DNA of 64,000 nucleotides, taken from positions 4,241-68,240 of the forward strand of contig MFSE01000021.1 of NCBI GenBank assembly GCA_001784805.1, read 5' to 3'. Shown here piece after piece: positions 1-64,000 of this stretch. The translations under genes and the position numbers were made by a program. The notes beneath the pieces are model-generated. The model saw only the letters and a list, made by a program, of their open reading frames with translations. It searched no databases and had not been told where the DNA came from. Source of the DNA: Candidatus Moranbacteria bacterium RIFOXYA12_FULL_35_19 (lineage in GTDB: Bacteria > Patescibacteriota > Minisyncoccia > Moranbacterales > UBA2206). The number at the start of each line of letters is the position of its first letter. The first letter of the stretch is position 1.

Positions 1-3000
1 ATCAAACTTGCTGTGCCAGTTTCGCACATTTGGTTTTTGCGTGGAGTGCCTTCTAAAATTGGTTTGGCGCTAGGTATGGGGGTGCAAGATTTGGAAAAGA
101 TCGTTTATTTTTCCAGCTATATTGTTTTGAATGTGGATGAAAATGAAAGAGAAAAAACATTGATGCAACTTGATCAAGAATTTAAAAATAAACAAAAAGA
201 AATAGTGAAAAATTTCTCGGCTGATACCAAAGAAGGTTTGGAAAAGCAGGAAGAATTGAAAAATATTTACCGTTCTTCCAAAGAGGAATTGAAAAATTTA
301 CATAAACTACAAATAATTTCCGAAATAGATTATTTCAATTTGTCCACAAAATACGCGCAAGTTTTTTCTGCTTCAATTGGAGCAGAAGCGATTAGAAATA
401 TTCTTTGCGGGATGGATGTGAAACAAGAAATAGAAAAACTTAAAAAAAGTTTGCAAGAAGATGAAAATCAAGACAAAACGAAAATACTTAAAAGGATAAA
501 ACTTTTTCAAGGATTTTTGAAAGCCGGGATGCAATTGGAATGGATGCTTCCAACAATTATTCCGGTAATTCCACCGGACCTTCGTCCAATGGTGGCTTTG
601 GATGGTGGACGCTATGCGACAAGTGATCTAAATGATTTATATCGAAGAATCATCAACCGCAATAATCGTTTGAAAAAATTGATTGAAATTGGGGCGCCGG
701 AAGTGATCACGCGAAACGAAAAAAGAATGCTTCAAGAAGCAGTAGATGCTCTTTTTGACAATAGCGCTAGGCGTTCTCAAGTGAGCGTGGCAGCTTCGAC
801 CGGTCAAAGAAGACCTCTTCGATCTTTAGCGGATACTCTCAAAGGCAAGCAAGGACGATTCCGTCAGAATCTTTTGGGAAAACGAGTAGATTATTCCGGA
901 CGAAGCGTGATTGTGGTTGGTCCGACTTTGAAATTGCACCAATGTGGATTGCCGAAAAAAATGGCTTTGGAACTTTTCAAACCATTTATTATCAATAAAC
1001 TAATCGAAAGAGAATTGGCTTACAATGTTAGAAGCGCCGGAAAAATGGTGGAAGGAGAAATGGAAGAGGCCTATGATATACTAGACGAAATAATTTCTCA
1101 TCATTATGTGCTTTTGAATCGTGCTCCAACCTTGCATCGGCTTTCTATTCAAGCTTTTCAACCAATTTTGATTGAAGGAAAAGCCATCCAAATTCATCCG
1201 ATGGTTTGCAGTGCTTTCAACGCTGACTTCGATGGTGACCAGATGGCGGTGCATGTTCCTCTTACTGACAAAGCGCGCTGGGAATCAAAAAATTTGATGC
1301 TTTCTTCACAAAATCTTTTGAAGCCAGCCAGTGGAGAACCGATTACCACGCCGACTTTGGATATGGTTTTAGGTTGTTATTATATTACGCATATAGTTTC
1401 CGGTACTAAAGGCGAAGGGAAAATATTTTCCAATTTTGATGAAGCGATTTTAGCCAATGAACTTGGACAAGTGGATGTACGAGCCAAGATAAAGGTCAGA
1501 CATGAAAAAGAAATGCTAGAAACCTCGGTGGGAAGGATAAAATTAAATTTGATTATTCCTAAAGAAATTGGTTTTATCAATCAGGAAATGACCAAAAAAG
1601 AATTGAAACTTTTAGTGGCGAAAGTTTTGGAAGTTTGCGGGCGTGAAGCGGCGGCTATTTTTGTGGATAAGATAAAAGATTTAGGATTTAGCTCTGTTAC
1701 TAAATCAGGAATCAGTTGGGGAATGGATGATTTGGTGATTCCGGAAAATAAAAAAGAGATAATAAAAAAAGGCGAAGAAAAAGTGGAAATAATCAAAAAG
1801 CAATACAATATGGGGCTTTTGACTGAAGAGGAAAGAAAAAATAAAGTGATTGAAATTTGGAATGACGCTAAAAATCAAATTACCGATGCGGTTCGCGCTT
1901 CTATTGATAAGGAAGGTCCAGTTTATTCTATGGTTTATTCTAAAGCCAGAGGTTCTGAATCAGTGGTAGTGCAGATGGCGGGAATGAAGGGACTGATGGC
2001 GGGACCAACGGGAGAAACTATTGAACTGCCGGTTAAGAGTTGTTTCAAGGAAGGCTTGAATGTTTTGGAATATTTTATCTCTACTCACGGAGCGAGAAAA
2101 GGTATGGCGGACACGGCCCTTCGAACAGCTACAGCTGGATATCTAACTCGAAGACTAGTAGATGTGGCGCAAGATATTATCGTTCGAGAAGAAGATTGTA
2201 AAGATAAAATCGGAGCTTATCTTTTCCGAGAAGATTCAGACAGAATTGGTCAAGGTTTTGCCAGCCGAATAATTGGTCGAGTACTTACAGAAGATTTGCT
2301 CGATCCTAAGACGGGAGAAATTATTGCGGAAAAAGGCAATATGATAACCAAAGAGCAAGGAGAAAAAATTGATAAGTTGGCGATTGCTAAAGTAAAAATC
2401 AGAACGGTAGTCACTTGCAAAACTTCGCGAGGAGTTTGCCAAAAATGTTATGGCACTGATTTGGGACGAGGAAATTTGGTGGAAATCGGACAAGCAGTGG
2501 GAATTGTGGCAGCGCAAGCCATTGGTGAACCAGGAACACAGCTAACTATGCGTACTTTCCATATTGGAGGTATTGCTGGATCTGACATTACCCAAGGACT
2601 TCCTCGCGTGGAAGAAATTTTTGAAGCCAGACCACCTAAGGGTGAAGCGATTATTTCTGAAGTTAACGGTAAAGTGCTTTCTGTGGAAAAACTGGATAAA
2701 AATTTTGTGATTAAAATTGAAGCGCAGGATAAACAAAAAACTATCAAGGAATATCAAATACCTTCCGGCAGTACGCTCAAAATTTCCGAAGGAGAATTGG
2801 TGGGCAAAGGTTCTCAATTGTCTGAAGGACATATTGATCTCAAAAAACTTTACAAGACAATGGGCTGGGAAGAAGTGTACCGCTATATCATTCGCGAAAT
2901 TCAGGAAGTTTATGCGGCGCAGGGTGAAGGTATCAATGATAAACACATTGAAGTGATTGTCCGCCAAATGTTCAGCCGGATATTGATAATCAAAGAAGGC

Positions 3001-3288
3001 GATTCCGTTTTTTCTGTCGGAGATATAATTGAACAAGATGAATTTTCGGAAGCTAACGAAGAAATCAAAAAAACTGATGGAGAAAAAGCTATTGGCGATA
3101 AGATGCTTTTAGGCATTACTAAGGTAGCGCTTTCGACTGACAGTTTCCTTTCGGCTGCTTCTTTCCAAGAAACGGCTCGCGTTCTCATTAACGCTGCCTC
3201 GCAAGGCAAACAAGATAAACTCCGCGGTCTCAAAGAAAATGTGATCATCGGAAAATTGATTCCTGCCGGGACGGGATATAGAAAATAG
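1..3288 (+). CDS. rpoC: DNA-directed RNA polymerase subunit beta' (5'-truncated at window edge)
   Basis: NADFDGD catalytic motif and conserved beta' regions; frame is open from the window start. Confidence 0.95.
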
Positions 3289-3334
3289 CTTTTAGGTTTT
3301 TAATTTAAAAACTCATAAAAAAGGAGAGTGACAG

Positions 3335-3523
3335 ATGACCGTTAAAAGTAACATAAAAGACGAAAAAGCGTGTACTCATTTAGAGGTTGTAAATGTTGAA
3401 TCGGGTAATATGCTTGAACCCTTTTCAGAAGAAACCTCTTTTCTCCTTGTAAATGCGCTAAGAGAGCATGACATTTTTAAGGCAAAATCTCTCAGCATTG
3501 CTGGAGGGAAAGTAATTCGTTAA
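3335..3523 (+). CDS. small hypothetical protein (62 aa)
   Basis: ORF with a strong AAGGAG Shine-Dalgarno 8 nt upstream; no recognisable family. Confidence 0.3.
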   Translation: MTVKSNIKDEKACTHLEVVNVESGNMLEPFSEETSFLLVNALREHDIFKAKSLSIAGGKVIR

Positions 3524-3531
3524 TTCCGTCC

Positions 3532-3562
3532 CCCAATAGCATAACCTCGTTATGCTATTGGG
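3532..3562 (+). terminator. stem-loop after the rpoC/small ORF (cccaatagcataac-ctc-gttatgctattggg)
   Basis: 14-bp perfect inverted repeat followed by an AT/T-rich tract. Confidence 0.45.
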
Positions 3563-3593
3563 ATAATTCTTTAAATTTTTTATCTTTGAATAC

Positions 3594-3626
3594 AAAAAAC
3601 GCCTTGGAAAATCTGGGGTGTTTTTT
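3594..3626 (+). terminator. intrinsic terminator-like hairpin; near-copy of the 7071-7104 terminator
   Basis: aaacgcc-ttggaaaatctg-gggtgtttttt; same loop sequence as the hairpin after the 5930-7063 gene. Confidence 0.4.
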
Positions 3627-3685
3627 GAAACTTTATAAAAATACAAAATATTGACAAACTTTATAAAGTTTAGTATAATAGCTTT

Positions 3686-4609
3686 ATGAATACTAAGGAT
3701 AAACTAAAAATAATCCAAGAGTTGTCAGGTCTCACTCAGACCAAAATGGCCGATAAAATAGGCGTTTCTTTTGTGGCGTTCAATAATTGGTGGACTGAAA
3801 AATCCCAGCCAAGAAAAAAACAGGAAACGGCTATTGATGCAATGTATCTTGAGTATACTGGGCAGAAAAAAATTCCCGAAACTGTTTTGTTGGCTAAAAA
3901 AGAATTAATTATTAAGGAATCAGCAAAGCATAAAAATATTTTGGGAACTATCTTGAAAAATCCAGACATTCGTGATCAATTTATGCTTTCTCTTACTTAT
4001 AATTCCAATAAAATAGAAGGATCAACACTATCAGAAGATGAAACTGCCGATATTATGTTTAATGATAGAGCTATACCGGACAAAAGCTTGGTGGAACAGC
4101 TTGAGGTTAAAAACCATCAAACAGCTTTAAAATATCTTTTCATTCAAATGAAAAATGTGAAAAAGATTGACGAAGATTTAGTTTTAAAATTACATAGTAT
4201 CTTGATGAACGGAATTAGAGACGATGCGGGAATTTATCGTCGTCATGGAGTGAGAATTGTCGGCTCGAATGTGCCAACGGCGAACTATCTCAAGATTCCA
4301 AAATTAATGGAAGAAATTTTTGTAGATATAAGCAAAAAACAAAAAGATATAATCAGTCATATTTCAAATATTCACGCTAGATTTGAACAGATTCACCCAT
4401 TCTCTGATGGCAACGGACGAATTGGAAGATTGATTTTATCAGTGATGCTTATAAAAAGCAATATTGCTCCGGCAGTGATAAAACAAGAAAACAAGCGTTT
4501 GTATTATACTTATCTTCGCACAGCGCAACTCAAAAATGATGTCACTCAGCTGGAAGATTTTATTTGTGATGCGGTGATGATTGGATTTAATATTGTAAAT
4601 CGGAAATAA
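3686..4609 (+). CDS. Fic family protein with N-terminal HTH (class II Fic, AMPylation motif intact)
   Basis: HPFSDGNGRIGR Fic motif; upstream SNKIEG matches the inhibitory (S/T)xxxE(G/N) helix; N-terminal XRE-like HTH. Confidence 0.85.
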   Translation: MNTKDKLKIIQELSGLTQTKMADKIGVSFVAFNNWWTEKSQPRKKQETAIDAMYLEYTGQKKIPETVLLAKKELIIKESAKHKNILGTILKNPDIRDQFMLSLTYNSNKIEGSTLSEDETADIMFNDRAIPDKSLVEQLEVKNHQTALKYLFIQMKNVKKIDEDLVLKLHSILMNGIRDDAGIYRRHGVRIVGSNVPTANYLKIPKLMEEIFVDISKKQKDIISHISNIHARFEQIHPFSDGNGRIGRLILSVMLIKSNIAPAVIKQENKRLYYTYLRTAQLKNDVTQLEDFICDAVMIGFNIVNRK

Positions 4610-4884
4610 TTTTTTGATTTTGACTTTAGTAAAAGCACTTACTCCTTCTTGGGCAAAGGAAGTGCTTTTTGAAATCGCTGAAAAATTCAAAAATGTGAAA
4701 TTGCTTAACACCGAAAACGAAACAGTGCAAGCAACACTGAAAACTTTGCGGGAATATTCGGATTTGAAGATATAAATTTTTTATAAAATAAAAAGCTCTC
4801 TGGGAAAGTCCAAATGCGTTTCTTGACTTTTGGATGTGATTGCATACAATTAAAACAGTTGACTAATTATTAAATCGCTAAATT

Positions 4885-5661
4885 ATGTCAGAATTAGGAT
4901 TTCCAGAATTTAAATTAGAGAATAAAAAAAATATTCAGGAAAAAGTACATCTTCGTGAAGATATTACGCCAATAGGCAAAGAAATAGCAGACTTTGCTAT
5001 TGAAAATGAAGAATTAGAAGATTTGCGAGAACAAAACGAAGGCGATGCTAATAATGTTGATTTTGAAAATGGGGATTTGGACGCACTGAAAGAAAAAGGT
5101 TTTAAGACCGCAGGTTACGGATCATATTTGATCTCACCTATTGACGAAAGAGACTGGTACTCTGATCGTTATTTAAATTGTACAGCAGTAGTAGCGATAG
5201 GTAGAGATAAAGACACAAATAAGGACATATCATTCTTAAGTCATCAAAATCCAGAATATTTTATTGATGGGAATAGTGATGAAGTGGAATTTTTTTCACG
5301 AGAATTAAGTAAATCTTTGGAAGAATTAAAAACATGCTCGCAAGGAGACACTGTCGAGGTTTTAATCTTAGGAGGAAATTTTAATCCTAGCGCTAAAGAA
5401 AAAGAAGGAGATTATCAGCATCGACACTATCAACAATCAATTGAGAAACTTAGTAAAATTATTCAAGAAACACTAGGATTTGATCCTAAAGTTTTAACAG
5501 GGCCAAATAATAATGTTGGGTCTGAAACGGTGATTCTTGTTGAAACGCAAAAAAGAAAGGTTTGGGTTGAAAGAAGTAAACAATTGCCTGAATTCAATCA
5601 ATCCTACCAGGCGAGTAAATTTAAGGAGGAAGAAGCAAGATGGTTAACGGCGGGAAAGTAG
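4885..5661 (+). CDS. hypothetical protein
   Basis: 258-aa ORF with no recognisable motifs. Confidence 0.4.
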   Translation: MSELGFPEFKLENKKNIQEKVHLREDITPIGKEIADFAIENEELEDLREQNEGDANNVDFENGDLDALKEKGFKTAGYGSYLISPIDERDWYSDRYLNCTAVVAIGRDKDTNKDISFLSHQNPEYFIDGNSDEVEFFSRELSKSLEELKTCSQGDTVEVLILGGNFNPSAKEKEGDYQHRHYQQSIEKLSKIIQETLGFDPKVLTGPNNNVGSETVILVETQKRKVWVERSKQLPEFNQSYQASKFKEEEARWLTAGK

Positions 5662-5695
5662 CTATTTTGAGTAAGGGTTTCGGATGAAGAATACT

Positions 5696-5929
5696 ATATT
5701 TTTCCTAAAGCTTCGCTTTAGGAAATTTAGATTCTATATTCTATGCTAAAAAATTGCACCGACAAATATCAAAATTCAGCTTAAAATTGAGAATGTAATC
5801 GCATAATTTATACTAATTTTATGAATTATTCATCCTAAAGCTTCGCTTTAGGAAATCTGGACGGCGCTTGACAAATATCAAAATTTGGTATAATATTAGG
5901 AATATAATCCTATAATTTATACTAATTTT
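5696..5929 (+). repeat. tandem ~110-bp duplication of a promoter/5' region, each copy starting with the palindrome CCTAAAGCTTCGCTTTAGG
   Basis: Copy 1 at 5700-5830, copy 2 at 5832-5929. Shared blocks are cctaaagcttcgctttaggaaat, gacaaatatcaaaatt and ataatttatactaattttatgaatta. Copy 2 carries TTGACA / TGgTATAAT. Confidence 0.7.
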
Positions 5930-7063
5930 ATGAATTACATCCCAAGATTAATAGAAAAACAAATAAAAGAGCGCTTATTCAAGGGTAAATTGATCATTAT
6001 ATATGGAGCTAGGCAAGTGGGAAAAACGACATTAGCTAAAAAAATATTAGCAGATTATGGCGAAGATGGCACATATTTTAATTGCGAACTGTTATCTGTT
6101 CAAAAAGGACTTTCAGAACCAGAAGCGGAAAAATTGAAAAAATTTCTGGGAAACTATAAAATTATTTTGTTGGATGAAGCGCAAAACATTCCTAATATTG
6201 GGAAAATCTTGAAAATCATAGTTGATACCTATCCCGAAATACAAATTATTGCCACCGGCTCGTCCAGTTTTGATTTGGCGCAAAAAATTTCCGAACCGAT
6301 GACAGGCAGAACTTTTACTTTCATACTTTATCCTATTTCGCTTCAAGAAATAAATCAACAAGAAAATTTGTTTTCTGTTGAAGCTAAGCTGGAAAATTTA
6401 TTGAGATTTGGTAGTTATCCGGAAATACTTTCTTTGGGAGAAAATGAATCAATAGAACGGCTTCAAGAAATTTCCTCTAAATACTTATATAAAGATGTAT
6501 TGAGCTTCGAAGGATTGAAAAAATCCAGTTTAGTAAGAAATTTATTGGAACTTTTGGCTCTTCAATTGGGCAATGAAGTTTCCTATAACGAGTTGGCGGT
6601 TAACTTGGGAGTTGATCGGCTCACAGTGCAAAAGTATATTGACATTTTGGAACAATCCTTTGTAATTTTCAAGCTTAGAGCTTTTTCGCGCAATTTAAGA
6701 AAAGAAATCACCAAATCAATCAAAGTATATTTTTATGATCTAGGAATTCGAAATAGTTTGATTGAAAATTATAATCCGCTAGATATCAGAAATGATGTCG
6801 GGGCACTTTGGGAAAACTTTTGCATTTTGGAAAGAAAGAAAAATAATGACGCAGAGTTTAACTTTGTAAATTCATATTTTTGGCGAACTTATGATCAAAA
6901 AGAAATTGACTATATTGAAGAAAGCGGAGGAAAAATTCGCGGTTTTGAATTTAAATGGAATGAAAAAAAGAATTTCAAGGCGCCAAAAGAGTTTATTGAA
7001 AAATATGACGCTACGGTGGAAAAAATTGATAGAAGTAATTATTGGAAATTTTTGGGTCTGTAA
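5930..7063 (+). CDS. AAA+ ATPase with C-terminal DUF4143-like domain
   Basis: Walker A GARQVGKTT, Walker B ILLDEAQ; architecture typical of the AAA_14/DUF4143 family. Confidence 0.75.
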   Translation: MNYIPRLIEKQIKERLFKGKLIIIYGARQVGKTTLAKKILADYGEDGTYFNCELLSVQKGLSEPEAEKLKKFLGNYKIILLDEAQNIPNIGKILKIIVDTYPEIQIIATGSSSFDLAQKISEPMTGRTFTFILYPISLQEINQQENLFSVEAKLENLLRFGSYPEILSLGENESIERLQEISSKYLYKDVLSFEGLKKSSLVRNLLELLALQLGNEVSYNELAVNLGVDRLTVQKYIDILEQSFVIFKLRAFSRNLRKEITKSIKVYFYDLGIRNSLIENYNPLDIRNDVGALWENFCILERKKNNDAEFNFVNSYFWRTYDQKEIDYIEESGGKIRGFEFKWNEKKNFKAPKEFIEKYDATVEKIDRSNYWKFLGL

Positions 7064-7070
7064 ACGCAAG

Positions 7071-7104
7071 AAAACGCCTTGGGAAATCTGAGGCGTTTTT
7101 TGAT
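7071..7104 (+). terminator. intrinsic terminator (aaaacgcct-tgggaaatctg-aggcgttttttg)
   Basis: 9-bp stem plus U-tract; sequence-related to the hairpin at 3594-3626. Confidence 0.6.
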
Positions 7105-7133
7105 TTTCAGATTTTGTGCTAGAATAGATTTAT

Positions 7134-9521
7134 ATGGGAAGACATAAGAAAAATAAAAATATCGAAGAGGATAATTCAGAAGAAAGTGCTAAAGAGAAAA
7201 AGCCAAGGATTAATCTCAAGGGGGACGCTAAAAGAAGCGCTTTGGCGGTGGTTCTTTTTGCTTTGGCAGTGCTTTCCGTTTTGGGGTTTTTTGGTTGGGC
7301 GGGATCTTTTGGAGGATTTTTGAATCGAATGGTTGGCTATTCTATCGGCTATGTGAAATTTATTTTTCCGCTTTCACTAATAATTGCCGGAATAGTACTT
7401 CTCCTTCGTCGGGAAACAGCTTTTTATGTGACAAAATTTATCGGTTTAGCAATGTCTCTTTTGAGTATCGCGGGAATTTTTCATTGGTTTTATAAAACTG
7501 AAGAAATGTTAAAAGTAGCCAGCCAAGGTCAAGGTGGAGGATATCTTGGTTACACAATGAGTTATTTTTTAGGAAAATATTTAGGCGAAGCTGGAAGTTT
7601 GGTAGTGCTTTTGGCTATTTTTCTGTTGGGAATAATTTTGACTTTCAATTTTTCTATCGTGCATTTCTTTTTGAAATTTAGAAAACAGAAAGACACAGAA
7701 GAAATGCAGAATAACACAGAAATAGAAACTCAAAATAATGCAGAAATAAAACAAAACGAAGCAGAAGTCTTGCCGGAAATTAAGGATGAAAAAATTTCGC
7801 AAGAAGCGGAAATTGAAAAAAATATTGGCAAGATTGAATTTGTGGAAGGACGCGATCAATTTGTTTCTCCACTTTTGGCGGAGCAGGAATTGATAACGCC
7901 AGAAATCACTCCAAAAAAAATAATGGAAAGGCGTTCTTTAGATATGGATTTTCCTGCCAAAGAATTTAAATTTCCGAAAAAATCAGGCAAGTCAAAATGG
8001 ACTTATCCAACAGCTGATATGCTGGAAAAAACTTTTGGCGCTGCTCAAGGAGGTGATATTGAAAATAATTTTGCGATTATTGAAAAAACTCTCCACGATT
8101 TTGGCATTCAAGTCGAGAGAGGTACGGTCAAGATAGGACCATCAGTGACGCAATATAGTTTTCGTCCGGCAGTGGGAGTAAAAATTGCTAAAATTTTAGC
8201 GCTTCAAAATGATTTGTCGTTGGCGCTAGCGGCTCATCCAATTAGAATTGAAGCGCCGATTCCAGGGCAATCTCTGATTGGGATTGAAATTCCTAACAAG
8301 ACGGCGTTGGTGGTTCGATTGCGGGAAATGATTGAGGAATCGCAATTTAGAAAAAGAACTTCAAGTTTACTTTTAGCGCTAGGTGAAGATGTGGGAGGTA
8401 ATTGCATCTTTGGTGATCTGTCCAAGATGCCACACCTAATGATTGCTGGAGCAACGGGAACAGGAAAATCAGTTTGTATAAATTCAATCATCACTACACT
8501 GCTCTATCAAAATTCTCCGGAGGATTTGAAATTTATTATGGTTGATCCAAAAAGAGTGGAACTTTCGCTGTATAACGGAATAGCGCATTTACTTACGGAT
8601 GTGATTGTAGAAAACAGCAAAGTGATTAACACTTTGAAATGGGCGGTGGGAGAAATGGAAAGAAGGTATCGATTATTGCAAGATGCTGGATCAAGAGATA
8701 TAAATTCATATCGGGAAAAACTTCATTCAGGTTATAAAATAAAACGGACTGATCCAGAAACTAAGGAGACTTTTGAAGAAGATTTGAAAAATTTACCCTA
8801 CATTGTGATTGTGATTGATGAATTGGCAGATCTGATGGGTAGTCACGGCAAAGAAGTGGAAGGGGCGATTGTTCGAATTGCCCAGATGGCGCGAGCAGTG
8901 GGAATTCATCTGATTGTTTCGACTCAACGCCCTTCAGTAGAAGTGATCACAGGACTCATTAAAGCTAATATTACTACCCGAATTGCTTTTCAAGTAGCCA
9001 CGCAAATTGATTCTCGAACAATTTTAGATATGGGTGGAGCGGAAAAACTTTTGGGTAATGGCGATATGCTTTATTTGAGCGCCAGCTCTCCTAAGCCAAA
9101 AAGAATTCAAGGAGTTTTCATTAGTGAATCGGAAGTGAAAAGAGTAGTGAGTTTTATAAAAGATAAAAACAAAGAGGATAAAAAAGAAGATGAGGAAGAA
9201 ATAAAAATAACAGAAAATTTTCAAAAAGAAATTACAGAATTCAAGGCGGAGGAAGAAAATGGAGAGGATAGCGAATTATTGGTGAAAGTCGAAGAAGAAA
9301 TTAAAAAAAGCAAGAAAGCCAGTGCTTCATTTTTGCAAAGAAGATTTCGAATCGGCTATGCACGCGCTGCTAGAATCCTAGATATTTTGGAAGAAAAAGG
9401 CGTGATTGGACCATCAGATGGGGCTAAGCCAAGAGAAATTTATGGCGTCGAGGAACAAGAAAATATAAACTACGAAGACAAAATCGAAGATCAGGAGAAA
9501 AGGGATAAGTGGGAGATATAA
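7134..9521 (+). CDS. ftsK: DNA translocase FtsK/SpoIIIE
   Basis: N-terminal TM segments, low-complexity linker, motor domain with Walker A GATGTGKS, C-terminal gamma winged helix. Confidence 0.9.
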   Translation: MGRHKKNKNIEEDNSEESAKEKKPRINLKGDAKRSALAVVLFALAVLSVLGFFGWAGSFGGFLNRMVGYSIGYVKFIFPLSLIIAGIVLLLRRETAFYVTKFIGLAMSLLSIAGIFHWFYKTEEMLKVASQGQGGGYLGYTMSYFLGKYLGEAGSLVVLLAIFLLGIILTFNFSIVHFFLKFRKQKDTEEMQNNTEIETQNNAEIKQNEAEVLPEIKDEKISQEAEIEKNIGKIEFVEGRDQFVSPLLAEQELITPEITPKKIMERRSLDMDFPAKEFKFPKKSGKSKWTYPTADMLEKTFGAAQGGDIENNFAIIEKTLHDFGIQVERGTVKIGPSVTQYSFRPAVGVKIAKILALQNDLSLALAAHPIRIEAPIPGQSLIGIEIPNKTALVVRLREMIEESQFRKRTSSLLLALGEDVGGNCIFGDLSKMPHLMIAGATGTGKSVCINSIITTLLYQNSPEDLKFIMVDPKRVELSLYNGIAHLLTDVIVENSKVINTLKWAVGEMERRYRLLQDAGSRDINSYREKLHSGYKIKRTDPETKETFEEDLKNLPYIVIVIDELADLMGSHGKEVEGAIVRIAQMARAVGIHLIVSTQRPSVEVITGLIKANITTRIAFQVATQIDSRTILDMGGAEKLLGNGDMLYLSASSPKPKRIQGVFISESEVKRVVSFIKDKNKEDKKEDEEEIKITENFQKEITEFKAEEENGEDSELLVKVEEEIKKSKKASASFLQRRFRIGYARAARILDILEEKGVIGPSDGAKPREIYGVEEQENINYEDKIEDQEKRDKWEI

Positions 9522-9522
9522 T

Positions 9523-9629
9523 TTTACGAACTACGAAAATAATACGAAATACGAAAATACGAAAATAAAATAAAATACGGAAAATGTGTATAAATTTTTT
9601 CGTATTTCGCTTATTTCGTAGTTCGTAAA
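9523..9629. repeat. TACGAAA-family intergenic hairpin element
   Basis: Arm acgaactacgaaaataatacgaaatacgaaaatacgaaa; loop; arm tttcgtatttcgcttatttcgtagttcgtaa. Confidence 0.8.
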
Positions 9630-9635
9630 TGCCTT

Positions 9636-10646
9636 ATGAATGGCTTTACTAAAAAAACTGTTCAAACTTTGACACTGGGGGAAAAATTGAAAAAACTTAG
9701 AAGCGACAAAAGAGTTTCCCTTAGTGAAGTTTCTCGGCTGACAAAAATTCAGCCGGCTTATTTGGAATATTTAGAAGAAGGATGTTGGGAAAAATTGCCG
9801 GCCGATGTTTATGTAAAAGGATTTTTGCGAAGCTACGGCGAATTTTTAGGAGTGGATGAAAATATTCTCATCCGGCTTTATGAAAGAGAAAAAGAAATCA
9901 AAGAAAATTTAAATAAAAATAAAAAAAATAATACTGAAAAAAGAAAGCCGATAAATATTTCACCTTTTATTTTTACGCCTAAAAAAATAGCCATTTTAGT
10001 AATTTCCGCGTTGGTTGTTTTAAGTTTATCTTTGCTCTATCGGGAAATAAATTCTTTTGCCAGTGCGCCAAGTTTGATTATCTTTAATCCTCAAGACAAC
10101 AGTCAGATTGCAGGAGATTCGGTTTATATTGAAGGCATAACAGATCGAGAGGCGCTTCTTTTTGTAAATGGCCAGCCGGTTTTAGTGGGGGACGACGGTC
10201 GATTCAAGGAAAATTTGACTTTACAATCCGGACTCAATATTATAAATGTGAGAGCGATAAATAAATTTGACAAAGAAACAGTTGAAAATTTGAATGTTAA
10301 TTCCAATTATGAAAAAAAAGAAGAGAATCAAAAACAGGAAGCAGATGAAAATGAAAATATTTCTAATTTAGATAATAAAAAAGAAATTCAAATAGAAATC
10401 AAAGTTGAACCTGGACCAGTTTGGATAAGCGCAGAGGCGGATGGCAAGTTGGTTTTTAGCGGAACGATGTTAAGTGGCGCAGTGCAAATTTTCAAAGCGC
10501 AGGAAAAAATAATGCTAAGTTCGGGGAATGGAAAATCAACTTTCATTATTCTCAACGGGCAAGATTTGGGAGCACTTAGTCCAAATTCAGGGGCGGTTAA
10601 GGAAGTGATTTTTACGCCAGAAACTGAGCACTTGCCAGAATTGTAA
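9636..10646 (+). CDS. rodZ: RodZ-like cytoskeleton protein (HTH + TM + DUF4115-like C-terminus)
   Basis: N-terminal HTH LGEKLKKLRSDKRVSLSEVSRLTKIQPAYLEYLE, central TM, C-terminal beta-rich domain. Confidence 0.7.
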   Translation: MNGFTKKTVQTLTLGEKLKKLRSDKRVSLSEVSRLTKIQPAYLEYLEEGCWEKLPADVYVKGFLRSYGEFLGVDENILIRLYEREKEIKENLNKNKKNNTEKRKPINISPFIFTPKKIAILVISALVVLSLSLLYREINSFASAPSLIIFNPQDNSQIAGDSVYIEGITDREALLFVNGQPVLVGDDGRFKENLTLQSGLNIINVRAINKFDKETVENLNVNSNYEKKEENQKQEADENENISNLDNKKEIQIEIKVEPGPVWISAEADGKLVFSGTMLSGAVQIFKAQEKIMLSSGNGKSTFIILNGQDLGALSPNSGAVKEVIFTPETEHLPEL

Positions 10647-10670
10647 TGGAGTGATACAATATCAGTGAGG

Positions 10671-10737
10671 TTTTACGAAATACGAAATAAGCTAAATACT
10701 AAAAATTTTTCGTATTTCGTTTATTTCGTATTTAGTA
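10671..10737. repeat. TACGAAA-family intergenic hairpin element
   Basis: ttttacgaaatacgaaataagc ... tttcgtatttcgtttatttcgta. Confidence 0.75.
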
Positions 10738-10769
10738 AAGAATAAAAAATAATAATTAAACAAAAGTCT

Positions 10770-11783
10770 ATGAAAGATTCAAACGAAAAGGATGACAAAA
10801 AATTAATTGCGGTGGTGGATGGAATTAAGGAAAAATTCGGCGAAGGGGTAATTATGAAATTGGGAGATGTAAAAAGAGTGGATGTGGCGTCAATTCCAAC
10901 GGGAGCAATTTCACTTGACATTGCTTTGGGCATCGGTGGAATTCCGCGCGGAAGAGTGGTCGAAATTTATGGACCGGAATCAAGCGGGAAGACAACTTTG
11001 ACTTTGCATATCATTGCTAACGCGCAAAAAGCGGGTGGTGTGGCGGCGTTTATCGATGCCGAGCATGCCCTTGATCCAGAGTATGCCAAAAGAATCGGAG
11101 TCAATATTAACGATCTTTTGATTTCTCAACCAGACAATGGCGAGCAAGCGTTGGATATTGTGGAAACACTTGTGAGCTCTGGCGAAATTAGTATCATCGT
11201 GGTGGATAGCGTGGCGGCGCTGGTGCCAAAAGCGGAAATTGAAGGTGATATGGGTGATTCGCATATGGGACGGCAAGCGCGACTGATGTCGCAGGCTCTG
11301 CGAAAACTCACGGCTATCATTGCCAGATCAAATTGCACTGTGATTTTCATCAACCAAATCAGAATGAAAATCGGAGTGATGTTTGGCAATCCGGAAACAA
11401 CTACGGGAGGCAACGCACTTAAATTTTATGCTTCAGTGCGAATCGAAGTAAGAAGAAGCGCGCAAATTAAAAAAGGTGAAGATATTGTAGGCAACAGAAC
11501 GAAAGTTAAAATTGTTAAAAATAAAGTTGCTCCACCTTTCAAAACTACCGAGTTTGATATTATGTATAATGAAGGTATCAGCGCTTCTGGAGATGCGCTG
11601 GATACGGGCGTAAAATACGAAGTAATTGAAAAGAAAGGCAACTCCTACAATTTTGGCGAGATAAAATTAGGAGTCGGACGCGAAACGGCCAAGGCTACAC
11701 TCAAAGCTGACGCTAAATTGGTAAAAGAAATTTCTAAAAATATTTACGAAAAAATAAAAGAAAAAGAAAAAGCGGAAGAATAA
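10770..11783 (+). CDS. recA: recombinase RecA
   Basis: GPESSGKTT Walker A; RecA L1/L2 regions; full-length similarity pattern. Confidence 0.95.
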
Positions 11784-11795
11784 AAAATAATCAAG

Positions 11796-11969
11796 TTACT
11801 GAAGAATTAAAATTTTTCCAAAATTGAACTCAAATTCTAAATTTTATAAACAAAAATTTCCCTCAATCAACGGCTACCAATGGAAATTTTTGGATAAAAT
11901 TTGAATTTTCCCGCCTGCCGGCGAGGCAGGTCAAACAGTAATTTCGCAAAAATTTTAATTCTTCAGTTA
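11796..11969. mobile_element. MITE-like element: ~21-bp terminal inverted repeats enclosing ~130 bp with an internal GC hairpin
   Basis: Left arm ttactgaagaattaaaattttt is the reverse complement of right arm aaaaattttaattcttcagta; internal cccgcctgccggcgaggcagg hairpin. Confidence 0.45.
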
Positions 11970-11998
11970 TTTTATAATAATAATTAAAAAATAATTTT

Positions 11999-12613
11999 AT
12001 GGAACAGCATCCATCAAAAGAAAGAACGCTGGTGATTATCAAGCCAGACGGAGTGCAAAGAAGTTTAATCGGAGAAATTGTCAAAAGGTATGAGCGGGTC
12101 GGGTTGAAATTGATTGGTATAAAAATGGCAATTCCTACTAGAGAAATGGCGATAAAGCATTATTATGAAGTGGGAGGAGATGCTTGGCTGGAAGAAGTTG
12201 GTAGAAAAGCAAGAGAGAATTATGAAAAAAAAGGTTTGCAATCACCTTTTGCAACTAATATGGAAAATGGCAAAGCGATTATGGAAGCGAATGCAAAATA
12301 TCTTAGTTCTGGTCCCGTAGTAGCAATGATTTGGCAGGGAAATCAAGCAGTAGCATTAGTGCGAAAAATTACTGGAAGCACGGAACCACTTTCTTCTGAT
12401 GTGGGAACTATTCGAGGCGATTTGACTCTCGACACTTATCAAATGTCTGATTTAGATCAAAGAAGTATTCGAAATCTAATTCACGCTAGCGGGAATGTAT
12501 CTGAAGCAGAAAAAGAAATTCCAATTTGGTTTGAAAAATCGGAAATCCTAAATTATACTCATCTACAAGAAAAAATTCTTTATGATGTTAATATGGATGG
12601 AATTTTAGAATAA
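11999..12613 (+). CDS. ndk: nucleoside diphosphate kinase, with ~30-aa internal insertion
   Basis: TLVIIKPDGVQR N-terminus, SGPVVAMIWQG and NLIHAS (active-site His) motifs; longer than canonical NDK. Confidence 0.8.
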   Translation: MEQHPSKERTLVIIKPDGVQRSLIGEIVKRYERVGLKLIGIKMAIPTREMAIKHYYEVGGDAWLEEVGRKARENYEKKGLQSPFATNMENGKAIMEANAKYLSSGPVVAMIWQGNQAVALVRKITGSTEPLSSDVGTIRGDLTLDTYQMSDLDQRSIRNLIHASGNVSEAEKEIPIWFEKSEILNYTHLQEKILYDVNMDGILE

Positions 12614-12635
12614 ATTATACTTTCAAGACAAACAA

Positions 12636-12668
12636 AAAATCCCTGAAAATATTTCGGGGATTTTTTTA
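12636..12668 (+). terminator. intrinsic terminator after ndk
   Basis: aatccctgaaa-atatt-tcggggatt followed by ttttttt. Confidence 0.6.
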
Positions 12669-12680
12669 GACGCTAGCTTT

Positions 12681-12848
12681 TTATTTGGCCATTGTTTTTA
12701 GACATTTCGTGCAGACTTTTTTCGATTTATTGCCAATAGTTTTAGTTTGCAGATTGATTTTGTATTTTCGAAGAGTCTTGATATTGGAATGACTAACTTT
12801 GTTTCCAACTTGGGAGCCTCGGCCACAAACATCGCATATTCTAGACAT
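12681..12848 (-). CDS. rpmB: 50S ribosomal protein L28 (55 aa; below the ORF-track length cut-off)
   Basis: Minus-strand translation [55 protein letters not shown] matches the bL28 pattern (MSRxCxVxGK...NxxSHxxxxTKR). Confidence 0.75.
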
Positions 12849-12850
12849 AA

Positions 12851-12927
12851 TCATGAATCATGAAACATATAACATGAAACAAAAATGAAACAAAATTGTT
12901 TCATGTTTCATGTTGAGTGTTACATGG
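12851..12927. repeat. CATGAAA-family intergenic hairpin element
   Basis: catgaatcatgaaacatataacatgaaacaaaaatgaaac / gtttcatgtttcatgttgagtgttacatg. Confidence 0.75.
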
Positions 12928-13037
12928 TTGAGTTGATTTATTACAAGATATAATGTAGCATACAAGGGTAATAAAAGCAAGTGTTCGCGATGCGAATCTA
13001 CGAATGCATGCGAATCTACGAATAATAAAAAAAGTCT

Positions 13038-13727
13038 ATGCTTAATGAAGTTGTCCTAATTGTTTTCTATATCGCCATTCTGCTTTATAGCGTGATTATT
13101 CATGAGGTGGCACATGGGTTGGCAGCGCTTAGGCTTGGCGATACGACAGCTAAATATGCTGGTCGGCTTACAGCTAACCCTTTGAAGCATTTGGATATGG
13201 TGGGTTCATTTTTTGCGCCACTCTTTATGTATCTTTCTTTTGGCTTTGCTTTTGGCTGGGCCAAGCCTGTGCCATATAACCCTTATAATCTCAAGAATCA
13301 GAAATGGGGACCAATGTTAGTGGCGCTTGCTGGACCGGGAATAAATTTAATAGTAGCACTTTTTGCTGCACTTTTGGCCAGATTTATCGCTCTCCCTATA
13401 TATCTTAAAAAAGATATTATTGAAAATGTTAATGAATGGTCAACGGTTTCTGAACTAATTTCCGGATCAGTGAGTACGATATTTTATGAAATTCTAAGTA
13501 TTATTGTAATTATTAATGTCTTCTTGGCTTTTTTCAATTTGATTCCCATCCCACCACTAGATGGTTCCAAGATATTGTTCACTTTATTTCCTGTTAGAAT
13601 TGAAATACAAGCCATGCTCGAACAATTTGGCTTTGCCCTGCTTTTGTTTTTTATTTTCTTTTTTTCTACGCCTCTTCGCATCTTCCTTGGCACCGCCATC
13701 AACGCTTTTCTAAATATCGCGATTTAA
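13038..13727 (+). CDS. site-2 protease family zinc metallopeptidase (M50)
   Basis: HEVAHG (HExxH) in a TM helix, multiple TM segments, second LDG-type motif. Confidence 0.8.
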   Translation: MLNEVVLIVFYIAILLYSVIIHEVAHGLAALRLGDTTAKYAGRLTANPLKHLDMVGSFFAPLFMYLSFGFAFGWAKPVPYNPYNLKNQKWGPMLVALAGPGINLIVALFAALLARFIALPIYLKKDIIENVNEWSTVSELISGSVSTIFYEILSIIVIINVFLAFFNLIPIPPLDGSKILFTLFPVRIEIQAMLEQFGFALLLFFIFFFSTPLRIFLGTAINAFLNIAI

Positions 13728-13893
13728 CTTGACTTTTGTCGAAAGATGATGTATAATAGATAGGTAATGAGAAAGCGGGTGAATGCCGCTTTTTTTATTT
13801 TTACCCTGTTGAATAAATTTTGCAGAGCAAAATTATTTTTCCTCCGGAAAAATTATTCAACAGGGTGAACTAATTATTAAAAAAAACAAAAAT

Positions 13894-14037
13894 ATGGAAA
13901 AAGAAAAATGCGACTGCCCCCAATGTAAAATTAGGGAGGTACAAGAACAAGAAGCAGAGGAAATGAATTTTGCCGTGCTCGTGGCTTTAGTGCCAGTTCT
14001 CACTATCACGCTTTTTAACACGGTTGGTTTGATATAA
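13894..14037 (+). CDS. small Cys-rich membrane protein (47 aa), unlisted
   Basis: MEKEKCDCPQCKIREVQEQEAEEMNFAVLVALVPVLTITLFNTVGLI: CxC..CxxC followed by one TM helix. Preceded by the hairpin ccctgttgaataa...ttattcaacaggg and followed by a bidirectional terminator. Confidence 0.3.
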   Translation: MEKEKCDCPQCKIREVQEQEAEEMNFAVLVALVPVLTITLFNTVGLI

Positions 14038-14057
14038 AAAGCGGATAAAAACTTCAA

Positions 14058-14096
14058 ATAAAAAAAATCTGAATTTTAAGAATTCAGATTTTTTAT
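14058..14096. terminator. bidirectional terminator (aatctgaatt-ttaa-gaattcagatt flanked by A/T runs)
   Basis: Perfect 10-bp inverted repeat with T-runs on both strands, between the small ORF (+) and efp (-). Confidence 0.6.
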
Positions 14097-14654
14097 TTAG
14101 GCGCGGGAAACATACTCGCCTCGTTCAGTGTTGATGATAATTTCGTCACCCTCTTTGATGAAAAGTGGAGTGGAAACTTTCAAGCCCGTTTCAACTGTCA
14201 CAACTTTTCCGCCGGTGGAAACAGTGTTGCCTTTTATTCCTGGGGGAGCTTCGATAACTTTCAAAGTTATTTTTACCGGTAGCTCAATGTTGATCGGATT
14301 GCCACTCCAATTCAAAATTGAAACTTCCGTGCCTTCTTTTAAATAATTGATATTGTCTCCCAAAGCACTTTTGGAAAGAGTAAATTGCTCATAGGATTCA
14401 TTGTCCATAAAATTATAATTGTCATTTTCTTTGTAGGTGTATTGAGCTTTGGTTTTAGAAATGTCAGCTTCCTCGACTGATTCGGCGCCTTGAAAAGTTT
14501 TTTCTAATACTGTTCCATTGGCAAGATTTTTAAGTTTTGTGCGAAGCACTGATCCGGCCCGTCCCGTTTTAGAATGCTCATGATAAAGCACGATATAAGG
14601 AATATCATTTAGAATAATATTAGTTCCGGTTTTGATGTCTGAAATATTTAACAT
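14097..14654 (-). CDS. efp: elongation factor P
   Basis: N-terminus MLNISDIKTGTNIILNDIPYIV...KTGRAGSVLRTKLKNL; three OB-like domains. Confidence 0.9.
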   Translation of the reverse strand: MLNISDIKTGTNIILNDIPYIVLYHEHSKTGRAGSVLRTKLKNLANGTVLEKTFQGAESVEEADISKTKAQYTYKENDNYNFMDNESYEQFTLSKSALGDNINYLKEGTEVSILNWSGNPINIELPVKITLKVIEAPPGIKGNTVSTGGKVVTVETGLKVSTPLFIKEGDEIIINTERGEYVSRA

Positions 14655-14738
14655 AAAAGCATATTAACATTTTAACATATTAACAAAAAAAACAAATTAA
14701 GCATGCTAAAATGCTAAAATGTTAATATGATAGAATGA
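14655..14738. repeat. GCTAAAAT/TTAACAT-family hairpin element (paired with 16145-16225)
   Basis: gcatattaacattttaacatattaac ... gcatgctaaaatgctaaaatgttaatatg. Confidence 0.7.
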
Positions 14739-14739
14739 T

Positions 14740-14961
14740 TTACCGTGCGACAAAAGGCACTAGCGCCATTGTTCTGGCTTTTTTTATGGCGTTAGCTAAA
14801 GTTCTTTGATGATGGGTGCAAGTGCCGTGTCGTTTAGGCGGATAAATTTTTCCTTGTGAATTCATAAAACGACGCAAAAGATAAGCGTCCTTGAAATCAA
14901 TTTTTTCAATCTTGTTCTGGCAAAAATAGCATAATTTTTTTTCAGTTTGTTGTGTTTCCAT
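14740..14961 (-). CDS. rpsR: 30S ribosomal protein S18
   Basis: CYFCQNKIEKIDFKD...RHGTCTHHQRTLANAIKKARTMALVPF. Confidence 0.9.
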   Translation of the reverse strand: METQQTEKKLCYFCQNKIEKIDFKDAYLLRRFMNSQGKIYPPKRHGTCTHHQRTLANAIKKARTMALVPFVAR

Positions 14962-14966
14962 AATTA

Positions 14967-15057
14967 TAGTTTTACGAAATACGAAATTAATACTAAATAC
15001 GAAAGTACGAAAGGGGAATTTAGTTGTTTCGTATTTCGCTTATTTCGTAGTTCGTAA
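14967..15057. repeat. TACGAAA-family hairpin element between rpsR and ssb
   Basis: ttttacgaaatacgaaattaatactaaatacgaaagtacgaaa ... gtttcgtatttcgcttatttcgtagttcgtaa. Confidence 0.85.
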
Positions 15058-15060
15058 TTG

Positions 15061-15546
15061 TTAAAAGGGTACATCTTCAATTTTTACTTCATTCTCTTCC
15101 TCGTCTAAGTTGATAGTGGGAATTTCTTCAGCGGGTGCTTCTTGACTAGTTGGGGTTGGCTTGGCTGGAGCTGGAGCAGGATTGTTATAAGAAGAAGGAG
15201 TTGCTCCATAGGCACTTCTTGGCTTTGAACCAAGTTGCATATTTTCTGCTATGATTTCTGTTTTATAACGATCAACCCCACTTTTATCGGTAAATTTTGT
15301 GGTTTGAAGTCTGCCTTCAATGTAGGCTTCTTGGCCTTTAATTAGATATTGTCCAGCAATTTCTCCCAGTCTTCCCCAAAGAACGATATTGTGAAATTCA
15401 GTGCGTTCTTGTTTTTGACCATTTTTATCTTTCCAAGTGTGTCCTGTCGCAAGACCAATCGAAGCCACTGTTTGTCCAGAGGGAGTATTTCTCACTTCTG
15501 GATCGCGCGTGAGTCGTCCGACTAAAATAACTTTGTTGACATTCAT
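15061..15546 (-). CDS. ssb: single-stranded DNA-binding protein
   Basis: OB-fold N-terminus, Gly/Pro-rich linker, acidic C-terminal tail ending DVPF. Confidence 0.9.
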   Translation of the reverse strand: MNVNKVILVGRLTRDPEVRNTPSGQTVASIGLATGHTWKDKNGQKQERTEFHNIVLWGRLGEIAGQYLIKGQEAYIEGRLQTTKFTDKSGVDRYKTEIIAENMQLGSKPRSAYGATPSSYNNPAPAPAKPTPTSQEAPAEEIPTINLDEEENEVKIEDVPF

Positions 15547-15550
15547 AATA

Positions 15551-15639
15551 GTTTTACGAAATACGAAATTAATACTAAATACGAAAGTACGAAAGAGGAG
15601 TTTTAATGTTTCGTATTTCGCTTATTTCGTAGTTCGTAA
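15551..15639. repeat. TACGAAA-family hairpin element between ssb and rpsF; near-identical to 14967-15057
   Basis: About 90% identity to the upstream copy over ~90 bp. Confidence 0.85.
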
Positions 15640-15642
15640 TTG

Positions 15643-16143
15643 TTAAATATTAAGTATTTCTTCTAACTTTTTATCAAGGTCGTCATTTTTTGGAGATTCT
15701 GGCTGGGTTTTTTCGGAATTTTTTTCGAGACTAACTTCGGGAGTTTCTTTTATTCCAGCCTTTTTTTCTATAATTTCCTTTTTTTTGGCTTTGTTTTTTT
15801 GAACAGTTTCTTTTTTGGTCAAATCCTCCATTCTTTCGTTTTTAGTTTTGAGTTCTGGCAAGTCTTGTGCTTTGCTCAAAATAAATCTGGCAATATTAGT
15901 GTTAAGATTAAATTTGGCGGTAATTTCTTTTAGATTTTGAGTATCTTCCAGATTGAATCGGCGGGCAATGTAGATTCCGTGATTTTCTTTGCCGACAGTG
16001 TAAGAAAGTTTTCTTTTTTCTAGCGTTTCTTTTTCCAGAAACTCTCCACCAGCATCTTTTACGATTTTTTCCACTTCAGACTTAATGTTTTCTAGCTCGT
16101 TTTCTTTCGAAGCGCCGACTAGATAGAAAATTTCATAGGTCAT
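15643..16143 (-). CDS. rpsF: 30S ribosomal protein S6 with C-terminal acidic extension
   Basis: MTYEIFYLVGASKENELENIKSEVEKIVKDAGGEFLEKETLEKRKLSYTV S6 core. Confidence 0.85.
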   Translation of the reverse strand: MTYEIFYLVGASKENELENIKSEVEKIVKDAGGEFLEKETLEKRKLSYTVGKENHGIYIARRFNLEDTQNLKEITAKFNLNTNIARFILSKAQDLPELKTKNERMEDLTKKETVQKNKAKKKEIIEKKAGIKETPEVSLEKNSEKTQPESPKNDDLDKKLEEILNI

Positions 16144-16144
16144 A

Positions 16145-16225
16145 TTGTCATTTTAGCATGTTAGCATATTAACAAAAAGTTATTAGCATTTGTTAAAATG
16201 CTAAAATGTTAATATGTTAAAATGA
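16145..16225. repeat. GCTAAAAT/TTAGCAT-family hairpin element (paired with 14655-14738)
   Basis: ttttagcatgttagcatattaac ... gttaaaatgctaaaatgttaatatg. Confidence 0.7.
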
Positions 16226-16239
16226 ATTAAATTAAATCC

Positions 16240-16340
16240 GTTCAAAGAAAGTCCTTGACGGATGGTAGTTTTCTTATCTCATCGGGGTCCGCCTTCGCTA
16301 AAGCTATGGCGGGACAAGCGAGAAAACTATTGGACTTTTT
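16240..16340. repeat. nested GC-containing palindrome (~95 bp)
   Basis: Outer aaagtcc/ggacttt, middle tagttttct/agaaaacta, inner gtccgcc/ggcgggac. Confidence 0.6.
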
Positions 16341-16384
16341 TGATTGATTATAGGTTAGCAATAAATTTAGTTTAAGTCAAGGGC

Positions 16385-16494
16385 TTTACGAAATACCCGC
16401 CTCGACTCGCGGAGACCGCTTGTCGACGCGAGGCGGGCGAAATAAGCGAAATACTAAAGTACGAAAAGGGAACTTAATTGTTTCGTATTTCGTA
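16385..16494. repeat. TACGAAA-family hairpin carrying a 42-bp GC-rich palindromic insert at 16396-16437
   Basis: cccgcctcgactcgcggagaccgcttgtcgacgcgaggcggg sits inside the AT-rich arms. The insert is related, in reverse complement, to the in-frame element in dnaE at 58494-58571. Confidence 0.75.
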
Positions 16495-16498
16495 AAAA

Positions 16499-17551
16499 CT
16501 AAATTTTGAATTCTATTACATCGCCATCATTTACTATGTATTCTTTGCCTTCCGTGCGTAGTTTGCCGATTTCACGAGCTTTGGCCCAAGAGCCAGCTTT
16601 CAAAAGTTCATCCCATTGGATAACTTCGGCGCGAATAAATTTATCTTTGAAATCATTATGAATGGCGGTGCCGGCAATTGGCGCGGTGGAATTTTTTCGG
16701 ATCGTCCAAGCGCGAGTTTCATCGGTTCCCGTTGTGAGAAAAGTGATCAGGCCTAAAATTTCATACGCCTTGATTATCAATTCATCTAAATTAGATTTTA
16801 TTCCAAGTTCATTTGCTTCATCTTCCGACATTTCCAAAAGTTCTTCTTCGATTTTGATATCTAATTTTATATGATTTTTATTTTCTAAGACAGGCGATAA
16901 TTTTTGGCTGATGTTGTCGGTGTTAAAAGCATAAAGAAAAGGTTTCATTGTGAGCAGAGAAAGTTCGCGGACGATAATTTCGGCATTCTCTTCGGATAAA
17001 TCTAAATTAGTTTCATTGGCTAGACGGCCTTCTTCTAAATTTTTTTGGATTTTTTGCAAAACGGTTAATTGAATGTCGGCTCCTTTTTTGTTTCCACGAG
17101 CATCTTTTTCAATTCTTGTGCGGACTTTTTTGACTGTTTCTAAATCGGCGATAATTAGTTCAGCGTTGATTATCTCAATATCATTTTCCGGATCAATAAT
17201 ATTGTGCACATGAATAATTTTGTCATTTTGAAAAACTCGAACCACTTGGACAATCGAATCCACTTCGCGAATAGTCGCCAGAAATTTATTTCCGAGTCCT
17301 TCACCCGTAGAAGCACCCTTGACCAAGCCGGCAATATCGACAAATTCGATAACGGTCGGAATAATTTTGGCGCTATGGGACATCTCGGCGAGTTTTTCCA
17401 AACGAATATCAGGCACTTTTACAATTCCAACATTAGGTTCGATGGTGCAAAAAGGATAATTCTGAATATCTACCGGATTTTTGGTAAGAGCCTTAAAAAG
17501 TGTAGATTTTCCAACATTAGGCAGTCCAACAATTCCAATTTTTAGCGACAT
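16499..17551 (-). CDS. ychF: ribosome-binding ATPase YchF (Obg-family GTPase)
   Basis: MSLKIGIVGLPNVGKSTLF G1 motif; TGS-like C-terminus. Confidence 0.9.
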   Translation of the reverse strand: MSLKIGIVGLPNVGKSTLFKALTKNPVDIQNYPFCTIEPNVGIVKVPDIRLEKLAEMSHSAKIIPTVIEFVDIAGLVKGASTGEGLGNKFLATIREVDSIVQVVRVFQNDKIIHVHNIIDPENDIEIINAELIIADLETVKKVRTRIEKDARGNKKGADIQLTVLQKIQKNLEEGRLANETNLDLSEENAEIIVRELSLLTMKPFLYAFNTDNISQKLSPVLENKNHIKLDIKIEEELLEMSEDEANELGIKSNLDELIIKAYEILGLITFLTTGTDETRAWTIRKNSTAPIAGTAIHNDFKDKFIRAEVIQWDELLKAGSWAKAREIGKLRTEGKEYIVNDGDVIEFKI

Positions 17552-17604
17552 AAGAATTTAGTTAAAAGTTAGAAAGTTCATAAAGTCTATAAAGCCTATA
17601 AAGT

Positions 17605-17638
17605 CATTGTGTATGGAGAAAGTTTCTTTGTCAATGAA
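17605..17638. promoter_or_regulatory. 34-nt divergent-promoter module (copy 1); contains an overlapping TTGTCA/TTGACA core
   Basis: cattgtgtatggagaaagtttctttgtcaatgaa; identical 34-mer at 23797-23830. Confidence 0.5.
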
Positions 17639-17818
17639 TGGAAATTAAAAATTAATCAATAAACTTTCCTAAAGCTCGGCTTTAGGAAAGTAAGAGCAGG
17701 AGATTAGAATTGAAGAGGTATAAATTCAAGGATTTATGCACTGCTTTTTGGGCAGTTTTTTTATTTGCCAAAAGCCTTGCTTGGGGGTATATTTGATGTA
17801 TAAAAATAAATTAAAAAT

Positions 17819-18259
17819 ATGAAAATTTTTGGTTATAGATCTAAAAAATGTCTCTCTTATTTAGCTTTTGGCGTTGCTATTGCTGTTGGAATTTTTGCAA
17901 CTTACAAACTGTTTTTTAATTCAATTGATTTAGACCTTGGAATGTTTTTGATTAAGTCAGTTTTAATTATTTTTCTTTTTATAGGGTGGGCAATGCATAT
18001 TGATCCAGACCGAAAAAAAGAAGAGGATGATAATTTAGACCAGAATGAAAAAATTTCTAAAGAAAGGATCAAAATTATTAATAAAAAACTTAGAAAGTCC
18101 TTTTTTTGCTATACAGTAATTAGTTTTCTTCTTATATCACTCATAATTTTTGTGATTGATGACGAATTGGTAACTTCAATTTTTGCAGGTTTATTCTTTT
18201 CTATTTTTCTTTCAGTTATAATAATTTCTTTTCAGAAATATTTTCGGGATCGGAAATAA
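17819..18259 (+). CDS. small integral membrane protein (4 TM)
   Basis: Four hydrophobic helices; no known motif. Confidence 0.5.
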   Translation: MKIFGYRSKKCLSYLAFGVAIAVGIFATYKLFFNSIDLDLGMFLIKSVLIIFLFIGWAMHIDPDRKKEEDDNLDQNEKISKERIKIINKKLRKSFFCYTVISFLLISLIIFVIDDELVTSIFAGLFFSIFLSVIIISFQKYFRDRK

Positions 18260-18310
18260 AATTGGGACTTTGGTATGATAAAATTATTGTAATTTATTTT
18301 AATAATATTT

Positions 18311-18550
18311 ATGGATAATAAAAAAAATATTTTGAAACTTTGTTTTCACTGCGACCGTAGTATATTGGAAAATGGGAGAATATCAATTAGTTCTATAACC
18401 CACGCCGGATTGAAAGATAATATTTTAAAAAGGCACAGGGAAAAAATGAAGGCGATTACTAATTATGATGATTATGAACCTTATCTTATGCACTTGCGTT
18501 GCTATGATGATATTGCATCTGGATTGGGATTTGGTGATGGAGAATATTAA
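18311..18550 (+). CDS. hypothetical small Cys-containing protein
   Basis: CFHCDRS motif; 17 nt upstream of the helicase gene. Confidence 0.4.
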   Translation: MDNKKNILKLCFHCDRSILENGRISISSITHAGLKDNILKRHREKMKAITNYDDYEPYLMHLRCYDDIASGLGFGDGEY

Positions 18551-18566
18551 AAATAATTAAAAACAC

Positions 18567-21110
18567 ATGCTTATTAGGGGTAATTGTATTAGATGTCACG
18601 AATATGGAAACCTTCAGCCTGATAGATCTTTTAGGAAAGGTGTTTGTGAAATGTGTATCGACAAGGAAGAACGAGAGAAGATAAAGAAAGAGGAAATATT
18701 GGAGAAAAGCAGAATGGAAGTAGTTCTAAAAGATCTTGCGCCTGCACTATCTTTTTTAGACAAAGATAATTACTTTGAAGCCGATTGGTTTGTACTAGGA
18801 AAGCAATCTAGTGAGCTACTCAAAGAATATGAAAAAATAAAATTAAAGTTTGTTAAGGCAGATTTACTAAATTTAGAAAGAAAGATTGGAGAAAAGGAAG
18901 GATATTTCGATGATGAAAAAGCAACTGTGCTTTCAGCAACAGGCAAAAATATTCTTGTTCAAGCTCGTGCTGGTTCTGGAAAAACAACAGTGGTGGCATT
19001 ACGAGTAAGGCAACTAATTAAATATTACAAAGCAAAACCCAATGAGATTTTAGTGCTTGCTTTTAATAACAAAGCAGCTGATGAATTTCGTGATCGCATA
19101 GAGAAATATTGTGGAAAGGGATTTGCGACAAAGTCAAATACGCTTACCTTTCATGCCTTGGCGCGTCGCATTGCAAATTCAAATAAGAATCTTTTGGATG
19201 GAGAAAAAATTATTGGCACCGAAAATGATTGTCGTGGACAAGACAAGAAACTCCAAATTGATTTTATGCAGGAATGCTTTAATAATGTTGAAGAAAGAGA
19301 GAATGGTATTATAGAGAAATTATTTTATTATTTCTTAAAAACTGTTTCAGAAAAAATGAGAGGAGCGTTTCGGGATGATAAGGACTACTATTTTTATTTG
19401 AGGAATTTGCAACAAACAACTATTGCGGGGGAATTTGTAAAATCTAAAGGCGAAAAATATATTGCCGATTTTTTATTTGAACATAGAATTTCCAAAAATG
19501 GAAAAGAGCTTGAATATGTTTACGAACATAATATAAAGGATTTTATTAAAAGTGCTCGTGCATATTCGCCAGACTTTTCATTATTTTTTTCTGATGATGA
19601 GAAAAAAGAAAAACTACAGGCCGTAATAGAGTACTTTGGTTTTACAGAAAAAAATAAGGGATTTCCTGGTTTTTTTGAAACGGAAAAAGAAGCACAAGAT
19701 TATTTGGACGAAGCTAAGAATAAAAGACAATTATTCCAAGGTAAAAAAATCGCGTTTATTGAGATTTCACAAGATCATTTTGATCAAATCGCGGTTAATA
19801 ATTTTAGGGATGAAGAATCTGAGCGATTTGAGTTTGAAAATATTATTCGACGAAAGCTGATTAAATTAGGTTTTGATATTTCAGAGAATAGATTGGGTAT
19901 AAAAGAGATATTATCTAAAATACCTAGAATGGAAAGGCGAAAAAAAAAGTTAGTTTTTCAAATTACTCAATTTATTAATAAAGCTCAAAAATTATCCTAC
20001 GATCCAGATAAGATTAGAGAAAAAGCTGAAATTGAAAAGAAGAATGGCGATTTAAGTTCACGAAACGAATATTTTTTAAAAATTGTTTCTCGTGTTTACC
20101 GAGAGTATTGTGACCAATTAATAAAACAATCCTGCACCGATTTTGATGGTCTTTTTGTTGATGCAATTAATAAAATAAAAAATGAGGGTGGAAAATGCAA
20201 GATAGTATCAAAATACGGAGAAGTAGAGATTGCGAATATAAAATATATTCTCATTGATGAGTATCAAGATTTTTCAGAGCTTTTTTATAGGCTTATTGAT
20301 GAAATTAGGAATGTAAGCTTGCCAGTTTCTCTTTTTTGTGTCGGCGACGACTGGCAGGCAATTAATGGTTTTGCTGGATCAGATTTAGAATATTTTGAAA
20401 ATTTTGAAAGAAAATATTTTATCGGTGGGCGCAGAATATCACTCCTAACAAATTATCGGAGTGGTGGGGACATTGTTCGGCATGCTAATTTATTAATGGA
20501 TGGTCGTGGCCCTAGCGGAGAACCAGAAAAAAATAAATCAAATGGCGCCATATATCTTTCCAAATTGCTCAGAGTGGAATTAAGATCAAATCAAGACTAT
20601 ATAAAAGAATTTAATAATGATAAAAAATATAGATTAGCGGCACGGTCGCTCGTTGGTTTGCAAGATAAAGCTAAGAAAACCCCATTAGAGATTAGTCGAT
20701 ATCTTAAAACAGTAGAAGCCATTGCAAGGAATATAGGCAATAAAGATATTTGCTTACTATTTCGTACTAATAGTCTTTATGGTGTAGAAATATCACGATT
20801 TACGAAGGTAATTCTAACATGGTGTCCTCAGCAGCATATTATTTGCTCAACTGTGCATAGTTTTAAAGGCAAAGAAAAGGAAGTAGTTATTGTTGTTGAT
20901 GCAAATCGCAAAAAATTTCCTAAAATTCATCCAGATAATGAGCTTATGGACTTGCTTGGGGTCAATATGTTAAAAGTGCTAGAAGAAGAGCGGCGATTAT
21001 TTTATGTTGCAATTACAAGAGCTAAGGAAGAATTATATTTGTTGTATGATGAAGAAATTGGTTATTCAGATTTTATCTCTCCTGAGAGGTGGCGATATTT
21101 GCAAATCTAA
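18567..21110 (+). CDS. SF1 UvrD/Rep/HelD-like helicase with N-terminal Cys4 zinc ribbon
   Basis: CIRCHEYGN...CEMCID zinc ribbon. Motif I ARAGSGKTT, motif II ILIDEYQDF, motif III GDDWQAINGFAG, motif IV TNYRSG, motifs V/VI TVHSFKGKEKEVV / YVAITRAKEEL. Confidence 0.8.
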   Translation: MLIRGNCIRCHEYGNLQPDRSFRKGVCEMCIDKEEREKIKKEEILEKSRMEVVLKDLAPALSFLDKDNYFEADWFVLGKQSSELLKEYEKIKLKFVKADLLNLERKIGEKEGYFDDEKATVLSATGKNILVQARAGSGKTTVVALRVRQLIKYYKAKPNEILVLAFNNKAADEFRDRIEKYCGKGFATKSNTLTFHALARRIANSNKNLLDGEKIIGTENDCRGQDKKLQIDFMQECFNNVEERENGIIEKLFYYFLKTVSEKMRGAFRDDKDYYFYLRNLQQTTIAGEFVKSKGEKYIADFLFEHRISKNGKELEYVYEHNIKDFIKSARAYSPDFSLFFSDDEKKEKLQAVIEYFGFTEKNKGFPGFFETEKEAQDYLDEAKNKRQLFQGKKIAFIEISQDHFDQIAVNNFRDEESERFEFENIIRRKLIKLGFDISENRLGIKEILSKIPRMERRKKKLVFQITQFINKAQKLSYDPDKIREKAEIEKKNGDLSSRNEYFLKIVSRVYREYCDQLIKQSCTDFDGLFVDAINKIKNEGGKCKIVSKYGEVEIANIKYILIDEYQDFSELFYRLIDEIRNVSLPVSLFCVGDDWQAINGFAGSDLEYFENFERKYFIGGRRISLLTNYRSGGDIVRHANLLMDGRGPSGEPEKNKSNGAIYLSKLLRVELRSNQDYIKEFNNDKKYRLAARSLVGLQDKAKKTPLEISRYLKTVEAIARNIGNKDICLLFRTNSLYGVEISRFTKVILTWCPQQHIICSTVHSFKGKEKEVVIVVDANRKKFPKIHPDNELMDLLGVNMLKVLEEERRLFYVAITRAKEELYLLYDEEIGYSDFISPERWRYLQI

Positions 21111-21141
21111 TTCAATTAAAAGATATAAAAATTTTAAACTT

Positions 21142-22662
21142 ATGAACATAGAAGAGGGTGAAAGGAAGGGGAAAAAATGGTGGAAATATTTGCTGTATTT
21201 TTTTTGTGGGTGGTTATTTTTTTTCGCCCTGGCATGTTTTTTAATTATAAAAGGTGGATATAATTTAAGAGCAGAGTTAAAAGAGGATTGGATTATAGTT
21301 TTTTTTATTACAATTTTCCCTGCTATTATTTCAATACTTTTAATTGATTTTATAATCGTAAAAGAAAAAATGTTTACAAATTTTTATTACTACTGGATAT
21401 ATTTTTCTGCAGGATTATTTCTTTTCTCTCTTTGGCTATATGGAGCAGAGGATAATTTACAAGCTTTGGGTATAATGGCTATTTTAATGGGGTTAATGAT
21501 TTCAATTGTTGCAAACATTTCCTATAAATTAATTATTGGAAAAAAAGACTTAGATGATGATGAGAAAAGCATTTGGCCAAATCTTAATATTCCAGTTTTT
21601 AGAAAAATAATCAATCTATTGCGTAGAAAAAATCAGCGATGGGATTTCAAAAAGATCGGTGCTATTTTTTTGATTATTTTAGTAGTGATTGTGGTGTTCT
21701 TATATCAGAAAATCAGAATTGAATCAGCCTTTTTTTGTAGCAAGGAAAGTGTTAATAGGGCAGTTAAGGGGGTTGTTTTGATTGAGGGCAGTGAAGGCAG
21801 TGGCAGTGGATTTTTTATCTCCCCTAATATGGTACTGACAAATAATCATGTGGTTAGTTTCAATAAAGATCTTAGTATAAGTGGTTATAATGGGCATACT
21901 TCTGATGTTCGAGTAGTTGCTACGGATACGGTTATGGATCTTGCTATCTTGGAGGTCAAGGGAATAGAAGGGACAAAAGAATTGGGGTGGAGAAAAAATC
22001 CTATAAAACAATTAGATGAAGTCTATGCCGTAGGTTTTCCTAGTGGTAGAAAAAATATTTCAATAACCAGAGGAATTGTTTCTGCCTTAACACTGGATGA
22101 TTTTAATAGTAATCAATATATTCAAATGGATGCCGCAATTAACCCTGGTAATTCGGGTGGTCCATTGCTAGACGGATGTGGAAAAGTTGTCGGTATTAAT
22201 ACTTCTTCTTTGCGAAATGCTCAAAATATCGGATTCGCCATAAGAGCTAATCAGATTGAAGCACGCGTTGCAAAGATGCTGGAGAAAAGCAAGTTAGCTT
22301 CCAGAGAGGAAATAGAAAAAAACTATCCTAGCGATCAAGCAGAGGTTGTGGCCAGATATTATGATGCTCTTGGTGCTGGTATGCTAGAGGAAGCTTATGA
22401 TTTTTATTCGATAGATCGCAAGAAAAAAATTCCATTTGAAAACTGGAAAGAAGGATTCGATAACACTTATTTTATCACATTAAAAAAAGTAGAATTAACA
22501 CCTAATGAAAATACAGTCTTTGCTTCACTTCTTGCAACTGATTTTGGAGAAGAATTTTATACTTTTATAACTAAGGAATTTGAAGGTCAATGGAAATTGA
22601 TTCGTGAAGATGGACTTTGGAAATTAAATGAATCACAGATAGATGAAATACAAGATAATTAA
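21142..22662 (+). CDS. membrane-anchored trypsin-like serine protease (S1C/HtrA-like catalytic domain, no PDZ)
   Basis: N-terminal polytopic TM region, then GSGSGFFISPNMVLTNNHVV (His), DLAILEV (Asp), GNSGGPLLD (Ser). The start at 21142 is chosen over the overlapping 21004 start. Confidence 0.75.
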   Translation: MNIEEGERKGKKWWKYLLYFFCGWLFFFALACFLIIKGGYNLRAELKEDWIIVFFITIFPAIISILLIDFIIVKEKMFTNFYYYWIYFSAGLFLFSLWLYGAEDNLQALGIMAILMGLMISIVANISYKLIIGKKDLDDDEKSIWPNLNIPVFRKIINLLRRKNQRWDFKKIGAIFLIILVVIVVFLYQKIRIESAFFCSKESVNRAVKGVVLIEGSEGSGSGFFISPNMVLTNNHVVSFNKDLSISGYNGHTSDVRVVATDTVMDLAILEVKGIEGTKELGWRKNPIKQLDEVYAVGFPSGRKNISITRGIVSALTLDDFNSNQYIQMDAAINPGNSGGPLLDGCGKVVGINTSSLRNAQNIGFAIRANQIEARVAKMLEKSKLASREEIEKNYPSDQAEVVARYYDALGAGMLEEAYDFYSIDRKKKIPFENWKEGFDNTYFITLKKVELTPNENTVFASLLATDFGEEFYTFITKEFEGQWKLIREDGLWKLNESQIDEIQDN

Positions 22663-22754
22663 TTTGAAAATGGGCTAGTTATTTTTATTAAAGGTCGAAG
22701 GTGCTAAACTACCTCAAACGCTTAAAATTAAATTAAAAATTAAATTAAAAAAAT

Positions 22755-23507
22755 ATGAAAAAAATATTTATGCTCCTAGGTATCATGCTGTTTGTTGGTT
22801 TGGCTAATCATTGTGAGGCAAGTACATTTTTTGATGATTTCAATGATGGAAATGCTGATGGGTGGTCGGCTCATAGCCCATATCCTGGACGCAGTGATTT
22901 TGGAAATTGGAGAGTTGAAGATGGAATCGTAAAGCAAGATAATGGAGGGGATCATTATAAATTTCTTTTAGATAACCAGCCTATGTCTAGCCAATCCGTT
23001 GAAGCAAAAGTTCTATGGCATGATAATGGTTATGCAGGAATTACAGTTTGGTACCAAGACGATAAAAATTGGGTGGATGTATTTTACCCTTACGGCATAG
23101 GTTTTCGTGTTATGGAGGTAATCGACGGCAACTTTTACTATGGCGATTATCCAACTATATTTAGCGAAAGAAAGTGGCAAGATTTAAAAATTGATGCCAA
23201 TAGTATTACTGGAGAATTGGCGATATACTTAGATGACGAATATATTGCAACGCATACAGTTGTTACTCCTAATAGAACTGGACTATCTGGGATTAGTAGT
23301 GGAAATGCTGGCGGAAGCTTTGACGATTTTAGTTTAACTTCAAAACCTATTCTTGTTGGTCCTCCGACTAAATTGAATCAATGTGCAAAAAAAGGATGGA
23401 AAACTTTCAACAATCCTTCATTTAAGAATCAAGGAGCTTGCGTGAGCTATGTCCAGAAAGCAATTCTAAAAAAGATAAAAAAGGCCATAAAAAACGCTAA
23501 TAAATAA
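22755..23507 (+). CDS. secreted LamG/DUF1080-like (concanavalin-fold) protein
   Basis: Signal peptide MKKIFMLLGIMLFVGLANHCEA; FDDFNDGNADGW...W.VEDG pattern typical of DUF1080. Confidence 0.5.
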   Translation: MKKIFMLLGIMLFVGLANHCEASTFFDDFNDGNADGWSAHSPYPGRSDFGNWRVEDGIVKQDNGGDHYKFLLDNQPMSSQSVEAKVLWHDNGYAGITVWYQDDKNWVDVFYPYGIGFRVMEVIDGNFYYGDYPTIFSERKWQDLKIDANSITGELAIYLDDEYIATHTVVTPNRTGLSGISSGNAGGSFDDFSLTSKPILVGPPTKLNQCAKKGWKTFNNPSFKNQGACVSYVQKAILKKIKKAIKNANK

Positions 23508-23552
23508 AAGAAAGCATTAATAGTAAAAATAAGACTAAAACACTACAAATAA

Positions 23553-23586
23553 AAAGACGGATCCCCAAATTAGATCCGTCTTTATA
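23553..23586 (+). terminator. intrinsic terminator (aaagacggatc-cccaaatta-gatccgtcttt)
   Basis: 11-bp perfect stem followed by a T-rich tract. Confidence 0.65.
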
Positions 23587-23723
23587 GTTGGTTAATTTAC
23601 TACTTCTCTTTTTACGCTGTGGGTATGTGGAATAGTTTGCCAATTCGGAGCCGGAAGATCTAACTGGAACTCAAAAGGGACTACCTTATTCTCAAAATAA
23701 TGTTGGGTTGTGCTTTGAGTGTG

Positions 23724-23833
23724 CCAATTTTTAGCGACATAAAATTTAGTTATATAGTTTAAAAGTTATAAAGTTAGTATAGGGGGAATATAAACTCATT
23801 GTGTATGGAGAAAGTTTCTTTGTCAATGAAGGG
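23724..23833 (-). pseudogene. duplicated ychF 5' end (first 17 nt / 6 codons MSLKIG) plus its upstream divergent-promoter region
   Basis: ccaatttttagcgacat is identical to the ychF start at 17535-17551. It is followed by the related spacer and the identical 34-mer at 23797-23830. Confidence 0.6.
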
Positions 23834-23880
23834 AAATGTGGTATAATTTGTTTAGCGAAATAAAACTTTTAAAATTATTT

Positions 23881-24729
23881 ATGTCAGAAAAAAAAATACA
23901 AAAAAGAAATATAGAAAAAAGTGTTAAAATAAAAGTGCGAAAAGTAAAGAGTGAAAAAAATAAACCTGCCTCGTCGGCTCACAGGAAACCAAAAATTGCG
24001 ATTGTGAGTTTGACATCTTGCGAGGGTTGTCAGTTTGCTCTTTTGGATTTAGGGCAAAGATTTTTGGATTTCGCCAATTCGGTAGAAATGGTGGATTTTC
24101 GTTTGATTGAAGATGAAGAAGATTTGGGAAAAAAACTCGATTTAGTTTTAGTGGAGGGAAATCCCGTAACAAAAGATAATATAAAAACTTTGAAAGAAGC
24201 CAGAAAAAGAAGTCGAATTTTAGTAGCCATGGGAAATTGTGCGGCCATGGGCGGAATACCAGAAATAAAAAATTATCAAGAAAAAACCAATACGATTAAG
24301 CATGTCTATAAATATATTGCAGGCGTGTCCAATCCAGAGATAAAAGAAATTGATAATTTTGTGAAAGTTGATTTTTCTTTACCTGGTTGCCCAATAAATC
24401 CGGAAGAATTTTTGCGATATGTGCCGGAATTATTAAACGGCAAAATTCCAATTATCCTCGATCAGCCGGTTTGTGTGGAATGTAAAAAAGCCGGAAATCA
24501 ATGTTTGCTATTGGATAAAAAACCATGTTTTGGTCCAATGATTTTGGGTGGTTGCAATGCAGTTTGTCCTAGCGCTGGCATGATGTGTCAAGGTTGTCGC
24601 GGACTTCGACCAAAGGGCAATGTTTCGGCTATGCGAGCGACATTGAAAAATATGATGACAGATGAAGAATTTGAAAATGTTTCAGAGATATACGGGTTAA
24701 GAGATAGTATAGAAGAAAAAACAAAGTAG
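23881..24729 (+). CDS. [NiFe] hydrogenase small subunit, cytoplasmic (group 3-like; no Tat motif)
   Basis: KIAIVSLTSCEGCQF proximal-cluster cysteines; C-terminal CxxC...C ferredoxin-like clusters. The start could also be 23836. A TTGTCA-16-TGgTATAAT promoter lies at 23819-23846. Confidence 0.85.
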   Translation: MSEKKIQKRNIEKSVKIKVRKVKSEKNKPASSAHRKPKIAIVSLTSCEGCQFALLDLGQRFLDFANSVEMVDFRLIEDEEDLGKKLDLVLVEGNPVTKDNIKTLKEARKRSRILVAMGNCAAMGGIPEIKNYQEKTNTIKHVYKYIAGVSNPEIKEIDNFVKVDFSLPGCPINPEEFLRYVPELLNGKIPIILDQPVCVECKKAGNQCLLLDKKPCFGPMILGGCNAVCPSAGMMCQGCRGLRPKGNVSAMRATLKNMMTDEEFENVSEIYGLRDSIEEKTK

Positions 24730-24735
24730 CATCCC

Positions 24736-24766
24736 TACGAATTACGAAAATTTACGAATGTACGAA
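24736..24766. repeat. left terminal inverted repeat flanking the GxxExxY gene
   Basis: ctacgaattacgaaaatttacgaatgtacgaa; the reverse complement of 25167-25198 matches at 28/32 positions. Confidence 0.8.
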
Positions 24767-25159
24767 AATAAATATAAAATTAAAAAAGACATATTATATC
24801 CACAGGAAGTTTTTGAAATTGTGGGGATTATGTATGATGTTTGGGATAAGGTTGGTTATGGGCATAAAGAAATTTTTTATGAAAAGGCTGCTGCAGAAAT
24901 ATTTAGAAAGAAAAATAAAAAATTTAAAGAGCAATTAAGATGCAAAGTAAAATTAGGAGATAAGGATTTGGGAATATACATTTTTGATTTTATTTATGAA
25001 GAAAAAATAGTCATTGAATTAAAACAGGGAGAAAATTTTTCAAAACAAAATATTAATCAAGTTTATGCTTATTTGAAAGCGACTAATCTGAAACTTGGGT
25101 TGCTTATCAATTTTACAAGAAAAGGTGTAAAGTTTAAAAGAATTGTAAATATAAAATAA
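24758..25159 (+). CDS. GxxExxY family protein (PD-(D/E)xK nuclease-like, TIGR04256-type)
   Basis: VGYGHKEIFYEKA (GxxExxY), DFIYEEKIVIELK (D..E.K), and C-terminal LKLGLLINFTRKGVKFKRIVN family signature. Confidence 0.85.
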   Translation: MYENKYKIKKDILYPQEVFEIVGIMYDVWDKVGYGHKEIFYEKAAAEIFRKKNKKFKEQLRCKVKLGDKDLGIYIFDFIYEEKIVIELKQGENFSKQNINQVYAYLKATNLKLGLLINFTRKGVKFKRIVNIK

Positions 25160-25166
25160 TTAAGAA

Positions 25167-25198
25167 TTCGTACATTCGTATGATTTCGTAATTCGTAG
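25167..25198. repeat. right terminal inverted repeat flanking the GxxExxY gene
   Basis: ttcgtacattcgtatgatttcgtaattcgtag; ends 4 nt before the hydrogenase large-subunit ATG. Confidence 0.8.
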
Positions 25199-25202
25199 AG
25201 TT

Positions 25203-26462
25203 ATGAATATTAAGATTAATCACATAGCGAAAATGGAAGGGCATGCTGGTTTTATGGCGAGCGTAATGCGTGGTGATGTGAAATCTTCCAAACTGGAAGT
25301 GCAGGAAGGAATCCGCTTGATCGAAGGAGTTTTGATCGGCCGGCATTTTTCGGATATGCCCGTGATTGCCCAAAGGATTTGTGGAATTTGTCCTGTAGTG
25401 CATAATTTGACTGCGATAAAATCTATCGAAAATGCTTTTGGTATCAAAGTGAGTGAAGAAACAGAAAAACTTCGTGAGATAATGGAACTGGGGCAGATTA
25501 TTCATTCGCACGCACTGCATCTTTTCTTTTTGTCGCTGGCGGATTTTTTTAATATTGATAATGATTTGAAATTGACGGAAAAATATCCGCAGGAAACAAA
25601 AAAAGCCATCAGAATCAGGGAGTATGGAATGGAAATAGTGCGAGCGATTGGCGGAAGAGTGATTCACCCCTTGACCAATGAAGTGGGCGGATTCAAAAAA
25701 ATTCCTGATGTTTCCGAATTGAAAAAATTGGTTTTTTCTTCCGGAGAAATTTTAGAAGACGCCATTGATTTGGGAAAATTTTTCAAAAAAATAATCCTGC
25801 CAGATTTTTGGCGGAAAACTGAATATGTGGGTCTTTTGAAATCCGGCAAATATGCGATTTATGATGGAGATGTTGTTTCCAATTTCGGTTTGCATATTCC
25901 TGTTAGCAGTTTTGAAAATAATTTTCATGAATTGCAAAAACAAAAAGAAGTGATAAAAAGAGTGGAGCATAATGAAAAAAGTTATATGGTCGGAGCAATT
26001 GCCCGAGTCAATTTGAACAAAAATAAATTGCGACCGTCGGCACACCGATATTTAGAAAGTTTGGAATTGAAATTTCCTAATTATAATCCGTTTAACAATA
26101 TTTTATTTCAAATGGTGGAGGTAATTCATGTTATTGAAGAGTCATCGCTTCTGATCAAACAAATCCTTCATTCTAATATGGAAAATGTTTTGACAAAACC
26201 GTATGAGATAAAAGAAGGAGTGGGAGCAGCCGCGGTGGAAGCGCCCAGAGGGACACTGTATTATCACACAGAAATCGATGCCAAGGGCTATGTTAAAAAT
26301 GTTAATATTATTACGCCAACGGCCCAATTTTTGTCAAATTTAGAAAATGATATTGCTCAATATATTCCGAGTGTTATGAAATTAAAAAATAAAGATAGGG
26401 AAAGAAAATTGCGGGCTTTTATTCGAGCGTATGATCCGTGTATATCATGTGCAGTACACTAA
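25203..26462 (+). CDS. [NiFe] hydrogenase large subunit (ends at the terminal His; no cleavable C-terminal extension)
   Basis: N-terminal RICGICPVVH (RxCGxCxxxH), C-terminal DPCISCAVH (DPCxxCxxH) followed by the stop; EGH near the N-terminus. Confidence 0.9.
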   Translation: MNIKINHIAKMEGHAGFMASVMRGDVKSSKLEVQEGIRLIEGVLIGRHFSDMPVIAQRICGICPVVHNLTAIKSIENAFGIKVSEETEKLREIMELGQIIHSHALHLFFLSLADFFNIDNDLKLTEKYPQETKKAIRIREYGMEIVRAIGGRVIHPLTNEVGGFKKIPDVSELKKLVFSSGEILEDAIDLGKFFKKIILPDFWRKTEYVGLLKSGKYAIYDGDVVSNFGLHIPVSSFENNFHELQKQKEVIKRVEHNEKSYMVGAIARVNLNKNKLRPSAHRYLESLELKFPNYNPFNNILFQMVEVIHVIEESSLLIKQILHSNMENVLTKPYEIKEGVGAAAVEAPRGTLYYHTEIDAKGYVKNVNIITPTAQFLSNLENDIAQYIPSVMKLKNKDRERKLRAFIRAYDPCISCAVH

Positions 26463-26463
26463 T

Positions 26464-26556
26464 TCATGTAACATATAACATGAAACAATTTTTTAATAAT
26501 TTAATATTGTATGAATTGTGTAGCTTGTTGTATGCTACATGTTTCATGCTACATGA
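26464..26556. repeat. CATGAAA-family hairpin element
   Basis: catgtaacatataacatgaaaca ... tgtttcatgctacatg. Confidence 0.7.
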
Positions 26557-26933
26557 TTATGACAGAACTTAATCAAATTTATAAATGCAATGTTTGCGGG
26601 AACATTGTAGAGATGACTCATACTGGAATAGGTGAGTTGGTTTGTTGTGGACAACCGATGGAACTTAAACAAGAAAAAACGGAAGATGAAGGAATGGAAA
26701 AACATGTGCCCATAATTGAAAAAACGGCCATCGGCGTGATTGTGAGTGTAGGAAAAATTGCTCATCCGATGGAGTCAGCTCATTATATCGAATGGATTGA
26801 AGTAATCACGGAGCATCGAGTCTACAGAAAGCATCTTGAACCTAGTCAAGAACCATCGGCTGAATTTTGTCTGGAAGCGGAACGCATTGAAGCTAGGGCT
26901 TATTGTAATGTGCATGGACTTTGGAAATCCTAA
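26553..26933 (+). CDS. dfx: desulfoferrodoxin (2Fe superoxide reductase)
   Basis: N-terminal desulforedoxin CNVCGN...CCGQPM; C-terminal SOR domain HVPIIEKT...H..E..H; the start is trimmed from 26511 to avoid hairpin-encoded residues. Confidence 0.85.
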   Translation: MIMTELNQIYKCNVCGNIVEMTHTGIGELVCCGQPMELKQEKTEDEGMEKHVPIIEKTAIGVIVSVGKIAHPMESAHYIEWIEVITEHRVYRKHLEPSQEPSAEFCLEAERIEARAYCNVHGLWKS

Positions 26934-27001
26934 TAATCACGAATGGGAAAACGAATGGATGCGAATTATTCGAGTAAATTCGTTTAAACATTAGCGACAA
27001 T

Positions 27002-27283
27002 TTGAATATCGTGCATGACTTTATTTTAGCTAAAGAAATAATTGATGAATTGAAAAGAATTTCTCAAGAAAAAAAACTTGGGCAGATTCGCAGTGTGAAT
27101 GTGGAGATCGGGACAATCGCTTTGGCGCATGATGGATTTGAGGAACATACCGAAGACATATCACTGGAAAATTTACAGTTTGGATTGCAAAGTATTGCAA
27201 AAAACACTGAATTTTCGGAGGTTAAATTCAATATCAAAAAAGTAGCGGGAGAGAATTGGAAAATAACGGAGGTTGAGGTATAA
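27002..27283 (+). CDS. HypA-like N-terminal domain protein lacking the zinc-ribbon (putative Ni-insertion accessory)
   Basis: MNIVHDFILAKEIIDELK..IRSVNVEIGTIA resembles the HypA MHE..A..I N-terminal domain; no CxxC pairs. Confidence 0.35.
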   Translation: MNIVHDFILAKEIIDELKRISQEKKLGQIRSVNVEIGTIALAHDGFEEHTEDISLENLQFGLQSIAKNTEFSEVKFNIKKVAGENWKITEVEV

Positions 27284-27288
27284 TAAAG

Positions 27289-27386
27289 ACATATAACATG
27301 TAACATACAACATGTAACATGCAACAAAAGGCAAGAATTTCATAAATTTTTATGCTATATGTTTCATGCTTCATGTTTCATGAATT
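27289..27386. repeat. CATGAAA-family hairpin element
   Basis: acatataacatgtaacatacaacatgtaacatgcaac ... gtttcatgcttcatgtttcatg. Confidence 0.7.
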
Positions 27387-28379
27387 ATGATTAAGCTTGC
27401 AATCAACGGTTTTGGCCGGATTGGCCGACCAAGTTTCAAAATCGCTTTTTCCAAAGATGATGTGGAAATTGTGGCGATAAATGATTTGACGGATCTCAAA
27501 ACTGTGGCGCATCTTTTGAAATACGATTCTTCCTATGGTATTTATGAAAAAGAAATTTCCGTGGATGAAGAAAATTCAGAACTTATTGTAGATGGAACGC
27601 GGATAAAATATTTTATGGAGCCTGATCCAACAAAGTTACCCTGGAAAGATTTGGGGGTGGATGTGGTTTTGGAATGCAGTGGAGTTTTTGATACGCACGA
27701 AAAGGCGCAAAAACATCTTTCGGCGGGAGCAAAAAAAGTTGTTCTTAGTGCGCCGGCCAAAGATGATACGCCAGTTTATATTCTAGGCATCAATAAACAG
27801 GAATATAAAAATGAGGAAATTATTTCCAATGGATCTTGCACCACTAATTGTTTGGCGCCGATGATAAAAGTGCTCGATGATAATTTTGGAGTAGAAAAAG
27901 GTTTTATGACAACCACGCATTCCTATACTAATGATCAAAGGTTGCAAGATTTGCCTCACAAAGATTTGCGGCGCGCTCGAGCGGCAGCGCTTAATATTAT
28001 TCCAACCACGACTGGTGCAGCGAAAACTGTAGGAAAGGTTATAAAACACCTAGTGGGGAATTTAGACGGGATATCGTTACGCGTGCCAACGCCCGTAGTT
28101 TCAATTGTTGATTTTATTTGCAATCTCAAAAAAGAAGCGACTAAGGAGGAAATTAACCAAGCTTTCAAAGAGGCCTCGAAGAATGGTCTAAAAAATATTT
28201 TAGCAGTGAGTGAAGAAGATCTTGTCTCAATGGATTTCAAAGGCAATCCTAACAGCGCCATTGTGGATTTGCCTCTTACTATGGCCAATGGAAATTTAGT
28301 AAAAGTTGTCGGTTGGTATGATAATGAATGGGGATATTCCAATCGATTGGTTGAAATGGCAGAGTTTATCACAAAATAA
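27387..28379 (+). CDS. gap: glyceraldehyde-3-phosphate dehydrogenase
   Basis: INGFGRIGR NAD-binding motif; SCTTNCLAP catalytic cysteine motif. Confidence 0.95.
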   Translation: MIKLAINGFGRIGRPSFKIAFSKDDVEIVAINDLTDLKTVAHLLKYDSSYGIYEKEISVDEENSELIVDGTRIKYFMEPDPTKLPWKDLGVDVVLECSGVFDTHEKAQKHLSAGAKKVVLSAPAKDDTPVYILGINKQEYKNEEIISNGSCTTNCLAPMIKVLDDNFGVEKGFMTTTHSYTNDQRLQDLPHKDLRRARAAALNIIPTTTGAAKTVGKVIKHLVGNLDGISLRVPTPVVSIVDFICNLKKEATKEEINQAFKEASKNGLKNILAVSEEDLVSMDFKGNPNSAIVDLPLTMANGNLVKVVGWYDNEWGYSNRLVEMAEFITK

Positions 28380-28458
28380 AAAGTTATCCACAACTCAAGA
28401 CTTGCTAAAATTGAATATAGTGATATAATATCATTGTAAAAAATGTTATTATAAAAAA

Positions 28459-29307
28459 ATGAAAAAAGAAAAAAATAATATTGAAAATGATAGTCAAATT
28501 GCTATTTTTAGAGGCAAGAAGATTAGGAAAATTATTTTTCAAAAAGAATGGTGGTTTTCAGTGGTGGATATCGTGGGCGTATTAACGGGGAGTGTAGATG
28601 CGGGAGCTTATTGGAGAAAGTTAAAACAACGACTAATAGAAGAAGGAAGTGAAGTCGTGACATTTTGTCACGGGTTGAAGCTAGAGGCTCCTGATGGCAA
28701 GATGCGAGAAGCTGATTGTGCTAATACTGAAGGAATGTTTAGGATTATTCAGTCTATTCCTTCTCCAAAAGCTGAACCAATGAAGCGTTGGCTGGCTCGG
28801 GTCGGTTATGAAAGAATTCAGGAAATTGAAGATCCAGAATTGGCAACCAAAAGAACAAAAATATTATACAAACTCAAAGGCTATCCTGACGATTGGATCG
28901 AAAAAAGAATGCGCGGGATTGCGGTGCGAGAAGAATTGACGGACGAATGGCAAAAACGCGGAGCGCGAGAGCAAAAAGATTATGAAATTTTAACGGCGGA
29001 AATAACACGGGCGACTTTTGGAATTACGCCATCGGAATACAAGAAGCACAAAGGGCTGAAAAGAGAAAATTTGCGTGATCATATGGATGATTTTGAATTG
29101 ATCTTGACTATGCTAGGAGAACGCACCACGACTGAAATTCATCGCACTAATGATTCTAAAGGCGTGCCAAGGCTCAAAGATGACGCTAGGGTTGGCGGAC
29201 AAATTGCCGGTTCAGCCCGAGCGCAAATAGAGAGAAAGCTCAAAAGATCAATTGTGTCAAAAAAGAATTTTTTGAAAAATAATAATCGCAAAAAAATAAA
29301 AAAATAA
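28459..29307 (+). CDS. BRO-N domain (phage antirepressor-like) protein
   Basis: FRGKKIRKIIFQKEWWFSVVDIVGVL...EGMFRIIQSIPSPKAEPMKRWLARV fits the BRO-N pattern; basic C-terminal tail. Confidence 0.6.
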   Translation: MKKEKNNIENDSQIAIFRGKKIRKIIFQKEWWFSVVDIVGVLTGSVDAGAYWRKLKQRLIEEGSEVVTFCHGLKLEAPDGKMREADCANTEGMFRIIQSIPSPKAEPMKRWLARVGYERIQEIEDPELATKRTKILYKLKGYPDDWIEKRMRGIAVREELTDEWQKRGAREQKDYEILTAEITRATFGITPSEYKKHKGLKRENLRDHMDDFELILTMLGERTTTEIHRTNDSKGVPRLKDDARVGGQIAGSARAQIERKLKRSIVSKKNFLKNNNRKKIKK

Positions 29308-29352
29308 AATATTTTTTTATTATGAAATTTGTAATGGATTAACATTTACTTT

Positions 29353-31299
29353 ATGGAAAACCCCAATTTTCTCAAACAAAAATTCAATCTTCACAATGCT
29401 AAAGAAGTCAAGGCGGCGGCTAAGCACCCTGATGAAAAAATTCCCAACAATCCAGATGACCAAATCCAAAATTATCTGAATCGTTTGGAAAACTTAGTCA
29501 TCGATTCGGAAAAGAAACAAAAAAGAAAAATGCTTGACGGAGAGCAACGCCCACGAGCTCTTTTTCTTCTGCGAGAAATGCTCCTGAATAAATATGTAAG
29601 ACAAAATAAAGAAAAAATGGCGGAGGGTGCCGTTAGAGTGGAAGAGCGAGCGGCCAGAGAATTGGGAATTGACGCGCATTATGGCGAAGATGAAATTGAA
29701 CAAAGAGGCAATATTGCAGTTAGTGATTTGGAAAAATCATTAGATAATTGGATAACTTATCTCACTGATGCTAACGAATCATATCCGACTTGGTTTCGTT
29801 ACTATGCTTTTCGTAGCATTTTAGGTCTTGGCGATTATGATAAAGACAAAGGAGAATTCCCTAATCGTTCTCAAGGTACAGCTAAACTTTTTCCTGATAT
29901 TGATCGAGGAGCTTTGGCTTACATCCGAGATATCATTGAAGCGGAAAAAGATCCAATAATTTTGGAAAGACTAAAAAAAGCCCAACAAGCTAATCAAACT
30001 CCCGAAGATCAACAAATCACCAAGGAAAAAGCTGAAAAATTTGCCAAACTTTCTTTTGCCAAGCAATATAAAGAAGGAATCAAGCAAGCTGGCGAAATTA
30101 CTCCCGAAATGCGAGAGATTACCGAAGGCAAGTGGGTGAAATATCAAAAAGATACTGATCCCACCGCTCTTTGGGTAAGCTTGCAAAACAAAGGTACAGC
30201 TTGGTGCACGAAAGGTTTTGCCACTGCCGAAACTCAACTGCAAGGCGGAGATTTTTATGTTTATTACACTCTCGACAAACAAGGCAAACCAACTATTCCG
30301 AGAATTGCCATCAGAATGCAAGACAATCAAATTTTTGAAACTCGTGGTGTTTCTGATAATCAACAAAATCTTGAAAGCAATATGATTGACATTGCCGAAA
30401 AGAAAATGGATGAACTTCCTGGTAAAGAAAAATACAAAAAAACTTCTGCTGATATGAAACAACTGACTGAAATTGAAAAGAAAACCAAATCTAATCAAGA
30501 ATTAACCAAGGAAGAATTAGTTTTTCTTTATGAAATAGATGATAAAATTCAAGGTTTTGGATATAATGAAGACCCAAGAATAAAAGAGATTAGGGAGCAA
30601 AGAAAACCAAATATCCAAAAAGACGCATCAATCATTCTTGAATGTGAATCCAATCAAATCGCCAATAAACCAGAAGACATCAATGAAAATACCAAGGCAT
30701 ATATTGGAGAACTAAAATCAGAAATTTTCGAATCAATTCAAAAATATAACATTGAAAATATTTATACCTCATTTCCTGAAGGTAAAATAGAAAAATTTGA
30801 GATGGAACTAGGAGGAAGAACAAAACCAGAAATTGAAAGTGAATTGGAAAAAAGAAAAAAAGCAGAGGGAGATGAAAAAATATACACTTCTGATTATGCT
30901 GAAAGTATGCTAAAAAAACCAGAATTTTTTGTGCAAGAAAAAAAAGAACAATCCAGTTTCGTTAAAATAAAAGTAGGAGATCTCGGTTTTCCTAATGGAG
31001 CAACTGTGCAAGAAATTTATGAAAAAGCCGAAAAACTAGGCTTGGAACTGTGTCCACCAGAAACAGGACCAACAATCAGATTGGATTATGAGAAAATTTT
31101 TCAAAAAGAACAACCAAGAAGAGAATATTTTTGGATTGCGATGAAACAAATAGCCGGCTCTGACGGCTATCCGAGCGTGTTCCGTGTGGGTCGCGGCGAT
31201 GGCGGCGAGTCGTGGCTGGGTGACCGTTGGGCGCGGCCTGACGGCGAGTGGGGTGCTGGCATTGGGGTTGTCTTTCGCCTCCGCAAATTTGAAACTTAA
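29353..31299 (+). CDS. DGR target protein with C-terminal C-type-lectin-like (DUF1566/FGE-like) variable domain
   Basis: The C-terminus ...SDGYPSVFRVGRGDGGESWLGDRWARPDGEWGAGIGVVFRLRK is encoded by VR; no signal peptide; N-terminal 590 aa unassigned. Confidence 0.8.
   Translation: MENPNFLKQKFNLHNAKEVKAAAKHPDEKIPNNPDDQIQNYLNRLENLVIDSEKKQKRKMLDGEQRPRALFLLREMLLNKYVRQNKEKMAEGAVRVEERAARELGIDAHYGEDEIEQRGNIAVSDLEKSLDNWITYLTDANESYPTWFRYYAFRSILGLGDYDKDKGEFPNRSQGTAKLFPDIDRGALAYIRDIIEAEKDPIILERLKKAQQANQTPEDQQITKEKAEKFAKLSFAKQYKEGIKQAGEITPEMREITEGKWVKYQKDTDPTALWVSLQNKGTAWCTKGFATAETQLQGGDFYVYYTLDKQGKPTIPRIAIRMQDNQIFETRGVSDNQQNLESNMIDIAEKKMDELPGKEKYKKTSADMKQLTEIEKKTKSNQELTKEELVFLYEIDDKIQGFGYNEDPRIKEIREQRKPNIQKDASIILECESNQIANKPEDINENTKAYIGELKSEIFESIQKYNIENIYTSFPEGKIEKFEMELGGRTKPEIESELEKRKKAEGDEKIYTSDYAESMLKKPEFFVQEKKEQSSFVKIKVGDLGFPNGATVQEIYEKAEKLGLELCPPETGPTIRLDYEKIFQKEQPRREYFWIAMKQIAGSDGYPSVFRVGRGDGGESWLGDRWARPDGEWGAGIGVVFRLRKFET
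31154..31286 (+). repeat. DGR variable repeat (VR)
   Basis: 133 nt aligning to 31628-31760; about 22 mismatches, every one at an adenine of TR. Confidence 0.9.
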
Positions 31300-31315
31300 A
31301 TTTTTTGAATTTTTG

Positions 31316-31333
31316 ATCCGCCAGTTGGCGGAT
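31316..31333 (+). promoter_or_regulatory. GC-rich hairpin 30 nt downstream of VR (atccgcc-agtt-ggcggat)
   Basis: 7-bp GC stem with a 4-nt loop, placed just 3' of the VR-TR homology as in characterised DGRs. Confidence 0.6.
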
Positions 31334-31627
31334 TGAAACTTTGAAACTTTATTACTTTGACACTTTCTTTCGCGCGAATTTTTTGGTATCATTAATTTGG
31401 ATTGGTTGCATCGAACGGTTACGACTTTTCGAGACCTTTCTCGCAAGCGCAAATTGAGAGCGCGGACGGTCAAGACTTTCCGCGGAGGATTTGCGTCAAG
31501 TTTTCTAAAAAGAAAAAATTTGGTGTGCTGTGCTGGTGGATTTTAGATTCCAAATAAAATACAGCGTTGCTCCTTTTGCCAAATAGCGAATTGAGTAGGC
31601 AGTGGAATAGATGGCATGGCATACAAA

Positions 31628-31760
31628 ACCGACTCTGACGGCTATCCGAACGTGTTCAATGTGAATCGCAACGATGACGGCAAGTCGTGGCTGAATGACA
31701 ATTGGGCGAAGCCTGACAACAAGTGGAATGCTGACAATGAGATTGTCTTTCGCCTCCGAA
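31628..31760 (+). repeat. DGR template repeat (TR)
   Basis: Adenine-rich (AAC/AAT codons in the VR frame); ends with gtctttcgcctccgaaag (IMH*-like); lies in a locally GC-richer, probably structured transcript region. Confidence 0.9.
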
Positions 31761-31778
31761 AGTATTTTCTTTTCCGCA

Positions 31779-32129
31779 TTATTCAAAAGTGCGGTTTTTC
31801 TTTGGCGAATTTTCCAGTTTATTTTTCCAGCCCCATAACATCCTGCCAACTTCTTCAAGTTTGAGTGCAATTTCTTCGTATTGTTTATGAGAAATCAGTT
31901 TTGCGTCCCATGCTACGGAAATGATGAACTTAAGTTTGTCCAAAAGGAAAATACATTCAGAAATTTTTTCAATCTTTTCTTCTTTTTTGGAAAAATAAGT
32001 GATATAGCCAAGTTCTAATAAATCAAGAAGTTTATTTTCAATTCTTGCGCCGATGGTGTAGCGCGCATTTTTCTGTATATGAGGAACAATATTAATCCAA
32101 ATCAAATATCCCTCTTTGATTCTTTGCAA
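31779..32129 (-). CDS. avd: Avd-like accessory variability determinant (four-helix-bundle, TIGR02436-like)
   Basis: 116 aa; the C-terminus ISHKQYEEIALKLEEVGRMLWGWKNKL matches the family pattern ..EE.L....EI.KML.GL; opposite strand to TR/RT and overlaps the RT start by 14 nt. Confidence 0.6.
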   Translation of the reverse strand: MQRIKEGYLIWINIVPHIQKNARYTIGARIENKLLDLLELGYITYFSKKEEKIEKISECIFLLDKLKFIISVAWDAKLISHKQYEEIALKLEEVGRMLWGWKNKLENSPKKNRTFE

Positions 32130-33192
32130 AATCGAAGCATTATTCGAGAGAGAGAGAGAGAGTAAAAGGCTTTTCCATATTTATGATGATATCATCTCTT
32201 TTGAAAATTTGCTAATTTCGTGGCAAGAATTTTTGTGTGGAAAAAGAAAACGTAAAGATGTGGCAGAATTTTCTTTGAATTTTATGGACAATATTTTCGC
32301 GCTTCATAAAGAACTCAAAGAAAGAACTTATCAACACGGTGGATATCAAGCTTTCAAAATTAGCGATCCAAAACCGAGAGATATTCATAAGGCCAGTGTT
32401 CGTGATCGACTAGTACATCACGCTATTTATCGGATTGTATACCCATATTTTGAGGAGAAATTCATTTTTGATTCTTATTCTTGCCGAATCAAAAAAGGCA
32501 CGCATAAAGCGATAAATCGTTTTCGATATTTTAGCCTAAAAGTTTCAAAAAATAATACTCAAACTTGTTGGATTTTGAAATGCGACATCAGAAAATTTTT
32601 CGCCAATATTGATCACCAAGTTCTCAAAAATATTTTAGCCAAAAATATCGTGGATGAAAATGTTTTATGGCTTATGACGCAAGTTATTGATAGTTTTACC
32701 TCGCCCCAGCCCTCTCCTTGTAAAGGAGAGGGGATTAAAGGTCTTCCGCTGGGCAATTTAACTAGCCAGCTTCTGGTGAATATTTATATGAATGAATTTG
32801 ATCAATATGCGAAAAGAGAATTAAAAACGAAATATTATATCCGCTACGCTGATGACTTTGTGATTTTTCACGAAAACAAAAATTATTTAGAAGATCTTAT
32901 CTCTGAAATTTCTAAATTTTTGGAAAATAAACTCAAACTTTCTCTCCATCCGGATAAAGTTAGCATAAATACGCTATCTTCGGGCGTTGATTTTCTTGGC
33001 TGGGTGAATTTTTCGAAACATAGAATTTTACGGACAAGCACAAAAAGAAGGATGATAAAAAAAATTAAGAAAAATACCACGCCAGAAGCAGTTGCTTCTT
33101 ATTTGGGTTTACTTTTGCATGGAAATACATATAAATTGGCAAATAAAATAACAAAGCTCTATTTTGAAAAGAAGAAGATTTCCAATATTTGA
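32116..33192 (+). CDS. DGR reverse transcriptase
   Basis: NLL..W.EF..GKRKRKDVAEF N-terminal region, RDRLVHHA, CRIKKGTH, LPLGNLTSQLLVNIY (DGR-specific SQ motif), IRYADDFVIF. Confidence 0.9.
   Translation: MILCKIEALFERERESKRLFHIYDDIISFENLLISWQEFLCGKRKRKDVAEFSLNFMDNIFALHKELKERTYQHGGYQAFKISDPKPRDIHKASVRDRLVHHAIYRIVYPYFEEKFIFDSYSCRIKKGTHKAINRFRYFSLKVSKNNTQTCWILKCDIRKFFANIDHQVLKNILAKNIVDENVLWLMTQVIDSFTSPQPSPCKGEGIKGLPLGNLTSQLLVNIYMNEFDQYAKRELKTKYYIRYADDFVIFHENKNYLEDLISEISKFLENKLKLSLHPDKVSINTLSSGVDFLGWVNFSKHRILRTSTKRRMIKKIKKNTTPEAVASYLGLLLHGNTYKLANKITKLYFEKKKISNI
32146..32162 (+). repeat. (GA)8 dinucleotide microsatellite inside the 5' end of the RT ORF
   Basis: gagagagagagagagag within codons 11-16 of the annotated RT start. 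Confidence 0.9.
32710..32733 (+). repeat. GC palindrome (ccctctcctt-gtaa-aggagaggg) in-frame in the RT, just before the SQ motif
   Basis: Encodes SPQPSPCKGEG. The Bordetella-type RT has no equivalent residues here. Same ccctctc/gagaggg termini as elements in miaA, dnaE and 33265-33319. Confidence 0.7.
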
Positions 33193-33264
33193 AAAAAATG
33201 GTATAATATCTATAAGAGTTGAAGAAATATAAAATAAAATTATTAAAATTTTTGTGAGGTCTTA

Positions 33265-33319
33265 TCCCTCTCTGTCTCGATGAGTACATTGAGACATCTC
33301 TCCCTAAGGGAGAGAAGGA
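33265..33319. repeat. GC-rich compound palindromic element (family 1), intergenic copy
   Basis: tccctctctgtctcgatgagtacattgagacatctctccctaagggagagaagga. Confidence 0.75.
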
Positions 33320-33332
33320 TAATAGAAAATCT

Positions 33333-34904
33333 ATGTACGACATTTTAATTAAAAACGGAAAGATAATTGATGGCACGGGGAAGCTGGGGTTTTTTGCAGA
33401 TGTTGCGATCAAAGAAGATAAGATTATAAAGATTGGCGAATTGCATAATGAAAAGGGAGAAATTGAAATTGATGCCATGGGAAAAATTGTTTGTCCGGGG
33501 TTTGTGGATGTGAATAATCATAGCGATACTTTTTGGCAGATATTTTTGAATCCTGATTTGGAAAGTCTGGCCTATCAAGGCATTACCACGATTATCGGCG
33601 GAGCCTGCGGATCTTCGCTGGCACCACTCGCAACTCCTCTGACCATTGAATCAATTCAAAAATGGGTAGATCTTAGAAATATAAATTTTAGCTGGTTGTC
33701 CATGAAAGAATTTCTAAAAATAATGGAGGTTAAAAAAATATCAGTTAATTTTGCAACATTAGTGGGTCATGAAAATTTACGGCGAGGGATATTGAAAAAC
33801 GAATTGCGTTCGCTTAATCCAAAAGAAATAAAATTTATTGAAAAAACATTTCAGGATTCTTTGCAGGCAGGTGCGCTCGGACTTTCTACGGGTCTTGTTT
33901 ACACTCATGCTCGACTAGCGACAAGTGAGGAGCTGATGAATCTCGCTAATATTGTTAAAAAATATGACGGAGTTTATGTAACGCATATTCGCGATGAAGC
34001 CAGAGAAGTTATTGAATCGGTCGAAGAGGCGATTAAAATTGGCCGAGAAGTCAAGATGAAACTACATATCGCTCATCTCAAGATAATGGGAAAAGAGAAT
34101 TGGAAAAAAATGAATGAAGTTTTGGAACATATTTCCTTAGCTAAAAAATCTGGAATAGATATCTCTTTTGATGTGTATCCTTATACCAATACCGGTTCGG
34201 TATTGTATGCAATGCTTCCAAGTTGGGTAGCGGAAGGCGGGAGAAAAATAATGCTTCATCGTCTAAAAGACCCAGCTATTCGGATAAAAGTTATAACAGA
34301 AATGAAAAAATCCGGTTTTGAATATGAAAAAATTGAAATTGCATCCAGCCTGATGGATAAAACTTTGACAAGCCGAAAAATAACGGAAATTGCAATTTCG
34401 CAAAATAAAACAGTGGAAGAAGCGATTATTGATGTTTTAATTGCTTCAGAAGGTCGAGTAATAACTTCCATGGAAATTTTAAGTGAAGAAAATGTGAGAA
34501 TGGCAATTGCTCATCCGCTTTCAATGATTGCGTCCAACGGAGCTGGGTACAGCTTGAATCATGCAAAAACTGGAGAGCTGGTTCATCCAAGATCATTTGG
34601 CACATACATCAAAGTTTTGGAAAAATATGTTTTAGAGGAAAAAATAATTTCTTTTGAAGAAGCTATTCGAAAAATGACCTCGTTTCCGGCAGAAAAATTT
34701 GGAGTTGTCAAAAGAGGAAAACTGGCAAAAGGATTTTTCGCTGATGTTTTAGTTTTAGATAAAAATAAAATTTCTGCTCCAGCCGATAAGGAACGACCAT
34801 ACCAATATTCACAAGGAGTTGATTATTCTTTGGTAAATGGTAAAATGGTTATTCAGGAAGGGAAATATATGGGGATGAGGAATGGGAAAGTAATAAGGCG
34901 GTAA
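33333..34904 (+). CDS. amidohydrolase family, N-acyl-D-amino-acid deacylase (D-aminoacylase)-like
   Basis: MYDILIKNGKIIDGTG...VCPGFVDVNNHSD metal-binding HxH-type motif and overall architecture. Confidence 0.8.
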   Translation: MYDILIKNGKIIDGTGKLGFFADVAIKEDKIIKIGELHNEKGEIEIDAMGKIVCPGFVDVNNHSDTFWQIFLNPDLESLAYQGITTIIGGACGSSLAPLATPLTIESIQKWVDLRNINFSWLSMKEFLKIMEVKKISVNFATLVGHENLRRGILKNELRSLNPKEIKFIEKTFQDSLQAGALGLSTGLVYTHARLATSEELMNLANIVKKYDGVYVTHIRDEAREVIESVEEAIKIGREVKMKLHIAHLKIMGKENWKKMNEVLEHISLAKKSGIDISFDVYPYTNTGSVLYAMLPSWVAEGGRKIMLHRLKDPAIRIKVITEMKKSGFEYEKIEIASSLMDKTLTSRKITEIAISQNKTVEEAIIDVLIASEGRVITSMEILSEENVRMAIAHPLSMIASNGAGYSLNHAKTGELVHPRSFGTYIKVLEKYVLEEKIISFEEAIRKMTSFPAEKFGVVKRGKLAKGFFADVLVLDKNKISAPADKERPYQYSQGVDYSLVNGKMVIQEGKYMGMRNGKVIRR

Positions 34905-35039
34905 AGAAAATTTTTAATTTGAAATTTTGTAATTTTTAGTTAATTTGAAATTTTTAATATTAAAAATTCATTAAAAATTTCTAATTAAAAACTAAAAATT
35001 AAATAACAGTAACTTAATTTAATGGAAAATATATAGGAA

Positions 35040-36437
35040 ATGGATATCATTGATCTAAAAAACAAGCGAATTACAGTTATGGGTTTGGGTCTTCATGGAG
35101 GCGGTGTGGGAACCGTCCGTTTTTTATTTGAAGTGGGAGCGAAAATTACGGTAACGGATTTGAAATCCAAGGAAGAATTAGCCTCTTCGCTTGAGAAATT
35201 AAAAGATTTGAAAAATATTTCTTATGTTTTTCAACAACATCGTCCGGAAGATTTTCTTAGTGCTGATATGGTAATAAAAAATCCAAGTGCGCCATGGAAC
35301 AATAAGCAAATAAAGTTGGCGTTGGAAAATAAAATTCCAGTGGAAATTGATTCCAGTCTTTTTTTCAAATTATGTAAAAATCCAATAATCGGTGTTACGG
35401 GCACCAAGGGAAAAACAACTACCGCCACTTTGATTTATGAAATTTTGCGTTTAGCCGGAAAAAATCCAATCAAAGTCGGCATTGGTCAAACTTCTGTATT
35501 GGATAAACTCAAAGAGCTTAAAAAAGATTCAGCTGTTGTTTTTGAGCTTTCCAGCTGGCGATTATCTGCTTTGGGAAAAAATAAAATTAGTCCAGAAACG
35601 GCGTTAATTACCAACATTTATCCAGATCATTTGAATTATTATAAATCAATGGATGAATATATTACGGATAAAAAAAATATTTTTCTTTATCAGAAAAATG
35701 AAAATAGTTGTGTGATAAATAATGATAATGAATTGATCAAAAAATTTGAAGGAGAGATAAAATCAAAATTGATTAAGTTTTCAAAAAATAAAATTTCAGA
35801 AGGCAGAGCGGTTTATCTGGACAAGGGTGTGATTTATTTCAATGACGGAATGGATGAAAAAAAGATTGTAGAGGTAAGCGAAATAAAAATAAAAGGCGAG
35901 CATAATTTGGAAAATATTATGGCCGCCTCGGCTGTTTCTTTGGCTATCGGAATAAAAATAGAAATAATTCAAAAAGCCATTAAAGAATTTTCTGGAATAG
36001 CACATCGGCTGGAATTGGTGCGAGAATTAGATGGAATAAAATATATAAATGATACGGCAGCAACCACTCCGGAAGCGGGAATTTCTGCGCTTAAATCTTT
36101 CTCGGAGCCAATAATTCTAATAGCTGGAGGTTCAGATAAAAATTTAGATATGACTGAATTTTCTAAAATTATTTGTAAGAAGGTAAAAGGCGTGGTTTTT
36201 TTGAAAGGTGTGGCGACGGAAAAAATAATTACAGAAATGAAAAAAAATGATAGTTGTCTAGATGCAGAAAATCTTAGAATAGTTGAATCAATGGAAAAAG
36301 CGGTGGAATTGGCAAGGTCGGTGGCGGAAAAAGGCGATATAATTTTGCTTTCTCCTGGTTCGGCCAGCTTTGGATTATTCATTAATGAATTTGATCGAGG
36401 GGATAAATTTAAGGAGGTGGTGGGAAAATTGAAATAA
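35040..36437 (+). CDS. murD: UDP-N-acetylmuramoylalanine--D-glutamate ligase
   Basis: GVTGTKGKTTT P-loop; Mur ligase middle and C-terminal domains; N-terminal Rossmann GLGLHGGG. Confidence 0.9.
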   Translation: MDIIDLKNKRITVMGLGLHGGGVGTVRFLFEVGAKITVTDLKSKEELASSLEKLKDLKNISYVFQQHRPEDFLSADMVIKNPSAPWNNKQIKLALENKIPVEIDSSLFFKLCKNPIIGVTGTKGKTTTATLIYEILRLAGKNPIKVGIGQTSVLDKLKELKKDSAVVFELSSWRLSALGKNKISPETALITNIYPDHLNYYKSMDEYITDKKNIFLYQKNENSCVINNDNELIKKFEGEIKSKLIKFSKNKISEGRAVYLDKGVIYFNDGMDEKKIVEVSEIKIKGEHNLENIMAASAVSLAIGIKIEIIQKAIKEFSGIAHRLELVRELDGIKYINDTAATTPEAGISALKSFSEPIILIAGGSDKNLDMTEFSKIICKKVKGVVFLKGVATEKIITEMKKNDSCLDAENLRIVESMEKAVELARSVAEKGDIILLSPGSASFGLFINEFDRGDKFKEVVGKLK

Positions 36438-36439
36438 AA

Positions 36440-36464
36440 AAACTCCTATCCGGGAGTTTTTATT
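36440..36464. terminator. bidirectional terminator (aactcc-tatccg-ggagtt with flanking A/T runs)
   Basis: Between murD (+) and the tRNA genes (-). Confidence 0.55.
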
Positions 36465-36466
36465 TG

Positions 36467-36540
36467 TGGGCGATTCAAGATTCGAACTTGAGACCTCGTC
36501 ATTATCAGTGACGCGCTCTAACCAACTGAGCTAATCGCCC
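36467..36540 (-). tRNA. tRNA-Ile (GAU); CCA not encoded
   Basis: gggcgattagctcagttggttagagcgcgtcactGATaatgacgaggtctcaagttcgaatcttgaatcgccca cloverleaf. Confidence 0.9.
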
Positions 36541-36590
36541 GCATGTGGACCCTATCCCGCTTTAAGCGGGATCACCCCTCAGATTTTATG
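36541..36590 (-). repeat. degenerate duplicate of the tRNA-Ala 3' end (T-arm replaced by a cccgcttaaagcggg hairpin)
   Basis: ggggtgatc[...]gatagggtccacat repeats the last ~33 nt of tRNA-Ala. Confidence 0.6.
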
Positions 36591-36663
36591 TGGACCCTAT
36601 CGGGCTCGAACCGATCACCCCCTGCTTGCAAAGCAGGTGCTCTACCAAATGAGCTAAGGGCCC
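36591..36663 (-). tRNA. tRNA-Ala (UGC) with G3:U70; CCA not encoded
   Basis: gggcccttagctcatttggtagagcacctgctTTGCaagcagggggtgatcggttcgagcccgatagggtcca; anticodon UGC. Confidence 0.9.
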
Positions 36664-36706
36664 AAATTTTCAAAACTATATTTTATTGTAAAGCAAAAAA
36701 ACAGTA

Positions 36707-36735
36707 TTGACAAGAGTATATACATAATATATAAT
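36707..36735 (+). promoter_or_regulatory. sigma70-type promoter for the secE-nusG-rplK-rplA cluster
   Basis: TTGACA-17 nt-TATAAT, followed by the hairpin aagcccggaggggctt in the leader. Confidence 0.6.
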
Positions 36736-36781
36736 CAAGTCAATAAAGAAAGCCCGGAGGGGCTTTTAAAAGACCCTAATT

Positions 36782-36967
36782 ATGAACAAGATATTAAATT
36801 TTTTGAAAGATGCCAAGGTGGAACTGACAAAAGTTAATTGGCCAACACGCAAAAAAACAATCAACTATACAATAATTGTAGTTGGTATTAGTTTGGCGGT
36901 GGCGGCGTTTTTAGGTGGACTGGATTATTTTTTTGGGTATTTACTTAAGATATTTATTTTAAAATAA
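36782..36967 (+). CDS. secE: preprotein translocase subunit SecE
   Basis: VELTKVNWPTRKK motif plus a single TM helix. Confidence 0.85.
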   Translation: MNKILNFLKDAKVELTKVNWPTRKKTINYTIIVVGISLAVAAFLGGLDYFFGYLLKIFILK

Positions 36968-36977
36968 TTATACAATT

Positions 36978-37523
36978 ATGGCAAAACAATCTCAACATCA
37001 TGGCCGAGCTTGGTATGTATTACATACTTACTCTGGCTATGAAGATAATGTATCAAGAAATTTGCGTCAAAGAATTGAATCAATGGATATGCAGGATTTA
37101 ATTTTTGATGTGATGGTGCCGATTGAAAAGAAAATTAAAATTAAAGCGGGAAAAAGAACAGTGGTAGAAGAAAAAATATACCCAGGGTATGTTTTGGTAG
37201 ATATGATAGTCACGGATGCTTCTTGGTATGTAGTTCGAAACACGCCAAATGTTACGGGTTTTATCGGACTAGGAACAACACCTACGCCTGTTGATCCGCG
37301 GGAAATTGAAACGCTCAAGAAAAGAATGGGTGTGGCGGAACCGAAATATAAAATTGATGTCAAATCAGGCGACTCGGTTAAGATTATTGATGGACCATTT
37401 AAGGAATTTGATGGCAAAGTGGATGAAGTCGATGAACAAAAAGGCCGAATCAAAGTGTTAGTTTCTATTTTCGGACGGGAAACGCCGGTCGAGTTGGACT
37501 TTTTGCAAATAAACAAGATATAA
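36978..37523 (+). CDS. nusG: transcription antiterminator NusG
   Basis: NGN domain WYVLHTYSGYE; C-terminal KOW GDSVKIIDGPFKEFDGKV. Confidence 0.9.
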   Translation: MAKQSQHHGRAWYVLHTYSGYEDNVSRNLRQRIESMDMQDLIFDVMVPIEKKIKIKAGKRTVVEEKIYPGYVLVDMIVTDASWYVVRNTPNVTGFIGLGTTPTPVDPREIETLKKRMGVAEPKYKIDVKSGDSVKIIDGPFKEFDGKVDEVDEQKGRIKVLVSIFGRETPVELDFLQINKI

Positions 37524-37600
37524 CAGAAAAATACAGAAAATAGCAGAACAACACAGAAAAATTCTGTGTCATTCTGTAGGATTCTGTGTAGCTCTGTGCA
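37523..37600. repeat. ACAGAAA-family hairpin element
   Basis: aacagaaaaatacagaaaatagcagaacaacacagaaaa / ttctgtgtcattctgtaggattctgtgtagctctgtg. Confidence 0.7.
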
Positions 37601-37606
37601 AATAAA

Positions 37607-38029
37607 ATGGCAAAGAAAATTAAGACAGTTATCAAGCTTCAAATTCAAGCGGGTAAAGCTAATCCGGCGCCTCCAGTTGGGCCAGCGTTAGGTCAACACG
37701 GATTAAATATCCAAGAATTTTGTGTTAAGTTTAATGAAGCGACCAAAGACAAAATGGGCGATATTATTCCAGCAGAAATTACGGTTTTTGAAGATCGAAC
37801 ATTTAGTTTTGTTTTGAAAACTCCTCCAGCTTCGGATCTTTTGCGAAAAGCGGCTGGCATTGAAAAAGGGGCGGGCAATCCTTTGAAAGATAAAGTGGGA
37901 ACAATTTCCAAAGCGAAACTGCGAGAAATAGCGGAAAAGAAAATGCCTGATCTAAATGCCGTGACAATCGAAGGCGCAGAAAAAATAATTGCTGGAACGG
38001 CGAGGAGTATGGGGATAAAAATTGAATAA
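37607..38029 (+). CDS. rplK: 50S ribosomal protein L11
   Basis: [34 protein letters not shown]. Confidence 0.95.
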
Positions 38030-38032
38030 GCT

Positions 38033-38127
38033 CCTACAAAATTACAAAAACATACAAAAATACAAAAGTACAAAAAATTAGAATTTCGTAATTTTGTACT
38101 TTTGTAAAAATTTGTATTTTTGTAGGG
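38033..38127. repeat. TACAAAA-family hairpin element (pair partner at 38973-39066)
   Basis: acaaaattacaaaaacatacaaaaatacaaaagtacaaaa / gtacttttgtaaaaatttgtatttttgtagg. Confidence 0.75.
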
Positions 38128-38197
38128 TTATAAATATTAATTAAGTGGGAGAATCTAACTGTTTTAAAAAAGATTCATTATTACCACAGAAAACTAT

Positions 38198-38887
38198 ATG
38201 AAAAGAAGTAAAAAATATCGAGCAGTAGAAGAGAAAATTGACCGCAATAAAGTTTATTCTTTGGAAGAAGCGGTAAAGATTGTGAAAGAAAATAAAATTG
38301 CTAAGTTTGATGAGTCAATTGAAATTCACATAAAGACTAATGTTGACACAAAAAAAGGTGATCAGCAAATTCGTGGCACGGTGGAGCTTCCGCACGGAAC
38401 AGGAAAATCAAAAATAATCGCGGTGATCACTTCAACGCATGCTAAAGATGCCAAAGAGGCTGGTGCGGACATTGTCGAAGGCGAAGAATTTATCGAAAAG
38501 ATAAAATCCGGTAAAGCTTTTTCCGGTAAAGATAAATTTGATATTCTTGTGGCTACTCCCGAAATGATGCCAAAGTTGGCGCCTGTGGCCAAAATTCTTG
38601 GGCCAAAAGGTTTGATGCCAAATCCAAAAACTGAAACCGTAACCACTAAAATTAAGGAAACGGTCTTGGCTCTCAAAAAAGGCAAGGCAGCTTTCAAGAA
38701 TGATGATGGAGGTAACATTCATCAGACTGTGGGAAAAGTTTCTTTTGAGGATGCAAAATTAATTGAAAATATTAAAATTCTAATATCTAATATCGAAAAA
38801 TCTAAACCAGCAACTCTTAAAGGGAAACTAATTTCAGGAATAACTATTTGTTCAACGATGGGGGTAGGATTGAGAATTAGTATCTAG
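38198..38887 (+). CDS. rplA: 50S ribosomal protein L1
   Basis: Full-length L1 pattern (AVEEKIDRNKVYSLEEAVKIVKEN..., GTVELPHGTGK). Confidence 0.9.
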   Translation: MKRSKKYRAVEEKIDRNKVYSLEEAVKIVKENKIAKFDESIEIHIKTNVDTKKGDQQIRGTVELPHGTGKSKIIAVITSTHAKDAKEAGADIVEGEEFIEKIKSGKAFSGKDKFDILVATPEMMPKLAPVAKILGPKGLMPNPKTETVTTKIKETVLALKKGKAAFKNDDGGNIHQTVGKVSFEDAKLIENIKILISNIEKSKPATLKGKLISGITICSTMGVGLRISI

Positions 38888-38902
38888 TATTTAGAACAAA
38901 GG

Positions 38903-38925
38903 GCACTATTTAGTGCTTTTTGTAT
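38903..38925 (+). terminator. intrinsic terminator after rplA (gcacta-tt-tagtgc + ttttt)
   Basis: Stem-loop followed by a T-run. Confidence 0.5.
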
Positions 38926-38972
38926 TGACGAAAAACAATAAAACTGATAGAATTATTAGGTGTTTTTATCCA

Positions 38973-39066
38973 CTACAAAATTACAAAAACATACAAAAAT
39001 ACAAAAGTACAAAAAAGTAGAATTTTGTAATTTCGTAATTTTGTAAAAATTTGTATTTTTGTAGGT
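38973..39066. repeat. TACAAAA-family hairpin element (near-identical to 38033-38127)
   Basis: ctacaaaattacaaaaacatacaaaaatacaaaagtacaaaaaagtagaattttgtaatttcgtaattttgtaaaaatttgtatttttgtagg. Confidence 0.75.
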
Positions 39067-39074
39067 TCACAATT

Positions 39075-39641
39075 ATGTCAAGCAAAATAGTTATAGGGCT
39101 TATAGGAGAAAAAGGTTCTGGGAAAGGTACTGTTTCGGATTATCTGATTGAAAAATATGGCGCGATTCATTATGGAACTTCCAAGATTCTGCGGCGCACT
39201 TTGGAGGATTTACATGTTCCTGTCACTCGGGATAATTTAGTGAAACTTGCATTAGTGCTCAAGGAAGGTTATGGTCCGTCAATCATTATCGATTCTTTGA
39301 TAACGGATATGGAAAAAAATGGATCAGATATTATTATTGCCGATGGAATCAGAATGCACGGCGATGTCGAACCTTTTCGCAAAAAATACAAAAGGAATTT
39401 CTTTTTAGTTTATGTGACTGCTGATTTGAAATTGCGTTACGCGCGAACGAAAAAAAGAAAAGAAAAAGATGGAGAGGATAAAACTACTTTCGAGCAATTT
39501 CTTGAAGAGGAAGGCAAGCTTACCGAAGTTTCTATTCATGAAATTGGAAGAAGCGCAGAATTCAAAATGAATAACAACGGTACAGCCGAAGAACTCAAGG
39601 CGCAAGTGGATAAAATGATAAAAAAGATAAAAACTCACTAA
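39075..39641 (+). CDS. P-loop nucleoside/nucleotide kinase family protein (dephospho-CoA kinase / dNMP kinase-like)
   Basis: IVIGLIGEKGSGKGTV Walker A; small alpha/beta kinase size; start taken at MSSKIV (39075) rather than inside the hairpin. Confidence 0.5.
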   Translation: MSSKIVIGLIGEKGSGKGTVSDYLIEKYGAIHYGTSKILRRTLEDLHVPVTRDNLVKLALVLKEGYGPSIIIDSLITDMEKNGSDIIIADGIRMHGDVEPFRKKYKRNFFLVYVTADLKLRYARTKKRKEKDGEDKTTFEQFLEEEGKLTEVSIHEIGRSAEFKMNNNGTAEELKAQVDKMIKKIKTH

Positions 39642-39792
39642 TTCTAGCTAAGCAAAAGCTAAAAAAAGTGGGTAAAGCATTAAAATAATAAAGAATAAAT
39701 TAAGGCAAATGTCAAATTTGCTTTTTTTTGACGAACATTTTTTTAGGTGATAATATGAATAAAGAGTTCTCTTTATTTTTTCACTTTAACCA

Positions 39793-40317
39793 ATGGAATA
39801 TGAGGAGGGGAATATGAAGGATATTCTTTGTCCAAGAGAAAAAATAATATTAAGCCCAAGTGAATTGAAGCATAAGCTGGATTTTTTTAGAAAACTTGGA
39901 GCGAAAATTTGTTTAACAACTGGGGCGTTTGATATCCTTCATGAAGGACATCTGAAGTATTTTCTTGAAGCTAAAAAATACGGAGATGCTCTTGTTGTGG
40001 GGGTTGATTCAGACATTTTTGTAAAAAAACAAAAAGGAGAAGGGAGGCCAGTTAATAAACAGGAGAATAGAGAATTTGTTGTGGCTGGATTTGGGTGTGT
40101 GGATTTAGTCACAAGAAGAGATGATATTATGGATTTGATACGAATAATTAGGCCAGATTATTTTATCAGATCTAAAACCACAGCAGCTGATATTGAAGGA
40201 AGGCAGGATTGTGTTTGGGTAAAAGAAAATTGCGGGCAAGTAATTATTCTTGACCCAATGTCAGAAAATCACACCTCTCGGATTATTGAAATTGTGCAGA
40301 GGAGCAAAGGGGTATAG
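39793..40317 (+). CDS. cytidylyl/adenylyltransferase (HxGH nucleotidyltransferase) family protein
   Basis: TGAFDILHEGHLKYF (HxGH); small alpha/beta NT fold as in TagD/RfaE-II/PPAT. Confidence 0.65.
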   Translation: MEYEEGNMKDILCPREKIILSPSELKHKLDFFRKLGAKICLTTGAFDILHEGHLKYFLEAKKYGDALVVGVDSDIFVKKQKGEGRPVNKQENREFVVAGFGCVDLVTRRDDIMDLIRIIRPDYFIRSKTTAADIEGRQDCVWVKENCGQVIILDPMSENHTSRIIEIVQRSKGV

Positions 40318-40343
40318 GGGAGCTTAAATATTTAAGCTCCCCA
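40317..40343 (+). terminator. perfect 13-bp palindrome hairpin (ggggagcttaaata/tatttaagctcccc)
   Basis: Immediately after the 39793-40317 gene. Confidence 0.4.
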
Positions 40344-40356
40344 ACCAACATAATTT

Positions 40357-40836
40357 ATGAAAATATTTGAACCAAGCAGAGCTATTTACAGAAAAAAAAC
40401 AAGTAGAATTAAAATTTGTGAATTTTGTAATTTAAAAAATATAAAAAAACAAGAAAGTAAATTTCTATCGGGGAAATACTGGAGAGTTTTAGTCAACCTG
40501 TATCCATATATGGATGGAAATTTAATGCTTATTCCCAAAAGACATATTATAGATACGAACGAACTGAATAGCGACGAAAAGGCGGAATTTTTTGAAGTTT
40601 TAGAAAAGACAAAAAATAAACTAGGGAAAATATTTAAGACAAAAGATTTTAATATTGGTTTGAATTTAGGTAGAAATGCAGGTGCATCAATCGAGCATTT
40701 GCATTGGCAAATAATTCCTAGAAAGTTTAAAATTGAAAATGCGAGTAACATTTTCGCTGATATTCAAATTATGACGATGCTCCCAGGGGAGTTTAAAAAA
40801 ATATTAGATGCAGAAATTAATTTAAGAAATAATTAA
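40357..40836 (+). CDS. HIT family hydrolase
   Basis: Histidine-triad EHLHWQIIP. Confidence 0.75.
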   Translation: MKIFEPSRAIYRKKTSRIKICEFCNLKNIKKQESKFLSGKYWRVLVNLYPYMDGNLMLIPKRHIIDTNELNSDEKAEFFEVLEKTKNKLGKIFKTKDFNIGLNLGRNAGASIEHLHWQIIPRKFKIENASNIFADIQIMTMLPGEFKKILDAEINLRNN

Positions 40837-40847
40837 TAAATAAAAAT

Positions 40848-41402
40848 ATGGTAGATAAAAACAACCCGAAAACAAAAAGAACGAGTTGGGACGAAACTTT
40901 TATAAATTTGGCTATTATGGTTTCAAAAAGAGCCGCTTGTAAATTTCATGAAACAGGTTGTGTTTTTGTGGACAATAATCACAGGATTATTTCTATGGGA
41001 TATAACGGTCCGACTGAAGGAGATTATCATTGTATTGATGTTGGATGTGCCAAAATAGATGGTGATCCAAAAACTAAAAAACTCAAAAGATGTCGAGGGG
41101 CGCATGCTGAAATTAATGGAATAATAAATGCTCAAGATAGTCGAAGATTAAAAGGCGCTACTTTATATAGCGTCTTATCTCCTTGCTATGATTGTATGAA
41201 AGCGCTCAATAATGTTGGAATTAAGGAGATTGTTTATTATAAAGGTTATGAAAGAATTCAGACAGGCGGGGAAAAGAAAGAAGAAGAAGATGAATCTCTT
41301 GAATTAGCTGAGAAAAGAGGAATAAAAATTAGGAAATATGAAGGCAGAGTACTTTTAAAAGAGGATAATGTAGGAAATTCATGCGTTTGCCCTAATTGTT
41401 AA
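40848..41402 (+). CDS. dCMP deaminase (cytidine/deoxycytidylate deaminase family)
   Basis: Zinc-binding HAEINGI and PCYDCMKAL motifs. Confidence 0.8.
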   Translation: MVDKNNPKTKRTSWDETFINLAIMVSKRAACKFHETGCVFVDNNHRIISMGYNGPTEGDYHCIDVGCAKIDGDPKTKKLKRCRGAHAEINGIINAQDSRRLKGATLYSVLSPCYDCMKALNNVGIKEIVYYKGYERIQTGGEKKEEEDESLELAEKRGIKIRKYEGRVLLKEDNVGNSCVCPNC

Positions 41403-41423
41403 TTTAATTTAATTTAATTTTTT

Positions 41424-42422
41424 ATGGAACAAAATAAAAAACATCCAGAATATCAATATTTAGATTTAATGCGTGACTTAATTGATCATGGAGCAGAGCA
41501 AGTTGATGCTGGAACCGGAGTTAAGACCTATAGTTTATTTGGTAGACAGTTACGCTTTGATTTGAATGAGGGTTTCCCATTATTAACAACAAAAAAAGTT
41601 TTTTGGAAAGGTGTTCTGTATGAACTCTATTGGTTTGCATCAGGACAATCTAATATAAAATATTTAGTAAATAATAATATCCATATTTGGGATGATTATC
41701 CTTTTAGAATTTATATGGAAAAAATGGAAAAGGGCGAGGAGCCAGAAATGACAAAAGATGAGTTTATAGAAAAAATAGCTAAGGATGATGAATTTGCAAA
41801 AAAACATGGAAATTTACCACATGTTTATGGAGATATGTGGAGAAATTGGCCGGCAAAAAATGGAAGAAAAATTGACCAGCTACAATGGATGATTGATAAT
41901 GTCAGAAAAGATAAAAGCACACATAGTGCACTTCTAAATGTTTGGAATCCAGAATATTTATATGATATGGCATTAAAAGAGGAAGCTTGCAGATTCCCAA
42001 TTTGTCACAATATGTTTCAAATTAATGTAAATAATGGGAAATTATCCTTACAACTTTATCAAAGAACAGCTGATATTTTTCTTGGAGTACCTTTTAATAT
42101 CGCCAGTTATGCTCTTTTGGCAATGATTATTGCCCAAATAACCGGATATGAATTAGGTGAATTTATTCATACATTTGGTGATGTTCATATTTATGAAGAT
42201 CATTTTGCTGCCGCCAGAGAACAACTCGAAAGAGACCCTCGTAATTTTCCTAAAGTAAAAATTGATTCATCTATTAAAGAAATTGATGATTTTACTCCTG
42301 ATAAAGTAGAGCTTATTAATTATGATTCCCACGAATCTATAAAAGCACCTCTTTCTCCAACTGGAGGAATTGTTACAGATAGCTGGAAAAAATTTGTTCA
42401 AGATGCTAAAAATAAAAAATAA
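41424..42422 (+). CDS. thyA: thymidylate synthase (ThyA type)
   Basis: FPICHNMFQ (catalytic Cys), RTADIFLGVPFNIASYALL, DVHIYEDH. Confidence 0.9.
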   Translation: MEQNKKHPEYQYLDLMRDLIDHGAEQVDAGTGVKTYSLFGRQLRFDLNEGFPLLTTKKVFWKGVLYELYWFASGQSNIKYLVNNNIHIWDDYPFRIYMEKMEKGEEPEMTKDEFIEKIAKDDEFAKKHGNLPHVYGDMWRNWPAKNGRKIDQLQWMIDNVRKDKSTHSALLNVWNPEYLYDMALKEEACRFPICHNMFQINVNNGKLSLQLYQRTADIFLGVPFNIASYALLAMIIAQITGYELGEFIHTFGDVHIYEDHFAAAREQLERDPRNFPKVKIDSSIKEIDDFTPDKVELINYDSHESIKAPLSPTGGIVTDSWKKFVQDAKNKK

Positions 42423-42425
42423 ATT

Positions 42426-42896
42426 ATGATTTCAATGATTTGTGCGATTGGAAAAAATCGCGAAATAGGTTTTCGGAATAAGTTACTTTGGAATTTACCG
42501 GAAGATATGAAACATTTTGTTCAAGTTACTTCTAATCATACCGTGATTATGGGTGAAAAAACTTTTCAATCTATTGGAAAACCGTTGCCTAATAGAAAGA
42601 ATATTGTTGTGAGTTTGAGCAAAGATTTTCAAGCACCAGGCTGTGAGATTAGCAATGATCTTTTCGCGGTTCTGAATAAATATAAAAATGTTGAAGAAGA
42701 AGTTTTTGTTATCGGTGGCGGAATGATTTATAAGTTATCTTTACCTATGGCGGATAAATTATATTTAACATTAGTAGATGATGCTCCAGAAGCTGACACA
42801 TTTTTTCCAGATTATTCGGAATTTAGGAATATTTTAAAAAAAGAAGAAATTAATAATGGAAAATATAAATTTAAATTTATAGAATTAATAAAATAA
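42426..42896 (+). CDS. folA: dihydrofolate reductase
   Basis: MISMICAIGKNREIGF...LLWNLPEDMKHF...VIMGEKTFQSIGKPLPNRKNIVVS. Confidence 0.85.
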   Translation: MISMICAIGKNREIGFRNKLLWNLPEDMKHFVQVTSNHTVIMGEKTFQSIGKPLPNRKNIVVSLSKDFQAPGCEISNDLFAVLNKYKNVEEEVFVIGGGMIYKLSLPMADKLYLTLVDDAPEADTFFPDYSEFRNILKKEEINNGKYKFKFIELIK

Positions 42897-42903
42897 AAAA
42901 ATT

Positions 42904-43572
42904 ATGAAATACGAAGTTGAAATTAAAAGTCTTTTACAGACAGAAGAAAATGCTCAAAAACTTAGAGATAAGTTAGCTGAGCAAGGTATTAAGTTATCAA
43001 ATAAATATAAGCAGCTGAATCATTATTTTTTGAATGACGGAGATTTTTCTAAATTAGAAGAAAAGCTTTTGTCGCTCTTTGATAATGAGAAAAAAGAAAA
43101 ATTAAAAAAAATATTAGAAGAAGGAAAAGAACATTCACTTAGAACTAGAGAAATGAATGGAGAAGCTTTTTTTGTAGTCAAAGCTTCTGTCGATGACACA
43201 ACTTCATCGAATGGAATTTTGCGAATGGAGTTTGAAGAAGGAGTGGAAATTTCCTTGGACGAGCTAAACAAAATTTTGGAAGATGCGGGTTTTAGTTATC
43301 AAGCTAAGTGGTCTCGAGAAAGAGAAGAATACGGGAAAGATGATTTCTATATTACGATTGATAAAAATGCAGGATACGGTTATCTTTCAGAATTTGAAAT
43401 TCAAACAGAAGTGCAAGAAAAATTAGATGAAACAAAACAAAAAATTATGGATTTTATGGGGGAACTTGGACTTAAAGAACTTTCTCAAGATAGGCTTGAG
43501 CGAATGTTTGAGTTTTACAATAAGAATTGGCGAGATTATTATGGGACAGAAAAAGTTTTTAATATAGAATAA
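42904..43572 (+). CDS. CYTH-domain (triphosphate tunnel metalloenzyme) family protein, putative
   Basis: N-terminal EVEIK (ExExK) signature plus downstream acidic residues. Confidence 0.4.
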   Translation: MKYEVEIKSLLQTEENAQKLRDKLAEQGIKLSNKYKQLNHYFLNDGDFSKLEEKLLSLFDNEKKEKLKKILEEGKEHSLRTREMNGEAFFVVKASVDDTTSSNGILRMEFEEGVEISLDELNKILEDAGFSYQAKWSREREEYGKDDFYITIDKNAGYGYLSEFEIQTEVQEKLDETKQKIMDFMGELGLKELSQDRLERMFEFYNKNWRDYYGTEKVFNIE

Positions 43573-43617
43573 GAGAAGAGTTAGAAAATAATTATTAGAG
43601 ATATTTGTGCTATATTA

Positions 43618-45102
43618 GTGCAAATTAGCGATCCTATGAAGTATACTCCCGTTATCGGCATGGAAATCCATGTTGAGCTAAAAACTAAATCGAAAATGTT
43701 TTGTCAGTGTAAAAATGGTTTGGGGCTTGAAAAAAAGCCAAATATTGATATTTGTCCTGTTTGTACGGCGCAACCAGGAACACTGCCGGTGCCAAACATT
43801 CAAGCAATTGAATTTGTTCAGTTGGCTGGTTTGGCGTTGGGTTGCAATTTGCGTCAAATTTCAAAGTTTGATCGTAAGAACTATTTTTATCCGGATATTC
43901 CCAAGGGCTATCAAATTTCTCAATATGATCAACCATTCTGCGAAAAAGGAAAATTGAAAATAAATGACAAAGAAATTGGGATCACTCGCATTCATCTCGA
44001 AGAAGACACGGGAAAATTAATTCATCCAAAAGGAGTAGAATATACTCTAGTGGATTTTAATCGGGCGGGAGTACCACTGATGGAGCTGGTGACGGAACCA
44101 GACATTGAAACGGGCGAAGAAGCGCGAATTTTTTGTCAAAAATTGCAACAGATTTGTCGCTATTTGGAAATTTCTGATGCCGACATGGAAAAAGGTAATA
44201 TGCGTTGTGAAGCCAATATTTCACTTTATAAAGAAGGTGAGGAAAAATTATCAGGTACGAAAGTGGAAGTGAAAAATATCAATTCATTTAAGTTTGTGGA
44301 AAAAGCCATCAATTTTGAAATAGAAAGGCAAACAGAACTTTTGGATAAAGGTGAGAAGATTGTTCAAGAAACTCGCGGATGGGATGCGAACAAGGGCGAA
44401 ACAATTTCGCAGCGAAAAAAAGAATCGGCGCATGACTATCGCTATTTTCCGGAACCAGATATTCCGCCGTTTAGTTTCGATGAAGAATATATAAATGATC
44501 TAAAAAGAAAATTACCAGAATTGCCGGCGCAAAAAGAAGAAAGATTTCGAAAGGAATATAATCTTCCCGCAGGCGATGTGGATGTTTTAACGAATGATAA
44601 AGATTTGGCTGAATATTTCGAACAAGTCGTAAGTGAGATTAAAGAAAAGATAAAATGTAAAGAATATGAATGTGTTGAAGACAAAGCAATAAAATTATCC
44701 GCTAATTATGTGATAACAGAGCTTAGAAAATATATGGTTTTGGAAAATCACAAAATTCAAGATCTGAAAATTACGCCAGAAAATTATGCGGAACTAATTT
44801 GTATTGTCGCAGGGGGAAAAATAAATTCCAGCGCGGCGCAAGCAGTGCTTGCCGAAATGTATAAAACAGGAGGGGACCCCTCACAAATTATCGAAGAAAA
44901 AAATTTGGCGCAAATGGATAATTCAGAAGAGCTGGAAAAAGTTATTGATGAATTATTGGCTAAAAATGAAAAATCAGTCGCTGATTTCAAGTCCGGCAAG
45001 GAAAACGCACTAAAATTTTTAATTGGGCAAACTATGGCGATGACAAAAGGCAAAGCTAATCCGCAAATAGTGCAGGAAATAATTAAGAAAAAACTAATTT
45101 AA
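43618..45102 (+). CDS. gatB: Asp-tRNA(Asn)/Glu-tRNA(Gln) amidotransferase subunit B
   Basis: VIGMEIHVELKTKSKMFC N-terminus and full-length GatB pattern. Confidence 0.9.
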   Translation: MQISDPMKYTPVIGMEIHVELKTKSKMFCQCKNGLGLEKKPNIDICPVCTAQPGTLPVPNIQAIEFVQLAGLALGCNLRQISKFDRKNYFYPDIPKGYQISQYDQPFCEKGKLKINDKEIGITRIHLEEDTGKLIHPKGVEYTLVDFNRAGVPLMELVTEPDIETGEEARIFCQKLQQICRYLEISDADMEKGNMRCEANISLYKEGEEKLSGTKVEVKNINSFKFVEKAINFEIERQTELLDKGEKIVQETRGWDANKGETISQRKKESAHDYRYFPEPDIPPFSFDEEYINDLKRKLPELPAQKEERFRKEYNLPAGDVDVLTNDKDLAEYFEQVVSEIKEKIKCKEYECVEDKAIKLSANYVITELRKYMVLENHKIQDLKITPENYAELICIVAGGKINSSAAQAVLAEMYKTGGDPSQIIEEKNLAQMDNSEELEKVIDELLAKNEKSVADFKSGKENALKFLIGQTMAMTKGKANPQIVQEIIKKKLI

Positions 45103-46110
45103 AAACTTTTTCACTTCTTTTTCTACATCCTTGTATTTCGGAAGCCAAATTATTCTTTTGTCTTTTTGAAACCAAGTCATTTGGCGCTTGGCGTAATTTT
45201 TTTCGGCGAGATAAATTTGTTCAAATAGTTCCCTGTTAAATACGGCTTCGCCTGTTTCGCTTCGCTCAAATTTAACAGGGTAAACCTCTTTGCGTAAATA
45301 TTCCGAGATTATCTTATAACCTAAACCGAAACTTTCCAATCTTTTCCAGCTGATTTTATTTTCGAAATGTAATTTTTTAACTTCCTTGATCATGCCTGCG
45401 AAGAATCTTTGCTTCAATCTTTTTTGGATATTCTGATAAAGTTTTTCTTTGGGGAGGTTGATTCCTATTTGTAGTGTTTCGTACTTTCGTTTATTTCGTA
45501 GTTCGTAAATGCTAGGGATTTTGCCGATACTTTTACAAATTTCAATAGCGCGAATGAGACGGACTGGATTTTTGGCGTCAATATTTTTTGCGCGAACCGA
45601 ATCTAATTTTTTTAGCATCTGGAATAATTTTTTGGCTGAATAATTATGTAATTTATTACGTAATTCCCAATCTGGTGCAACTTCTGGATAAATGACATTA
45701 TCAACCAGTGCTTTTATCCAAAAGCCGGTGCCACCACAAATAATCGGGATTTTCTCGCGCCCTAGAATATCTTTGATTATTTTGTCAGCATACTTTTTGA
45801 ATTTAGCCGAATTATATTCGGTCTTTGGACTTATAATGTCAATACCGTAATGAGGAATTCTTTCTGAGTAAAAAGTTCCCCCCTCTCTGTCGCGAGTACG
45901 CGACATCTCTCCCAAAGGGAGAGAGGGATATGAATTATCTTTTTCAATTTTTCCAGTACCAACATTCATGCCACGATAAATTTGGCGAGAATCCGCACTA
46001 ATTATTTCTCCGTTAAATTTTTTGGCAAGTTTAATTGCCACAGCTGATTTGCCAGATGAGGTTGGACCGAGAATAACAATTATTTTATTGTTTGCATAAG
46101 ATTCGCGCAT
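45094..46110 (-). CDS. miaA: tRNA dimethylallyltransferase, with in-frame repeat-element insertions
   Basis: IVILGPTSSGKSAVAIKLA P-loop, ADSRQIYRGMNVGT; insertion PSLPLGEMSRTRDREGG encoded by the GC palindrome. Confidence 0.9.
   Translation of the reverse strand: MRESYANNKIIVILGPTSSGKSAVAIKLAKKFNGEIISADSRQIYRGMNVGTGKIEKDNSYPSLPLGEMSRTRDREGGTFYSERIPHYGIDIISPKTEYNSAKFKKYADKIIKDILGREKIPIICGGTGFWIKALVDNVIYPEVAPDWELRNKLHNYSAKKLFQMLKKLDSVRAKNIDAKNPVRLIRAIEICKSIGKIPSIYELRNKRKYETLQIGINLPKEKLYQNIQKRLKQRFFAGMIKEVKKLHFENKISWKRLESFGLGYKIISEYLRKEVYPVKFERSETGEAVFNRELFEQIYLAEKNYAKRQMTWFQKDKRIIWLPKYKDVEKEVKKFLN
45478..45515. repeat. TACGAAA-family half-element inside the miaA coding sequence
   Basis: gtttcgtactttcgtttatttcgtagttcgtaaa matches the repeat consensus gtttcgtatttcgcttatttcgtagttcgtaa; encodes SIYELRNKRKYET. 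Confidence 0.7.
45878..45927. repeat. GC-rich compound palindromic element (family 1) in-frame in miaA
   Basis: cccccctctctgtcgcgagtacgcgacatctctcccaaagggagagaggg; about 22 extra residues relative to E. coli MiaA between GTGK and HYGIDI. Confidence 0.8.
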
Positions 46111-46115
46111 TTGTA

Positions 46116-47258
46116 TTATAATAAATTTCGTAAAACTTTTTCTCTTCTTTTTTTCTCATCCCAGGAAATTGGGTCGCCTAATTTATAGGCAGTGGTTCCG
46201 GGGCGAGGGGAATATTTATTGATGTAGGCTTCGTTAAATTGCACTTTTTTAAAAACTTTGACTGATTCCTGAAAATCTTTTTCAGTTTCACTAGGAAAGC
46301 CAACAATTACATCAGTGGTAAAACTCACGCTGGGGATTATTTTTTGCGCTTTTTTAATTAAATCTAGATAATGTTTTTGGGTGTATGGCCGATTCATGGC
46401 TTTCAAAATTTTGTTGCTTCCAGATTGAATGGGCAGATGAATTTCTCGGGAAATATTTTTATTTTTGGCAATTACTTTCATTAACTTTTCGGAAAAGTCT
46501 TTAGGGTGAGAAGTCAAGAATTTAAATTTAATTTCAGGAAAAGATTGAGCGAGGGAATTAAGAAGTTTCGGAAAATTATAATTACCCGCCTCATCGGCGG
46601 ATGAATTCTTATCGATAAATCGATAAGAATTCACATTCTGTCCCAACAAAATTATTTCTTTGCAATTTTTTTTCGCTAGATTTTTAATTTCTTTTAAAAT
46701 ATCTTGAATTGGTCTTGAAATTTCTCGACCTCGGGCATAAGGCACGACGCAGTATGAGCAGAAATTATTGCAGCCAGTCATAATGGGGATATAGGCGGTG
46801 TGTTGGTTGGTGTATTTTGGGATAATAGTTAGATAATTGTCATTGCGAGGGAGCGTAGCGACCGTGGCAATCTCATTCTTAGCAATATTTTGCTTAATAT
46901 TTCGAGATTGCTTCGCTATGCTCGCAATGACATCAGGAAAATCCTTTATCTCGCAAAATAAATCAACTTTATCTTTTAATCTTCTCTGCACATCTTTTCG
47001 ATTAGCAAGGCAACCCGTAAGAATTATAAGTGGTTTTTTTGTTTCATGCTTCATGTTGCGTGCTACATGAATATTATGTATTTGCCCATAAACACGATCC
47101 TCCGCCATTTGTCGCACACCGCAAGTATTGAAAATAACCAAATCAGCTTTGTTTATTTCTTTTGTCGGTTTAATTTTTTGCGATTCTAAAAAGCCTGCAA
47201 TTCGCTCGGAATCACTCTCGTTCATTTGACAACCGAAGGTTTTAATGTAATAATTCAT
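46116..47258 (-). CDS. miaB: tRNA-i6A37 methylthiotransferase (radical SAM MTTase), with in-frame repeat-element insertions
   Basis: MNYYIKTFGCQMNESDSE N-terminus, CNNFCSYCVVPYARG radical-SAM motif. Confidence 0.9.
   Translation of the reverse strand: MNYYIKTFGCQMNESDSERIAGFLESQKIKPTKEINKADLVIFNTCGVRQMAEDRVYGQIHNIHVARNMKHETKKPLIILTGCLANRKDVQRRLKDKVDLFCEIKDFPDVIASIAKQSRNIKQNIAKNEIATVATLPRNDNYLTIIPKYTNQHTAYIPIMTGCNNFCSYCVVPYARGREISRPIQDILKEIKNLAKKNCKEIILLGQNVNSYRFIDKNSSADEAGNYNFPKLLNSLAQSFPEIKFKFLTSHPKDFSEKLMKVIAKNKNISREIHLPIQSGSNKILKAMNRPYTQKHYLDLIKKAQKIIPSVSFTTDVIVGFPSETEKDFQESVKVFKKVQFNEAYINKYSPRPGTTAYKLGDPISWDEKKRREKVLRNLL
46839..46931. repeat. 93-nt palindromic element (family 3) in-frame in miaB
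   Basis: gtcattgcgag...ctcgcaatgac termini; the reverse complement is ~85% identical to 63313-63405 in argS; encodes VIASIAKQSRNIKQNIAKNEIATVATLPRNDN. Confidence 0.85.
47040..47075. repeat. CATGAAA-family half-element inside the miaB coding sequence
   Basis: gtttcatgcttcatgttgcgtgctacatgaa encodes NIHVARNMKHE. Confidence 0.6.
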
Positions 47259-47332
47259 TTTCTAGTTCTTAAGAAGATAGTACTCTAAATAGAGTACTAA
47301 AATATAAACATTTAGGCAACAAGGAGGAGGAT

Positions 47333-47623
47333 GTGATGGATAAGGAACATTTAAGAATATTAGAAGAAGCTCACCGGACGGGAGGTGCTGTTAATATTAT
47401 TTTTAAAAAGAGTAATATTATACCCGATTCTGTTGGAGTGATTACGGAGATACTTGATCTGTATAATAATGATGAGCCGTGGATAGAATTGTTTAATGGA
47501 GAAGAAGGATTGAGATATAACTGTCGATCTATCGAAAAAGTCGAAGCTAAATCTATAAAAGATTTGCTTCGTATGTTCAAAGAAAAGATAGCGAAGGTAA
47601 AAAGATTTTTAGATAATGTTTGA
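47333..47623 (+). CDS. hypothetical protein
   Basis: 96-aa ORF diverging from miaB; the palindrome tagtactct-aaat-agagtacta lies in the shared upstream region. Confidence 0.4.
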   Translation: MMDKEHLRILEEAHRTGGAVNIIFKKSNIIPDSVGVITEILDLYNNDEPWIELFNGEEGLRYNCRSIEKVEAKSIKDLLRMFKEKIAKVKRFLDNV

Positions 47624-47640
47624 AAAAAAGTCAAACTACT

Positions 47641-47677
47641 AAAAAAAGTGGGCATGTTCCTTGGAACTGTCCACTTT
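47641..47677. terminator. bidirectional terminator (aagtgg-gcatgttccttggaactgtc-cactt)
   Basis: Between the 47333 gene (+) and thrS (-). Confidence 0.5.
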
Positions 47678-47733
47678 TAATTTTTATAAAGAAGGTATAT
47701 AGGAAGATTGAAGTGTACCTTTTTTTATTTTTT

Positions 47734-49530
47734 CTACTTAATTTCTGCAATAACCTTTTCAATAAACTTTTCAACTTTCATAACTTCTTGCTTGCCCGCC
47801 ATAGCTTTAGCGTCGGCGGGCTCTTTTTCCTTTCTTGATCGAACAGCGACAGAATTATCGGCTTCTTCTTTTTCTCCCACTACTAGCATGTATGGAATTT
47901 TTTGTTTTTCGGCTTCGCGAATTCTTTTGCCAAGCGATTCTGATTCGTCGCTAATTTCTACACGAATATTATTTTCTAATAATTGCGAATATATTTTTTG
48001 CGCGTAAGAATTAAATTTTTCACTCACTGGTAAAATAGCCACTTGCACTGGAGAGAGCCAAAGCGGAAACGCGCCAGCGAAATGTTCAATGAGAAGAACC
48101 AAAAATCTTTCGTAAGATCCTAAAATTGCACGATGCACCATAACTGGAGGAACTTTTTCACCTTTTTCATTTATATACTCAAGGCCGAATCTTTTTGGAG
48201 TGGCAAAGTCAATTTGGACAGTAGGAATTTGAATTTCTCGTCCAGTCGCATCCTTAAACATAAAATCTAATTTTGGTCCATATAATGCTGCTTCGCCCTC
48301 TCTTTTTTGAGCATCTAATTTTATTTCATCAGAGATTTCTTGAAGCATTTTTTCACAAATGTCCCAGTCTGATGATTCGCCTATATATTTTTCTGGATGA
48401 TCATAGTCTCTAACAGAAAGAGAAACCCAATGATTATCCCATAAACCAATAGAACTATATAAATCCTTAATAATATTTACCATATTTTTAATCTCATTTT
48501 TTACTTGATCAACTCTACAAAAAGAATGACCATCTTCAACTGTGATGGCATAAACCCTAGAGAGTCCACCGACCTCGCCGGTTTTTTCAGCTCGGTACAT
48601 TTTATCTGATTCCATATATCTTATAGGTAAATCTTTGTAGGATCTTGTTTTAGAAGCATAAAGCTGGGTATGATGAGGGCATTGAACTGGTTTTAGGACA
48701 AAATTATGTTTTTTATCTGATGTCACATGAAACAATTCATCGCCAAATTTTTTAGCATGCCCAGAAGTTTCAAAAAGTTCAATCTTTGCTAATGCCGGAG
48801 CCGATACTTTTTCAAATCCATAATGGCGACAAATTTTTTCTACTTCTTTTTTAAGCTCCTCTATTATAGTTGTTCCTTTGGGAGTAAAAAGGGGAAGTCC
48901 TGGACCGACTAAATCAGAAAAACAAAACAGATCTAATTCTTTCCCAAGTTTTCGATGATCTCTTTTTTCCGCTTCTTCGAGCATATGCAAATATTCATCT
49001 AATTCTTTTTTAGTTTCAAAGGCGACGCCATAAATTCGCTGAAGCATTTTGTTTTTTTCATCTCCTCGCCAATAGGCACCGGAAATTTTGGTGAGTTTGA
49101 AGGCGTCAAAAGGAATTTCGCCAGTAGAATCAAGATGTGGGCCAGAGCAGAGGTCGATGAAGTTGCCGGATTTGTAAACAGAAACCATTTTGTCTGCCGA
49201 TGAGGCAGATTTTTTCTCTAAATCCTTAATCAACTCAACCTTATATGGTTGTTTCGCCTTTTTGAAATCTTTCAAAGCTTCTTCGATTGAAATTTCTGCT
49301 TTTTCAAAAGGATGATTGGCTTTGATAATAGCTTTCATTTTTTCTTCCAAAATTTCCAAGTCTTCTGGAATGAGAGTTCGCGGAAGATCAAAATCATAAT
49401 AGAATCCGTTTTCAATCGCTGGTCCAATGGCAAACTTAGCTTCCGGAAACATTTGGAGAACTGCTGATGCTAAAACATGGGAAGTTGAGTGGCGCAAGAT
49501 GTCTAAATTAGTTTGTGATTTTTTTGGCAT
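47734..49530 (-). CDS. thrS: threonine--tRNA ligase (no N-terminal TGS extension)
   Basis: Class II aaRS motifs, HRKLGKELDLF, anticodon-binding C-terminus. Confidence 0.9.
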   Translation of the reverse strand: MPKKSQTNLDILRHSTSHVLASAVLQMFPEAKFAIGPAIENGFYYDFDLPRTLIPEDLEILEEKMKAIIKANHPFEKAEISIEEALKDFKKAKQPYKVELIKDLEKKSASSADKMVSVYKSGNFIDLCSGPHLDSTGEIPFDAFKLTKISGAYWRGDEKNKMLQRIYGVAFETKKELDEYLHMLEEAEKRDHRKLGKELDLFCFSDLVGPGLPLFTPKGTTIIEELKKEVEKICRHYGFEKVSAPALAKIELFETSGHAKKFGDELFHVTSDKKHNFVLKPVQCPHHTQLYASKTRSYKDLPIRYMESDKMYRAEKTGEVGGLSRVYAITVEDGHSFCRVDQVKNEIKNMVNIIKDLYSSIGLWDNHWVSLSVRDYDHPEKYIGESSDWDICEKMLQEISDEIKLDAQKREGEAALYGPKLDFMFKDATGREIQIPTVQIDFATPKRFGLEYINEKGEKVPPVMVHRAILGSYERFLVLLIEHFAGAFPLWLSPVQVAILPVSEKFNSYAQKIYSQLLENNIRVEISDESESLGKRIREAEKQKIPYMLVVGEKEEADNSVAVRSRKEKEPADAKAMAGKQEVMKVEKFIEKVIAEIK

Positions 49531-49619
49531 TTCTTTACGAATTACGAATCTCGTACACCTGCCTGCCGATAGGCAGGAATATACGAAATAAGAATTCTAA
49601 ATTATTTAACTTAAGCTTA

Positions 49620-49960
49620 AAACAACAAAACCCCGTCTCAAAAATTCAAAGTACTACGCATAGTACAGAATTCTTGGGACGGGGCTCTTTTTTTATTTAC
49701 GTAAATAAGTAAGTATTATAATACGTATTAAAATATGTAATTCCCGCGGTTCCACCCAGATTTATTTACCTTGTCATCCTGAACTTGTTTCAGGATCCCG
49801 AGAGAGATGCTGAAATAAATTCAGCATGACAGATAAAGACACTTTTTGACTAAACGCTAGTTCTAGCGGAAGCTCCGCGATTGGTGAGGTCGCATCGACG
49901 CTTCTAAATAAGAGTCTAATATTTTTTACTGTTTTAGTCAAATGGGGCTTTACGCATTTC
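49620..49960 (-). promoter_or_regulatory. T-box riboswitch leader upstream of thrS
   Basis: Minus strand reads aaatcUGGGUGGAACCGCGGgaa (T-box motif) at 49743-49762. Downstream terminator ccccgtc...gacgggg + UUUUGUUGU at 49621-49700. ACC triplets in the upstream stem. Confidence 0.6.
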
Positions 49961-50017
49961 TTTTTATATGCTAGAATAAAATTTCTAAAATAATAAGCAA
50001 TTTAGGTAAAAATCATT

Positions 50018-51229
50018 ATGAAAACTCCAGAGGAAATTAGAAAACACAAGAGAAATCAGAATATTATTTCCGCATTAATATTAATTTTAGGAACTTTTTT
50101 TGCTTATATTTTTTTTGGTCCGAAAAATCAGGATAAGCAAATAGAAAGTGTTCAGGAAACAGCTTCTTTGGTTAAGGTTATGACCATTTCGCAGGATTCT
50201 TCAAAAAAAGCTAAATTAGAAAAAACAGTTTCTCTAAGCGCTGGTGGAGGACAAGCTCAAGTCATTTCAGAATTTTCCGGAAGAATAAAAGCGGTTAATT
50301 TTGAAGTAGGAGAAAAAGTTAGTGAAGGACAAGTGTTAGCTATTTTTGATCAATCCGAAAGTCAAAATTCTCTAAGGGTTTCTTTGGAATCAGTTGAAAA
50401 AAATTATCAGTTGACTAAGGATAATTTAGAAGAGACTAAGGATTTAGTGGAAAAAAATATCGATCTAGCTAATCGCGCAGTTAAGATAGCTGAAATTGGA
50501 AAAGATCAAGCCAATACGGATGATGAGAAAAATTTAGCTGAACAAAATTTGAAAATTGCTAAAGATCAAAAAAAGCAAGCGGAGGTTTCAGCTGAAATTC
50601 AAATTAATGGAGCAAAAATTCAGTTGGAACAAGTTGCTCAAGCCTTGAAGCAGTCAAAAATTGCTTATGAGAAAACAATTATAAAGTCTCCAATTTCTGG
50701 GGTAATTAATTCAAAGAAAATAAACCCCCAAGATTTTCTAAGTCTAGGGCAAGTCGTAGCTTCAGTTGTGGGAGAAGGAAAGGTTGAAACCGTGCTGTAT
50801 CTAAATCAAGAGGAAATTGATCGGATAAAAATAAATGATAGCGTAGAGATAGTAATTGATGGAAAAAATTATAGTGGAAAAATAGATTCGTATTCGAAGA
50901 TTGCTAATGAGAATAATGGTCGTTTTGAAGTGAAAATAGTTTCTACGGATAATATATCTAGAAACGCTAATCAGACGGCGGAAGTTTTTTTGAATATATA
51001 TTTAGCCAATCAAGCTTCATTTTTTGTGCCGTTGGACTCAGTTAACATCGGGCAAACTAAAAAAGAAGTTTTCGTTGTAAGGGACGGAAAGGCTGTGGCG
51101 AAAAATGTTGAACTGGGGAAAATAATCGGAACGCAAATAGAAATTTTAAGTGGCCTCGAAAACGGAGAGGTTCTAGTAGTTGAAAATAGTCGCAATTTAC
51201 AAGATGGACAATTAGTAAAGTTAAAATAA
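50018..51229 (+). CDS. efflux RND periplasmic adaptor (HlyD/membrane-fusion family)
   Basis: N-terminal TM, long coiled-coil, beta-barrel C-terminus; translationally coupled to the RND permease. Confidence 0.8.
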   Translation: MKTPEEIRKHKRNQNIISALILILGTFFAYIFFGPKNQDKQIESVQETASLVKVMTISQDSSKKAKLEKTVSLSAGGGQAQVISEFSGRIKAVNFEVGEKVSEGQVLAIFDQSESQNSLRVSLESVEKNYQLTKDNLEETKDLVEKNIDLANRAVKIAEIGKDQANTDDEKNLAEQNLKIAKDQKKQAEVSAEIQINGAKIQLEQVAQALKQSKIAYEKTIIKSPISGVINSKKINPQDFLSLGQVVASVVGEGKVETVLYLNQEEIDRIKINDSVEIVIDGKNYSGKIDSYSKIANENNGRFEVKIVSTDNISRNANQTAEVFLNIYLANQASFFVPLDSVNIGQTKKEVFVVRDGKAVAKNVELGKIIGTQIEILSGLENGEVLVVENSRNLQDGQLVKLK

Positions 51230-51230
51230 A

Positions 51231-54200
51231 ATGGAAGAAGATATAATGCGAGAAAAAGAAAAACTTGAAAAGGAGGCGAAGGAATTTGAAAATTCTCCTT
51301 GGCTTTTTTTTGTGAGAAAAAGCAAACTAACATACCTTGTGATTATTTTTCTTTTGATATTTGGAATTTCTACTATTAAAAATTTACCAAAAGAACTTAA
51401 TCCAGAAGTTGAAATTCCAATTGTGCTAGTTATTACGGCATACCCGGGAGCCTCTCCAAGTGATGTCGAAGATCAGATTACTGATAAGATAGAAAGTCAG
51501 ATAGGTGATTTGGAAGGGGTAAAAAAAATTACATCAGATTCTTCATTAGGTGTTAGCGCTATCACGGTTGAATTTGAAGCTGGGGAGGATTTGGATGTGT
51601 CTGTGCGAAAACTTAAGGATAAGGTTTCTGAAGTGACTGACTTGCCAGAAGATGTAATAACGCCAATTGTTAAAGAAATTAATTTAAACGATCAGCCAAT
51701 TATAACGGCGGCTATTTCGGGCGCTAATTATGATTTGACTGAACTCAAGACTTTTGCCGAAAATTTGAAAGATAATATAAAAGGAGTTCCTTTTGTTTCA
51801 GATGTCGTAGTGGTGGGAGGAGTTGAAAAACAAATAAGGATTGATATAAATTCCCAAAAACTTTCTGCCTATGGTTTTTCTCTGCAACAGATAATCGCAA
51901 TTATTTCAGCTAATAATTTAGATTTTCCAATTGGAGAAATTGCATTAGAAAATTCAAACTATTCAGTTCGTATGACTGGCCAACTCAAAAATGTTGGGGA
52001 AATTTCCATGCTTCAAATAGGGGAAAAATTAGGCGTGCCAATTTATCTTGAAGATGTGGCAAAGGTGACAGACACTTTTGAAAAAGTAAGTTCAAAATCT
52101 AGAATTTCTACAAACGGAGGAGAGGCGCTGAACGCTGTTTCAATTCAAATTTATAAAAGAACAGGTGGGGACATAATAAAAGTGGCAAGCGAGGCAAGAG
52201 AAAAAATTGAAAATGCTCGCGGAGCAGATTATCCTCAAGATGCGAAGGTGACTATTACATTGGATTTTTCTGAAATGATAAATGAGAGTATCGACACTCT
52301 AAGTAGTAATGGAATTCAAACAGTAATCCTTATTCTGGTTTTACTTTTCTTTTTCCTAGGTTTAAGGGAGGCTCTTATCGCAGGACTTAGCGTGCCATTT
52401 TCTTTTTTTGTGGCGTTTATTACGATGAGCATTTTTGGGGAGAGTTTAAATTTTATCTCACTCTTTTCATTAGTGTTAGCACTGGGGCTCTTAGTTGATT
52501 CAGCCGTAGTGATTGTAGAAGGGATGTATGAAAAAGTTTCTGTTTTTGGTCTTAGCGGATTTCAATCAGCTGTTTTGACAATTAAAGAGTATTCTGCGCC
52601 ACTTCTTTCAGGGATGCTCACAACAATTGGAGCTTTTATCCCACTTCTTTTTGTGATTGGAATTTTCGGTCAATTTATCAAGACTATTCCCGTAGTAGTG
52701 ATATCAACTCTTACGGCCGCTCTTTTCGTTTCTCTCACCATAATCCCAGCTATTGGAGCGGCAGTGATGCAACCTATAAAAAATGGTAACGAAGAAAAAG
52801 GAAGAATAGGCAAATTATTAGCGCGCATAAATTCAGAAATATTCCAAAAAATTTGTCAAAAAATATCTTTTATTTGCAAATCTAAACCAAGAAAAAGAAG
52901 AATGGCCACCCGTGCTTTTGAAAAAATTTCAAATAGCTACTGTGATTTTATTCCAAAAATCATTTCAACAAAAAAACAGAGAGTAAGAGTAATAGCGGGA
53001 GTGTGGATACTTCTTGCGGTTAGTTTTCTTTTGCCGTTGACGGGAGTTTTGAAGATGCAATCTTTTGTTCCGGCTGATACCGAATTCTTTTTTGTAAATT
53101 TAAAGATGCCCAATGGTACGGTTCTAGAAAAAACTGACGAGGTTGTTAGAAAAATTGAAGATATAATTAGGAAAGAACCCCAGGCGGATAATTTTGTGAC
53201 TAATGTTGGTGCGGGACTTGGATCTGCTTCGGGAATTTCTGGTGGGAATAATTCCTCTTCTAGTAACAGAGCTTTTTTGCAAGTTAATTTGACCAAGAAA
53301 GAGAATCGAGATGAAAAGAGTTTTGAAATTTCTAGTCGAGTTAGGAAGGAACTGGAGCGGGAGATAACTGAAGGCGAGATTATAATCGAAGAACAAGAAT
53401 CGGGCCCTCCAACTGGCGCAGCAGTTGAGGCAAGAGTCGAGGGACCTGATTTATTAGTACTTAGCCAAATAGCTTTAGATTTGAAACGGGAGTTAGAAAA
53501 AATTCCCACAGTTATTGATGCTAAGACTTCTATAAACCAAGCTTCTGGTGAATTTGTTTTTATCCCAAACAAGAAAGTTATTGCGGAGAATGGATTGAGC
53601 GTGGCTCAATTAGGTTTAGAAATTAGAAACGGAGTGAATCGAAACACAGATGAAAATATCAAAAAAGAAGGAGAAGAAATTTTTATAAATATTGGGCTAG
53701 AAGAAGACAAACTGAAATCAATTGAAGGCCTCAAGGATATTTCTGTGATAACTCCGAGAGGAAAAAAGATGTTTATCTCAGAATTAGGTCGTATTGAGCT
53801 TCAGCCATCACTGGCTTCTATTGAACATTATGACAAGGAAAGAATTATTTCGATAACAGGCGGAACCGATGGCGGAAATCCAACTGAAATTACCAATATC
53901 TTCAAAGAAAAAATATCGAAGATGGATATACCTGCAGGTTATCGGATTGATTTCGGCGGGGAATCTCAAGAATTGCAAGAAGTTTTTATGGATATGTTTA
54001 CTAAAATGATTATTGGAATAATCCTGATTTTGTTTATTCTCATAATTCAATTTAATTCTTATCGTCAAGTGCTAATCATTCTCTTTACCATCCCTTTGGC
54101 AATGATCGGCGTGATTTGGGGAATGGCACTGGCACGTTTAACTGTTGATATTCCGTCGTTTATCGGGATTGTTTCGCTAGCTGGAATCGTTGTTAACAAT

Positions 54201-54482
54201 GCGATAATTTTGATTGATGAAATTAATCGGGAATTATCAAGAGGAAAATATGTTATTGACGCAGTAATCAATGCTGGCAGAGTGCGACTTCGTCCAGTAT
54301 TTTTGACGACTGTCACAACAGTTTTTGGATTACTTCCACTTTCTATTACCCAACCCGATTGGCGCAATATGGGTTTTACAATTATTTTTGGACTAACCTT
54401 TTCAACTTTTCTGACATTGGTTATTGTCCCAACACTTTACATTAGTTTTTATAAAGGAAAACTAAAGAAAGAAAACATATAA
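51231..54482 (+). CDS. RND family efflux permease (AcrB/AcrD/AcrF-like)
   Basis: 12-TM architecture with two large periplasmic loops; 1083 aa. Confidence 0.85.
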   Translation: MEEDIMREKEKLEKEAKEFENSPWLFFVRKSKLTYLVIIFLLIFGISTIKNLPKELNPEVEIPIVLVITAYPGASPSDVEDQITDKIESQIGDLEGVKKITSDSSLGVSAITVEFEAGEDLDVSVRKLKDKVSEVTDLPEDVITPIVKEINLNDQPIITAAISGANYDLTELKTFAENLKDNIKGVPFVSDVVVVGGVEKQIRIDINSQKLSAYGFSLQQIIAIISANNLDFPIGEIALENSNYSVRMTGQLKNVGEISMLQIGEKLGVPIYLEDVAKVTDTFEKVSSKSRISTNGGEALNAVSIQIYKRTGGDIIKVASEAREKIENARGADYPQDAKVTITLDFSEMINESIDTLSSNGIQTVILILVLLFFFLGLREALIAGLSVPFSFFVAFITMSIFGESLNFISLFSLVLALGLLVDSAVVIVEGMYEKVSVFGLSGFQSAVLTIKEYSAPLLSGMLTTIGAFIPLLFVIGIFGQFIKTIPVVVISTLTAALFVSLTIIPAIGAAVMQPIKNGNEEKGRIGKLLARINSEIFQKICQKISFICKSKPRKRRMATRAFEKISNSYCDFIPKIISTKKQRVRVIAGVWILLAVSFLLPLTGVLKMQSFVPADTEFFFVNLKMPNGTVLEKTDEVVRKIEDIIRKEPQADNFVTNVGAGLGSASGISGGNNSSSSNRAFLQVNLTKKENRDEKSFEISSRVRKELEREITEGEIIIEEQESGPPTGAAVEARVEGPDLLVLSQIALDLKRELEKIPTVIDAKTSINQASGEFVFIPNKKVIAENGLSVAQLGLEIRNGVNRNTDENIKKEGEEIFINIGLEEDKLKSIEGLKDISVITPRGKKMFISELGRIELQPSLASIEHYDKERIISITGGTDGGNPTEITNIFKEKISKMDIPAGYRIDFGGESQELQEVFMDMFTKMIIGIILILFILIIQFNSYRQVLIILFTIPLAMIGVIWGMALARLTVDIPSFIGIVSLAGIVVNNAIILIDEINRELSRGKYVIDAVINAGRVRLRPVFLTTVTTVFGLLPLSITQPDWRNMGFTIIFGLTFSTFLTLVIVPTLYISFYKGKLKKENI

Positions 54483-54486
54483 AATA

Positions 54487-54515
54487 AAAAACTAGGCGTT
54501 GGCCTAGTTTTTTGA
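54487..54515. terminator. bidirectional terminator (aaaaactaggc-gtt-ggcctagtttttt)
   Basis: GC stem with A/T runs on both sides, between the RND permease (+) and the AI-2E gene (-). Confidence 0.65.
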
Positions 54516-54525
54516 TTTTGTATAA

Positions 54526-55638
54526 CTATTGATTCATTTTTTCTAATTCAGTTTTGAATTCAATTTGGTAAATTTCTAAAAGAGAGACAAGTAGGACAAT
54601 AATGACTGGACCAAGAAGAATTCCAATTAGTCCAAAAAGAGCGATTCCGCCGAGGGTGGAGAAGAAAACTAAAAGAGGATGGAGGCTAGTTTCTTTGCCG
54701 ACTAATTTTGGTCGAAGAATATTGTCTATCGTGCTCACAGCCAAGGCGCCAAAAGATAAAATTAGTATCCCTTGCCAGACATTTCCTAAAAAGAGCATGA
54801 TGATTCCCGCGGGAAGCCAAATGAGGGCAGCGCCTAGCATCGGGATGAGTGAAACAATAGTGGTGATCACTCCCCAGATAACAGGAGAGGGTACGCCAGT
54901 TATCCAAAGAACGAAAGACATCAAAATTCCTTGGATGATGGCGATAATCAAAGAGCCTTTGAGAGTGGCTTTAGAAACAGAAATAAAATTATCCAAAAGC
55001 TTACTTTCCTGATTGTTTCGAAGCGGGCTAAGGGACATTATTTTTTTAATGATGGCGTCGCTGTCTTTGAAAAGATAATAAAGCGAAAAGAAAACTACAA
55101 AAGCCATAAAAACAAAATGAGTTACGCTCTGATATGTTTTTCGAAGAGCCGAGAAGATAAAATTGCTGGCATTTTGAACGCCCTGAACTATTTTTCCAGA
55201 ATTATCAGTGCCAATATTTTGCACATCAAGAGTTTTTATATCTATCCCGAGATTTTTCAAAAATTGATTTTGTGAAGCGGAGCTAAGATAGGTTTGCCAA
55301 TCAGACTGTTGGACATTTCGGTAAAGATCAGAAGCTTCTTTGGCAACTAAACTGGCGGTTAAGAAAAAAGGAAGGACTAAAATAAAAAATAAAATAACGC
55401 AAAGTGTCAAAGATGCTAGTGACGGGCGGTTGCCAAATTTTTGATTAATTTTTTCATACCATTTTTTGAAAAGTTGCGAGATGATAAAGGCCAGAAAAAG
55501 AGCGACTAAAAACGGCTTAAAGACCAAATAAGCGCATATTCCAGCCAAAATAATGAGGATTAATAAAAAAGCGGAGTTTAAATTAGTTTTCATATTTTTT
55601 GTAAATTTAGTTTGTTTAATGATTCTATTATACAGCAA
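54526..55638 (-). CDS. AI-2E family transporter (PerM/YhhT-like)
   Basis: 370 aa, about 8 TM helices, central hydrophilic loop typical of the family. Confidence 0.65.
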   Translation of the reverse strand: MLYNRIIKQTKFTKNMKTNLNSAFLLILIILAGICAYLVFKPFLVALFLAFIISQLFKKWYEKINQKFGNRPSLASLTLCVILFFILVLPFFLTASLVAKEASDLYRNVQQSDWQTYLSSASQNQFLKNLGIDIKTLDVQNIGTDNSGKIVQGVQNASNFIFSALRKTYQSVTHFVFMAFVVFFSLYYLFKDSDAIIKKIMSLSPLRNNQESKLLDNFISVSKATLKGSLIIAIIQGILMSFVLWITGVPSPVIWGVITTIVSLIPMLGAALIWLPAGIIMLFLGNVWQGILILSFGALAVSTIDNILRPKLVGKETSLHPLLVFFSTLGGIALFGLIGILLGPVIIVLLVSLLEIYQIEFKTELEKMNQ

Positions 55639-55771
55639 ATTTAACCTTGCGGAAAGTGCCTATTGCGCACATTTACAAAAAGCCTTATAATACAAGGGTA
55701 AATAGGGGAATAAATAATAATTAATTAAGTTTCATTCTTTTCTCACAAAAAAGAACGAAGCAAAAAAAGCA

Positions 55772-56053
55772 ATGACAAAAATGACAAAGTCACAACTGAT
55801 GTCAGCTTTGGCTGAAAAAACCGGACTTTCCAAAAAGGATGTCATCGGTTTTATGGATACGCTGGTTGAAATGGCGTATTCAGAAGTGAAGAAGAACGGA
55901 GTTTTCGTTCTTCCTGGTTTTGGAAAAATGGTCAAGGTTAACCGAAAAGCTCGAGTGGGAATCAACCCAGCTACAGGAGCAAAAATTAACATTGCTGCAA
56001 AAACTGTAGCAAAGTTCCGATTGGCAAAAGCTGCCAAGGAAGCTGTGATGTAA
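55772..56053 (+). CDS. hup: DNA-binding protein HU
   Basis: MTKSQLMSALAEKTGLSKKDV...GFGKMVKVNRKARVGINPATGAKINIAAK. Confidence 0.9.
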   Translation: MTKMTKSQLMSALAEKTGLSKKDVIGFMDTLVEMAYSEVKKNGVFVLPGFGKMVKVNRKARVGINPATGAKINIAAKTVAKFRLAKAAKEAVM

Positions 56054-56123
56054 TTTTACTTGAAACTGAAAAAGGCCTTGCGAAAGCCTGCCTCATCGGC
56101 AGACAAGCGGGGTCTTTTTTTAT

Positions 56124-56210
56124 GTTTTACGAACTACGAAATAAGCGAAATACGAAACAATAAAACTTTCTTTTCGTATTTCGTTAGTTTCGTAGTTCGT
56201 AAATTAAAAA
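56124..56210. repeat. TACGAAA-family hairpin element
   Basis: ttttacgaactacgaaataagcgaaatacgaaac ... ttttcgtatttcgttagtttcgtagttcgtaa. Confidence 0.85.
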
Positions 56211-56227
56211 TCTGTTATAATTAAAAA

Positions 56228-56779
56228 ATGCAAAAAGAAATTATTTTAAACAACCAAAAAATTCCTTATACTTTTCGCAAAAGCCGACGATCGAGATGTA
56301 TGCGCCTAACAATCAAAACTGACGCGACTTTGGTGGTGAGTGTGCCATGGCTGTTGAGTGGAAAAAAGGCGGAAGATTTTATCATGCAAAAGGCGGATTG
56401 GATTTTGGGGAAGATAAAACATTTTCAAAATAAGGAATCGAGCTTGCCGTCGGCAACGAGAAAAGATTATTTGAAATATAAAAATTTGGCGCGTGAGATT
56501 GTTGAAAAAAAGTTGAAATATTTCAATGAATTTTATGGTTTTTCATATAATCGAGTTTTCATTCGCAATCAAAAGACTCGTTGGGGGAGTTGTTCTAAGG
56601 TGGGCAACCTAAATTTCAGCTACCGGATAATCTATCTTTCCGAAAAACTTTGCAACTATATAATCGTCCACGAACTTTGCCACCTCGGCGAGTTCAATCA
56701 CTCCCAAGATTTTTGGGATCTCGTGGCAAAAACCGTGCCGGAGTATAAGAAGATAAGGAAAGAGATTAAGGGAATGTGA
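56228..56779 (+). CDS. YgjP/SprT-like (DUF45) zinc metallohydrolase
   Basis: C-terminal IIVHELCHLGEFNH (HExxH). Confidence 0.7.
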   Translation: MQKEIILNNQKIPYTFRKSRRSRCMRLTIKTDATLVVSVPWLLSGKKAEDFIMQKADWILGKIKHFQNKESSLPSATRKDYLKYKNLAREIVEKKLKYFNEFYGFSYNRVFIRNQKTRWGSCSKVGNLNFSYRIIYLSEKLCNYIIVHELCHLGEFNHSQDFWDLVAKTVPEYKKIRKEIKGM

Positions 56780-56785
56780 TTTTTG

Positions 56786-56850
56786 TTTTAAAAAAAGATA
56801 TGAAAAAAAGAGGCTTTTGACGGTTGTGTCGAAGCCTCTTTTTGCTGTAA
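56786..56850. terminator. bidirectional terminator (aagaggctt-ttgacggttgtgtcg-aagcctctt)
   Basis: Between the ygjP-like gene (+) and the 56856 gene (-). Confidence 0.5.
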
Positions 56851-56855
56851 TGGAT

Positions 56856-57404
56856 TTATGGGAGCTTTTGGTTTCTTGTGAATTCTCGATATGTTTCTTC
56901 CGCGGATATGTGGTGGCATCCACAGAGGCCTTCCTTAGCTTCTTCTAAGGTGTAATTTTCAACAAGACACTTATCGCATATTCCACCTCGCTGAGGCCAT
57001 AGAATATTATGATAAGCGGGACATTTTTTGCATTTTCTCCAACCGTGAATAACCTCTCTCCCTCTTTCAATGAGGTCATCTTCAATTTCTTCCAGAATAG
57101 ATATCTTGGAGATTGTAAGATACAGAAAAATTGCAATGATTACTGTGATAATAGGATTGGAGATGGTTAGTATTGTTTCATAACCGCAATAAAATAGTGT
57201 CACGAAGCAAAAAATAATAGCCATAAATACTAGTGCATAAAGCACTAAAGCAAATATTTTAAGTTTTATTATCAATGTCGCTGTCTCCGATTGATGCCGA
57301 TATTGCAAAGAACTTTGTTTCATTTTTCCACCTCCTGGATAAAAAATGATTGTTATTATAAAATCGCCTAATGGCAGTGTGGCATATAAAATTGTTTTTT
57401 TCAA
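56856..57404 (-). CDS. membrane protein with C-terminal Cys4 zinc-ribbon
   Basis: Two or three TM helices, then CKKCPAY...CDKC...CGCH. Confidence 0.45.
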   Translation of the reverse strand: MKKTILYATLPLGDFIITIIFYPGGGKMKQSSLQYRHQSETATLIIKLKIFALVLYALVFMAIIFCFVTLFYCGYETILTISNPIITVIIAIFLYLTISKISILEEIEDDLIERGREVIHGWRKCKKCPAYHNILWPQRGGICDKCLVENYTLEEAKEGLCGCHHISAEETYREFTRNQKLP

Positions 57405-57419
57405 GTGTCTGTCTTTTTT

Positions 57420-60400
57420 TTACCAAATATCAACCTTCCCCTCCGGCACAATTATTTTCAAAGCTTTTTCGAGCTCTGTGGTGTTTTGGATGCAGTAGGG
57501 GGTTTCGAGCTTGGATCCGCCAATGGAAAGATATACTTTCATAGCACCTAGTTCGCAACGATCAAATAGGGAGGAGAGATTTTTTAGGATGGCTTTGTCG
57601 AAATTTGGTGGGAGGGTAATAATTAATCTGGAAGATTTATTTGCCCTCTCTTGTCCCGACAAAGTCGGGATATACTCTCCCAAGGGGAGAGGAGGATTTT
57701 GAAGAGATTTTTTTGTAGGCTCACCGCCATTGTTTCTTTGCGTGTGGAGAATTCTTTTGAAATTTTCTAATTCTTGCTGGTTGATTGATTTGGCGCTGTC
57801 GCAAAGCAATTTGAATTCGCCGTCTTTGTCGGAAATTTTTCCCGTGGCTAAAATAATTTTGTCTACTTCCCAGATTGAACCGGTGGCTTCTAGAGTTTTG
57901 GGAAAAATCAAAATTTCCATTTGAGAAGTCGTATCTTCAATGGTGGCAAAAGCCATCATTTTTTGATTTTTGAGATAAATCTTTTTTATTTTGGAAATTA
58001 TTCCGCCGATGGAAACGGTTTGTCCAACCAGTTGAGGATTTATATTTCGAATTGGCACGGCCATTTTTTCTAAATAATCTTGATAATCTCGAACCGGATG
58101 ATCGCTAATATAAAGTCCAAGGAGTTCCTTTTCCCAAGCAAGCTTTTCTTTTTTAGAAGCCTCCACGGAAATCTCCAATTTTATTTCTGGCAATTTCATA
58201 TCTGCTTCTCCAAAAAGACTATTTTGTTTAGTACTTGAAATTTTTTCCAAATTTTTGGAGTGAGCGAGAATGTTTTCAATAGAAGATAAAACGGCATTTC
58301 TTTCGGCCAATTCTTCTAGCGCACCAACTTTTGAGAGAGCCTCAATGGATTTTTTATTCAAATCTTTATGCTTTACTCTTTCAATGAAATTAGTTAGACT
58401 CAAAAATTTTCCGCCTCTTTTTCTTTCTTCGACAATTTCATGAGCGACTGTGTGGCCGACATTTTTTACCGCATTTAATCCAAAGCGGATTTTCCCGCCT
58501 CGCGTCGACTCGCCTCGATCCGACAATCGAGTCGGAGCGGGCGAGCGATCGTCTCCGCGAGTCGAGGCGGGTTTAGTATTATTTTCTTCATTCATGATCA
58601 CGGCAAACTGCTCAAAACTTTCATTGACATTCGGGGACAGAACTTCGATGCCCATTTCTCGACACTCGGCAATTTCAATGGCGACACGATCAATATTGTC
58701 TTGATCAGAAGTGAGAAGCGCGGCCATAAATTCGGCTGGAAAATGCGCTTTCAGATAAGCGGTTTGATAGCCGACTAGCGCATAACACGCGGCATGACTT
58801 CTATTAAACCCATATCCCGCAAAAGGTTCGATGTAGGCAAAAACTTTTTCTCCAATAGTTCCGGCGATGCCTTGTTTCATACAGCCTTCAATGAATTTAT
58901 GTTTTTGCTCGGTAATCAGCGCAAAGATTTTTTTACCCATTGCTTTTCGAAGTACATCGGCTTCACCAAGAGTGAATCCGGCCAAGGCTTGAGCGATTTG
59001 CATCACTTGCTCTTGATAGACTGCCACACCGTAAGTTTTTTCTAAAATCGGTTTCAAATTCGGATGCAAATATTTAATTTCTTTCTCGCCGTGTTTTCTG
59101 GCGATAAAATCCGGAATCCAATCCATAGGACCGGGGCGATATAGCGCTACCATAGCAATAATGTCTTCAAGAACATTGGGCTTCAAGAGTTTTAGATATC
59201 TTTTCATTCCAGAACTTTCTAGTTGAAATACGCCGGTGGTGCGAGCTTCTTGCAAAAGGCGAAAAGTTTTTTTGTCATCCAGTGGTATATCGTCAATGTT
59301 GATTTCTTTTTGGCGAGTTTTTTTTACGATCTTAAGCGTGTTTTGAATAATAGTTAAATTTTTTAGTCCCAAAAAGTCCATTTTCAAAAGGCCAATTTTT
59401 TCCACAAAACTATATTTAGTCGAAGAAGAATATTGCGTCACAGTGCCGTCGCCTTTGCCGGTTATTTTTTGCAACGGAGTATATTCACTCACAGGTTCTT
59501 TGGTGATAACTACTCCGCAAGCATGCATCGAGGCATGACGCACCACACCTTCGAGCCGTCCGGCGCTGTCAATTAATTTTTTTCCTCCCTCATTATTTTT
59601 ATGCAAATCGCTAAATTCTTTGACATTTTCTAAAGCATCGGAAATTGTAGAAAACATCGGAATCATTTTAGCGGTTTTGTCGCAAAAGTCATAAGGCAGA
59701 CCGAGCGCCCGACCAGCGTCGCGGATGGCAGCGCGGGCGGCCATAGTTCCAAAAGTGATGATTTGCGCCACATGATCATTGCCATATTTTTTTCTCACAT
59801 ATTCCAAAACTTCATCTCTTCTGTCATCGGCAAAATCCATATCGACATCAGGCATAGAAATTCTTTCAGGATTCAAAAATCTTTCAAATAGTAAATCGTA
59901 TTTTATCGGATCAATATTAGTGATACCGATGAGATAGGAAACGAAACTTCCGGCAGCGCTACCGCGGCCGGGGCCAACCACGATGCCTTGTTCTTTGGCC
60001 CAATTGACAAAATCTTGCACGATCAAAAAGTAAGAAGCAAAACCAGTTTTTCTAATCACATCTAATTCATATTCCATTCTTTGTTTTTGCTCGGAGTCAA
60101 TATTCTCGCCAAATCTTTTTTTGAGTCCATCTTCGGTAAGACGCCGAAGATAAGTTTCAGCCGTATAACTTTGCGGAACATCAAATTCCGGAAGTTGAGT
60201 CTCCCCAAGTTTTATAGTAAGGTTGCATTTATCCACGATTTCTTGAGTATTAGCCAGTGCTTCGGGAATATTTTTGAAATGCTCGGCCATTTCCTCGGGG
60301 CTTTTGAGATAGAGCTCAAAAGCCATCAAATTCATGCGATTAGTTTCAGTAACTTTTTTGTTAGTCTGAATACACAGTAAAATATCTTGAATTTCATTGT

Positions 60401-61043
60401 CTTCTTTTTTTACATAGTGAATGTCATTGGTAGCGACTAGAGGAATATCTAATTTTTTAGAAATTGCGACAAGGGCATTATTGGCAATACTTTGGTTTTC
60501 AAATTTCGGATGATGTTGGATTTCTAAATAAAAATTACCTTTACCAAAAATTTCTTGATATTCTAGCGCCAACTTTTCTGCTTTTTCAAGATTGCCGGAA
60601 ATGGCGGTGGAAGGAACTTCTCCTTCGGCGCAAGCTGATAGCCCGATTAGTCCTTCAGAATATTTTCGAAGAATTTCTTTGTTGATTCTGGGTTTGTAAT
60701 AGAATCCTTCCAAATGAGCAATGGAAATTAGTTTCATCAAATTCTTATAGCCTTTTTCATTTTTGCAGAGTAAAATCAAATGATAGCGAGTTTTATCTTC
60801 TTGAGTATTATTTTTACTTAGATAATCTCCCGCGGTGAGATACATTTCACAGCCGATAATTGGTTTTATTCCTCGCTCTTTGGCTTTGATATAAAACTCA
60901 ATGGCGCCATAAAGCACGCCATGATCAGTAATGGCGAGAGAATCCATTCCCAATTCTTTGGCACGATCAAGAATGTCATCGACCTTGGCGAGACCGTCTA
61001 ATAGTGAATAGTGAGTATGGACATGGAGGTGGGTGAATTTCAT
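57420..61043 (-). CDS. dnaE: DNA polymerase III alpha subunit, carrying two in-frame GC-rich palindromic insertions
   Basis: PHP domain MKFTHLHVHTHYSLLDG, polymerase core, OB-fold; 1207 aa. Confidence 0.95.
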   Translation of the reverse strand: MKFTHLHVHTHYSLLDGLAKVDDILDRAKELGMDSLAITDHGVLYGAIEFYIKAKERGIKPIIGCEMYLTAGDYLSKNNTQEDKTRYHLILLCKNEKGYKNLMKLISIAHLEGFYYKPRINKEILRKYSEGLIGLSACAEGEVPSTAISGNLEKAEKLALEYQEIFGKGNFYLEIQHHPKFENQSIANNALVAISKKLDIPLVATNDIHYVKKEDNEIQDILLCIQTNKKVTETNRMNLMAFELYLKSPEEMAEHFKNIPEALANTQEIVDKCNLTIKLGETQLPEFDVPQSYTAETYLRRLTEDGLKKRFGENIDSEQKQRMEYELDVIRKTGFASYFLIVQDFVNWAKEQGIVVGPGRGSAAGSFVSYLIGITNIDPIKYDLLFERFLNPERISMPDVDMDFADDRRDEVLEYVRKKYGNDHVAQIITFGTMAARAAIRDAGRALGLPYDFCDKTAKMIPMFSTISDALENVKEFSDLHKNNEGGKKLIDSAGRLEGVVRHASMHACGVVITKEPVSEYTPLQKITGKGDGTVTQYSSSTKYSFVEKIGLLKMDFLGLKNLTIIQNTLKIVKKTRQKEINIDDIPLDDKKTFRLLQEARTTGVFQLESSGMKRYLKLLKPNVLEDIIAMVALYRPGPMDWIPDFIARKHGEKEIKYLHPNLKPILEKTYGVAVYQEQVMQIAQALAGFTLGEADVLRKAMGKKIFALITEQKHKFIEGCMKQGIAGTIGEKVFAYIEPFAGYGFNRSHAACYALVGYQTAYLKAHFPAEFMAALLTSDQDNIDRVAIEIAECREMGIEVLSPNVNESFEQFAVIMNEENNTKPASTRGDDRSPAPTRLSDRGESTRGGKIRFGLNAVKNVGHTVAHEIVEERKRGGKFLSLTNFIERVKHKDLNKKSIEALSKVGALEELAERNAVLSSIENILAHSKNLEKISSTKQNSLFGEADMKLPEIKLEISVEASKKEKLAWEKELLGLYISDHPVRDYQDYLEKMAVPIRNINPQLVGQTVSIGGIISKIKKIYLKNQKMMAFATIEDTTSQMEILIFPKTLEATGSIWEVDKIILATGKISDKDGEFKLLCDSAKSINQQELENFKRILHTQRNNGGEPTKKSLQNPPLPLGEYIPTLSGQERANKSSRLIITLPPNFDKAILKNLSSLFDRCELGAMKVYLSIGGSKLETPYCIQNTTELEKALKIIVPEGKVDIW
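57643..57695. repeat. GC-rich compound palindromic element (family 1) in-frame in dnaE
   Basis: gccctctcttgtcccgacaaagtcgggatatactctcccaaggggagaggagg encodes PPLPLGEYIPTLSGQERA; compare the miaA insertion SLPLGEMS. Confidence 0.8.
58494..58571. repeat. GC-rich palindromic element (family 2, cccgcctcg...cgaggcggg) in-frame in dnaE
   Basis: 78 nt = 26 codons (TKPASTRGDDRSPAPTRLSDRGESTR), absent from E. coli DnaE at this position; the reverse complement matches the intergenic copy at 16396-16437. Confidence 0.8.
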
Positions 61044-61046
61044 AAT

Positions 61047-61132
61047 GTTTTACGAAATACGAAATAAGCGAAATACGAAACGATTAAACTTCATTTTCGT
61101 ACTTTCGTATTTCGTTCATTTTGTAGTTCGTA
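61047..61132. repeat. TACGAAA-family hairpin element upstream of dnaE
   Basis: ttttacgaaatacgaaataagcgaaatacgaaacg ... ttttcgtactttcgtatttcgttcattttgtagttcgtaa. Confidence 0.85.
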
Positions 61133-61219
61133 ATTTGAGCGAAATAAAAACTGGTTCAAGCTAGTTGATAATCCAGTCGTTTAAAATAAAATAAAGTTTT
61201 GTCATATGATTATGTTCTC

Positions 61220-61700
61220 CTCATAGCCCGGGTTGCCCCGTTGGGTTTTGCAGGAGAATTAATAGCGATGCATATAGTTTAGCATAAAAATGAAACTTGA
61301 CAAAAAGCTGATGATAATATAAAAATTAAATATGTAGAGGGGCTCGTTTTTTGAACCCCATGGCGAAAACTATTTTTTTTTCTGCAGGAGTCCATGCTGA
61401 TGGGCTCCTGCAACAAGGAGGTGTAACATGAAAAGTCGTGGACACCCGGCGGTTTTCACCGCCAACACCAGAAGAGCAGTCTAAGTTGCCAAAGTGGCAG
61501 GATCCCTGAGTCGGCATTGCCCATTCAGGGTTCCTGCTCGCATATTGAGCCTTTAGTAGAAAGTTTCTTGTCTTTTATCCAAAAGACAAGAACAATACTT
61601 GAGGTTCTTTTTTTATGGAAAAATAAAAAAAGGGCTTCGCGCGGTTGTTGCGGAAACCCTTTCATGGGTTTTTTGGTGCCCTGTTTTAAGGGCACTGGAT
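61220..61700 (+). ncRNA. GC-rich structured region, candidate non-coding RNA (identity unresolved; RNase P RNA is one possibility)
   Basis: Local GC well above the surroundings. Multiple long hairpins, e.g. cagga-t-ccctga-N14-tcaggg-t-tcctg, ggcgg-ttttca-ccgcc, cttgtctttt-atcc-aaaagacaag. Ends with aaaccc-tttcat-gggttttttgg. GAGUCCAUGCU..GGGCUCC weakly resembles the P4 5' strand. Confidence 0.35.
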
Positions 61701-61970
61701 GTTGAATAGTTCGATTTTTTGCGGGAGCATCTCCTTCTTCATAAAAGTCGGAGAAATTAAATATTTTTCCCGTTGAAGATTAAATTCCTTAATATCAGAA
61801 TTTAACTCACATTTTTCTTCCTCGGGAATATCCTTTTGAGCGTTGGTAATTTGTGCCGAAAAGGAATTTAGTTCCTCAAGAATTTTAATTTCAGGATCGT
61901 CGTGATTTTTTCCGCAACCGAAAAGTATTATAGAAATAATGATACCGATAAAAATAACTCTTTTTTTCAT
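61686..61970 (-). CDS. putative lipoprotein
   Basis: MKKRVIFIGIIISIILFGCGKN signal peptide with lipobox Cys. Confidence 0.5.
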   Translation of the reverse strand: MKKRVIFIGIIISIILFGCGKNHDDPEIKILEELNSFSAQITNAQKDIPEEEKCELNSDIKEFNLQREKYLISPTFMKKEMLPQKIELFNIQCP

Positions 61971-62120
61971 TAGAAAACTCCTTTCTTTAGAGATCCGATT
62001 TTCTGATTAGTTTTAAAAAACATGGGAAAGAGTGGAGATAACTGACGAGGCAATTCCATCTCTCATCCGTCTTTCTTAAGATCTCGCGAATTACTACGCA
62101 GAATCCATCTGGTAATGTGA

Positions 62121-62360
62121 TCACTTGATCAATTTCCAGCTTTTTGTTTTTGCTGGAATATATTCTTGACAATCGCCAAGATCAATTCCGCTTTTAATAT
62201 CTCCTCCGATGCGACGAAAAGTTTTTGTAAAAATCTGATTTAACTTCTCGTCCCTTAATGTGCAGTTTACAACGGTCTTTTTTACGGAAAAATATAATAC
62301 AGCCAGAGATTTTCCGTAAAATTTCATTGTTGCGCCTTTATCTATGGAGCCTATAATCAT
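62121..62360 (-). CDS. hypothetical protein
   Basis: 79-aa ORF upstream of the lipoprotein gene on the same strand. Confidence 0.3.
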   Translation of the reverse strand: MIIGSIDKGATMKFYGKSLAVLYFSVKKTVVNCTLRDEKLNQIFTKTFRRIGGDIKSGIDLGDCQEYIPAKTKSWKLIK

Positions 62361-62431
62361 AACGGTTTCCTCCCTAATAGTTTATTGTTAAAAAACTTCC
62401 TCCTATTTTAACTATAGGTTATAATAGAATT

Positions 62432-63091
62432 ATGATTAAAGCAACCTTTAAATTAGAGGAGGAATTTTTAAGCAAAGGATATAAATTTATCATTGGTATT
62501 GATGAAGTGGGGAGAGGACCATTGGCTGGTCCTGTTGTTGCGTGCGCGGCTTCGATTAGGACATCGGATGTCCTCTTTGGACATCCGATGTCCAAAGAAT
62601 TTGAATTGATTCGTGACTCCAAAATGCTTTCGGAAAAGCAGAGGGAAAGCCTGTTTGATTTTATAGCTGAAAATTTTTATGTGGGCGTGGGGATTTGTGA
62701 TCATCGGACAATTGACCGAATAAACATCTTAGAAGCGAGCTTTTTGGCGATGAAGAGCGCGGTTTCGCAACTGAAATCAAAAATAAAAAATTTAGATAAT
62801 TCTAAATTAATAATATTATTAGATGGCAACAAAAAAATTCCCAACTTTTCTTTTGAACAACGGGCGATTGTGAGTGGAGATAAAATTGTAAAATCAATTT
62901 CGGCCGCTTCGATTTATGCCAAAGTGACCCGTGATCGCATGATGGGCGAAATGCATAAAATTTATCCCGAGTATAATTTTGCCCAGCACAAGGGCTATGG
63001 CACAAAAATCCATATGGACGCCCTCAAAAAGCACGGCCCCTGCGAAATCCACCGCAAAAGTTTCCGGCCAGTGAGGAAGTGTATGGTATAA
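62432..63091 (+). CDS. rnhB: ribonuclease HII, with small in-frame palindromic insertion
   Basis: GIDEVGRGPLAGPVVACA catalytic N-terminus; DSKMLSEKQRE; full-length RNase HII pattern. Confidence 0.9.
   Translation: MIKATFKLEEEFLSKGYKFIIGIDEVGRGPLAGPVVACAASIRTSDVLFGHPMSKEFELIRDSKMLSEKQRESLFDFIAENFYVGVGICDHRTIDRINILEASFLAMKSAVSQLKSKIKNLDNSKLIILLDGNKKIPNFSFEQRAIVSGDKIVKSISAASIYAKVTRDRMMGEMHKIYPEYNFAQHKGYGTKIHMDALKKHGPCEIHRKSFRPVRKCMV
62559..62593. repeat. two tandem 15-nt palindromes (ggacatcggatgtcc, ggacatccgatgtcc) in-frame in rnhB
   Basis: Encodes RTSDVLFGHPMS, absent from E. coli RnhB between AAV and DSKKLS. Confidence 0.7.
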
Positions 63092-63129
63092 AGTTGATTT
63101 TAGTTAGTATTTGAGATAATATGAAGTTA

Positions 63130-64000
63130 TGAAACACGAAATTCAAAAACTTATTAAAAAAGCAGTAAAAGAGCTTGGCTATAAAATAGACGAGGTTGAA
63201 GTTGACTATCCGAAAGTCGAAAATTTTGGTGATTATACGACGAATGTGGCGATGGTTTTGGCCAAGGGTGCGAAGAAGAATCCAATGGAAATTGCTGAGG
63301 AAATAATTGCTGTCATTGCGAGCGAAGCGAAGCAATCTCATAGTGTTAAGACTAATCTTGCTAAGAATGAGATTGCCACAGTCGCTATGCTCCTTCGCAA
63401 TGACAATAAGCTTTTCGAAAAAGTTGAGGTTGTGAAGCCGGGGTATGTTAATTTCTATCTGTCGAAAAAATATTTGCAAGATAAAGTTCAAGAGATAAAT
63501 AAACTAGAAAATAAATTTGGCGATGGCGAAAAGAAAAAAGAAAAAATAATGGTTGAATATTCCCAGCCGAATACACACAAAGAATTTCATATTGGGCATT
63601 TGCGAAATGTTTTTATTGGAAATTCTTTGGTTAATATTTTAAAGAAAGTTAAAAATAATGTTATTTCGGCTAATTATATTGGCGACACGGGAACGCATAT
63701 TGCTAAGTGTCTTTGGGGGATGGTGAAATTTTATTCAGACGAAAATTTAGACAGTATCAAGAATAAAGCGGAGTTTTTAGGAAAAGCTTATTCGCAGGCG
63801 TCAAAGGCTATCGAAGAAAATTCAGAACTCGAAAAAGAATTTAAGGATTTGCAAAAACAATTTGAAGCAGGCGATAAAAAATTAATTGAAATATGGGAAA
63901 AAACCAAACAATGGTCGTTGGATGAATTCCAAGAAATATACAAAGAATTAGGAGTGGATTTTGATGTTTATTTTTGGGAAAGTGAAGAAGAAAAAGCTGG
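63130..64000 (+). CDS. argS: arginine--tRNA ligase (3'-truncated by window edge), with in-frame 93-nt palindromic insertion
   Basis: FHIGHLRN (HIGH) motif; N-terminal add-1 domain; ORF runs off the window end. Confidence 0.85.
63313..63405. repeat. 93-nt palindromic element (family 3) in-frame in argS
   Basis: gtcattgcgagcgaagcgaagcaatctc...gagattgccacagtcgctatgctccttcgcaatgac; encodes VIASEAKQSHSVKTNLAKNEIATVAMLLRNDN, about 27 aa more than E. coli ArgS at this site. Confidence 0.85.

Follow-up and report, generated by a model that had tools for sequence, protein, structure and literature searches.

Long AT-rich hairpins between the genes of a groundwater Moranbacteria genome and a GxxExxY nuclease gene in the hairpin loop

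The intergenic spacers of Candidatus Moranbacteria bacterium RIFOXYA12_FULL_35_19, a groundwater member of the Patescibacteria (CPR), carry long AT-rich hairpins. Are these hairpins signals that the host uses in its RNA or DNA, or are they elements that move? The window studied here is a stretch of 64,000 nucleotides (contig MFSE01000021.1, positions 4,241 to 68,240). A first-pass annotation, made from the letters of the window, had left the choice between transcription terminators or attenuators, mRNA-processing hairpins, a protein-binding array and a non-autonomous mobile family homogenized by local gene conversion. The evidence below inclines us to the last of these. On balance the hairpins probably belong to several families of mobile DNA elements of the MITE type, small, palindromic and non-coding, that are common in Moranbacteria and related Parcubacteria.

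Architecture, folding and abundance of the hairpins

The hairpins are real. RNAfold of each site and an inverted-repeat scan find hairpin structure at every position that the first-pass annotation had listed (Table 1). The elements are AT-rich, non-coding near-palindromes of about 60-110 bp; by the same two methods, the arms of the window elements are 26-43 nt long and 76-89% complementary, and whole elements measure 70-110 nt. Each arm is an array of three to five units of 7-8 nt (TACGAAA, TACAAAT, CATGAAA, GCTAAAA and others). Self-matching within the arms is best at a lag of 7 or 8 nt, with identities of 0.5-0.73 at the best lag against 0.42 in shuffles. The arms can therefore be called heptamer-built, as had been proposed, in a rough sense, except for the ACAGAAA family, where the lag is 10 nt.

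The folding energies bear out the structures. Compared with dinucleotide shuffles, the MFE z-scores of element-bearing spacers range from -2.8 to -9.1, with one weak exception at 27289 (z = -1.8), while 100-nt coding controls have a median z of 0.0 and fall below -3 in 3% of cases. The spacers of the 49531 and 61047 elements exceeded the scoring length and were left out of the z-scores. The hairpin census combines inverted-repeat scoring with the spacer z-scores; RNAfold of the whole window proved too permissive.

The heptamer TACGAAA occurs 49 times in the window (11.7 +/- 3.5 expected), and the 31-nt arm consensus of its family, TTTCGTATTTCGCTTATTTCGTAGTTCGTAA, occurs nine times where none is expected. 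Together the listed elements cover 1.5 kb (2.4%) of the window. They do not occupy nearly every spacer, as first thought: about 17 of the 56 spacers contain elements, 15 are shorter than 40 nt, and several of the rest hold terminators of the conventional A-tract/stem/T-tract kind (at 12634-12666 and 14062-14094) or other types of repeat. RNAfold also reveals GC-rich mini-palindromes nested inside the copies at 16385 and 49531. Palindromic insertions lie in frame within two genes, dnaE and miaA.

Table 1. Hairpin elements, separate arms and the loop gene in the window
Feature	Position	Strand	Context and properties
TACGAAA-family element	9523..9632		Between ftsK stop (9521) and rodZ start (9636); fold -39 kcal/mol; spacer z = -6.2; matches arm model
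TACGAAA-family element, rodZ/recA spacer	10671..10740		37-nt arms, 89% complementary; spacer z = -3.8
CATGAAA-family element, divergent rpmB/M50 spacer	12849..12929		Spacer z = -6.1; overlaps rpmB start codon (12852-12854); relatives in 6 other loci
GCTAAAAT/TTAACAT-family element, rpsR/efp spacer	14655..14735		8-nt units; other family in L106
TACGAAA-family element, ssb stop to rpsR start	14967..15060		Replaced in L106; paralogous to 15551 element; 94% identical to 15545-15647
TACGAAA-family element, rpsF stop to ssb start	15551..15642		100% identical in L106; loop has SD-like GAGGAG, then ATG
GCTAAAAT-family element, 4 nt 5' of rpsF start	16140..16229		Replaced in L106; relatives in L183
TACGAAA-family element, 3 nt past ychF stop	16385..16495		RNAfold; split by nested 45-nt GC-rich palindrome (16396-16442) with 95-100% identity in 11 loci of other species
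5' arm of split element, CTACGAATTACGAAAATTTACGAATGTACGAA	24735..24775	+	Holds nuclease start codon
GxxExxY PD-(D/E)XK nuclease gene	24758..25159	+	133 aa; in hairpin loop; between hydrogenase small- and large-subunit genes (hydS/hydL)
3' arm of split element, ATTCGTACATTCGTATGATTTCGTAATTCGTAG	25163..25200	+	3 nt before hydL start region
CATGAAA-family element, 3' of hydL stop	26463..26566		Spacer z = -3.1
CATGAAA-family element, 5' of gap start	27290..27384		Spacer z only -1.8
ACAGAAA-family element, nusG/rplK spacer	37523..37600		~10-nt units; spacer z = -6.2; relatives in L051, L040, L074
TACAAAA-family element, 3' of rplK stop	38032..38128		43-nt arms; 91% identity over 96 nt in L044
TACAAAA-family element, paralogue of 38032	38973..39066		9 nt before probable ATG 39074
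Solo TACGAAA 3'-type arm within miaA CDS	45478..45508		In frame; arm model 26.7 bits; translates as IYELRNKRKYETL
Degenerate TACGAAA element, 5 nt 5' of thrS start	49531..49600		Nested CCTGCCTGCCGATAGGCAGG
TACGAAA-family element, 18 nt 5' of ygjP start	56119..56210		39-nt arms, 85% complementary; spacer z = -8.0
TACGAAA-family element, 6 nt 5' of dnaE start	61047..61135		Inverted-repeat scan, RNAfold; present at L060 orthologous site, 91% identical while adjoining dnaE is 82%

The local near-identical pairs reported in the first-pass annotation are present. Copies on either side of ssb are 94% identical across 103 nt, and those on either side of rplA can be aligned across 104 nt. A third pair, thought to flank the GxxExxY gene (24736 and 25167), is not a pair of copies; the two sequences are the arms of one hairpin. 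Among 67 related loci, spacers of one locus have a hairpin in common in 8/89 cases and spacers of different loci in 34/8822, a 25-fold enrichment within loci (p = 6e-9). The elements thus tend to spread into neighboring spacers. They are set apart by whole genes with no regular repeat-spacer periodicity, in keeping with the earlier view that this is not a CRISPR array. That annotation had overlooked the GxxExxY gene within the split hairpin, the precise placement between stop and start codons and the occurrence across the clade.

Placement between genes and turnover in relatives

The elements settle in tiny gaps between operon genes, immediately past the stop codon and 7-11 nt ahead of the following start. 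In a set of 64 TACGAAA elements, 36 of 54 begin 1-4 nt past the upstream stop codon, and 42 of 56 have the downstream start at a distance of 0-12 nt. Elements interrupt the rpsF-ssb-rpsR and nusG-rplK-rplA operons in the window, and rpsG-fusA in relatives. The flanking genes are core housekeeping genes whose order is kept in about 70 relatives. A tRNA-Leu gene adjoins an arm in L034 and L049, where contigs end or are gapped.

Stable hairpins 3' of stop codons could be read as terminators or attenuators that follow each gene. However, the stems are not GC-rich and lack the T-run of an intrinsic terminator, and a terminator consensus scan did not flag them. The ordinary, classic terminators of the genome occupy the convergent gene ends in place of the elements; the hairpins lie within ribosomal-protein operons, or abut start codons in divergent spacers, and are optional in relatives. 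Termination as the role of the hairpins is scarcely credible, and we rejected it.

The same elements occur far beyond the window. At least 96 stretches, which belong to about 14 GTDB species, contain the 31-nt TACGAAA arm pattern; the other window families likewise recur in other species. Orthologous ssb/rpsR and rpsR/efp spacers are bimodal in length, either empty (0-32 nt) or filled (42-245 nt), and z is below -3 in 55% of orthologous spacers of 45 nt or more. The comparison of orthologous spacers that the first-pass annotation had called for shows sites that are empty (0-32 nt) or filled (45-170 nt) in relatives. In the close strain L106, whose coding sequences are ~96-97% identical to those of the window, one of four hairpins is identical and the other three are swapped for another family, with the replacements running from stop codon to start codon. 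Such replacement excludes inheritance with drift. L012 and L067, which are 93% identical, differ by five filled-versus-empty sites within 5 kb, and L016 and L069 are similar. Gain, loss and replacement of the elements are much faster than point substitution. Near-identical 31-nt arms and loops at dozens of unrelated sites in ~14 species indicate copying, not local origin.

The invariant hexamer cores, spaced 7-8 nt apart, and their periodicity would also suit an array that binds a nucleoid or regulatory protein, or palindromes made in place by slippage without mobility. The dispersal of nearly identical arms and loops just described argues against both, as does the fact that the elements are optional and replaceable; for an array, the nuclease encoded in a loop is the only candidate binding protein found. 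We consider these possibilities very improbable.

A role in host RNA deserves more attention, although we judge it unlikely. The hairpins might be intercistronic signals for mRNA processing or stability that tune individual cistrons, with the sequence free to change so long as the fold is kept; RNase III sites, or the 3'-end protecting stems of chloroplasts and phage T7, would be the models. The very strong folding speaks for this, and so do the location in operons and co-oriented transcription units, the hairpins directly 3' of the tmRNA end in two species, and the finding that orthologous sites hold different sequence families with one architecture. The stems, however, do not change as RNA structure would. 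Compensatory changes number 6 against 7.3 +/- 1.9 expected, and the TTCGTA cores are invariant in sequence while the linkers vary. Read on the mRNA strand, 67 stem mismatches are A·C and 36 are G·U, the opposite of the bias expected for selection at the RNA level. Gene-less elements occur in both orientations (16 sense, 10 antisense), as if at random, and a 31-nt arm shared across species is unexpected for a purely structural signal. The hairpins are, moreover, optional at orthologous sites and replaced between near-identical strains. Rfam at the gathering threshold returned two tRNAs only and no family matching the hairpins. The compensatory, G·U and optionality evidence speaks against a structured functional RNA, and RNA processing finds no support as the reason for the elements. 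The transcribed hairpins may nevertheless be processed, and they may benefit the host through mRNA processing or stability.

The mobile family thus remains the best reading of the four. Filled and empty sites, family replacement, dispersal over ~14 species and local pairing all agree with it, including the local homogenization. The elements share several properties with MITEs: they are small and non-coding, end in inverted repeats, exist as dispersed copies and show insertion polymorphism.

The TACGAA/TACAAA families are linked to a GxxExxY nuclease gene

In a longer form of the TACGAA/TACAAA hairpins, the loop is a complete GxxExxY gene, with its ATG in the last unit of the 5' arm and its TAA opening the 3' arm. 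All 12 CPR GxxExxY (PF13366) loci examined are bracketed exactly by arms of TAC[GA]AA[AT] units. The gene is co-oriented with the host operon in 9/9 loci that have called neighbors, and it is found at hydS/hydL, at rpsG/fusA (three times), 5' of rpsA and at T2SS-F/pilin. Nucleases that are 81% identical sit at different junctions (hydS/hydL and rpsG/fusA), and the rpsG/fusA junction is occupied by three nuclease lineages. Nuclease lineage follows arm subtype across 41-84% identity. About 1.3 Mb of loci contained no loop genes within CATGAAA, GCTAAAA or ACAGAAA arms.

The D-ExK residues are invariant in GxxExxY and the PD-(D/E)XK nuclease fold is confirmed, from which the protein is predicted to be an active enzyme. 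GxxExxY gave no match in phage records or in a PDB sequence search, and a literature search returned no account of the CPR hairpins or of GxxExxY function or activity. Outside the CPR, a hairpin of CGCGGAT heptamers follows a Gemmatirosa plasmid copy, and a Treponema copy lies between the halves of a 16-nt inverted repeat; the association with palindromes may extend beyond the CPR.

Copies that carry the gene are scarce, 4 against 83 gene-less pairs among arm-selected loci. Gene-less loops contain AAGGGAG-N5-(A/T)TG joined to the 3' arm, matching the gene-carrying copy of L011. This remnant of a Shine-Dalgarno sequence and start codon suggests deletion from a gene-carrying ancestor. Many loops likewise retain an RBS-like GGAG followed by ATG or TTG, and the gene-less hairpins would then be internal-deletion derivatives of nuclease-carrying elements. 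The idea that the loop SD-ATG drives a mini-ORF acting as a relay to the downstream gene was rejected because the orientation of the elements relative to host genes is random.

The order of events could also be reversed. The palindromes might spread or arise by a trans-acting transposase, or by replication slippage and snap-back, and the nuclease gene would be a later invader, a free-standing homing gene whose product cleaves TACGAA hairpins that lack it and which is copied into their loops through arm homology. PD-(D/E)XK homing endonucleases are known, for instance I-Ssp6803I (PMC3424549). In every case the gene fills precisely the loop and has its ATG and TAA joined to arm units, gene-carrying copies are rare, and a palindromic target suits a dimeric PD-(D/E)XK enzyme. 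The start remnants in gene-less loops and the co-variation of nuclease lineage with arm subtype point the other way, but both would also be expected if a homing enzyme had evolved together with its target, so that this alternative overlaps with our main explanation. We think the invader scenario rather unlikely, if less so than a role in host RNA.

Returning to the nuclease as part of a mobile element, a bolder version can be put forward tentatively. GxxExxY proteins (PF13366/TIGR04256) may be the mobility enzymes of an unrecognized class of palindromic elements, with arms that are arrays of recognition units and gene-less derivatives that colonize stop-start junctions because a perfect hairpin preserves translational coupling there. 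Already in our main explanation, the invariant TACGAA cores would be the sites recognized by the nuclease, which would therefore drive spread, either by break-induced copying of the homing type or by another cut-dependent route. Homing alone hardly explains spread to non-homologous sites, and to our knowledge no lone 130-aa PD-(D/E)XK nuclease is known to act as a transposase. The exact stop-to-start replacement could also result from allelic recombination between strains or from template switching rather than transposition.

Tolerance by the host may follow from the fold, since an element that is co-transcribed would fold back on itself. The upstream stop and the downstream start would stay adjacent at the base of the stem, where the terminating ribosome could melt the pairing and expose the next start site. 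Operon expression and translational coupling would thereby be preserved.

Comparison with known elements, and consequences

Among the nearest parallels are the Correia elements (CREE) of Neisseria and the ERIC/IRU elements of enterobacteria, MITEs whose transcripts fold into hairpins within operons. They are likewise small, non-coding and dispersed in many copies, have long terminal inverted repeats, vary in insertion among strains, and are transcribed along with the genes near which they insert. RNase III cleaves the Correia hairpins. The CPR elements differ in that their arms are built of 7-8-nt units, their placement between stop and start is far more precise, and the product of their long form is a PD-(D/E)XK nuclease instead of a DDE transposase. 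They also show no demonstrable TA duplication: the flanks of 73 copies have no consistent direct repeat, the terminal TA or TTA is inseparable from the terminal repeat unit, and filled and empty alleles were too diverged for alignment in the search for target-site duplications, which yielded no other footprint of transposition either.

REP/REPIN-RAYT systems are also multi-copy, clade-specific extragenic palindromes with one associated gene between repeats. REPs, in contrast, have short GC-rich stems, a conserved tetranucleotide and an HUH Y1 transposase as partner. We rejected this assignment, as no Y1 gene lies between or beside the AT-rich hairpins; the genes of the window include no transposase or RAYT, only an RT gene. 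RAYT-like (Y1) genes of related genomes (L028, L095) have palindromes of a different kind on their flanks, short and GC-rich. The nested mini-palindromes probably derive from these; the AT-rich hairpins probably do not.

Like GxxExxY, the free-standing homing genes (phage seg/mob, I-Ssp6803I) are small optional nuclease genes, co-oriented with conserved host genes and found at several different junctions, but the classical ones have neither flanking inverted repeats nor multi-copy gene-less derivatives. Integron attC sites are imperfect palindromes of 60-140 bp that follow each gene and resemble one another in any one array but differ from species to species; the likeness possibly extends to a strand-specific fold, as the mismatch asymmetry of the CPR elements favors the non-mRNA strand. 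Unlike those of integron cassettes, the genes next to the CPR elements are housekeeping genes whose synteny is conserved. No integrase is found among the annotated window genes and the flanked genes are core genes, so that an integron cassette array was rejected.

The intervening sequences of 23S rRNA form a long stem, sometimes with a small ORF in its loop, and they are tolerated as the stem folds out. They lie in rRNA helices of an essential transcribed unit and are removed by RNase III, whereas the CPR elements lie between protein-coding genes. The palindromic elements of Rickettsia are also tolerated in compact genomes, and also occur in frame within genes, but they are not made of repeated units, and no gene is associated with them. 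Heptamer-unit intergenic repeats are known from cyanobacteria and Beggiatoaceae (STRR; TAACTGA repeats, PMC4679880). Those arrays are direct repeats, while the CPR arms are inverted.

These results place a large orphan nuclease family in a concrete genomic context for the first time and suggest a function for it that can be tested. If the nuclease recognizes the repeat units, the family could be a source of new sequence- or structure-specific nucleases. The streamlined genomes of these ultra-small bacteria have hardly any intergenic DNA, yet they can carry many selfish repeats, about 2.4% of the window, at places where hairpins do no harm. The elements account for structural variation between strains and are likely breakpoints in metagenome assembly. 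Gene callers can be misled by the start codons within arms and by the in-frame insertions. PF13366/TIGR04256 comprises thousands of proteins.

Hairpins in the spacers of the window

The window has a GC content of 31-42% and densely packed genes. Pfam annotation gives the order ftsK, rodZ, recA, ndk, rpmB(-), M50 and efp-rpsR-ssb-rpsF-ychF (this last group all on the minus strand); uvrD, htrA, hydrogenase small subunit, GxxExxY, hydrogenase large subunit, dfx, hypA and gap; reverse transcriptase and murD; nusG-rplK-rplA and then a nucleotide-metabolism cluster; and thrS(-), an RND pump, dnaE(-) and rnhB. Identical contigs carrying its SSB protein are present in Rifle groundwater metagenomes and in the MAGs GCA_001784915.1 and GCA_036847305.1. 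Matches to the hairpin arm pattern came almost exclusively from MAGs of Moranbacteria and Parcubacteria, which places the organism in the Moranbacteria lineage of the CPR/Patescibacteria.

Stem-loop folding and inverted-repeat scans recovered a long hairpin at every site where the first-pass annotation had placed one. The spacers with elements fold better than dinucleotide shuffles (MFE z -2.8 to -9.1); the fold of the 27289 spacer is weak (z = -1.8), and the scoring covered all but the overlong spacers around the elements at 49531 and 61047. Coding controls of 100 nt gave a median z of 0, with 3% below -3. TACGAAA shows a four-fold excess over expectation in the window, and the 31-nt arm consensus TTTCGTATTTCGCTTATTTCGTAGTTCGTAA has nine copies against none expected. 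The description of the arms as heptamer-built is roughly right: they match themselves with a period of 7 or 8 nt, and of 10 nt in the ACAGAAA family. Occupancy fell well short of "nearly every spacer": elements are found in about 17 of 56, another 15 are shorter than 40 nt, and several more hold ordinary terminators or different repeats. The supposed two copies at 24736 and 25167 are really a single hairpin with a gene between its arms.

Local near-identical pairs proved to be general, beyond the window as well as in it, with hairpin sharing 25 times commoner within a locus than between loci. Paralogous window copies resemble each other over the whole interval that separates one gene's stop codon and the following gene's start codon. 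Spread to neighbouring spacers by local hopping, by template switching within a fork, or by recombination between strain alleles is possible.

A role as terminators is not supported, the unit-built hairpins having no GC-rich stem plus T-run. Classic A-tract/GC-stem/T-tract terminators are present in the genome, and it is these, not unit-built hairpins, that occupy convergent gene ends. Unit-built hairpins occur within rpsF-ssb-rpsR-efp and nusG-rplK-rplA; those of divergent spacers overlap the start codon of rpmB and stand 5, 6 and 18 nt from those of thrS, dnaE and ygjP.

Members of the TACGAAA family do not differ in their TTCGTA cores; all variation falls at linker positions, in one arm as in the other. 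Compensatory changes at paired positions numbered 6, against 7.3 +/- 1.9 in arms shuffled between copies, with only 14 symmetric copies available. In the related ssb loci (L106-L185), whose mRNA strand is known, the transition-type stem mismatches of 48 hairpin clusters were A·C in 67 cases and G·U in 36 on the mRNA strand (p = 0.003), and the window hairpins have the same tendency. The RNA hairpin is, if anything, less well paired than the other strand. This speaks against selection for an mRNA fold; a fold on the opposite DNA strand, or biased mutation, may lie behind it.

Turnover and placement at gene junctions

We fetched 80 loci orthologous for ssb (58-97% amino-acid identity). Unit-built hairpins are usual in their rpsF/ssb, ssb/rpsR and rpsR/efp spacers, and the unit families differ between loci (TACGAAA, CATGAAA/ACATAAA, TACAAAT, GCTAAAA, CGAATC-type, AACTAATC, CAGTAAT and others). 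In some relatives only 5-30 nt separate the genes. Spacer lengths are bimodal, either 0-32 nt or 42-245 nt, and z is below -3 in 55% of the 134 spacers of at least 45 nt.

The clearest case is L106, with coding DNA about 96-97% identical to that of the window. Its rpsF/ssb hairpin is 100% identical. The hairpins upstream of rpsF, at ssb/rpsR and at rpsR/efp have each given way to a member of another family, the three newcomers being near-identical to one another. The replacement extends from right after the stop codon to right before the ATG. Between L012 and L067, which are 93% identical, five filled-versus-empty sites occur within 5 kb, and L016 and L069 show a similar pattern. The filled, empty and replaced sites therefore exclude inheritance with drift, and the absence of hairpins from orthologous spacers, which the first-pass annotation had named as telling, goes against any reading of conserved function.

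Upstream of rpsF, two hairpins are separated by a GC-richer segment, which could be a leader or promoter region. It is nearly identical in L106 and the window except for a 35-nt direct duplication (CTTGTCCCGCCGTAGCTTTAG...GGCGGA). In one metagenome contig, L009, tuf-rpsJ runs straight into the rpsF region at the point where the window has the 16385 hairpin, through either a rearrangement or an assembly chimera at a repeat.

A degenerate 31-nt arm pattern matched at least 96 stretches in GTDB representative genomes, from about 14 Moranbacteria/Parcubacteria species and three contigs in MAGs labelled otherwise; genomic G+C of the arm-bearing species, inferred from MAG names, is about 35 to 44%. 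An nhmmer arm model detected 87 instances of a 5' arm with a 3' arm after it, the loop being 8-137 nt in 83. Close copies of the window's TACAAAA, ACAGAAA, CATGAAA and GCTAAAAT families occur in other species too. Among 64 non-redundant TACGAAA elements, the upstream stop codon is 1-4 nt from the outer end in 36 of 54 cases and the downstream start codon 0-12 nt away in 42 of 56; 41 have a tandem stop/start context and five a convergent one. Placement is extremely precise. The elements are multi-copy palindromes that are gained, lost, replaced and locally duplicated at stop-start junctions. Certain TACGAAA sequences adjoin RNA genes: in two species (L068, L079) a hairpin comes immediately after the tmRNA 3' end, and in two (L034, L049) the 5' end of tRNA-Leu borders on an arm.

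A GxxExxY nuclease gene and its arms

The GxxExxY gene of the window sits precisely in the gap between the arms of a TACGAA hairpin. Its product belongs to PF13366 (TIGR04256), a family whose function is entered as "Unknown" (PMC3424549). D77, E87 and K89 are invariant in 50 homologues, and the confident AlphaFold model (pLDDT 90) has as its nearest solved folds Cas4/SSO0001, the Dna2 nuclease domain and type II restriction enzymes.

All four GxxExxY genes found in about 1.2 Mb of loci are bracketed in this way, as are eight more CPR loci with homologues 46-81% identical. The 5' arm ends with TACGAATG or TACAAATG, which includes the nuclease start codon, and the 3' arm (TAATTCGTA or TAATTTGTA) begins with the stop codon. 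The junctions include hydS/hydL (twice), rpsG/fusA (in three loci, each with its own nuclease lineage), a site upstream of rpsA and one that separates a T2SS-F gene from a pilin gene, the nuclease gene being co-oriented with its called neighbours in every case. Nucleases 81% identical reside at different junctions; therefore the gene-plus-arms unit moves. The clades of the nuclease correspond to subtypes of the arms (31-nt TACGAAA consensus, CTACGAAT-type and TACAAAT-type), and two unit families share ends with the nuclease-encoding form.

Many gene-less loops carry GTACGAAAAGGGAG-TTTAA-(A/T)TG fused to the 3' arm. The GTACGAAAAGGGAG loop contains a ribosome-binding-site-like motif and a start codon, as does the gene-carrying L011 copy, and fits an origin of the gene-less elements by internal deletion. 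These elements take either orientation relative to the host genes (16 against 10), which therefore rules out the loop start codon as a relay ORF serving the host.

The elements resemble hairpin-forming MITEs (Correia, ERIC) in the way they work. The flanks of 73 copies gave no consistent direct repeat that would mark a target-site duplication, a terminal TA/TTA being indistinguishable from the repeat unit, and the longer form with the same arms encodes a nuclease where a MITE relative would be expected to encode a transposase. They have some traits in common with REP/REPIN sequences but fall outside that class on the RAYT criterion; RAYT-like genes with short flanking GC-rich palindromes do exist in related genomes. 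The gene-carrying form is like a free-standing homing endonuclease gene, from which its inverted-repeat arms and its many gene-less derivatives set it apart. Literature searches found no publication on these hairpins. The partnership with a nuclease may turn out to be the more novel aspect.

The repeated TACGAA/TACAAA cores are predicted to be recognition sites of the nuclease, whose cuts would drive spread by homing-like copying or another break-dependent route. Persistence may follow from the perfect stem, which would loop the insert out of the mRNA and bring the stop codon and the next start codon together at the stem base. A ribosome at the stop codon would then have to melt the first ~10 bp of the stem, freeing a U-rich strand just upstream of the next AUG; no Shine-Dalgarno motif was seen between hairpin and start in these operons.

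Outside CPR, the association of GxxExxY with repeats is anecdotal, at four plasmid loci. Downstream of a Gemmatirosa gene stands a hairpin whose 32-nt arms are made up of CGCGGAT heptamers. A 16-nt inverted repeat encloses a Treponema copy, and a Fusobacteria copy lies between direct repeats; these three have an ATCCG(C)GT-like core in common. The flanks of a Persicobacter copy are rich in AATCC-like oligomers.

Other repeats and insertions

The GC-rich mini-palindromes nested in some arms probably come from RAYT-like genes, and the RAYT/IS200-like Y1 and PF01797 genes are their likely mobilisers. Eleven loci of other species, L098, L104, L054, L068 and L017 among them, hold the nested palindrome CCCGCCTCGACTCGCGGAGACCGCTTGTCGACGCGAGGCGGG at 95-100% identity. 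The DnaE insertion, absent in the L060 orthologue, is like a Rickettsia palindromic element (RPE) in lying within coding sequence. A solo arm in miaA is a putative insertion. The region of the reverse transcriptase gene could be a diversity-generating retroelement. The recA/ndk spacer, 86% identical over 175 nt in L063 and with arms recurring in 8 loci, represents either a further repeat family or a non-coding RNA. L016 and L069 are polymorphic for a distinct MITE-like family, whose terminal repeats are TTTACCCTGTTGAATAA / TTATTCAACAGGGTGAA.

Coordinates of features in the window and in related loci (L-numbers)
Feature	Locus	Coordinates	Description
recA/ndk spacer	window	11784-11998	215 nt; 39-nt inverted arms 114 nt apart; z = -6.9
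Classic terminators (examples)	window	12634-12666; 14062-14094	
MITE-like family	window	13800-13869	
MITE-like family	L016	3187-3397	
MITE-like family	L069	2212-2430	
MITE-like family	L100		
GC-richer segment	window	16230-16380	
tuf-rpsJ/rpsF join	L009	1-1943	compared with window 16500
Nested palindrome CCCGCCTCGACTCGCGGAGACCGCTTGTCGACGCGAGGCGGG	window	16396-16442	42-45 nt, GC-rich, in TACGAAA arm
GxxExxY ORF	window	24758-25159	133 aa
Reverse transcriptase region	window	29353-33192	648-aa ORF without Pfam match, 816-nt non-coding gap, reverse transcriptase gene
Reverse transcriptase gene	window	32116-33192	RVT_1
Solo TACGAAA arm in miaA	window	45478-45508, minus strand	in frame, translated ..IYELRNKRKYETL..
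Nested palindrome CCTGCCTGCCGATAGGCAGG, second type	window	49555	
Nested palindrome CCTGCCTGCCGATAGGCAGG, second type	L042		
GC-rich palindrome in dnaE	window	58500-58560, minus strand	26-aa in-frame insertion (PASTRGDDRSPAPTRLSDRGESTRGG) in HHH domain
Palindrome in rnhB coding sequence	window	62556-62596	GGACATCGGATGTCC...GGACATCCGATGTCC
Long inverted repeat	window	63294-63424	GTCATTGCGAGCGAAGCGAAGCAATCTC...; short matches in L063, L088
tmRNA/tRNA-Leu-adjacent site	L068	3077-3164	
tmRNA/tRNA-Leu-adjacent site	L079	1095-1175	
tmRNA/tRNA-Leu-adjacent site	L034	7761-7873	
tmRNA/tRNA-Leu-adjacent site	L049	1814-1929	
RAYT/IS200-like Y1 transposase gene	L028	2731-3462	short GC-rich palindromes flank
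RAYT/IS200-like Y1 transposase gene	L095	5552-6300	short GC-rich palindromes flank
PF01797 gene	L209	2184-2612	next to GxxExxY locus
Gemmatirosa plasmid hairpin	L195	1011-1083	
Treponema plasmid GxxExxY copy	L193	1458-1918	
Fusobacteria plasmid GxxExxY copy	L192	1380-1950

What the first reader, a model, noticed from the sequence alone, without database searches (positions are those of the whole stretch)
16240..16437. GC-rich palindromes embedded in the AT-rich ychF-rpsF spacer; one is the partner of an in-frame dnaE insertion
A 95-bp nested palindrome at 16240-16340 has an aaagtcc/ggacttt outer stem and a gtccgcc/ggcgggac inner stem. A 42-bp GC hairpin, cccgcctcgactcgcggagaccgcttgtcgacgcgaggcggg, is inserted inside a TACGAAA hairpin. 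Its reverse complement shares termini and an internal segment with the 78-nt in-frame insertion in dnaE at 58494-58571. GC-rich elements nested inside AT-rich elements point to successive waves of invasion by selfish palindromic elements.
Basis: seen in the sequence. Interest (0 to 1): 0.5.

Follow-up and report, generated by a model that had tools for sequence, protein, structure and literature searches.

The report
GC-rich hairpin mini-elements invading genes
The GC-rich hairpins in this AT-rich groundwater bacterium's ychF-rpsF spacer are copies of two widespread families of tiny (27-45 base) insertion elements that also sit, in frame, inside essential genes such as dnaE and thrS, much like the "selfish" palindromes of Rickettsia but apparently undescribed.

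Summary
The 42-nt hairpin A1 (16396-16437) and the 78-nt in-frame dnaE insertion A2 (58494-58571) share their first 16 and last 21 nt exactly. Both belong to a family I call A: 39/42/45-nt, 78% GC, free of stop codons in all six frames. Close relatives give clean empty sites with no target duplication in dnaE, in the orthologous spacer and in a tRNA-Glu gene. About two thirds of copies lie inside ORFs. Of those, 72 of 73 are multiples of three and 49 of 73 use one frame (PASTRGD..STRGG).

The "95-bp nested palindrome" is not a selfish AT-rich element. It is a conserved, promoter-preceded rpsF leader with the architecture of the S6:S18 leader. Its variable tip carries a copy of a second hairpin family, B (about 27-30 nt), which also sits in frame in thrS and occurs in more than 119 metagenome contigs of 31-74% GC.

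In other genomes, A lies directly beside small stand-alone GIY-YIG nuclease genes inserted at tRNA genes (8 of 8 cases). That makes the nuclease a candidate mobiliser, but this step is inferred, not shown. I found no published description.

The parts
16396..16437 (-). A1: 42-nt family-A GC hairpin. The canonical orientation, CCCGCCTCGCGTCGAC-AAGCG-GTCTCCGCGAGTCGAGGCGGG, is on the minus strand. It is inserted at TATTTCG^TATTTCG in one arm of the AT-rich palindrome.
   Evidence: The covariance model scores it 69.5 bits. A paralogous empty site lies at 61048-61075. The orthologous empty site is in L250.
58494..58571 (+). A2: 78-nt composite family-A element in frame in dnaE (gene on the minus strand). 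It encodes PASTRGDDRSPAPTRLSDRGESTRGG, between NNTK and KIRFGLNAVKNVG.
   Evidence: It is absent from DnaE of relatives at 85-86% identity. The DNA empty site in L013 is aag^aaa, with no duplication. It maps to a hairpin turn in Taq Pol III alpha.
58510..58542 (+). 33-nt diverged A-like hairpin nested in the apical loop of the 45-nt outer element of A2.
   Evidence: The covariance-model alignment splits A2 into 58494-58541 and 58542-58571. Comparable composites occur in L033, L039, L069, L087 and L114.
16383..16498 (.). AT-rich palindrome built of TACGAAA heptamers. It is the host of A1 and lies just after the ychF stop. It is one copy of an intergenic repeat family.
   Evidence: TACGAAATAC matches 38 times in the window against 3.6 expected.
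16287..16315 (-). B1: family-B GC hairpin, GTCCCGCCATAGCTTTAGCGAAGGCGGAC on the minus strand. It forms the tip of helix H2 of the rpsF leader.
   Evidence: It shares 18 nt with thrS and matches the scan pattern exactly. Its copy number at this tip varies among relatives: 0, 1 or 2.
47794..47821 (+). B2: family-B hairpin GCCCGCCATAGCTTTAGCGTCGGCGGGC, in frame in thrS (gene on the minus strand). It encodes PADAKAMAG.
   Evidence: ThrRS of relatives at 84-85% identity lack it (RSRGDK^NQEV). The same insert is present in P0243/4 and P0317. An A-family insert sits at the same site in P0334.
16244..16341 (-). Conserved rpsF 5' leader hairpin. H1 is AAAGTCC/GGACTTT. H2 is TAGTTTTCT/AGAAAACTA. The 3' bulge CCATCCGTCA carries a conserved CC.
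   Evidence: It is conserved in six relatives with compensatory changes in H2. The architecture matches that described in PMC3895269. There is no Rfam match.
16352..16380 (-). Promoter-like element upstream of the leader: TTGACT, 17 nt, TAACCT.
   Evidence: The layout TTGAC(T/G)-N16/17-TAnnnT appears in all six relatives. The consensus scanner did not call it, because the -10 matches only 3 of 6 positions.

Best explanation
**What it is.** The GC-rich hairpins are copies of short, non-autonomous palindromic insertion elements.

**Shown**
- Family A consists of one imperfect hairpin of 39, 42 or 45 nt. Its 9-bp outer stem is CCCGCCTCG/CGAGGCGGG. Longer forms arise when one element sits in the loop of another.
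- It is present in many copies in many CPR (candidate phyla radiation) genomes.
- It enters DNA as a discrete block with no target-site duplication.
- It is found in either orientation in intergenic DNA, tRNA genes and coding regions.
- Family B (about 27-30 nt) behaves the same way but occurs far beyond the CPR.

**Inferred from the statistics**
- The element is stop-free in all six frames and its length is a multiple of three. Insertions into surface turns of proteins are therefore translated and tolerated.
- Selection then keeps mainly the frame that encodes the hydrophilic peptide PASTRGD..STRGG.
- In this window, A1 landed in the AT-rich palindrome downstream of ychF. A2 landed in a DnaE turn. 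B1 sits in the dispensable tip of the rpsF leader, and B2 in a ThrRS loop.

**Inferred from association only**
- The elements are mobilised in trans by small stand-alone GIY-YIG nucleases. In other genomes these genes lie directly beside A or B hairpins in cassettes inserted at tRNA genes.
- The most likely route is nuclease cleavage of a target followed by repair that copies the hairpin.
- No such gene lies in this window.
For: **Family membership**
- The 21-mer occurs in more than 110 stretches of 48 genomes, nearly all CPR.
- A covariance model finds about 20 further copies, each within 1-3 substitutions of the consensus.

**Insertion without duplication**
- dnaE against L013.
- The orthologous spacer in L250.
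- Paralogous palindromes in the window.
- An intact and a filled tRNA-Glu in L039.

**Fit to coding regions**
- 108 of 114 copies have lengths that are multiples of three.
- 73 copies lie in long ORFs. 72 of those are multiples of three, and 49 use one orientation and phase (chi-square p = 4e-28).
- There are no stop codons in any frame.
- The DnaE site is a turn that is absent from solved Pol III alpha. It is also an insertion hot spot in relatives.
- The ThrRS site carries B in several lineages and A in one.

**Family B**
- More than 119 metagenome stretches, in contigs of 31-74% GC.
- The in-frame peptide is PAxAKAMAG(K).

**Nuclease link**
- All 8 close-family GIY-YIG ORFs (PF01541) lie directly beside an A hairpin. 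Seven are within 65 nt of an exact-21-mer copy, and the eighth (L087) abuts a diverged composite copy.
- The layout is partial tRNA, then A, then the GIY-YIG ORF, then an intact tRNA.
- B hairpins flank a GIY-YIG ORF on both sides in L181, and lie next to such ORFs in L156, L242, L180 and L148.
Against: - No GIY-YIG gene lies in the window or in the fetched flanks of the source contig. The link rests on other genomes.
- The association could mean only that both prefer tRNA genes.
- No target consensus explains the coding-region insertions.
- Non-coding copies show no replication-strand bias (19 against 19). Target sites are not enriched in hairpin loops. Neither result hints at a mechanism.
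- Copies are almost invariant. They are more conserved than their flanks in orthologous pairs: about 14 differences observed against about 67 expected at the flank rate. That is unusual for decaying selfish DNA. It suggests constraint or homogenisation, although both members of each pair were selected through an exact 21-mer.
- The hairpin shows sequence conservation, not covariation.
Confidence: 0.6

Rival explanations
1. The hairpins are host-serving signals that are kept or spread because they are useful, not because they are selfish. Candidates are protein-binding sites, DNA-uptake-type sequences, terminators or insulators. Their near-identity would come from selection, or from uptake-biased recombination.
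For: - Copies are nearly invariant across phylum-level lineages.
- They are more conserved than flanking coding sequence in orthologous pairs.
- Uptake sequences in other bacteria also occur in coding regions with frame biases (general knowledge).
- B often sits after tRNA genes, followed by a T-run, like a terminator.
- A1's right arm followed by TATTTCG was called terminator-like.
Against: - The elements appear as sharp 39-45-nt blocks at sites that are empty in close relatives.
- They disrupt tRNA copies.
- They nest inside each other.
- They are absent from the orthologous spacer of a genome that carries at least 8 other copies.
- Known uptake sequences are 9-12 nt cores, not 45-nt hairpins.
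Confidence: 0.12
2. The hairpins do not move on their own. They are ends or scars of GIY-YIG cassettes, or they spread only by recombination or gene conversion between existing copies and by horizontal transfer of gene segments.
For: - The hairpin is an integral part of every GIY-YIG/tRNA cassette seen.
- Recombination between the duplicated tRNA segments of a cassette would leave exactly the solo-A tRNA seen at L039 6116-6233.
- Many insertions are shared by orthologues, so they are old and inherited vertically.
Against: - A cassette carrying an ORF could not pass through dnaE, thrS or other essential genes without inactivating them.
- 73 of 114 copies are nevertheless solo and in frame in ORFs.
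- Unrelated sites share no flanking homology that could drive conversion.
Confidence: 0.2
3. The two hairpins in the spacer evolved locally as regulatory structures: a ychF terminator and an rpsF leader tip. On this view their resemblance to dnaE and thrS is chance GC-rich similarity.
For: Both lie where hairpins are expected. The leader tip is a short GC hairpin even in relatives that lack B (L249, L251).
Against: - The exact 16+21-nt and 18-nt matches have E-values of 1e-4 to 1e-7 within the window.
- There are hundreds of identical copies elsewhere.
- The orthologous spacer lacks A1.
Confidence: 0.03
4. The elements are removed from RNA, like introns, so their position in genes and tRNAs has no consequence.
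For: They occur in tRNA D-loops and in an anticodon loop. CPR rRNA genes carry many uncharacterised short insertions at stem-loop tips (PMC11270868).
Against: - The multiple-of-three rule (72 of 73) and the strong bias to one reading frame make sense only if the element is translated.
- tRNA copies that carry the element are accompanied by an intact copy nearby.
- There is no Rfam intron or ribozyme match.
Confidence: 0.03

Closest known systems
Rickettsia palindromic elements (RPE; Ogata et al. 2000, from my own knowledge; mentioned in PMC1779305)
   Same: They are dispersed palindromic repeats in a reduced, AT-rich genome. They insert in frame into essential protein-coding genes without inactivating them, and also into RNA genes and spacers. 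One reading frame is preferred and the peptide lies in surface loops. The mobilising enzyme is unknown.
   Different: RPEs are about 100-150 bp, not GC-rich hairpins of 39-45 nt, and are confined to Rickettsia. Family A spans many CPR lineages with near-identical sequence. It is quantised in 3-nt steps, is stop-free in all six frames, and is linked to GIY-YIG genes. Sequence homology to RPEs was not tested.
REP / REPIN sequences with RAYT transposases
   Same: They are short (20-40 nt) GC-rich imperfect palindromes, highly repeated. A single-copy nuclease gene flanked by the hairpins is thought to move them in trans. There is no target duplication.
   Different: REPs are extragenic, carry a conserved GTAG head, and associate with a HUH/Y1 (IS200-like) RAYT. 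Here two thirds of copies are intragenic, there is no GTAG head, and the neighbouring gene is a GIY-YIG nuclease.
Mobile GC clusters of yeast mitochondrial DNA (from my own knowledge)
   Same: They are GC-rich palindromic clusters of 30-60 nt scattered in a very AT-rich genome. They sit in spacers and occasionally in frame in a coding gene (var1). They also nest and form tandem arrays.
   Different: They are in a eukaryotic organelle and are unrelated in sequence. A short target duplication is reported for some classes. No GIY-YIG link is established.
Bacterial MITEs such as Correia/CREE elements (review PMC10969869)
   Same: They are small, non-autonomous, multi-copy elements that can sit in transcripts and alter expression.
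   Different: MITEs have terminal inverted repeats that flank an internal region, and they make target-site duplications. Three empty sites here show no duplication, and the whole element is a single hairpin.
S6:S18-binding rpsF leader (Fu et al. 2014, PMC3895269)
   Same: This comparison is for the 16244-16341 structure only. It lies directly upstream of rpsF-ssb-rpsR. Helix H1 encloses helix H2, with a 3' bulge carrying two conserved cytosines. H2 varies in length and its tip is dispensable.
   Different: The structure ends about 100 nt before the start codon instead of overlapping the Shine-Dalgarno sequence. An alternative terminator-like pairing is predicted. No curated model matched it.
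GIY-YIG-encoding insertions in CPR rRNA genes (PMC11270868)
   Same: They are CPR-specific, non-intron insertions that encode GIY-YIG proteins in structured RNA genes. Many short ORF-less insertions lie at the tops or bases of stem-loops.
   Different: They are described for rRNA genes. That paper does not mention a GC hairpin module, tRNA cassettes or in-frame copies in protein genes.

Membership tests
Rickettsia palindromic elements (RPE) | Dispersed palindromic repeat inserted in frame in ORFs without disrupting them | tested here: met
   73 of 114 copies lie in long ORFs, and 72 of those are multiples of three. The dnaE and thrS insertions are confirmed against orthologues.
Rickettsia palindromic elements (RPE) | Sequence homology to RPE-1..10 consensus (about 100-150 bp) and occurrence in Rickettsia | not tested
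   No RPE sequences were available to align. The length (39-45 nt) and the host (CPR) differ, so this is treated as an analogue, not a member.
REP/REPIN-RAYT | Extragenic location | tested here: not met
   About two thirds of A copies are intragenic.
REP/REPIN-RAYT | Conserved GTAG-type head 5' of the hairpin | tested here: not met
   The consensus begins CCCGCCTCG, and the flanks show no conserved GTAG.
REP/REPIN-RAYT | Associated RAYT (IS200/IS605-like Y1 transposase) gene flanked by the repeats | tested here: inconclusive
   The only recurrent neighbour found was a GIY-YIG ORF. The neighbours were not searched for RAYT genes, and whole genomes were not available.
MITE | Target-site duplication | tested here: not met
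   The empty and filled pairs in dnaE, the spacer and tRNA-Glu show no duplication.
MITE | Terminal inverted repeats matching those of a parent insertion sequence | tested here: not met
   The whole element is one hairpin, and no transposase-bearing relative was seen in 1 Mb of loci. The neighbouring IS3 in L246 is unrelated.
Intrinsic terminator | GC hairpin followed by a T-run at the end of a transcription unit | tested here: inconclusive
   A1's right arm followed by TATTTCGTAA was called terminator-like. A2 and B2 lie inside ORFs, and most A copies have no T-run. Many B copies after tRNAs do have T-runs.
S6:S18 rpsF leader (for 16244-16341 only) | Immediately precedes rpsF in an operon with rpsR | tested here: met
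   The gene order is ychF, spacer, rpsF, ssb, rpsR.
S6:S18 rpsF leader (for 16244-16341 only) | Stem-loop H1/H2 with a bulge holding a conserved pair of cytosines, and H2 of variable length | tested here: met
   In the six-sequence alignment, H2 has 4 pairs with compensatory changes. The bulge keeps (T)CCG(T)CA. The H2 tip varies from 12 to about 70 nt. The definition comes from PMC3895269.
S6:S18 rpsF leader (for 16244-16341 only) | H1 overlaps the Shine-Dalgarno sequence or lies next to the start codon | tested here: not met
   The hairpin ends about 100 nt upstream of the rpsF ATG in the window, L249 and L250.
S6:S18 rpsF leader (for 16244-16341 only) | Match to a curated covariance model; binding of S6:S18 | tested here: inconclusive
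   No Rfam match at E up to 10 in the window or in the B-less L249 spacer. I do not know whether Rfam holds this family. Binding cannot be tested here.
GIY-YIG nuclease cassette | Encodes a GIY-YIG catalytic domain next to the hairpin | tested here: not met
   This holds for the window itself, which has no GIY-YIG ORF. It is met in other genomes: PF01541 at E of 1e-12 to 1e-14, beside A in 8 of 8 cases.

The most novel reading that the evidence does not exclude
Families A and B, together with at least two further hairpin types in this window, may form an undescribed superfamily of codon-quantised, stop-free GC hairpin mini-elements. They would be moved in trans by stand-alone GIY-YIG nucleases whose own cassettes home into tRNA (and perhaps rRNA) genes. 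They would have spread horizontally across CPR phyla, and for B across many bacterial phyla. On this reading they seed new loops in essential proteins and new tips on regulatory RNAs. Their sequence would be kept nearly invariant because the nuclease must recognise it.
Probability: 0.3. Interest if true: 0.85.

Novelty: new variant of a known kind. Interest (0 to 1): 0.68.

Why it matters
- In-frame palindromic "selfish DNA" has been a Rickettsia curiosity for 25 years, with no known mobiliser.
- A much smaller, sharper and far more widespread counterpart in CPR bacteria, physically linked to a candidate nuclease, would make the mechanism testable.
- It would explain part of the odd lineage-specific insertions seen in CPR proteins and RNAs.
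- It would show how new surface loops arise in essential enzymes such as DnaE, ThrRS and ArgRS.
- It would give a marker for horizontal exchange among ultra-small bacteria.
- In practice, these hairpins can break assemblies, mislead gene callers and inflate apparent protein divergence.
- The finding also flags a probable rpsF autoregulatory leader in CPR bacteria.

Tried and rejected
- **Rfam.** Gathering-threshold search of the whole window, and E up to 10 on the spacer and on the B-less L249 spacer. Only tRNAs and noise were found.
- **Literature.** Full-text searches for the element sequences and for CPR palindromic or MITE-like elements gave nothing relevant.
- **Viral contigs.** A has 0 hits and B has 3, so the elements are not phage-borne.
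- **Insertion into loops of existing hairpins.** Prompted by A-in-A nesting, B at the leader tip and the tRNA loops. Rejected in general: 29% of sites against 25% of controls fall in hairpin loops. Coding targets are, if anything, less structured.
- **Lagging-strand (IS200-like) insertion bias.** Rejected for non-coding copies, 19 against 19 by GC-skew sign.
- **Strong target motif.** Only weak T-rich positions at -3 and -2. A TTCG^TA preference appears inside heptamer-repeat palindromes.
- **Covariation in the A hairpin.** The pairs hardly vary, so this says nothing either way.
- **Element-type peptides in the DnaE and YchF homologue sets.** None found. The extra length of some YchF homologues has other causes.
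- **Consensus promoter scan of the spacer.** It found nothing. The promoter call rests on conservation in relatives.
- **99-nt GC-rich stretch at 31169-31267.** BLAST found no copies.

Full report
**Context**

The window is 35% GC. It comes from a groundwater Candidatus Moranbacteria, a member of the candidate phyla radiation (CPR, also called Patescibacteria). Its YchF and ThrRS are identical to proteins named for Moranbacteria bacterium RIFOXYA12_FULL_35_19. The same locus occurs in independent ENA, NCBI and JGI assemblies of Rifle aquifer samples, always with the same 355-nt spacer.

All the genes here lie on the minus strand. ychF occupies 16499-17551. The spacer follows, then rpsF (15643-16143), ssb, rpsR and efp. 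dnaE is 57420-61043 and thrS is 47734-49530, both on the minus strand.

**The observation**

- The region 16240-16340 is a nested palindrome that folds at -31.7 kcal/mol, z = -5.2.
- The region 16396-16437 is a 42-nt, 76% GC hairpin. It sits inside a palindrome with perfect 12-nt arms TTTACGAAATAC/GTATTTCGTAAA.
- On the opposite strand it matches the 78-nt in-frame dnaE segment 58494-58571 over the first 16 and the last 21 nt, without a mismatch.
- The shared terminal pattern occurs 5 times in the window against 0.16 expected.

**The 42-mer and the dnaE segment are insertions**

- *DnaE, protein level.* An alignment of DnaE with 120 homologues shows that the closest relatives lacking the segment (85-86% identity) read ...NNTK|KIRFGLNAVKNVG.
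- *DnaE, DNA level.* One such relative reads gaa aat aac acc aag^aaa atc cgt. The window reads ...act aaa[78 nt]aaa atc cgc. Nothing is duplicated.
- *DnaE, structure.* Against solved Pol III alpha, the flanks align to adjacent residues (to 884 and from 884 in Taq). The insert therefore sits on a hairpin turn just before the helix-hairpin-helix domain.
- *Spacer, paralogues.* The host palindrome is one copy of an intergenic family built of TACGAAA heptamers. Uninterrupted copies read ...GCTTATTTCG^TATTTCGTAAA, for example at 61048.
- *Spacer, orthologue.* In a relative with 86% identical YchF (L250), the spacer has the palindrome but not the hairpin. That genome carries at least eight other copies of the element.

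**Family A**

- Most are Moranbacteria.
- Others are Gottesman-, Curtiss-, Woese- and Chisholmbacteria, Saccharibacteria and Paceibacteria.
- A few bins are labelled otherwise.
- Host loci have a median GC of 38%. The element is 78% GC.

The canonical form is CCCGCCTCGCGTCGAC, then 2, 5 or 8 nt, then GTCTCCGCGAGTCGAGGCGGG. That gives 39, 42 or 45 nt (11, 51 and 38 copies). Composites of 63 to 129 nt also occur. In all, 108 of 114 lengths are multiples of three.

A covariance model found about 20 further copies that lack the exact 21-mer. All were within 1-3 substitutions of the consensus. The same model resolved the dnaE copy as a 45-nt element with a 33-nt diverged relative nested in its apical loop. 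Nesting is therefore real.

**Behaviour in genes**

- 73 of 114 copies lie in long open reading frames, and 72 of those are multiples of three.
- 49 of 73 share one orientation and phase, giving PASTRGD(x)SSTRGG (chi-square p = 4e-28).
- The element has no stop codon in any of its six frames.
- Non-coding copies show no orientation bias relative to GC skew (19 against 19). The bias in genes therefore looks like selection on the encoded peptide rather than a directional mechanism.
- Several insertions are shared by orthologous genes whose flanks are only 62-95% identical. The part of the element not used for the search is more conserved than those flanks. By my tally, about 14 differences were seen against about 67 expected at the flank rate. 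The caveat is that both partners were found through an exact 21-mer.

**Targets**

There is no general consensus. Among 37 non-coding sites, about 15 are at TTCG^TA inside heptamer-repeat palindromes of various genomes. About 11 are in tRNA genes, mostly in the D-arm.

In L039, an intact tRNA-Glu (ggttag^gacgtc) lies near a filled copy and near a truncated copy with a 129-nt composite. Elsewhere too, an intact tRNA of the same kind lies within a few hundred bases of the filled one.

**A candidate mobiliser**

In eight loci from eight genomes the stretch between the filled, partial tRNA and the intact tRNA encodes an ~85-residue protein. Those tested match the GIY-YIG catalytic domain (PF01541, E of 1e-12 to 1e-14).
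- All eight close-family ORFs found in about 1 Mb of fetched DNA abut an A hairpin. Seven are within 65 nt of an exact-21-mer copy, and the eighth (L087) abuts a diverged composite.
- Under random placement within an 8-kb locus, I estimate about 6% per ORF.
- In L022 the same layout uses a different GC hairpin, CCTGCC..GGCAGG.
- In L087 and L121 the partial and intact tRNA 5' parts differ in sequence. The partial copy therefore travelled with the cassette.

This association suggests that the hairpins are the miniature, ORF-less partners of GIY-YIG cassettes and are moved in trans. It does not prove it, and the window has no such gene. A published survey reports GIY-YIG ORFs in non-intron insertions of CPR rRNA genes, and many short ORF-less insertions at stem-loop tips. 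It does not mention hairpin elements (PMC11270868).

**The 95-bp palindrome**

Its outer part has no other copy in the window, but it is conserved in relatives. Six rpsF upstream regions share four features:
- a promoter-like TTGAC(T/G)-N16/17-TAnnnT;
- helix H1, AAAGTCC/GGACTTT;
- helix H2, TAGTTTTCT/AGAAAACTA, with four pairs showing compensatory changes;
- a 3' bulge keeping (T)CCG(T)CA.

It differs from the described leader in three ways. It ends about 100 nt before the start codon. It has an alternative terminator-like pairing. It has no Rfam match.

**Family B**

Only the tip of H2 is foreign. There the window has GTCCCGCCATAGCTTTAGCGAAGGCGGAC. L250 has a variant of it, and L248 has two tandem units. 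L249, L251 and L253 have only a short native tip.

- This hairpin shares 18 nt with one inside thrS.
- ThrRS of relatives at 84-85% identity read RSRGDK^NQEV. The window and its 90% relative have PADAKAMAG(K) inserted. A 72% relative has the same insert, and another relative has a family-A insert at the same site.
Host contigs range from 31 to 74% GC, so B is not confined to the CPR.
- Most B copies are intergenic. They often follow a tRNA and precede a T-run. About 20 lie in ORFs, most often as PAxAKAMAG.
- B hairpins flank a GIY-YIG ORF on both sides in L181, and adjoin such ORFs in four other loci.

**Verdict**

The window carries solo copies of at least two families of very small GC-rich palindromic insertion elements. 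Two more hairpins, at 11909-11930 and 31313-31333, also have copies elsewhere.

The elements work like Rickettsia palindromic elements. They also resemble REP sequences and yeast mitochondrial GC clusters in some respects. They fail the defining tests of REPs (extragenic, GTAG head) and of MITEs (target duplication).

The reading of the large palindrome as an invaded selfish element is wrong for its outer part, which is a probable rpsF regulatory leader. I found no description of these elements in the searchable literature, but that library is incomplete.

Noticed in passing
window 9522-9635, 10670-10740, 14968-15060, 15550-15642, 16383-16498, 56125-56205, 61044-61132: Many intergenic spacers are filled by AT-rich palindromes built of tandem TACGAAA-type heptamers. 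TACGAAATAC matches 38 times against 3.6 expected. Relatives use other heptamers at equivalent places: TTTCATG, ATTCGAG, ATTCGCA. Their nature (terminators or a separate repeat family) is unknown. They are a preferred landing site (TTCG^TA) for family A.
   Followed up: partly
window 16145-16225 and 14650-14740: Related ttagcat/atgctaa/ttaacat inverted repeats lie just upstream of the rpsF and rpsR start codons. They occupy the ~100 nt between the leader hairpin and the rpsF ATG.
   Followed up: no
window 11909-11930: A third GC hairpin, CCCGCCTGCCGGCGAGGCAGG, lies in the recA-ndk spacer. It has copies in relatives (L225 three times, L106, L085, L080). A similar CCTGCC..GGCAGG hairpin fills the D-loop of the partial tRNA-Leu beside a GIY-YIG ORF in L022.
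   Followed up: partly
window 31313-31333: A fourth GC hairpin, ATCCGCCAGTTGGCGGAT, lies just after ORF 29353-31299. It has copies in L108 and L132.
   Followed up: partly
window 31169-31267: A 99-nt stretch of about 70% GC lies at the 3' end of ORF 29353-31299 (...GYPSVFRVGRGDGGESWLGDRWARPDGEWGAGIG...). It is strongly folded (-46 kcal/mol). No copy was found in any fetched locus. Its origin is unexplained.
   Followed up: partly
DnaE homologues P0001-P0120; L010 12461-12529: The DnaE turn before IRFGLNAVKNVG is an insertion hot spot in Moranbacteria, with unrelated inserts of 5-40 residues in about 15 of 120 homologues. The 91% relative carries a different palindromic insert there (gcggatg...catccgc).
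   Followed up: partly
L246-L248, L252 (ychF-rpsF region of relatives): In relatives the DNA just downstream of ychF holds reverse-transcriptase genes, an IS3-type transposase and a diversity-generating retroelement (bAvd plus RT). This spacer is a general landing zone for mobile DNA.
   Followed up: no
L010 496-537, 7668-7712, 17552-17593: The 91% relative of the source organism has three family-A copies within 18 kb around dnaE. One is in frame in argS. None is at the window's dnaE site, which shows turnover between close relatives.
   Followed up: partly
window 36556-36570: A small hairpin, CCCGCTT.AAGCGGG, lies between two tRNA genes (36467-36540 and 36591-36663). It gave a weak hit to the family-A model (12 bits) and is probably an ordinary spacer hairpin.
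   Followed up: no

Follow-up and report, generated by a model that had tools for sequence, protein, structure and literature searches.

Between the small- and large-subunit genes of a [NiFe] hydrogenase in Candidatus Moranbacteria, an uncultivated groundwater bacterium, lies a GxxExxY nuclease gene bracketed by inverted repeats, and the locus raises the question of what this segment is and how it came to stand inside an operon. The window analysed here is the whole stretch of 64,000 nucleotides around it. Both hydrogenase genes were intact despite the element (Table 1), the metal-binding motifs L1 (RxCGxCxxxH, here RICGICPVVH) and L2 (DPCxxCxxH, here DPCISCAVH) were preserved in the translated large subunit, and no twin-arginine motif was visible in the small-subunit translation. 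The top NCBIfam match of the small subunit was sulfhydrogenase delta, with both ShyD and HydD below their equivalog cut-offs; because the ShyA/ShyD or HydA/HydD equivalog scores fell short (232 vs 700 and 163 vs 460) and no Fe-S or FAD (beta/gamma diaphorase) subunit genes adjoin the pair, the enzyme was classed as 3b-like and two-subunit. The distance from the small-subunit stop to the large-subunit ATG was 473 nt, not the 474 bp of the initial annotation, which had rightly placed the GxxExxY gene in this gap. The 31/32-bp inverted repeats reported there were recovered as arms of 32 nt, complementary at 29 of 32 positions; the left arm begins 5 nt past the small-subunit stop, the right arm finishes 4 nt short of the large-subunit ATG, as had been described, and the ATG of the GxxExxY gene lies inside the left arm. 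The same annotation remarked on the missing Shine-Dalgarno (SD) motif before the large subunit, which proved uninformative: an SD-like motif precedes only 1 of the 44 genes in the window and the genome is essentially SD-less, ruling out its absence as a mark of disrupted or coupled translation.

Table 1. Features of the hydrogenase locus and TACGAA hairpins in the window.
Feature	Position	Strand	Basis or remark
Gene-less TACGAA hairpin (MITE-like)	9540..9629	.	Arms cognate to paralogous GxxExxY element P0223
Gene-less TACGAA hairpin	10672..10739	.	
Gene-less TACGAA hairpin	14973..15056	.	Loop = SD-like stretch, then start codon
Gene-less TACGAA hairpin	15555..15638	.	Near-identical to 14973-15056
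TACGAA hairpin, shorter and degenerate	16438..16508	.	
Sigma-70-like promoter candidate	23820..23847	+	TTGTCA-16-TATAAT with TG; 11/12 consensus match
[NiFe] hydrogenase small subunit, group-3b-like delta, 282 aa	23881..24729	+	PF01058, E 5e-26
Left terminal inverted repeat, C-TACGAA-T-TACGAA-AATT-TACGAA-TG-TACGAA	24735..24766	+	Layout common to 70/92 homologous arms
GxxExxY gene, 133-aa PD-(D/E)xK nuclease fold	24758..25159	+	PF13366, TIGR04256; D77, E87, K89 conserved
Right terminal inverted repeat, reverse complement of left arm (29/32)	25167..25198	-	Repeat search
[NiFe] hydrogenase large subunit, group-3b-like alpha, 419 aa	25203..26462	+	PF00374
Solo right-type TACGAA arm, likely remnant	45478..45507	-	
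Gene-less TACGAA hairpin	56119..56210	.	
Gene-less TACGAA hairpin	61050..61133	.	

The GxxExxY open reading frame matched PF13366 (PDDEXK_3) with 87.3 bits (cut-off 22) and TIGR04256 with 90.2 bits (cut-off 35). Both the PD-(D/E)xK catalytic residues and the nuclease fold were present, the D-ExK residues were invariant among homologues and the dN/dS of the gene was 0.05-0.14, which we take as evidence of a probably functional protein. A sequence search of solved structures with this protein gave no match, defence-system models returned noise-level matches only, and a profile search found no recognised transposase (DDE, serine, tyrosine, HUH) in the element. The inverted-repeat score of the hydrogenase element was 24.5, compared with at most 10 for shuffled flanks and a median of 7 for control genes; the inverted repeats are not a chance product. 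The element is oriented like its neighbour genes, and no strong promoter or terminator match belonging to the element itself was found. Integron gene cassettes have one attC hairpin downstream of each open reading frame and lie beside an integron integrase; since there was no integrase among the called neighbours and the arms flank the open reading frame on both sides, the unit does not correspond to such a cassette. No further GxxExxY copy was found in the window; a second copy in the genome (P0223) lies outside it and has arms matching the window hairpins.

Among 80 related Moranbacteria species, the small/large junction was uninterrupted (1-23 nt) in 19 and contained a GxxExxY gene in only 9, all nine of which had flanking inverted repeats. 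The gene as a conserved member of the hydrogenase operon was thus ruled out by the 71 of 80 related operons that are without it, and the outcome which the initial annotation had named as refuting an insertion, the gene in every related operon and no inverted repeats around it, did not occur. In a sister species, whose flanks are 94% identical, an unrelated 104-nt hairpin occupies the junction, and the alignment breaks at 24719 and 25200, at most 16 nt from the left arm and 2 nt from the right. In line with the proposal in the initial annotation of a selfish cassette inserted in the operon, comparison of the genomes showed that the unit had been inserted into the very short stretch separating the small-subunit stop codon from the large-subunit start. 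Junction insertions were scattered across the large-subunit tree, with GxxExxY genes of two subfamilies in scattered lineages, and solo arms stood at the same hydrogenase junction in loci L080 and L082. Within the species the element was fixed, being present in 13 of 13 contigs bearing the exact small subunit, with no presence/absence polymorphism among them; contigs L008 and L010 differed from the window by scattered substitutions or an upstream rearrangement (on a 1.8x-coverage contig) only, and are therefore uninformative. Intergenic DNA was wholly non-homologous between species with 94%-identical genes.

The architecture was compared across 72 GxxExxY homologues from metagenomes (43-73% identical, in many contexts) and 81 control genes. 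An inverted-repeat score of 14 or more was reached by the flanks of 59 of the 72 homologues and of 2 of the 81 control genes (p = 2e-24); control genes and shuffles served as the null in place of flank i versus flank j, a comparison that is itself high because the TACGAA motif is common to all elements. Seventy of 92 arms shared the layout C-TACGAA-N1-TACGAA-N4/5-TACGAA-N2-TACGAA, with start-to-start distances of 7, 10-11 and 8 nt, and the outermost unit, CTACGAA, whose C was present in 35 of 40 arms, gives the element an outer GTAG. Genes of the hydrogenase-copy subfamily were found in dozens of unrelated contexts, only with TACGAA-type arms (variants TACTAA, TACAAA and TACGGA) and never with other hairpin families; in a second subfamily, 28-30% identical, the repeats were ATCCGAAT in place of TACGAA. 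Neighbouring genes were co-oriented (upstream 54/56, downstream 36/40), at median gaps of 42-46 nt, approximately one arm length. The arms touch or run into the start and stop codons, and the gene therefore evolves together with them. Left and right arms differed at 4% of sites in the hexamer positions and 33% in the spacer positions, spacer lengths were unequal between the arms of 17 of 40 elements, and arm mismatches had no G·U bias (26 vs 28). Because hexamers were kept, spacers were not and G·U bias was absent, the pattern is better explained by predicted protein-binding sites than by a stem in RNA; selection on such a stem was rejected on the missing G·U bias together with the non-complementary spacers. 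Two plasmid-borne GxxExxY genes from outside the CPR, in Fusobacteria and Persicobacter, had no comparable flanking repeats, and the architecture therefore does not extend to the Pfam family as a whole.

Several between-genome comparisons pointed to mobility of the element. Loci L132 and L139, with flanks 89-93% identical, shared one element (93% nucleotide identity) that occupied a different junction in each, and the empty site in L139 was an intact overlapping TAATG. This filled/empty pair, the one clean comparison of its kind, GATAA^TGAAG -> GATAA[element]ATATGAAA, contained 3 extra nt and no clean direct repeat. A copy 81% identical and with perfect arms (33/33) was located between rpsG and fusA, and the copy at L175 was 85% identical, its flanking large subunit just 68%. 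The compared genomes yielded no transposition event, no target-site duplication and no excision footprint. Synonymous sites between the closest copies were saturated (dS 1.7-2.3), so that the hydrogenase copy gave no sign of recent activity, and dating of transfers by dS was dropped for the same reason.

The empty hairpins in the window are of the TACGAA type, as the initial annotation had it, but their arms match those of P0223 better than those of the hydrogenase copy. TACGAA hairpins occurred at 0.47 per 100 kb in the 80 hydrogenase loci, 4.5 in GxxExxY loci and 9.4 in the window, and two of the three hairpins in the 80 hydrogenase loci were in the only 2 loci with the TACGAA-type GxxExxY subfamily; these co-occurrence statistics cover loci of 5-10 kb, not whole genomes. 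Hairpin arms matched the arms of filled elements of the same locus or genome, and pseudogenised GxxExxY copies with intact arms were found at L121 and L129. Hairpin density, matching arms and these pseudogenes support the earlier suggestion that the empty hairpins are cargo-less derivatives, and pseudogenised copies, gene-less hairpins and solo arms would make up a decay series.

We consider it likely that the segment 24735-25198 is a selfish element bounded by terminal inverted repeats (TIRs) and encoding a nuclease, with MITE-like derivatives and an organisation like that of REPtron/REPIN systems and of 23S rRNA intervening sequences with an open reading frame, though with a different enzyme. 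The apparently mobile elements of which it is one form a family not described before, and their gene-less hairpin copies occupy intergenic gaps of these genomes. The candidate at 23820..23847, the sole strong promoter match 5' of the three genes and a consensus match only, would then drive transcription of the element, presumably with all three genes on one transcript. With the start codon of the nuclease touching the left arm or enclosed in it, arm pairing in this transcript probably holds translation of the protein low and reliant on upstream read-through. The co-variation of arms and protein and the pattern of conservation suggest that the GxxExxY protein would bind the hexamer arrays at both ends; it would cut DNA at the arms or related sites, and host repair, recombination or ligation would then finish movement or copying. 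To our knowledge, a PD-(D/E)xK hydrolase carries out no strand transfer on its own, which counts against this explanation. The protein would also act in trans on gene-less hairpins consisting of two arms and a short loop, which would be the MITE-like derivatives and decay products in many intergenic gaps of the genome. The system would thus comprise an autonomous element and non-autonomous partners, as in REPtron/REPIN or IS/MITE pairs, with a nuclease of another superfamily.

The closest parallel is with REPtrons and TIRtrons and their REPINs, in which RAYT or TIRYT tyrosine transposase genes are flanked by REP or TIR repeats (PMC3116915, PMC3337134, PMC3733652). As in REPtrons, one small gene lies between inverted copies of a short repeat, the repeat recurs genome-wide in intergenic DNA as gene-less inverted doublets (hairpins), every gene lineage is specifically paired with its own repeat type, and a promoter of its own is absent, read-through expression having been suggested for both. 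The enzyme is a PD-(D/E)xK protein (only PDDEXK_3 was found), whereas REPtrons encode an HUH/Y1 (IS200-like) transposase; the arms consist of four direct hexamers, whereas REP units are individually palindromic with a GTAG tag; and the element is present in at least two copies per genome, at varying sites and with signs of horizontal spread, whereas RAYTs are single-copy and vertically inherited. The TACGAA hairpins, 70-120 nt long, TIR-bounded, intergenic and within transcription units, also resemble co-transcribed MITE hairpins (Correia of Neisseria, RUP, ERIC; PMC10969869), and, as with IS elements and their MITEs, the TIRs of the filled element recur on derivatives that lack the gene. The parents of classical MITEs are IS elements encoding a DDE transposase, and such MITEs have target-site duplications (TA for Correia), whereas the candidate autonomous partner described here encodes only a PD-(D/E)xK protein of ~130 aa and the filled/empty pair revealed no clear duplication.

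A less probable explanation, to which we give perhaps one chance in a handful, is that the gene encodes a free-standing homing endonuclease, which would cut the gene-less conserved junction and be copied in from a donor genome by double-strand-break repair; the repeats would be insulators or regulators keeping the operon working and the nuclease low, rather than recombination sites, and the empty hairpins scars after gene decay. The PD-(D/E)xK fold takes in known homing enzymes, and the catalytic domain of I-Bth0305I was among the weak Foldseek matches. The GIY-YIG seg and HNH mob genes of T-even phages are free-standing homing endonuclease genes, and like them the element places a small nuclease gene in the space between conserved neighbours, varies in presence among close relatives, and has its intergenic position taken by other nuclease families in other genomes: the hydrogenase junction is occupied by GxxExxY of either subfamily (A or B) or by GIY-YIG, and between T2SSF and the next gene one genome has GxxExxY where its relative has GIY-YIG. 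The same junctions of highly conserved genes were reused in diverged hosts, namely rpsG-fusA (12 loci), T2SSE-T2SSF (8) and HydS-HydL (6, plus 7 of the second subfamily), a pattern that site-specific homing would fit at least as well as transposition. The patchy distribution of the gene, the greater conservation of the element relative to its flanks and the decay series (pseudogenes, empty hairpins, solo arms) are likewise compatible with homing. However, homing leaves unaccounted for the four-hexamer array at both ends that co-varies with the protein subfamily, gives no account of the seven similar P0223-lineage gene-less hairpins at seven unrelated sites in 64 kb, and sits poorly with a protein tree in which insertion contexts are mixed, so that lineages are not tied to single sites. 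Moreover, phage homing endonucleases have neither terminal inverted repeats nor dispersed gene-less derivatives, and their cleavage of the cognate empty site is documented, whereas that by the present protein is hypothetical.

It is improbable that the unit acts primarily at the RNA level, like an rRNA intervening sequence (IVS) with an open reading frame, its double-stranded stem being cut by RNase III or by GxxExxY as a ribonuclease, with release of the cargo mRNA, functional flanking cistrons and spread at the DNA level as a separate process. The IVS of Coxiella 23S rRNA, which RNase III excises, measures 428-444 nt and has a 28-bp terminal stem and a loop that holds an open reading frame (PMC4990558); the element matches it in size and shape. 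More generally, the IVSs of Leptospira and Coxiella (PF05635, 23S_rRNA_IVP) share with it a length of about 430-460 nt, a terminal stem of ~28-32 bp with one small open reading frame in the loop, a place inside an essential transcribed unit that is left working, and a sporadic distribution suggestive of horizontal transfer. Moranbacteria operons also contain 23S_rRNA_IVP genes in a like repeat-flanked layout (L082:1932-2309, L102:4271-4639), the predicted minimum-energy RNA fold includes the long-range arm stem (z = -4.7), and the elements are co-oriented with transcription. Against this stand the sense-strand mismatches without G·U excess and the spacers that are neither kept complementary nor always equal in layout between the arms; what is conserved is the hexamer motifs rather than the pairing. 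Cleavage by RNase III would say nothing on selection for the stem, because RNase III would cleave any long stem. The element lies between protein-coding genes and encodes a nuclease, whereas IVSs lie in helix 25 or 45 of the rRNA and encode a four-helix-bundle protein; Rfam detected just two tRNAs across the window, rRNA was absent from it and from the 20 related loci scanned, and no copy of the element was located in an rRNA gene. That the hairpins are ordinary host RNA or DNA structures in whose loops GxxExxY merely lands or is retained, or that the gene is an accessory member of the hydrogenase operon, has almost nothing to recommend it beyond the several unrelated heptamer-repeat hairpin families in the intergenic gaps of this genome and the fixation of the element in the species, given the strict pairing of each GxxExxY subfamily with its own repeat, the single evolving unit of gene and arms, the many unrelated contexts of one subfamily and the many related operons without the gene.

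The mobile-element reading bears on a large protein family. GxxExxY/PDDEXK_3 comprises 13,068 clusters at 50% identity (E <= 1e-3) and is catalogued as being of unknown function (PMC3424549); no functional account of GxxExxY was found in the literature searched. The tie of one GxxExxY clade to four-hexamer TIRs, cognate hairpins and operon-junction insertion offers a concrete, testable function, and, if the nuclease is indeed the partner of the hairpins, a function would be assigned to a family of ~13,000 such clusters. A system of repeat and autonomous gene built on a hydrolytic nuclease would join the HUH-based REPIN/RAYT paradigm and raise the question of how such an enzyme moves. More tentatively, and with the odds somewhat against it, the GxxExxY PD-(D/E)xK, GIY-YIG and 23S_rRNA_IVP four-helix-bundle genes of Moranbacteria and their CPR relatives may serve as autonomous partners, each for a hexamer or heptamer hairpin family of its own, the hairpins jointly colonising and rapidly turning over nearly all intergenic gaps; GxxExxY would then be a new repeat-mobilising nuclease, and ORF-bearing rRNA intervening sequences would be elements of this class with rRNA as their insertion site. 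The mobile-element reading would also explain the fully non-homologous intergenic DNA between species of these reduced CPR genomes with 94%-identical genes, and it offers a possible origin for rRNA intervening sequences. On the practical side, the arms break metagenome assemblies, and the elements add extra genes to operons used in metabolic inference. The unrelated heptamer-repeat hairpins that also occupy intergenic gaps in the genome often end 4-9 nt before start codons.

In Candidatus Moranbacteria bacterium RIFOXYA12_FULL_35_19, a member of the Candidate Phyla Radiation (CPR) found in groundwater at Rifle, the small- and large-subunit genes of a [NiFe] hydrogenase are separated by 473 nt, and this gap is occupied, as the initial annotation had proposed, by a GxxExxY gene bracketed by inverted repeats (see table). 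Both subunits were closest to the delta and alpha subunits of sulfhydrogenase (group 3b), with scores below the equivalog cut-offs, and no diaphorase subunit genes were found next to the pair. The left arm starts 5 nt past the small-subunit stop codon and contains the ATG of the GxxExxY gene, and 4 nt separate the end of the right arm from the large-subunit ATG. The reported lack of a Shine-Dalgarno (SD) sequence before the large subunit was confirmed but is uninformative as a sign, because an SD-like motif precedes just 1 of the 44 gene starts of the whole window, where leaders are A/T-rich. A strong promoter-like site (consensus match only) lies upstream of the small-subunit gene; within the element, the promoter-like match is weak (9/12) and no terminator was found, and the element would be co-transcribed with the hydrogenase operon. 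The large subunit stops exactly at the His of DPCxxCxxH, without a C-terminal extension, and a HypA-like ORF scored below the Pfam and NCBIfam cut-offs, which together suggest an unusual hydrogenase maturation route.

Location of the hydrogenase genes, the inserted element and related repeat-flanked features
Feature	Location	Remarks
[NiFe] hydrogenase small subunit	window 23881-24729	PF01058
GxxExxY ORF, 133 aa	window 24758-25159	TIGR04256 'GxxExxY protein' and PF13366 PDDEXK_3, far over cut-offs
Inverted repeat, 32 nt	window 24735-24766 and 25167-25198	29/32 positions complementary
[NiFe] hydrogenase large subunit	window 25203-26462	PF00374; RICGICPVVH and DPCISCAVH motifs intact
HypA-like ORF, 93 aa	window 27002-27283	PF01155, E 8e-5
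CATGAAA/CATGTAA-type hairpins	window 12849-12929, 26460-26558, 27290-27392	
TACAAAA-type hairpins	window 38043-38129, 38988-39067	
TTAACAT/GCTAAAA-type hairpins	window 14647-14730, 16140-16221	
CACCCTGTTGAATAA-type hairpin	window 13800-13869	same type at the L014 hydrogenase junction
Nested G+C-rich mini-hairpin	window 49536-49587; L134 and L136 723-795	
GxxExxY pseudogenes	L121 280-830; L129 2380-2960	
23S_rRNA_IVP (four-helix-bundle) genes	L082 1932-2309; L102 4271-4639	heptamer-type inverted repeats, inside protein-coding operons
Small GIY-YIG genes	L022 3714-3968 (84 aa); L132 2985-3224 (79 aa)	G+C-rich inverted repeats, 21/21 in L022
Empty hairpin adjoining the L132 GIY-YIG gene	L132 2916-2960	

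This arrangement is best explained by a compact selfish element that has inserted into the hydrogenase operon and consists of a PD-(D/E)xK nuclease gene with structured inverted repeats on either side. When the gap between the two subunit genes was measured in hydrogenase loci from 80 Moranbacteria species, 19 species showed a gap of 1-23 nt (typically TAA-nnnn-ATG), nine carried a GxxExxY gene and one a GIY-YIG gene between inverted-repeat arms matching at 21/21 positions, and further junctions held a gene-less repeat hairpin (L013/L015) or a solo right arm (L080, L082), one of them a degenerate TACGAA hairpin. All junction GxxExxY genes in this survey had flanking inverted repeats, and in the ~640 kb around these operons GxxExxY homologues occurred at this junction only. 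In the sister species (L011) the upstream flank is 94% identical to the window, homology ends at 24718 and restarts at 25201, and the junction is occupied by an unrelated 104-nt hairpin. GxxExxY-bearing junctions were scattered over the large-subunit tree, which would imply that the gene was gained or lost independently about nine or ten times. Taken together, the 1-23 nt junctions, the break in homology and the scatter show that the cassette is an insertion, and the selfish-cassette interpretation of the initial annotation is upheld along with its observation. A second GxxExxY subfamily (28-30% identical) was present at the hydrogenase junction of seven species with ATCCGAAT repeats and not the TACGAA type, each gene subfamily being specific for its own repeat type. 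The left ATCCGAAT repeats (L033, L020, L062 and others) extend into the end of the small-subunit coding sequence, so that the insertion takes the place of its final codons and brings the stop codon with it. As an odd member of the hydrogenase operon, about 22 Moranbacteria species carried at this junction an ORF of ~316 aa resembling an M10 metalloprotease, with a hydrophobic N-terminal segment and an HExxGHxxGxxH motif (PF00413 Peptidase_M10, E 9e-9; L018, L019, L024, L026, L031, L032, L037, L039, L043, L045, L046, L048, L052-L055, L057, L063, L068, L071 and others).

The gene and its arms form one unit. Arms of the same kind also flank a second GxxExxY gene in this genome (P0223, 52% identical), which lies outside the window with a metallo-hydrolase gene on one side and, on the other, a small ORF that is upstream of gyrA. 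Among homologues from 80 metagenome loci (GxxExxY 43-73% identical), flanking inverted repeats with a score of at least 14 were found for 59 of 72, compared with 2 of 81 control genes of the same loci (Mann-Whitney p = 2e-24), and shuffled flanks never scored above 10. The layout C-TACGAA-N1-TACGAA-N4/5-TACGAA-N2-TACGAA was shared by 70 of 92 arms, some lineages having the hexamer variants TACTAA, TACAAA or TACGGA. The arms touch the start and stop codons of the GxxExxY genes or extend over them, the neighbours are co-oriented with the element (54/56 upstream, 36/40 downstream), and the median gaps flanking the genes are 42-46 nt, the whole intergenic space therefore being taken up by the element. 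Between the arms of one element, differences affected 4% of hexamer sites versus 33% of spacer sites, spacer lengths were unequal in 17 of 40 elements, and mismatches on the sense strand showed no G·U-compatible excess (26 vs 28). Conservation lies in the two hexamer arrays and their inverted arrangement, the pattern expected of protein-binding sites at transposon ends, and not in a continuous helix of the arms. The long-range stem was present in the predicted minimum-energy structure of the transcript (z = -4.7). Several metagenome contigs of this species end or start at the element (L006, L010, L183, L186, L187, L188), consistent with assembly breaks at inverted repeats. Two non-CPR GxxExxY genes were without comparable flanking repeats, and the architecture therefore belongs to these clades and not to the whole Pfam family.

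The catalytic residues D77, E87 and K89 were invariant, and the GxxExxY protein is under purifying selection (dN/dS 0.05-0.14). The family comprises 13,068 clusters (50% identity, E <= 1e-3) and is listed as being of unknown function (PMC3424549); no functional account was found in the literature searched, coverage of which was incomplete, no solved structure was detectable by sequence, and defence-system models gave no match. On our model, the protein would bind the hexamers of the arms and cut DNA, and could mobilise the hairpins in trans; control of nuclease translation may be a further part. Many family members (P0262, P0285, P0289 and others, ~260 aa) are double-GxxExxY proteins in tandem arrangement, in which two stretches within ~265 aa match, a hint that the functional unit may be a dimer.

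Close relatives carry the element at different sites. L132 and L139, with flanking genes 89-93% identical, share an element (93% identical): L132 has it at the T2SSE|T2SSF junction, which in L139 is unoccupied and consists of an intact overlapping stop/start, TAATG, and L139 has it downstream of T2SSF. A copy at rpsG|fusA was 81% identical with perfect arms (33/33), the copy of L175 was 85% identical compared with just 68% for the adjacent large subunit, and insertion contexts were intermixed in the protein tree. A few junctions recur among the GxxExxY insertions (rpsG|fusA, 12 loci; T2SSE|T2SSF, 8; HydS|HydL, the hydrogenase junction, 6; T2SSF|next gene, 4), and at the last of these the GxxExxY element of L139 is replaced in L132 by a GIY-YIG gene, which is bounded by an inverted repeat of its own and adjoined by a cognate empty hairpin. 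Both the recurrence of junctions and this exchange of nuclease families at one site are reminiscent of free-standing homing endonucleases, and homing therefore remains the main rival of the selfish inverted-repeat element, or a mechanism complementary to it. Synonymous sites were saturated between the window element and its closest copies and the insertion was fixed in this species (13/13 contigs); the hydrogenase copy is therefore old.

The window also contains seven hairpins of the TACGAA type, together with two solo arms, all nearer to the arms of P0223 than to those of the hydrogenase copy. The density of TACGAA hairpins per 100 kb rose from 0.47 in the 80 hydrogenase loci to 4.5 in GxxExxY loci and 9.4 in the window, and 2 of the 3 hairpins of the hydrogenase loci fell in the sole two loci with the TACGAA-type GxxExxY subfamily (hypergeometric probability ~0.001). 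Hairpin arms resemble those of the nearby filled element, some loops still contain an SD-like stretch followed by a start codon immediately ahead of the right arm, and L121 and L129 carry GxxExxY pseudogenes that have acquired in-frame stops and lost the start codon within intact TACGAA arms. With the solo arms, the full series from pristine site through intact element, pseudogene and empty hairpin to solo arm is represented. The suggestion that empty hairpins are cargo-less derivatives is borne out by their arms, their density near GxxExxY genes and the pseudogenes, and these gene-less, MITE-like hairpins would derive from the GxxExxY element.

In organisation, the element and its hairpins come closest to REPtrons and TIRtrons, in which a RAYT or TIRYT gene lies between REPs or TIRs and cognate repeats are dispersed elsewhere in the genome (PMC3337134, PMC3733652). 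In size and layout the element matches the intervening sequence of Coxiella 23S rRNA, which measures 428-444 nt, has a terminal stem of 28 bp and carries an IVP-family ORF in its loop (PMC4990558). The architecture is provisionally regarded as new, no description having been found in the searchable literature, of which coverage was incomplete.

When all retrieved loci were screened for small ORFs bracketed by inverted repeats, 38 GxxExxY genes, two 23S_rRNA_IVP genes and one GIY-YIG gene (L022) were recovered, the latter two kinds each having a separate repeat type and additional copies of the arms. The additional arm copies of the 23S_rRNA_IVP genes occur in the same and other loci, and the L082 gene lies directly 3' of the hydrogenase large subunit. 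All intergenic spacers examined between the window (26380-27450) and the sister species L011 (4504-5674) were non-homologous and held different repeat hairpins beside genes 87-96% identical; turnover is therefore much more rapid in intergenic than in coding DNA. At least four more families of intergenic hairpins, made of tandem heptamers, are present in the window, where no cargo gene was found for them; many stop 4-9 nt short of a start codon, some of them within ribosomal-protein operons (rpsF-ssb, rplA). A G+C-rich mini-hairpin, CCTGCCTGCCGA(T/C)AGGCAGG, is nested in TACGAA arms of the window and of loci from other samples, and may be a further tiny element targeting TACGAA repeats.
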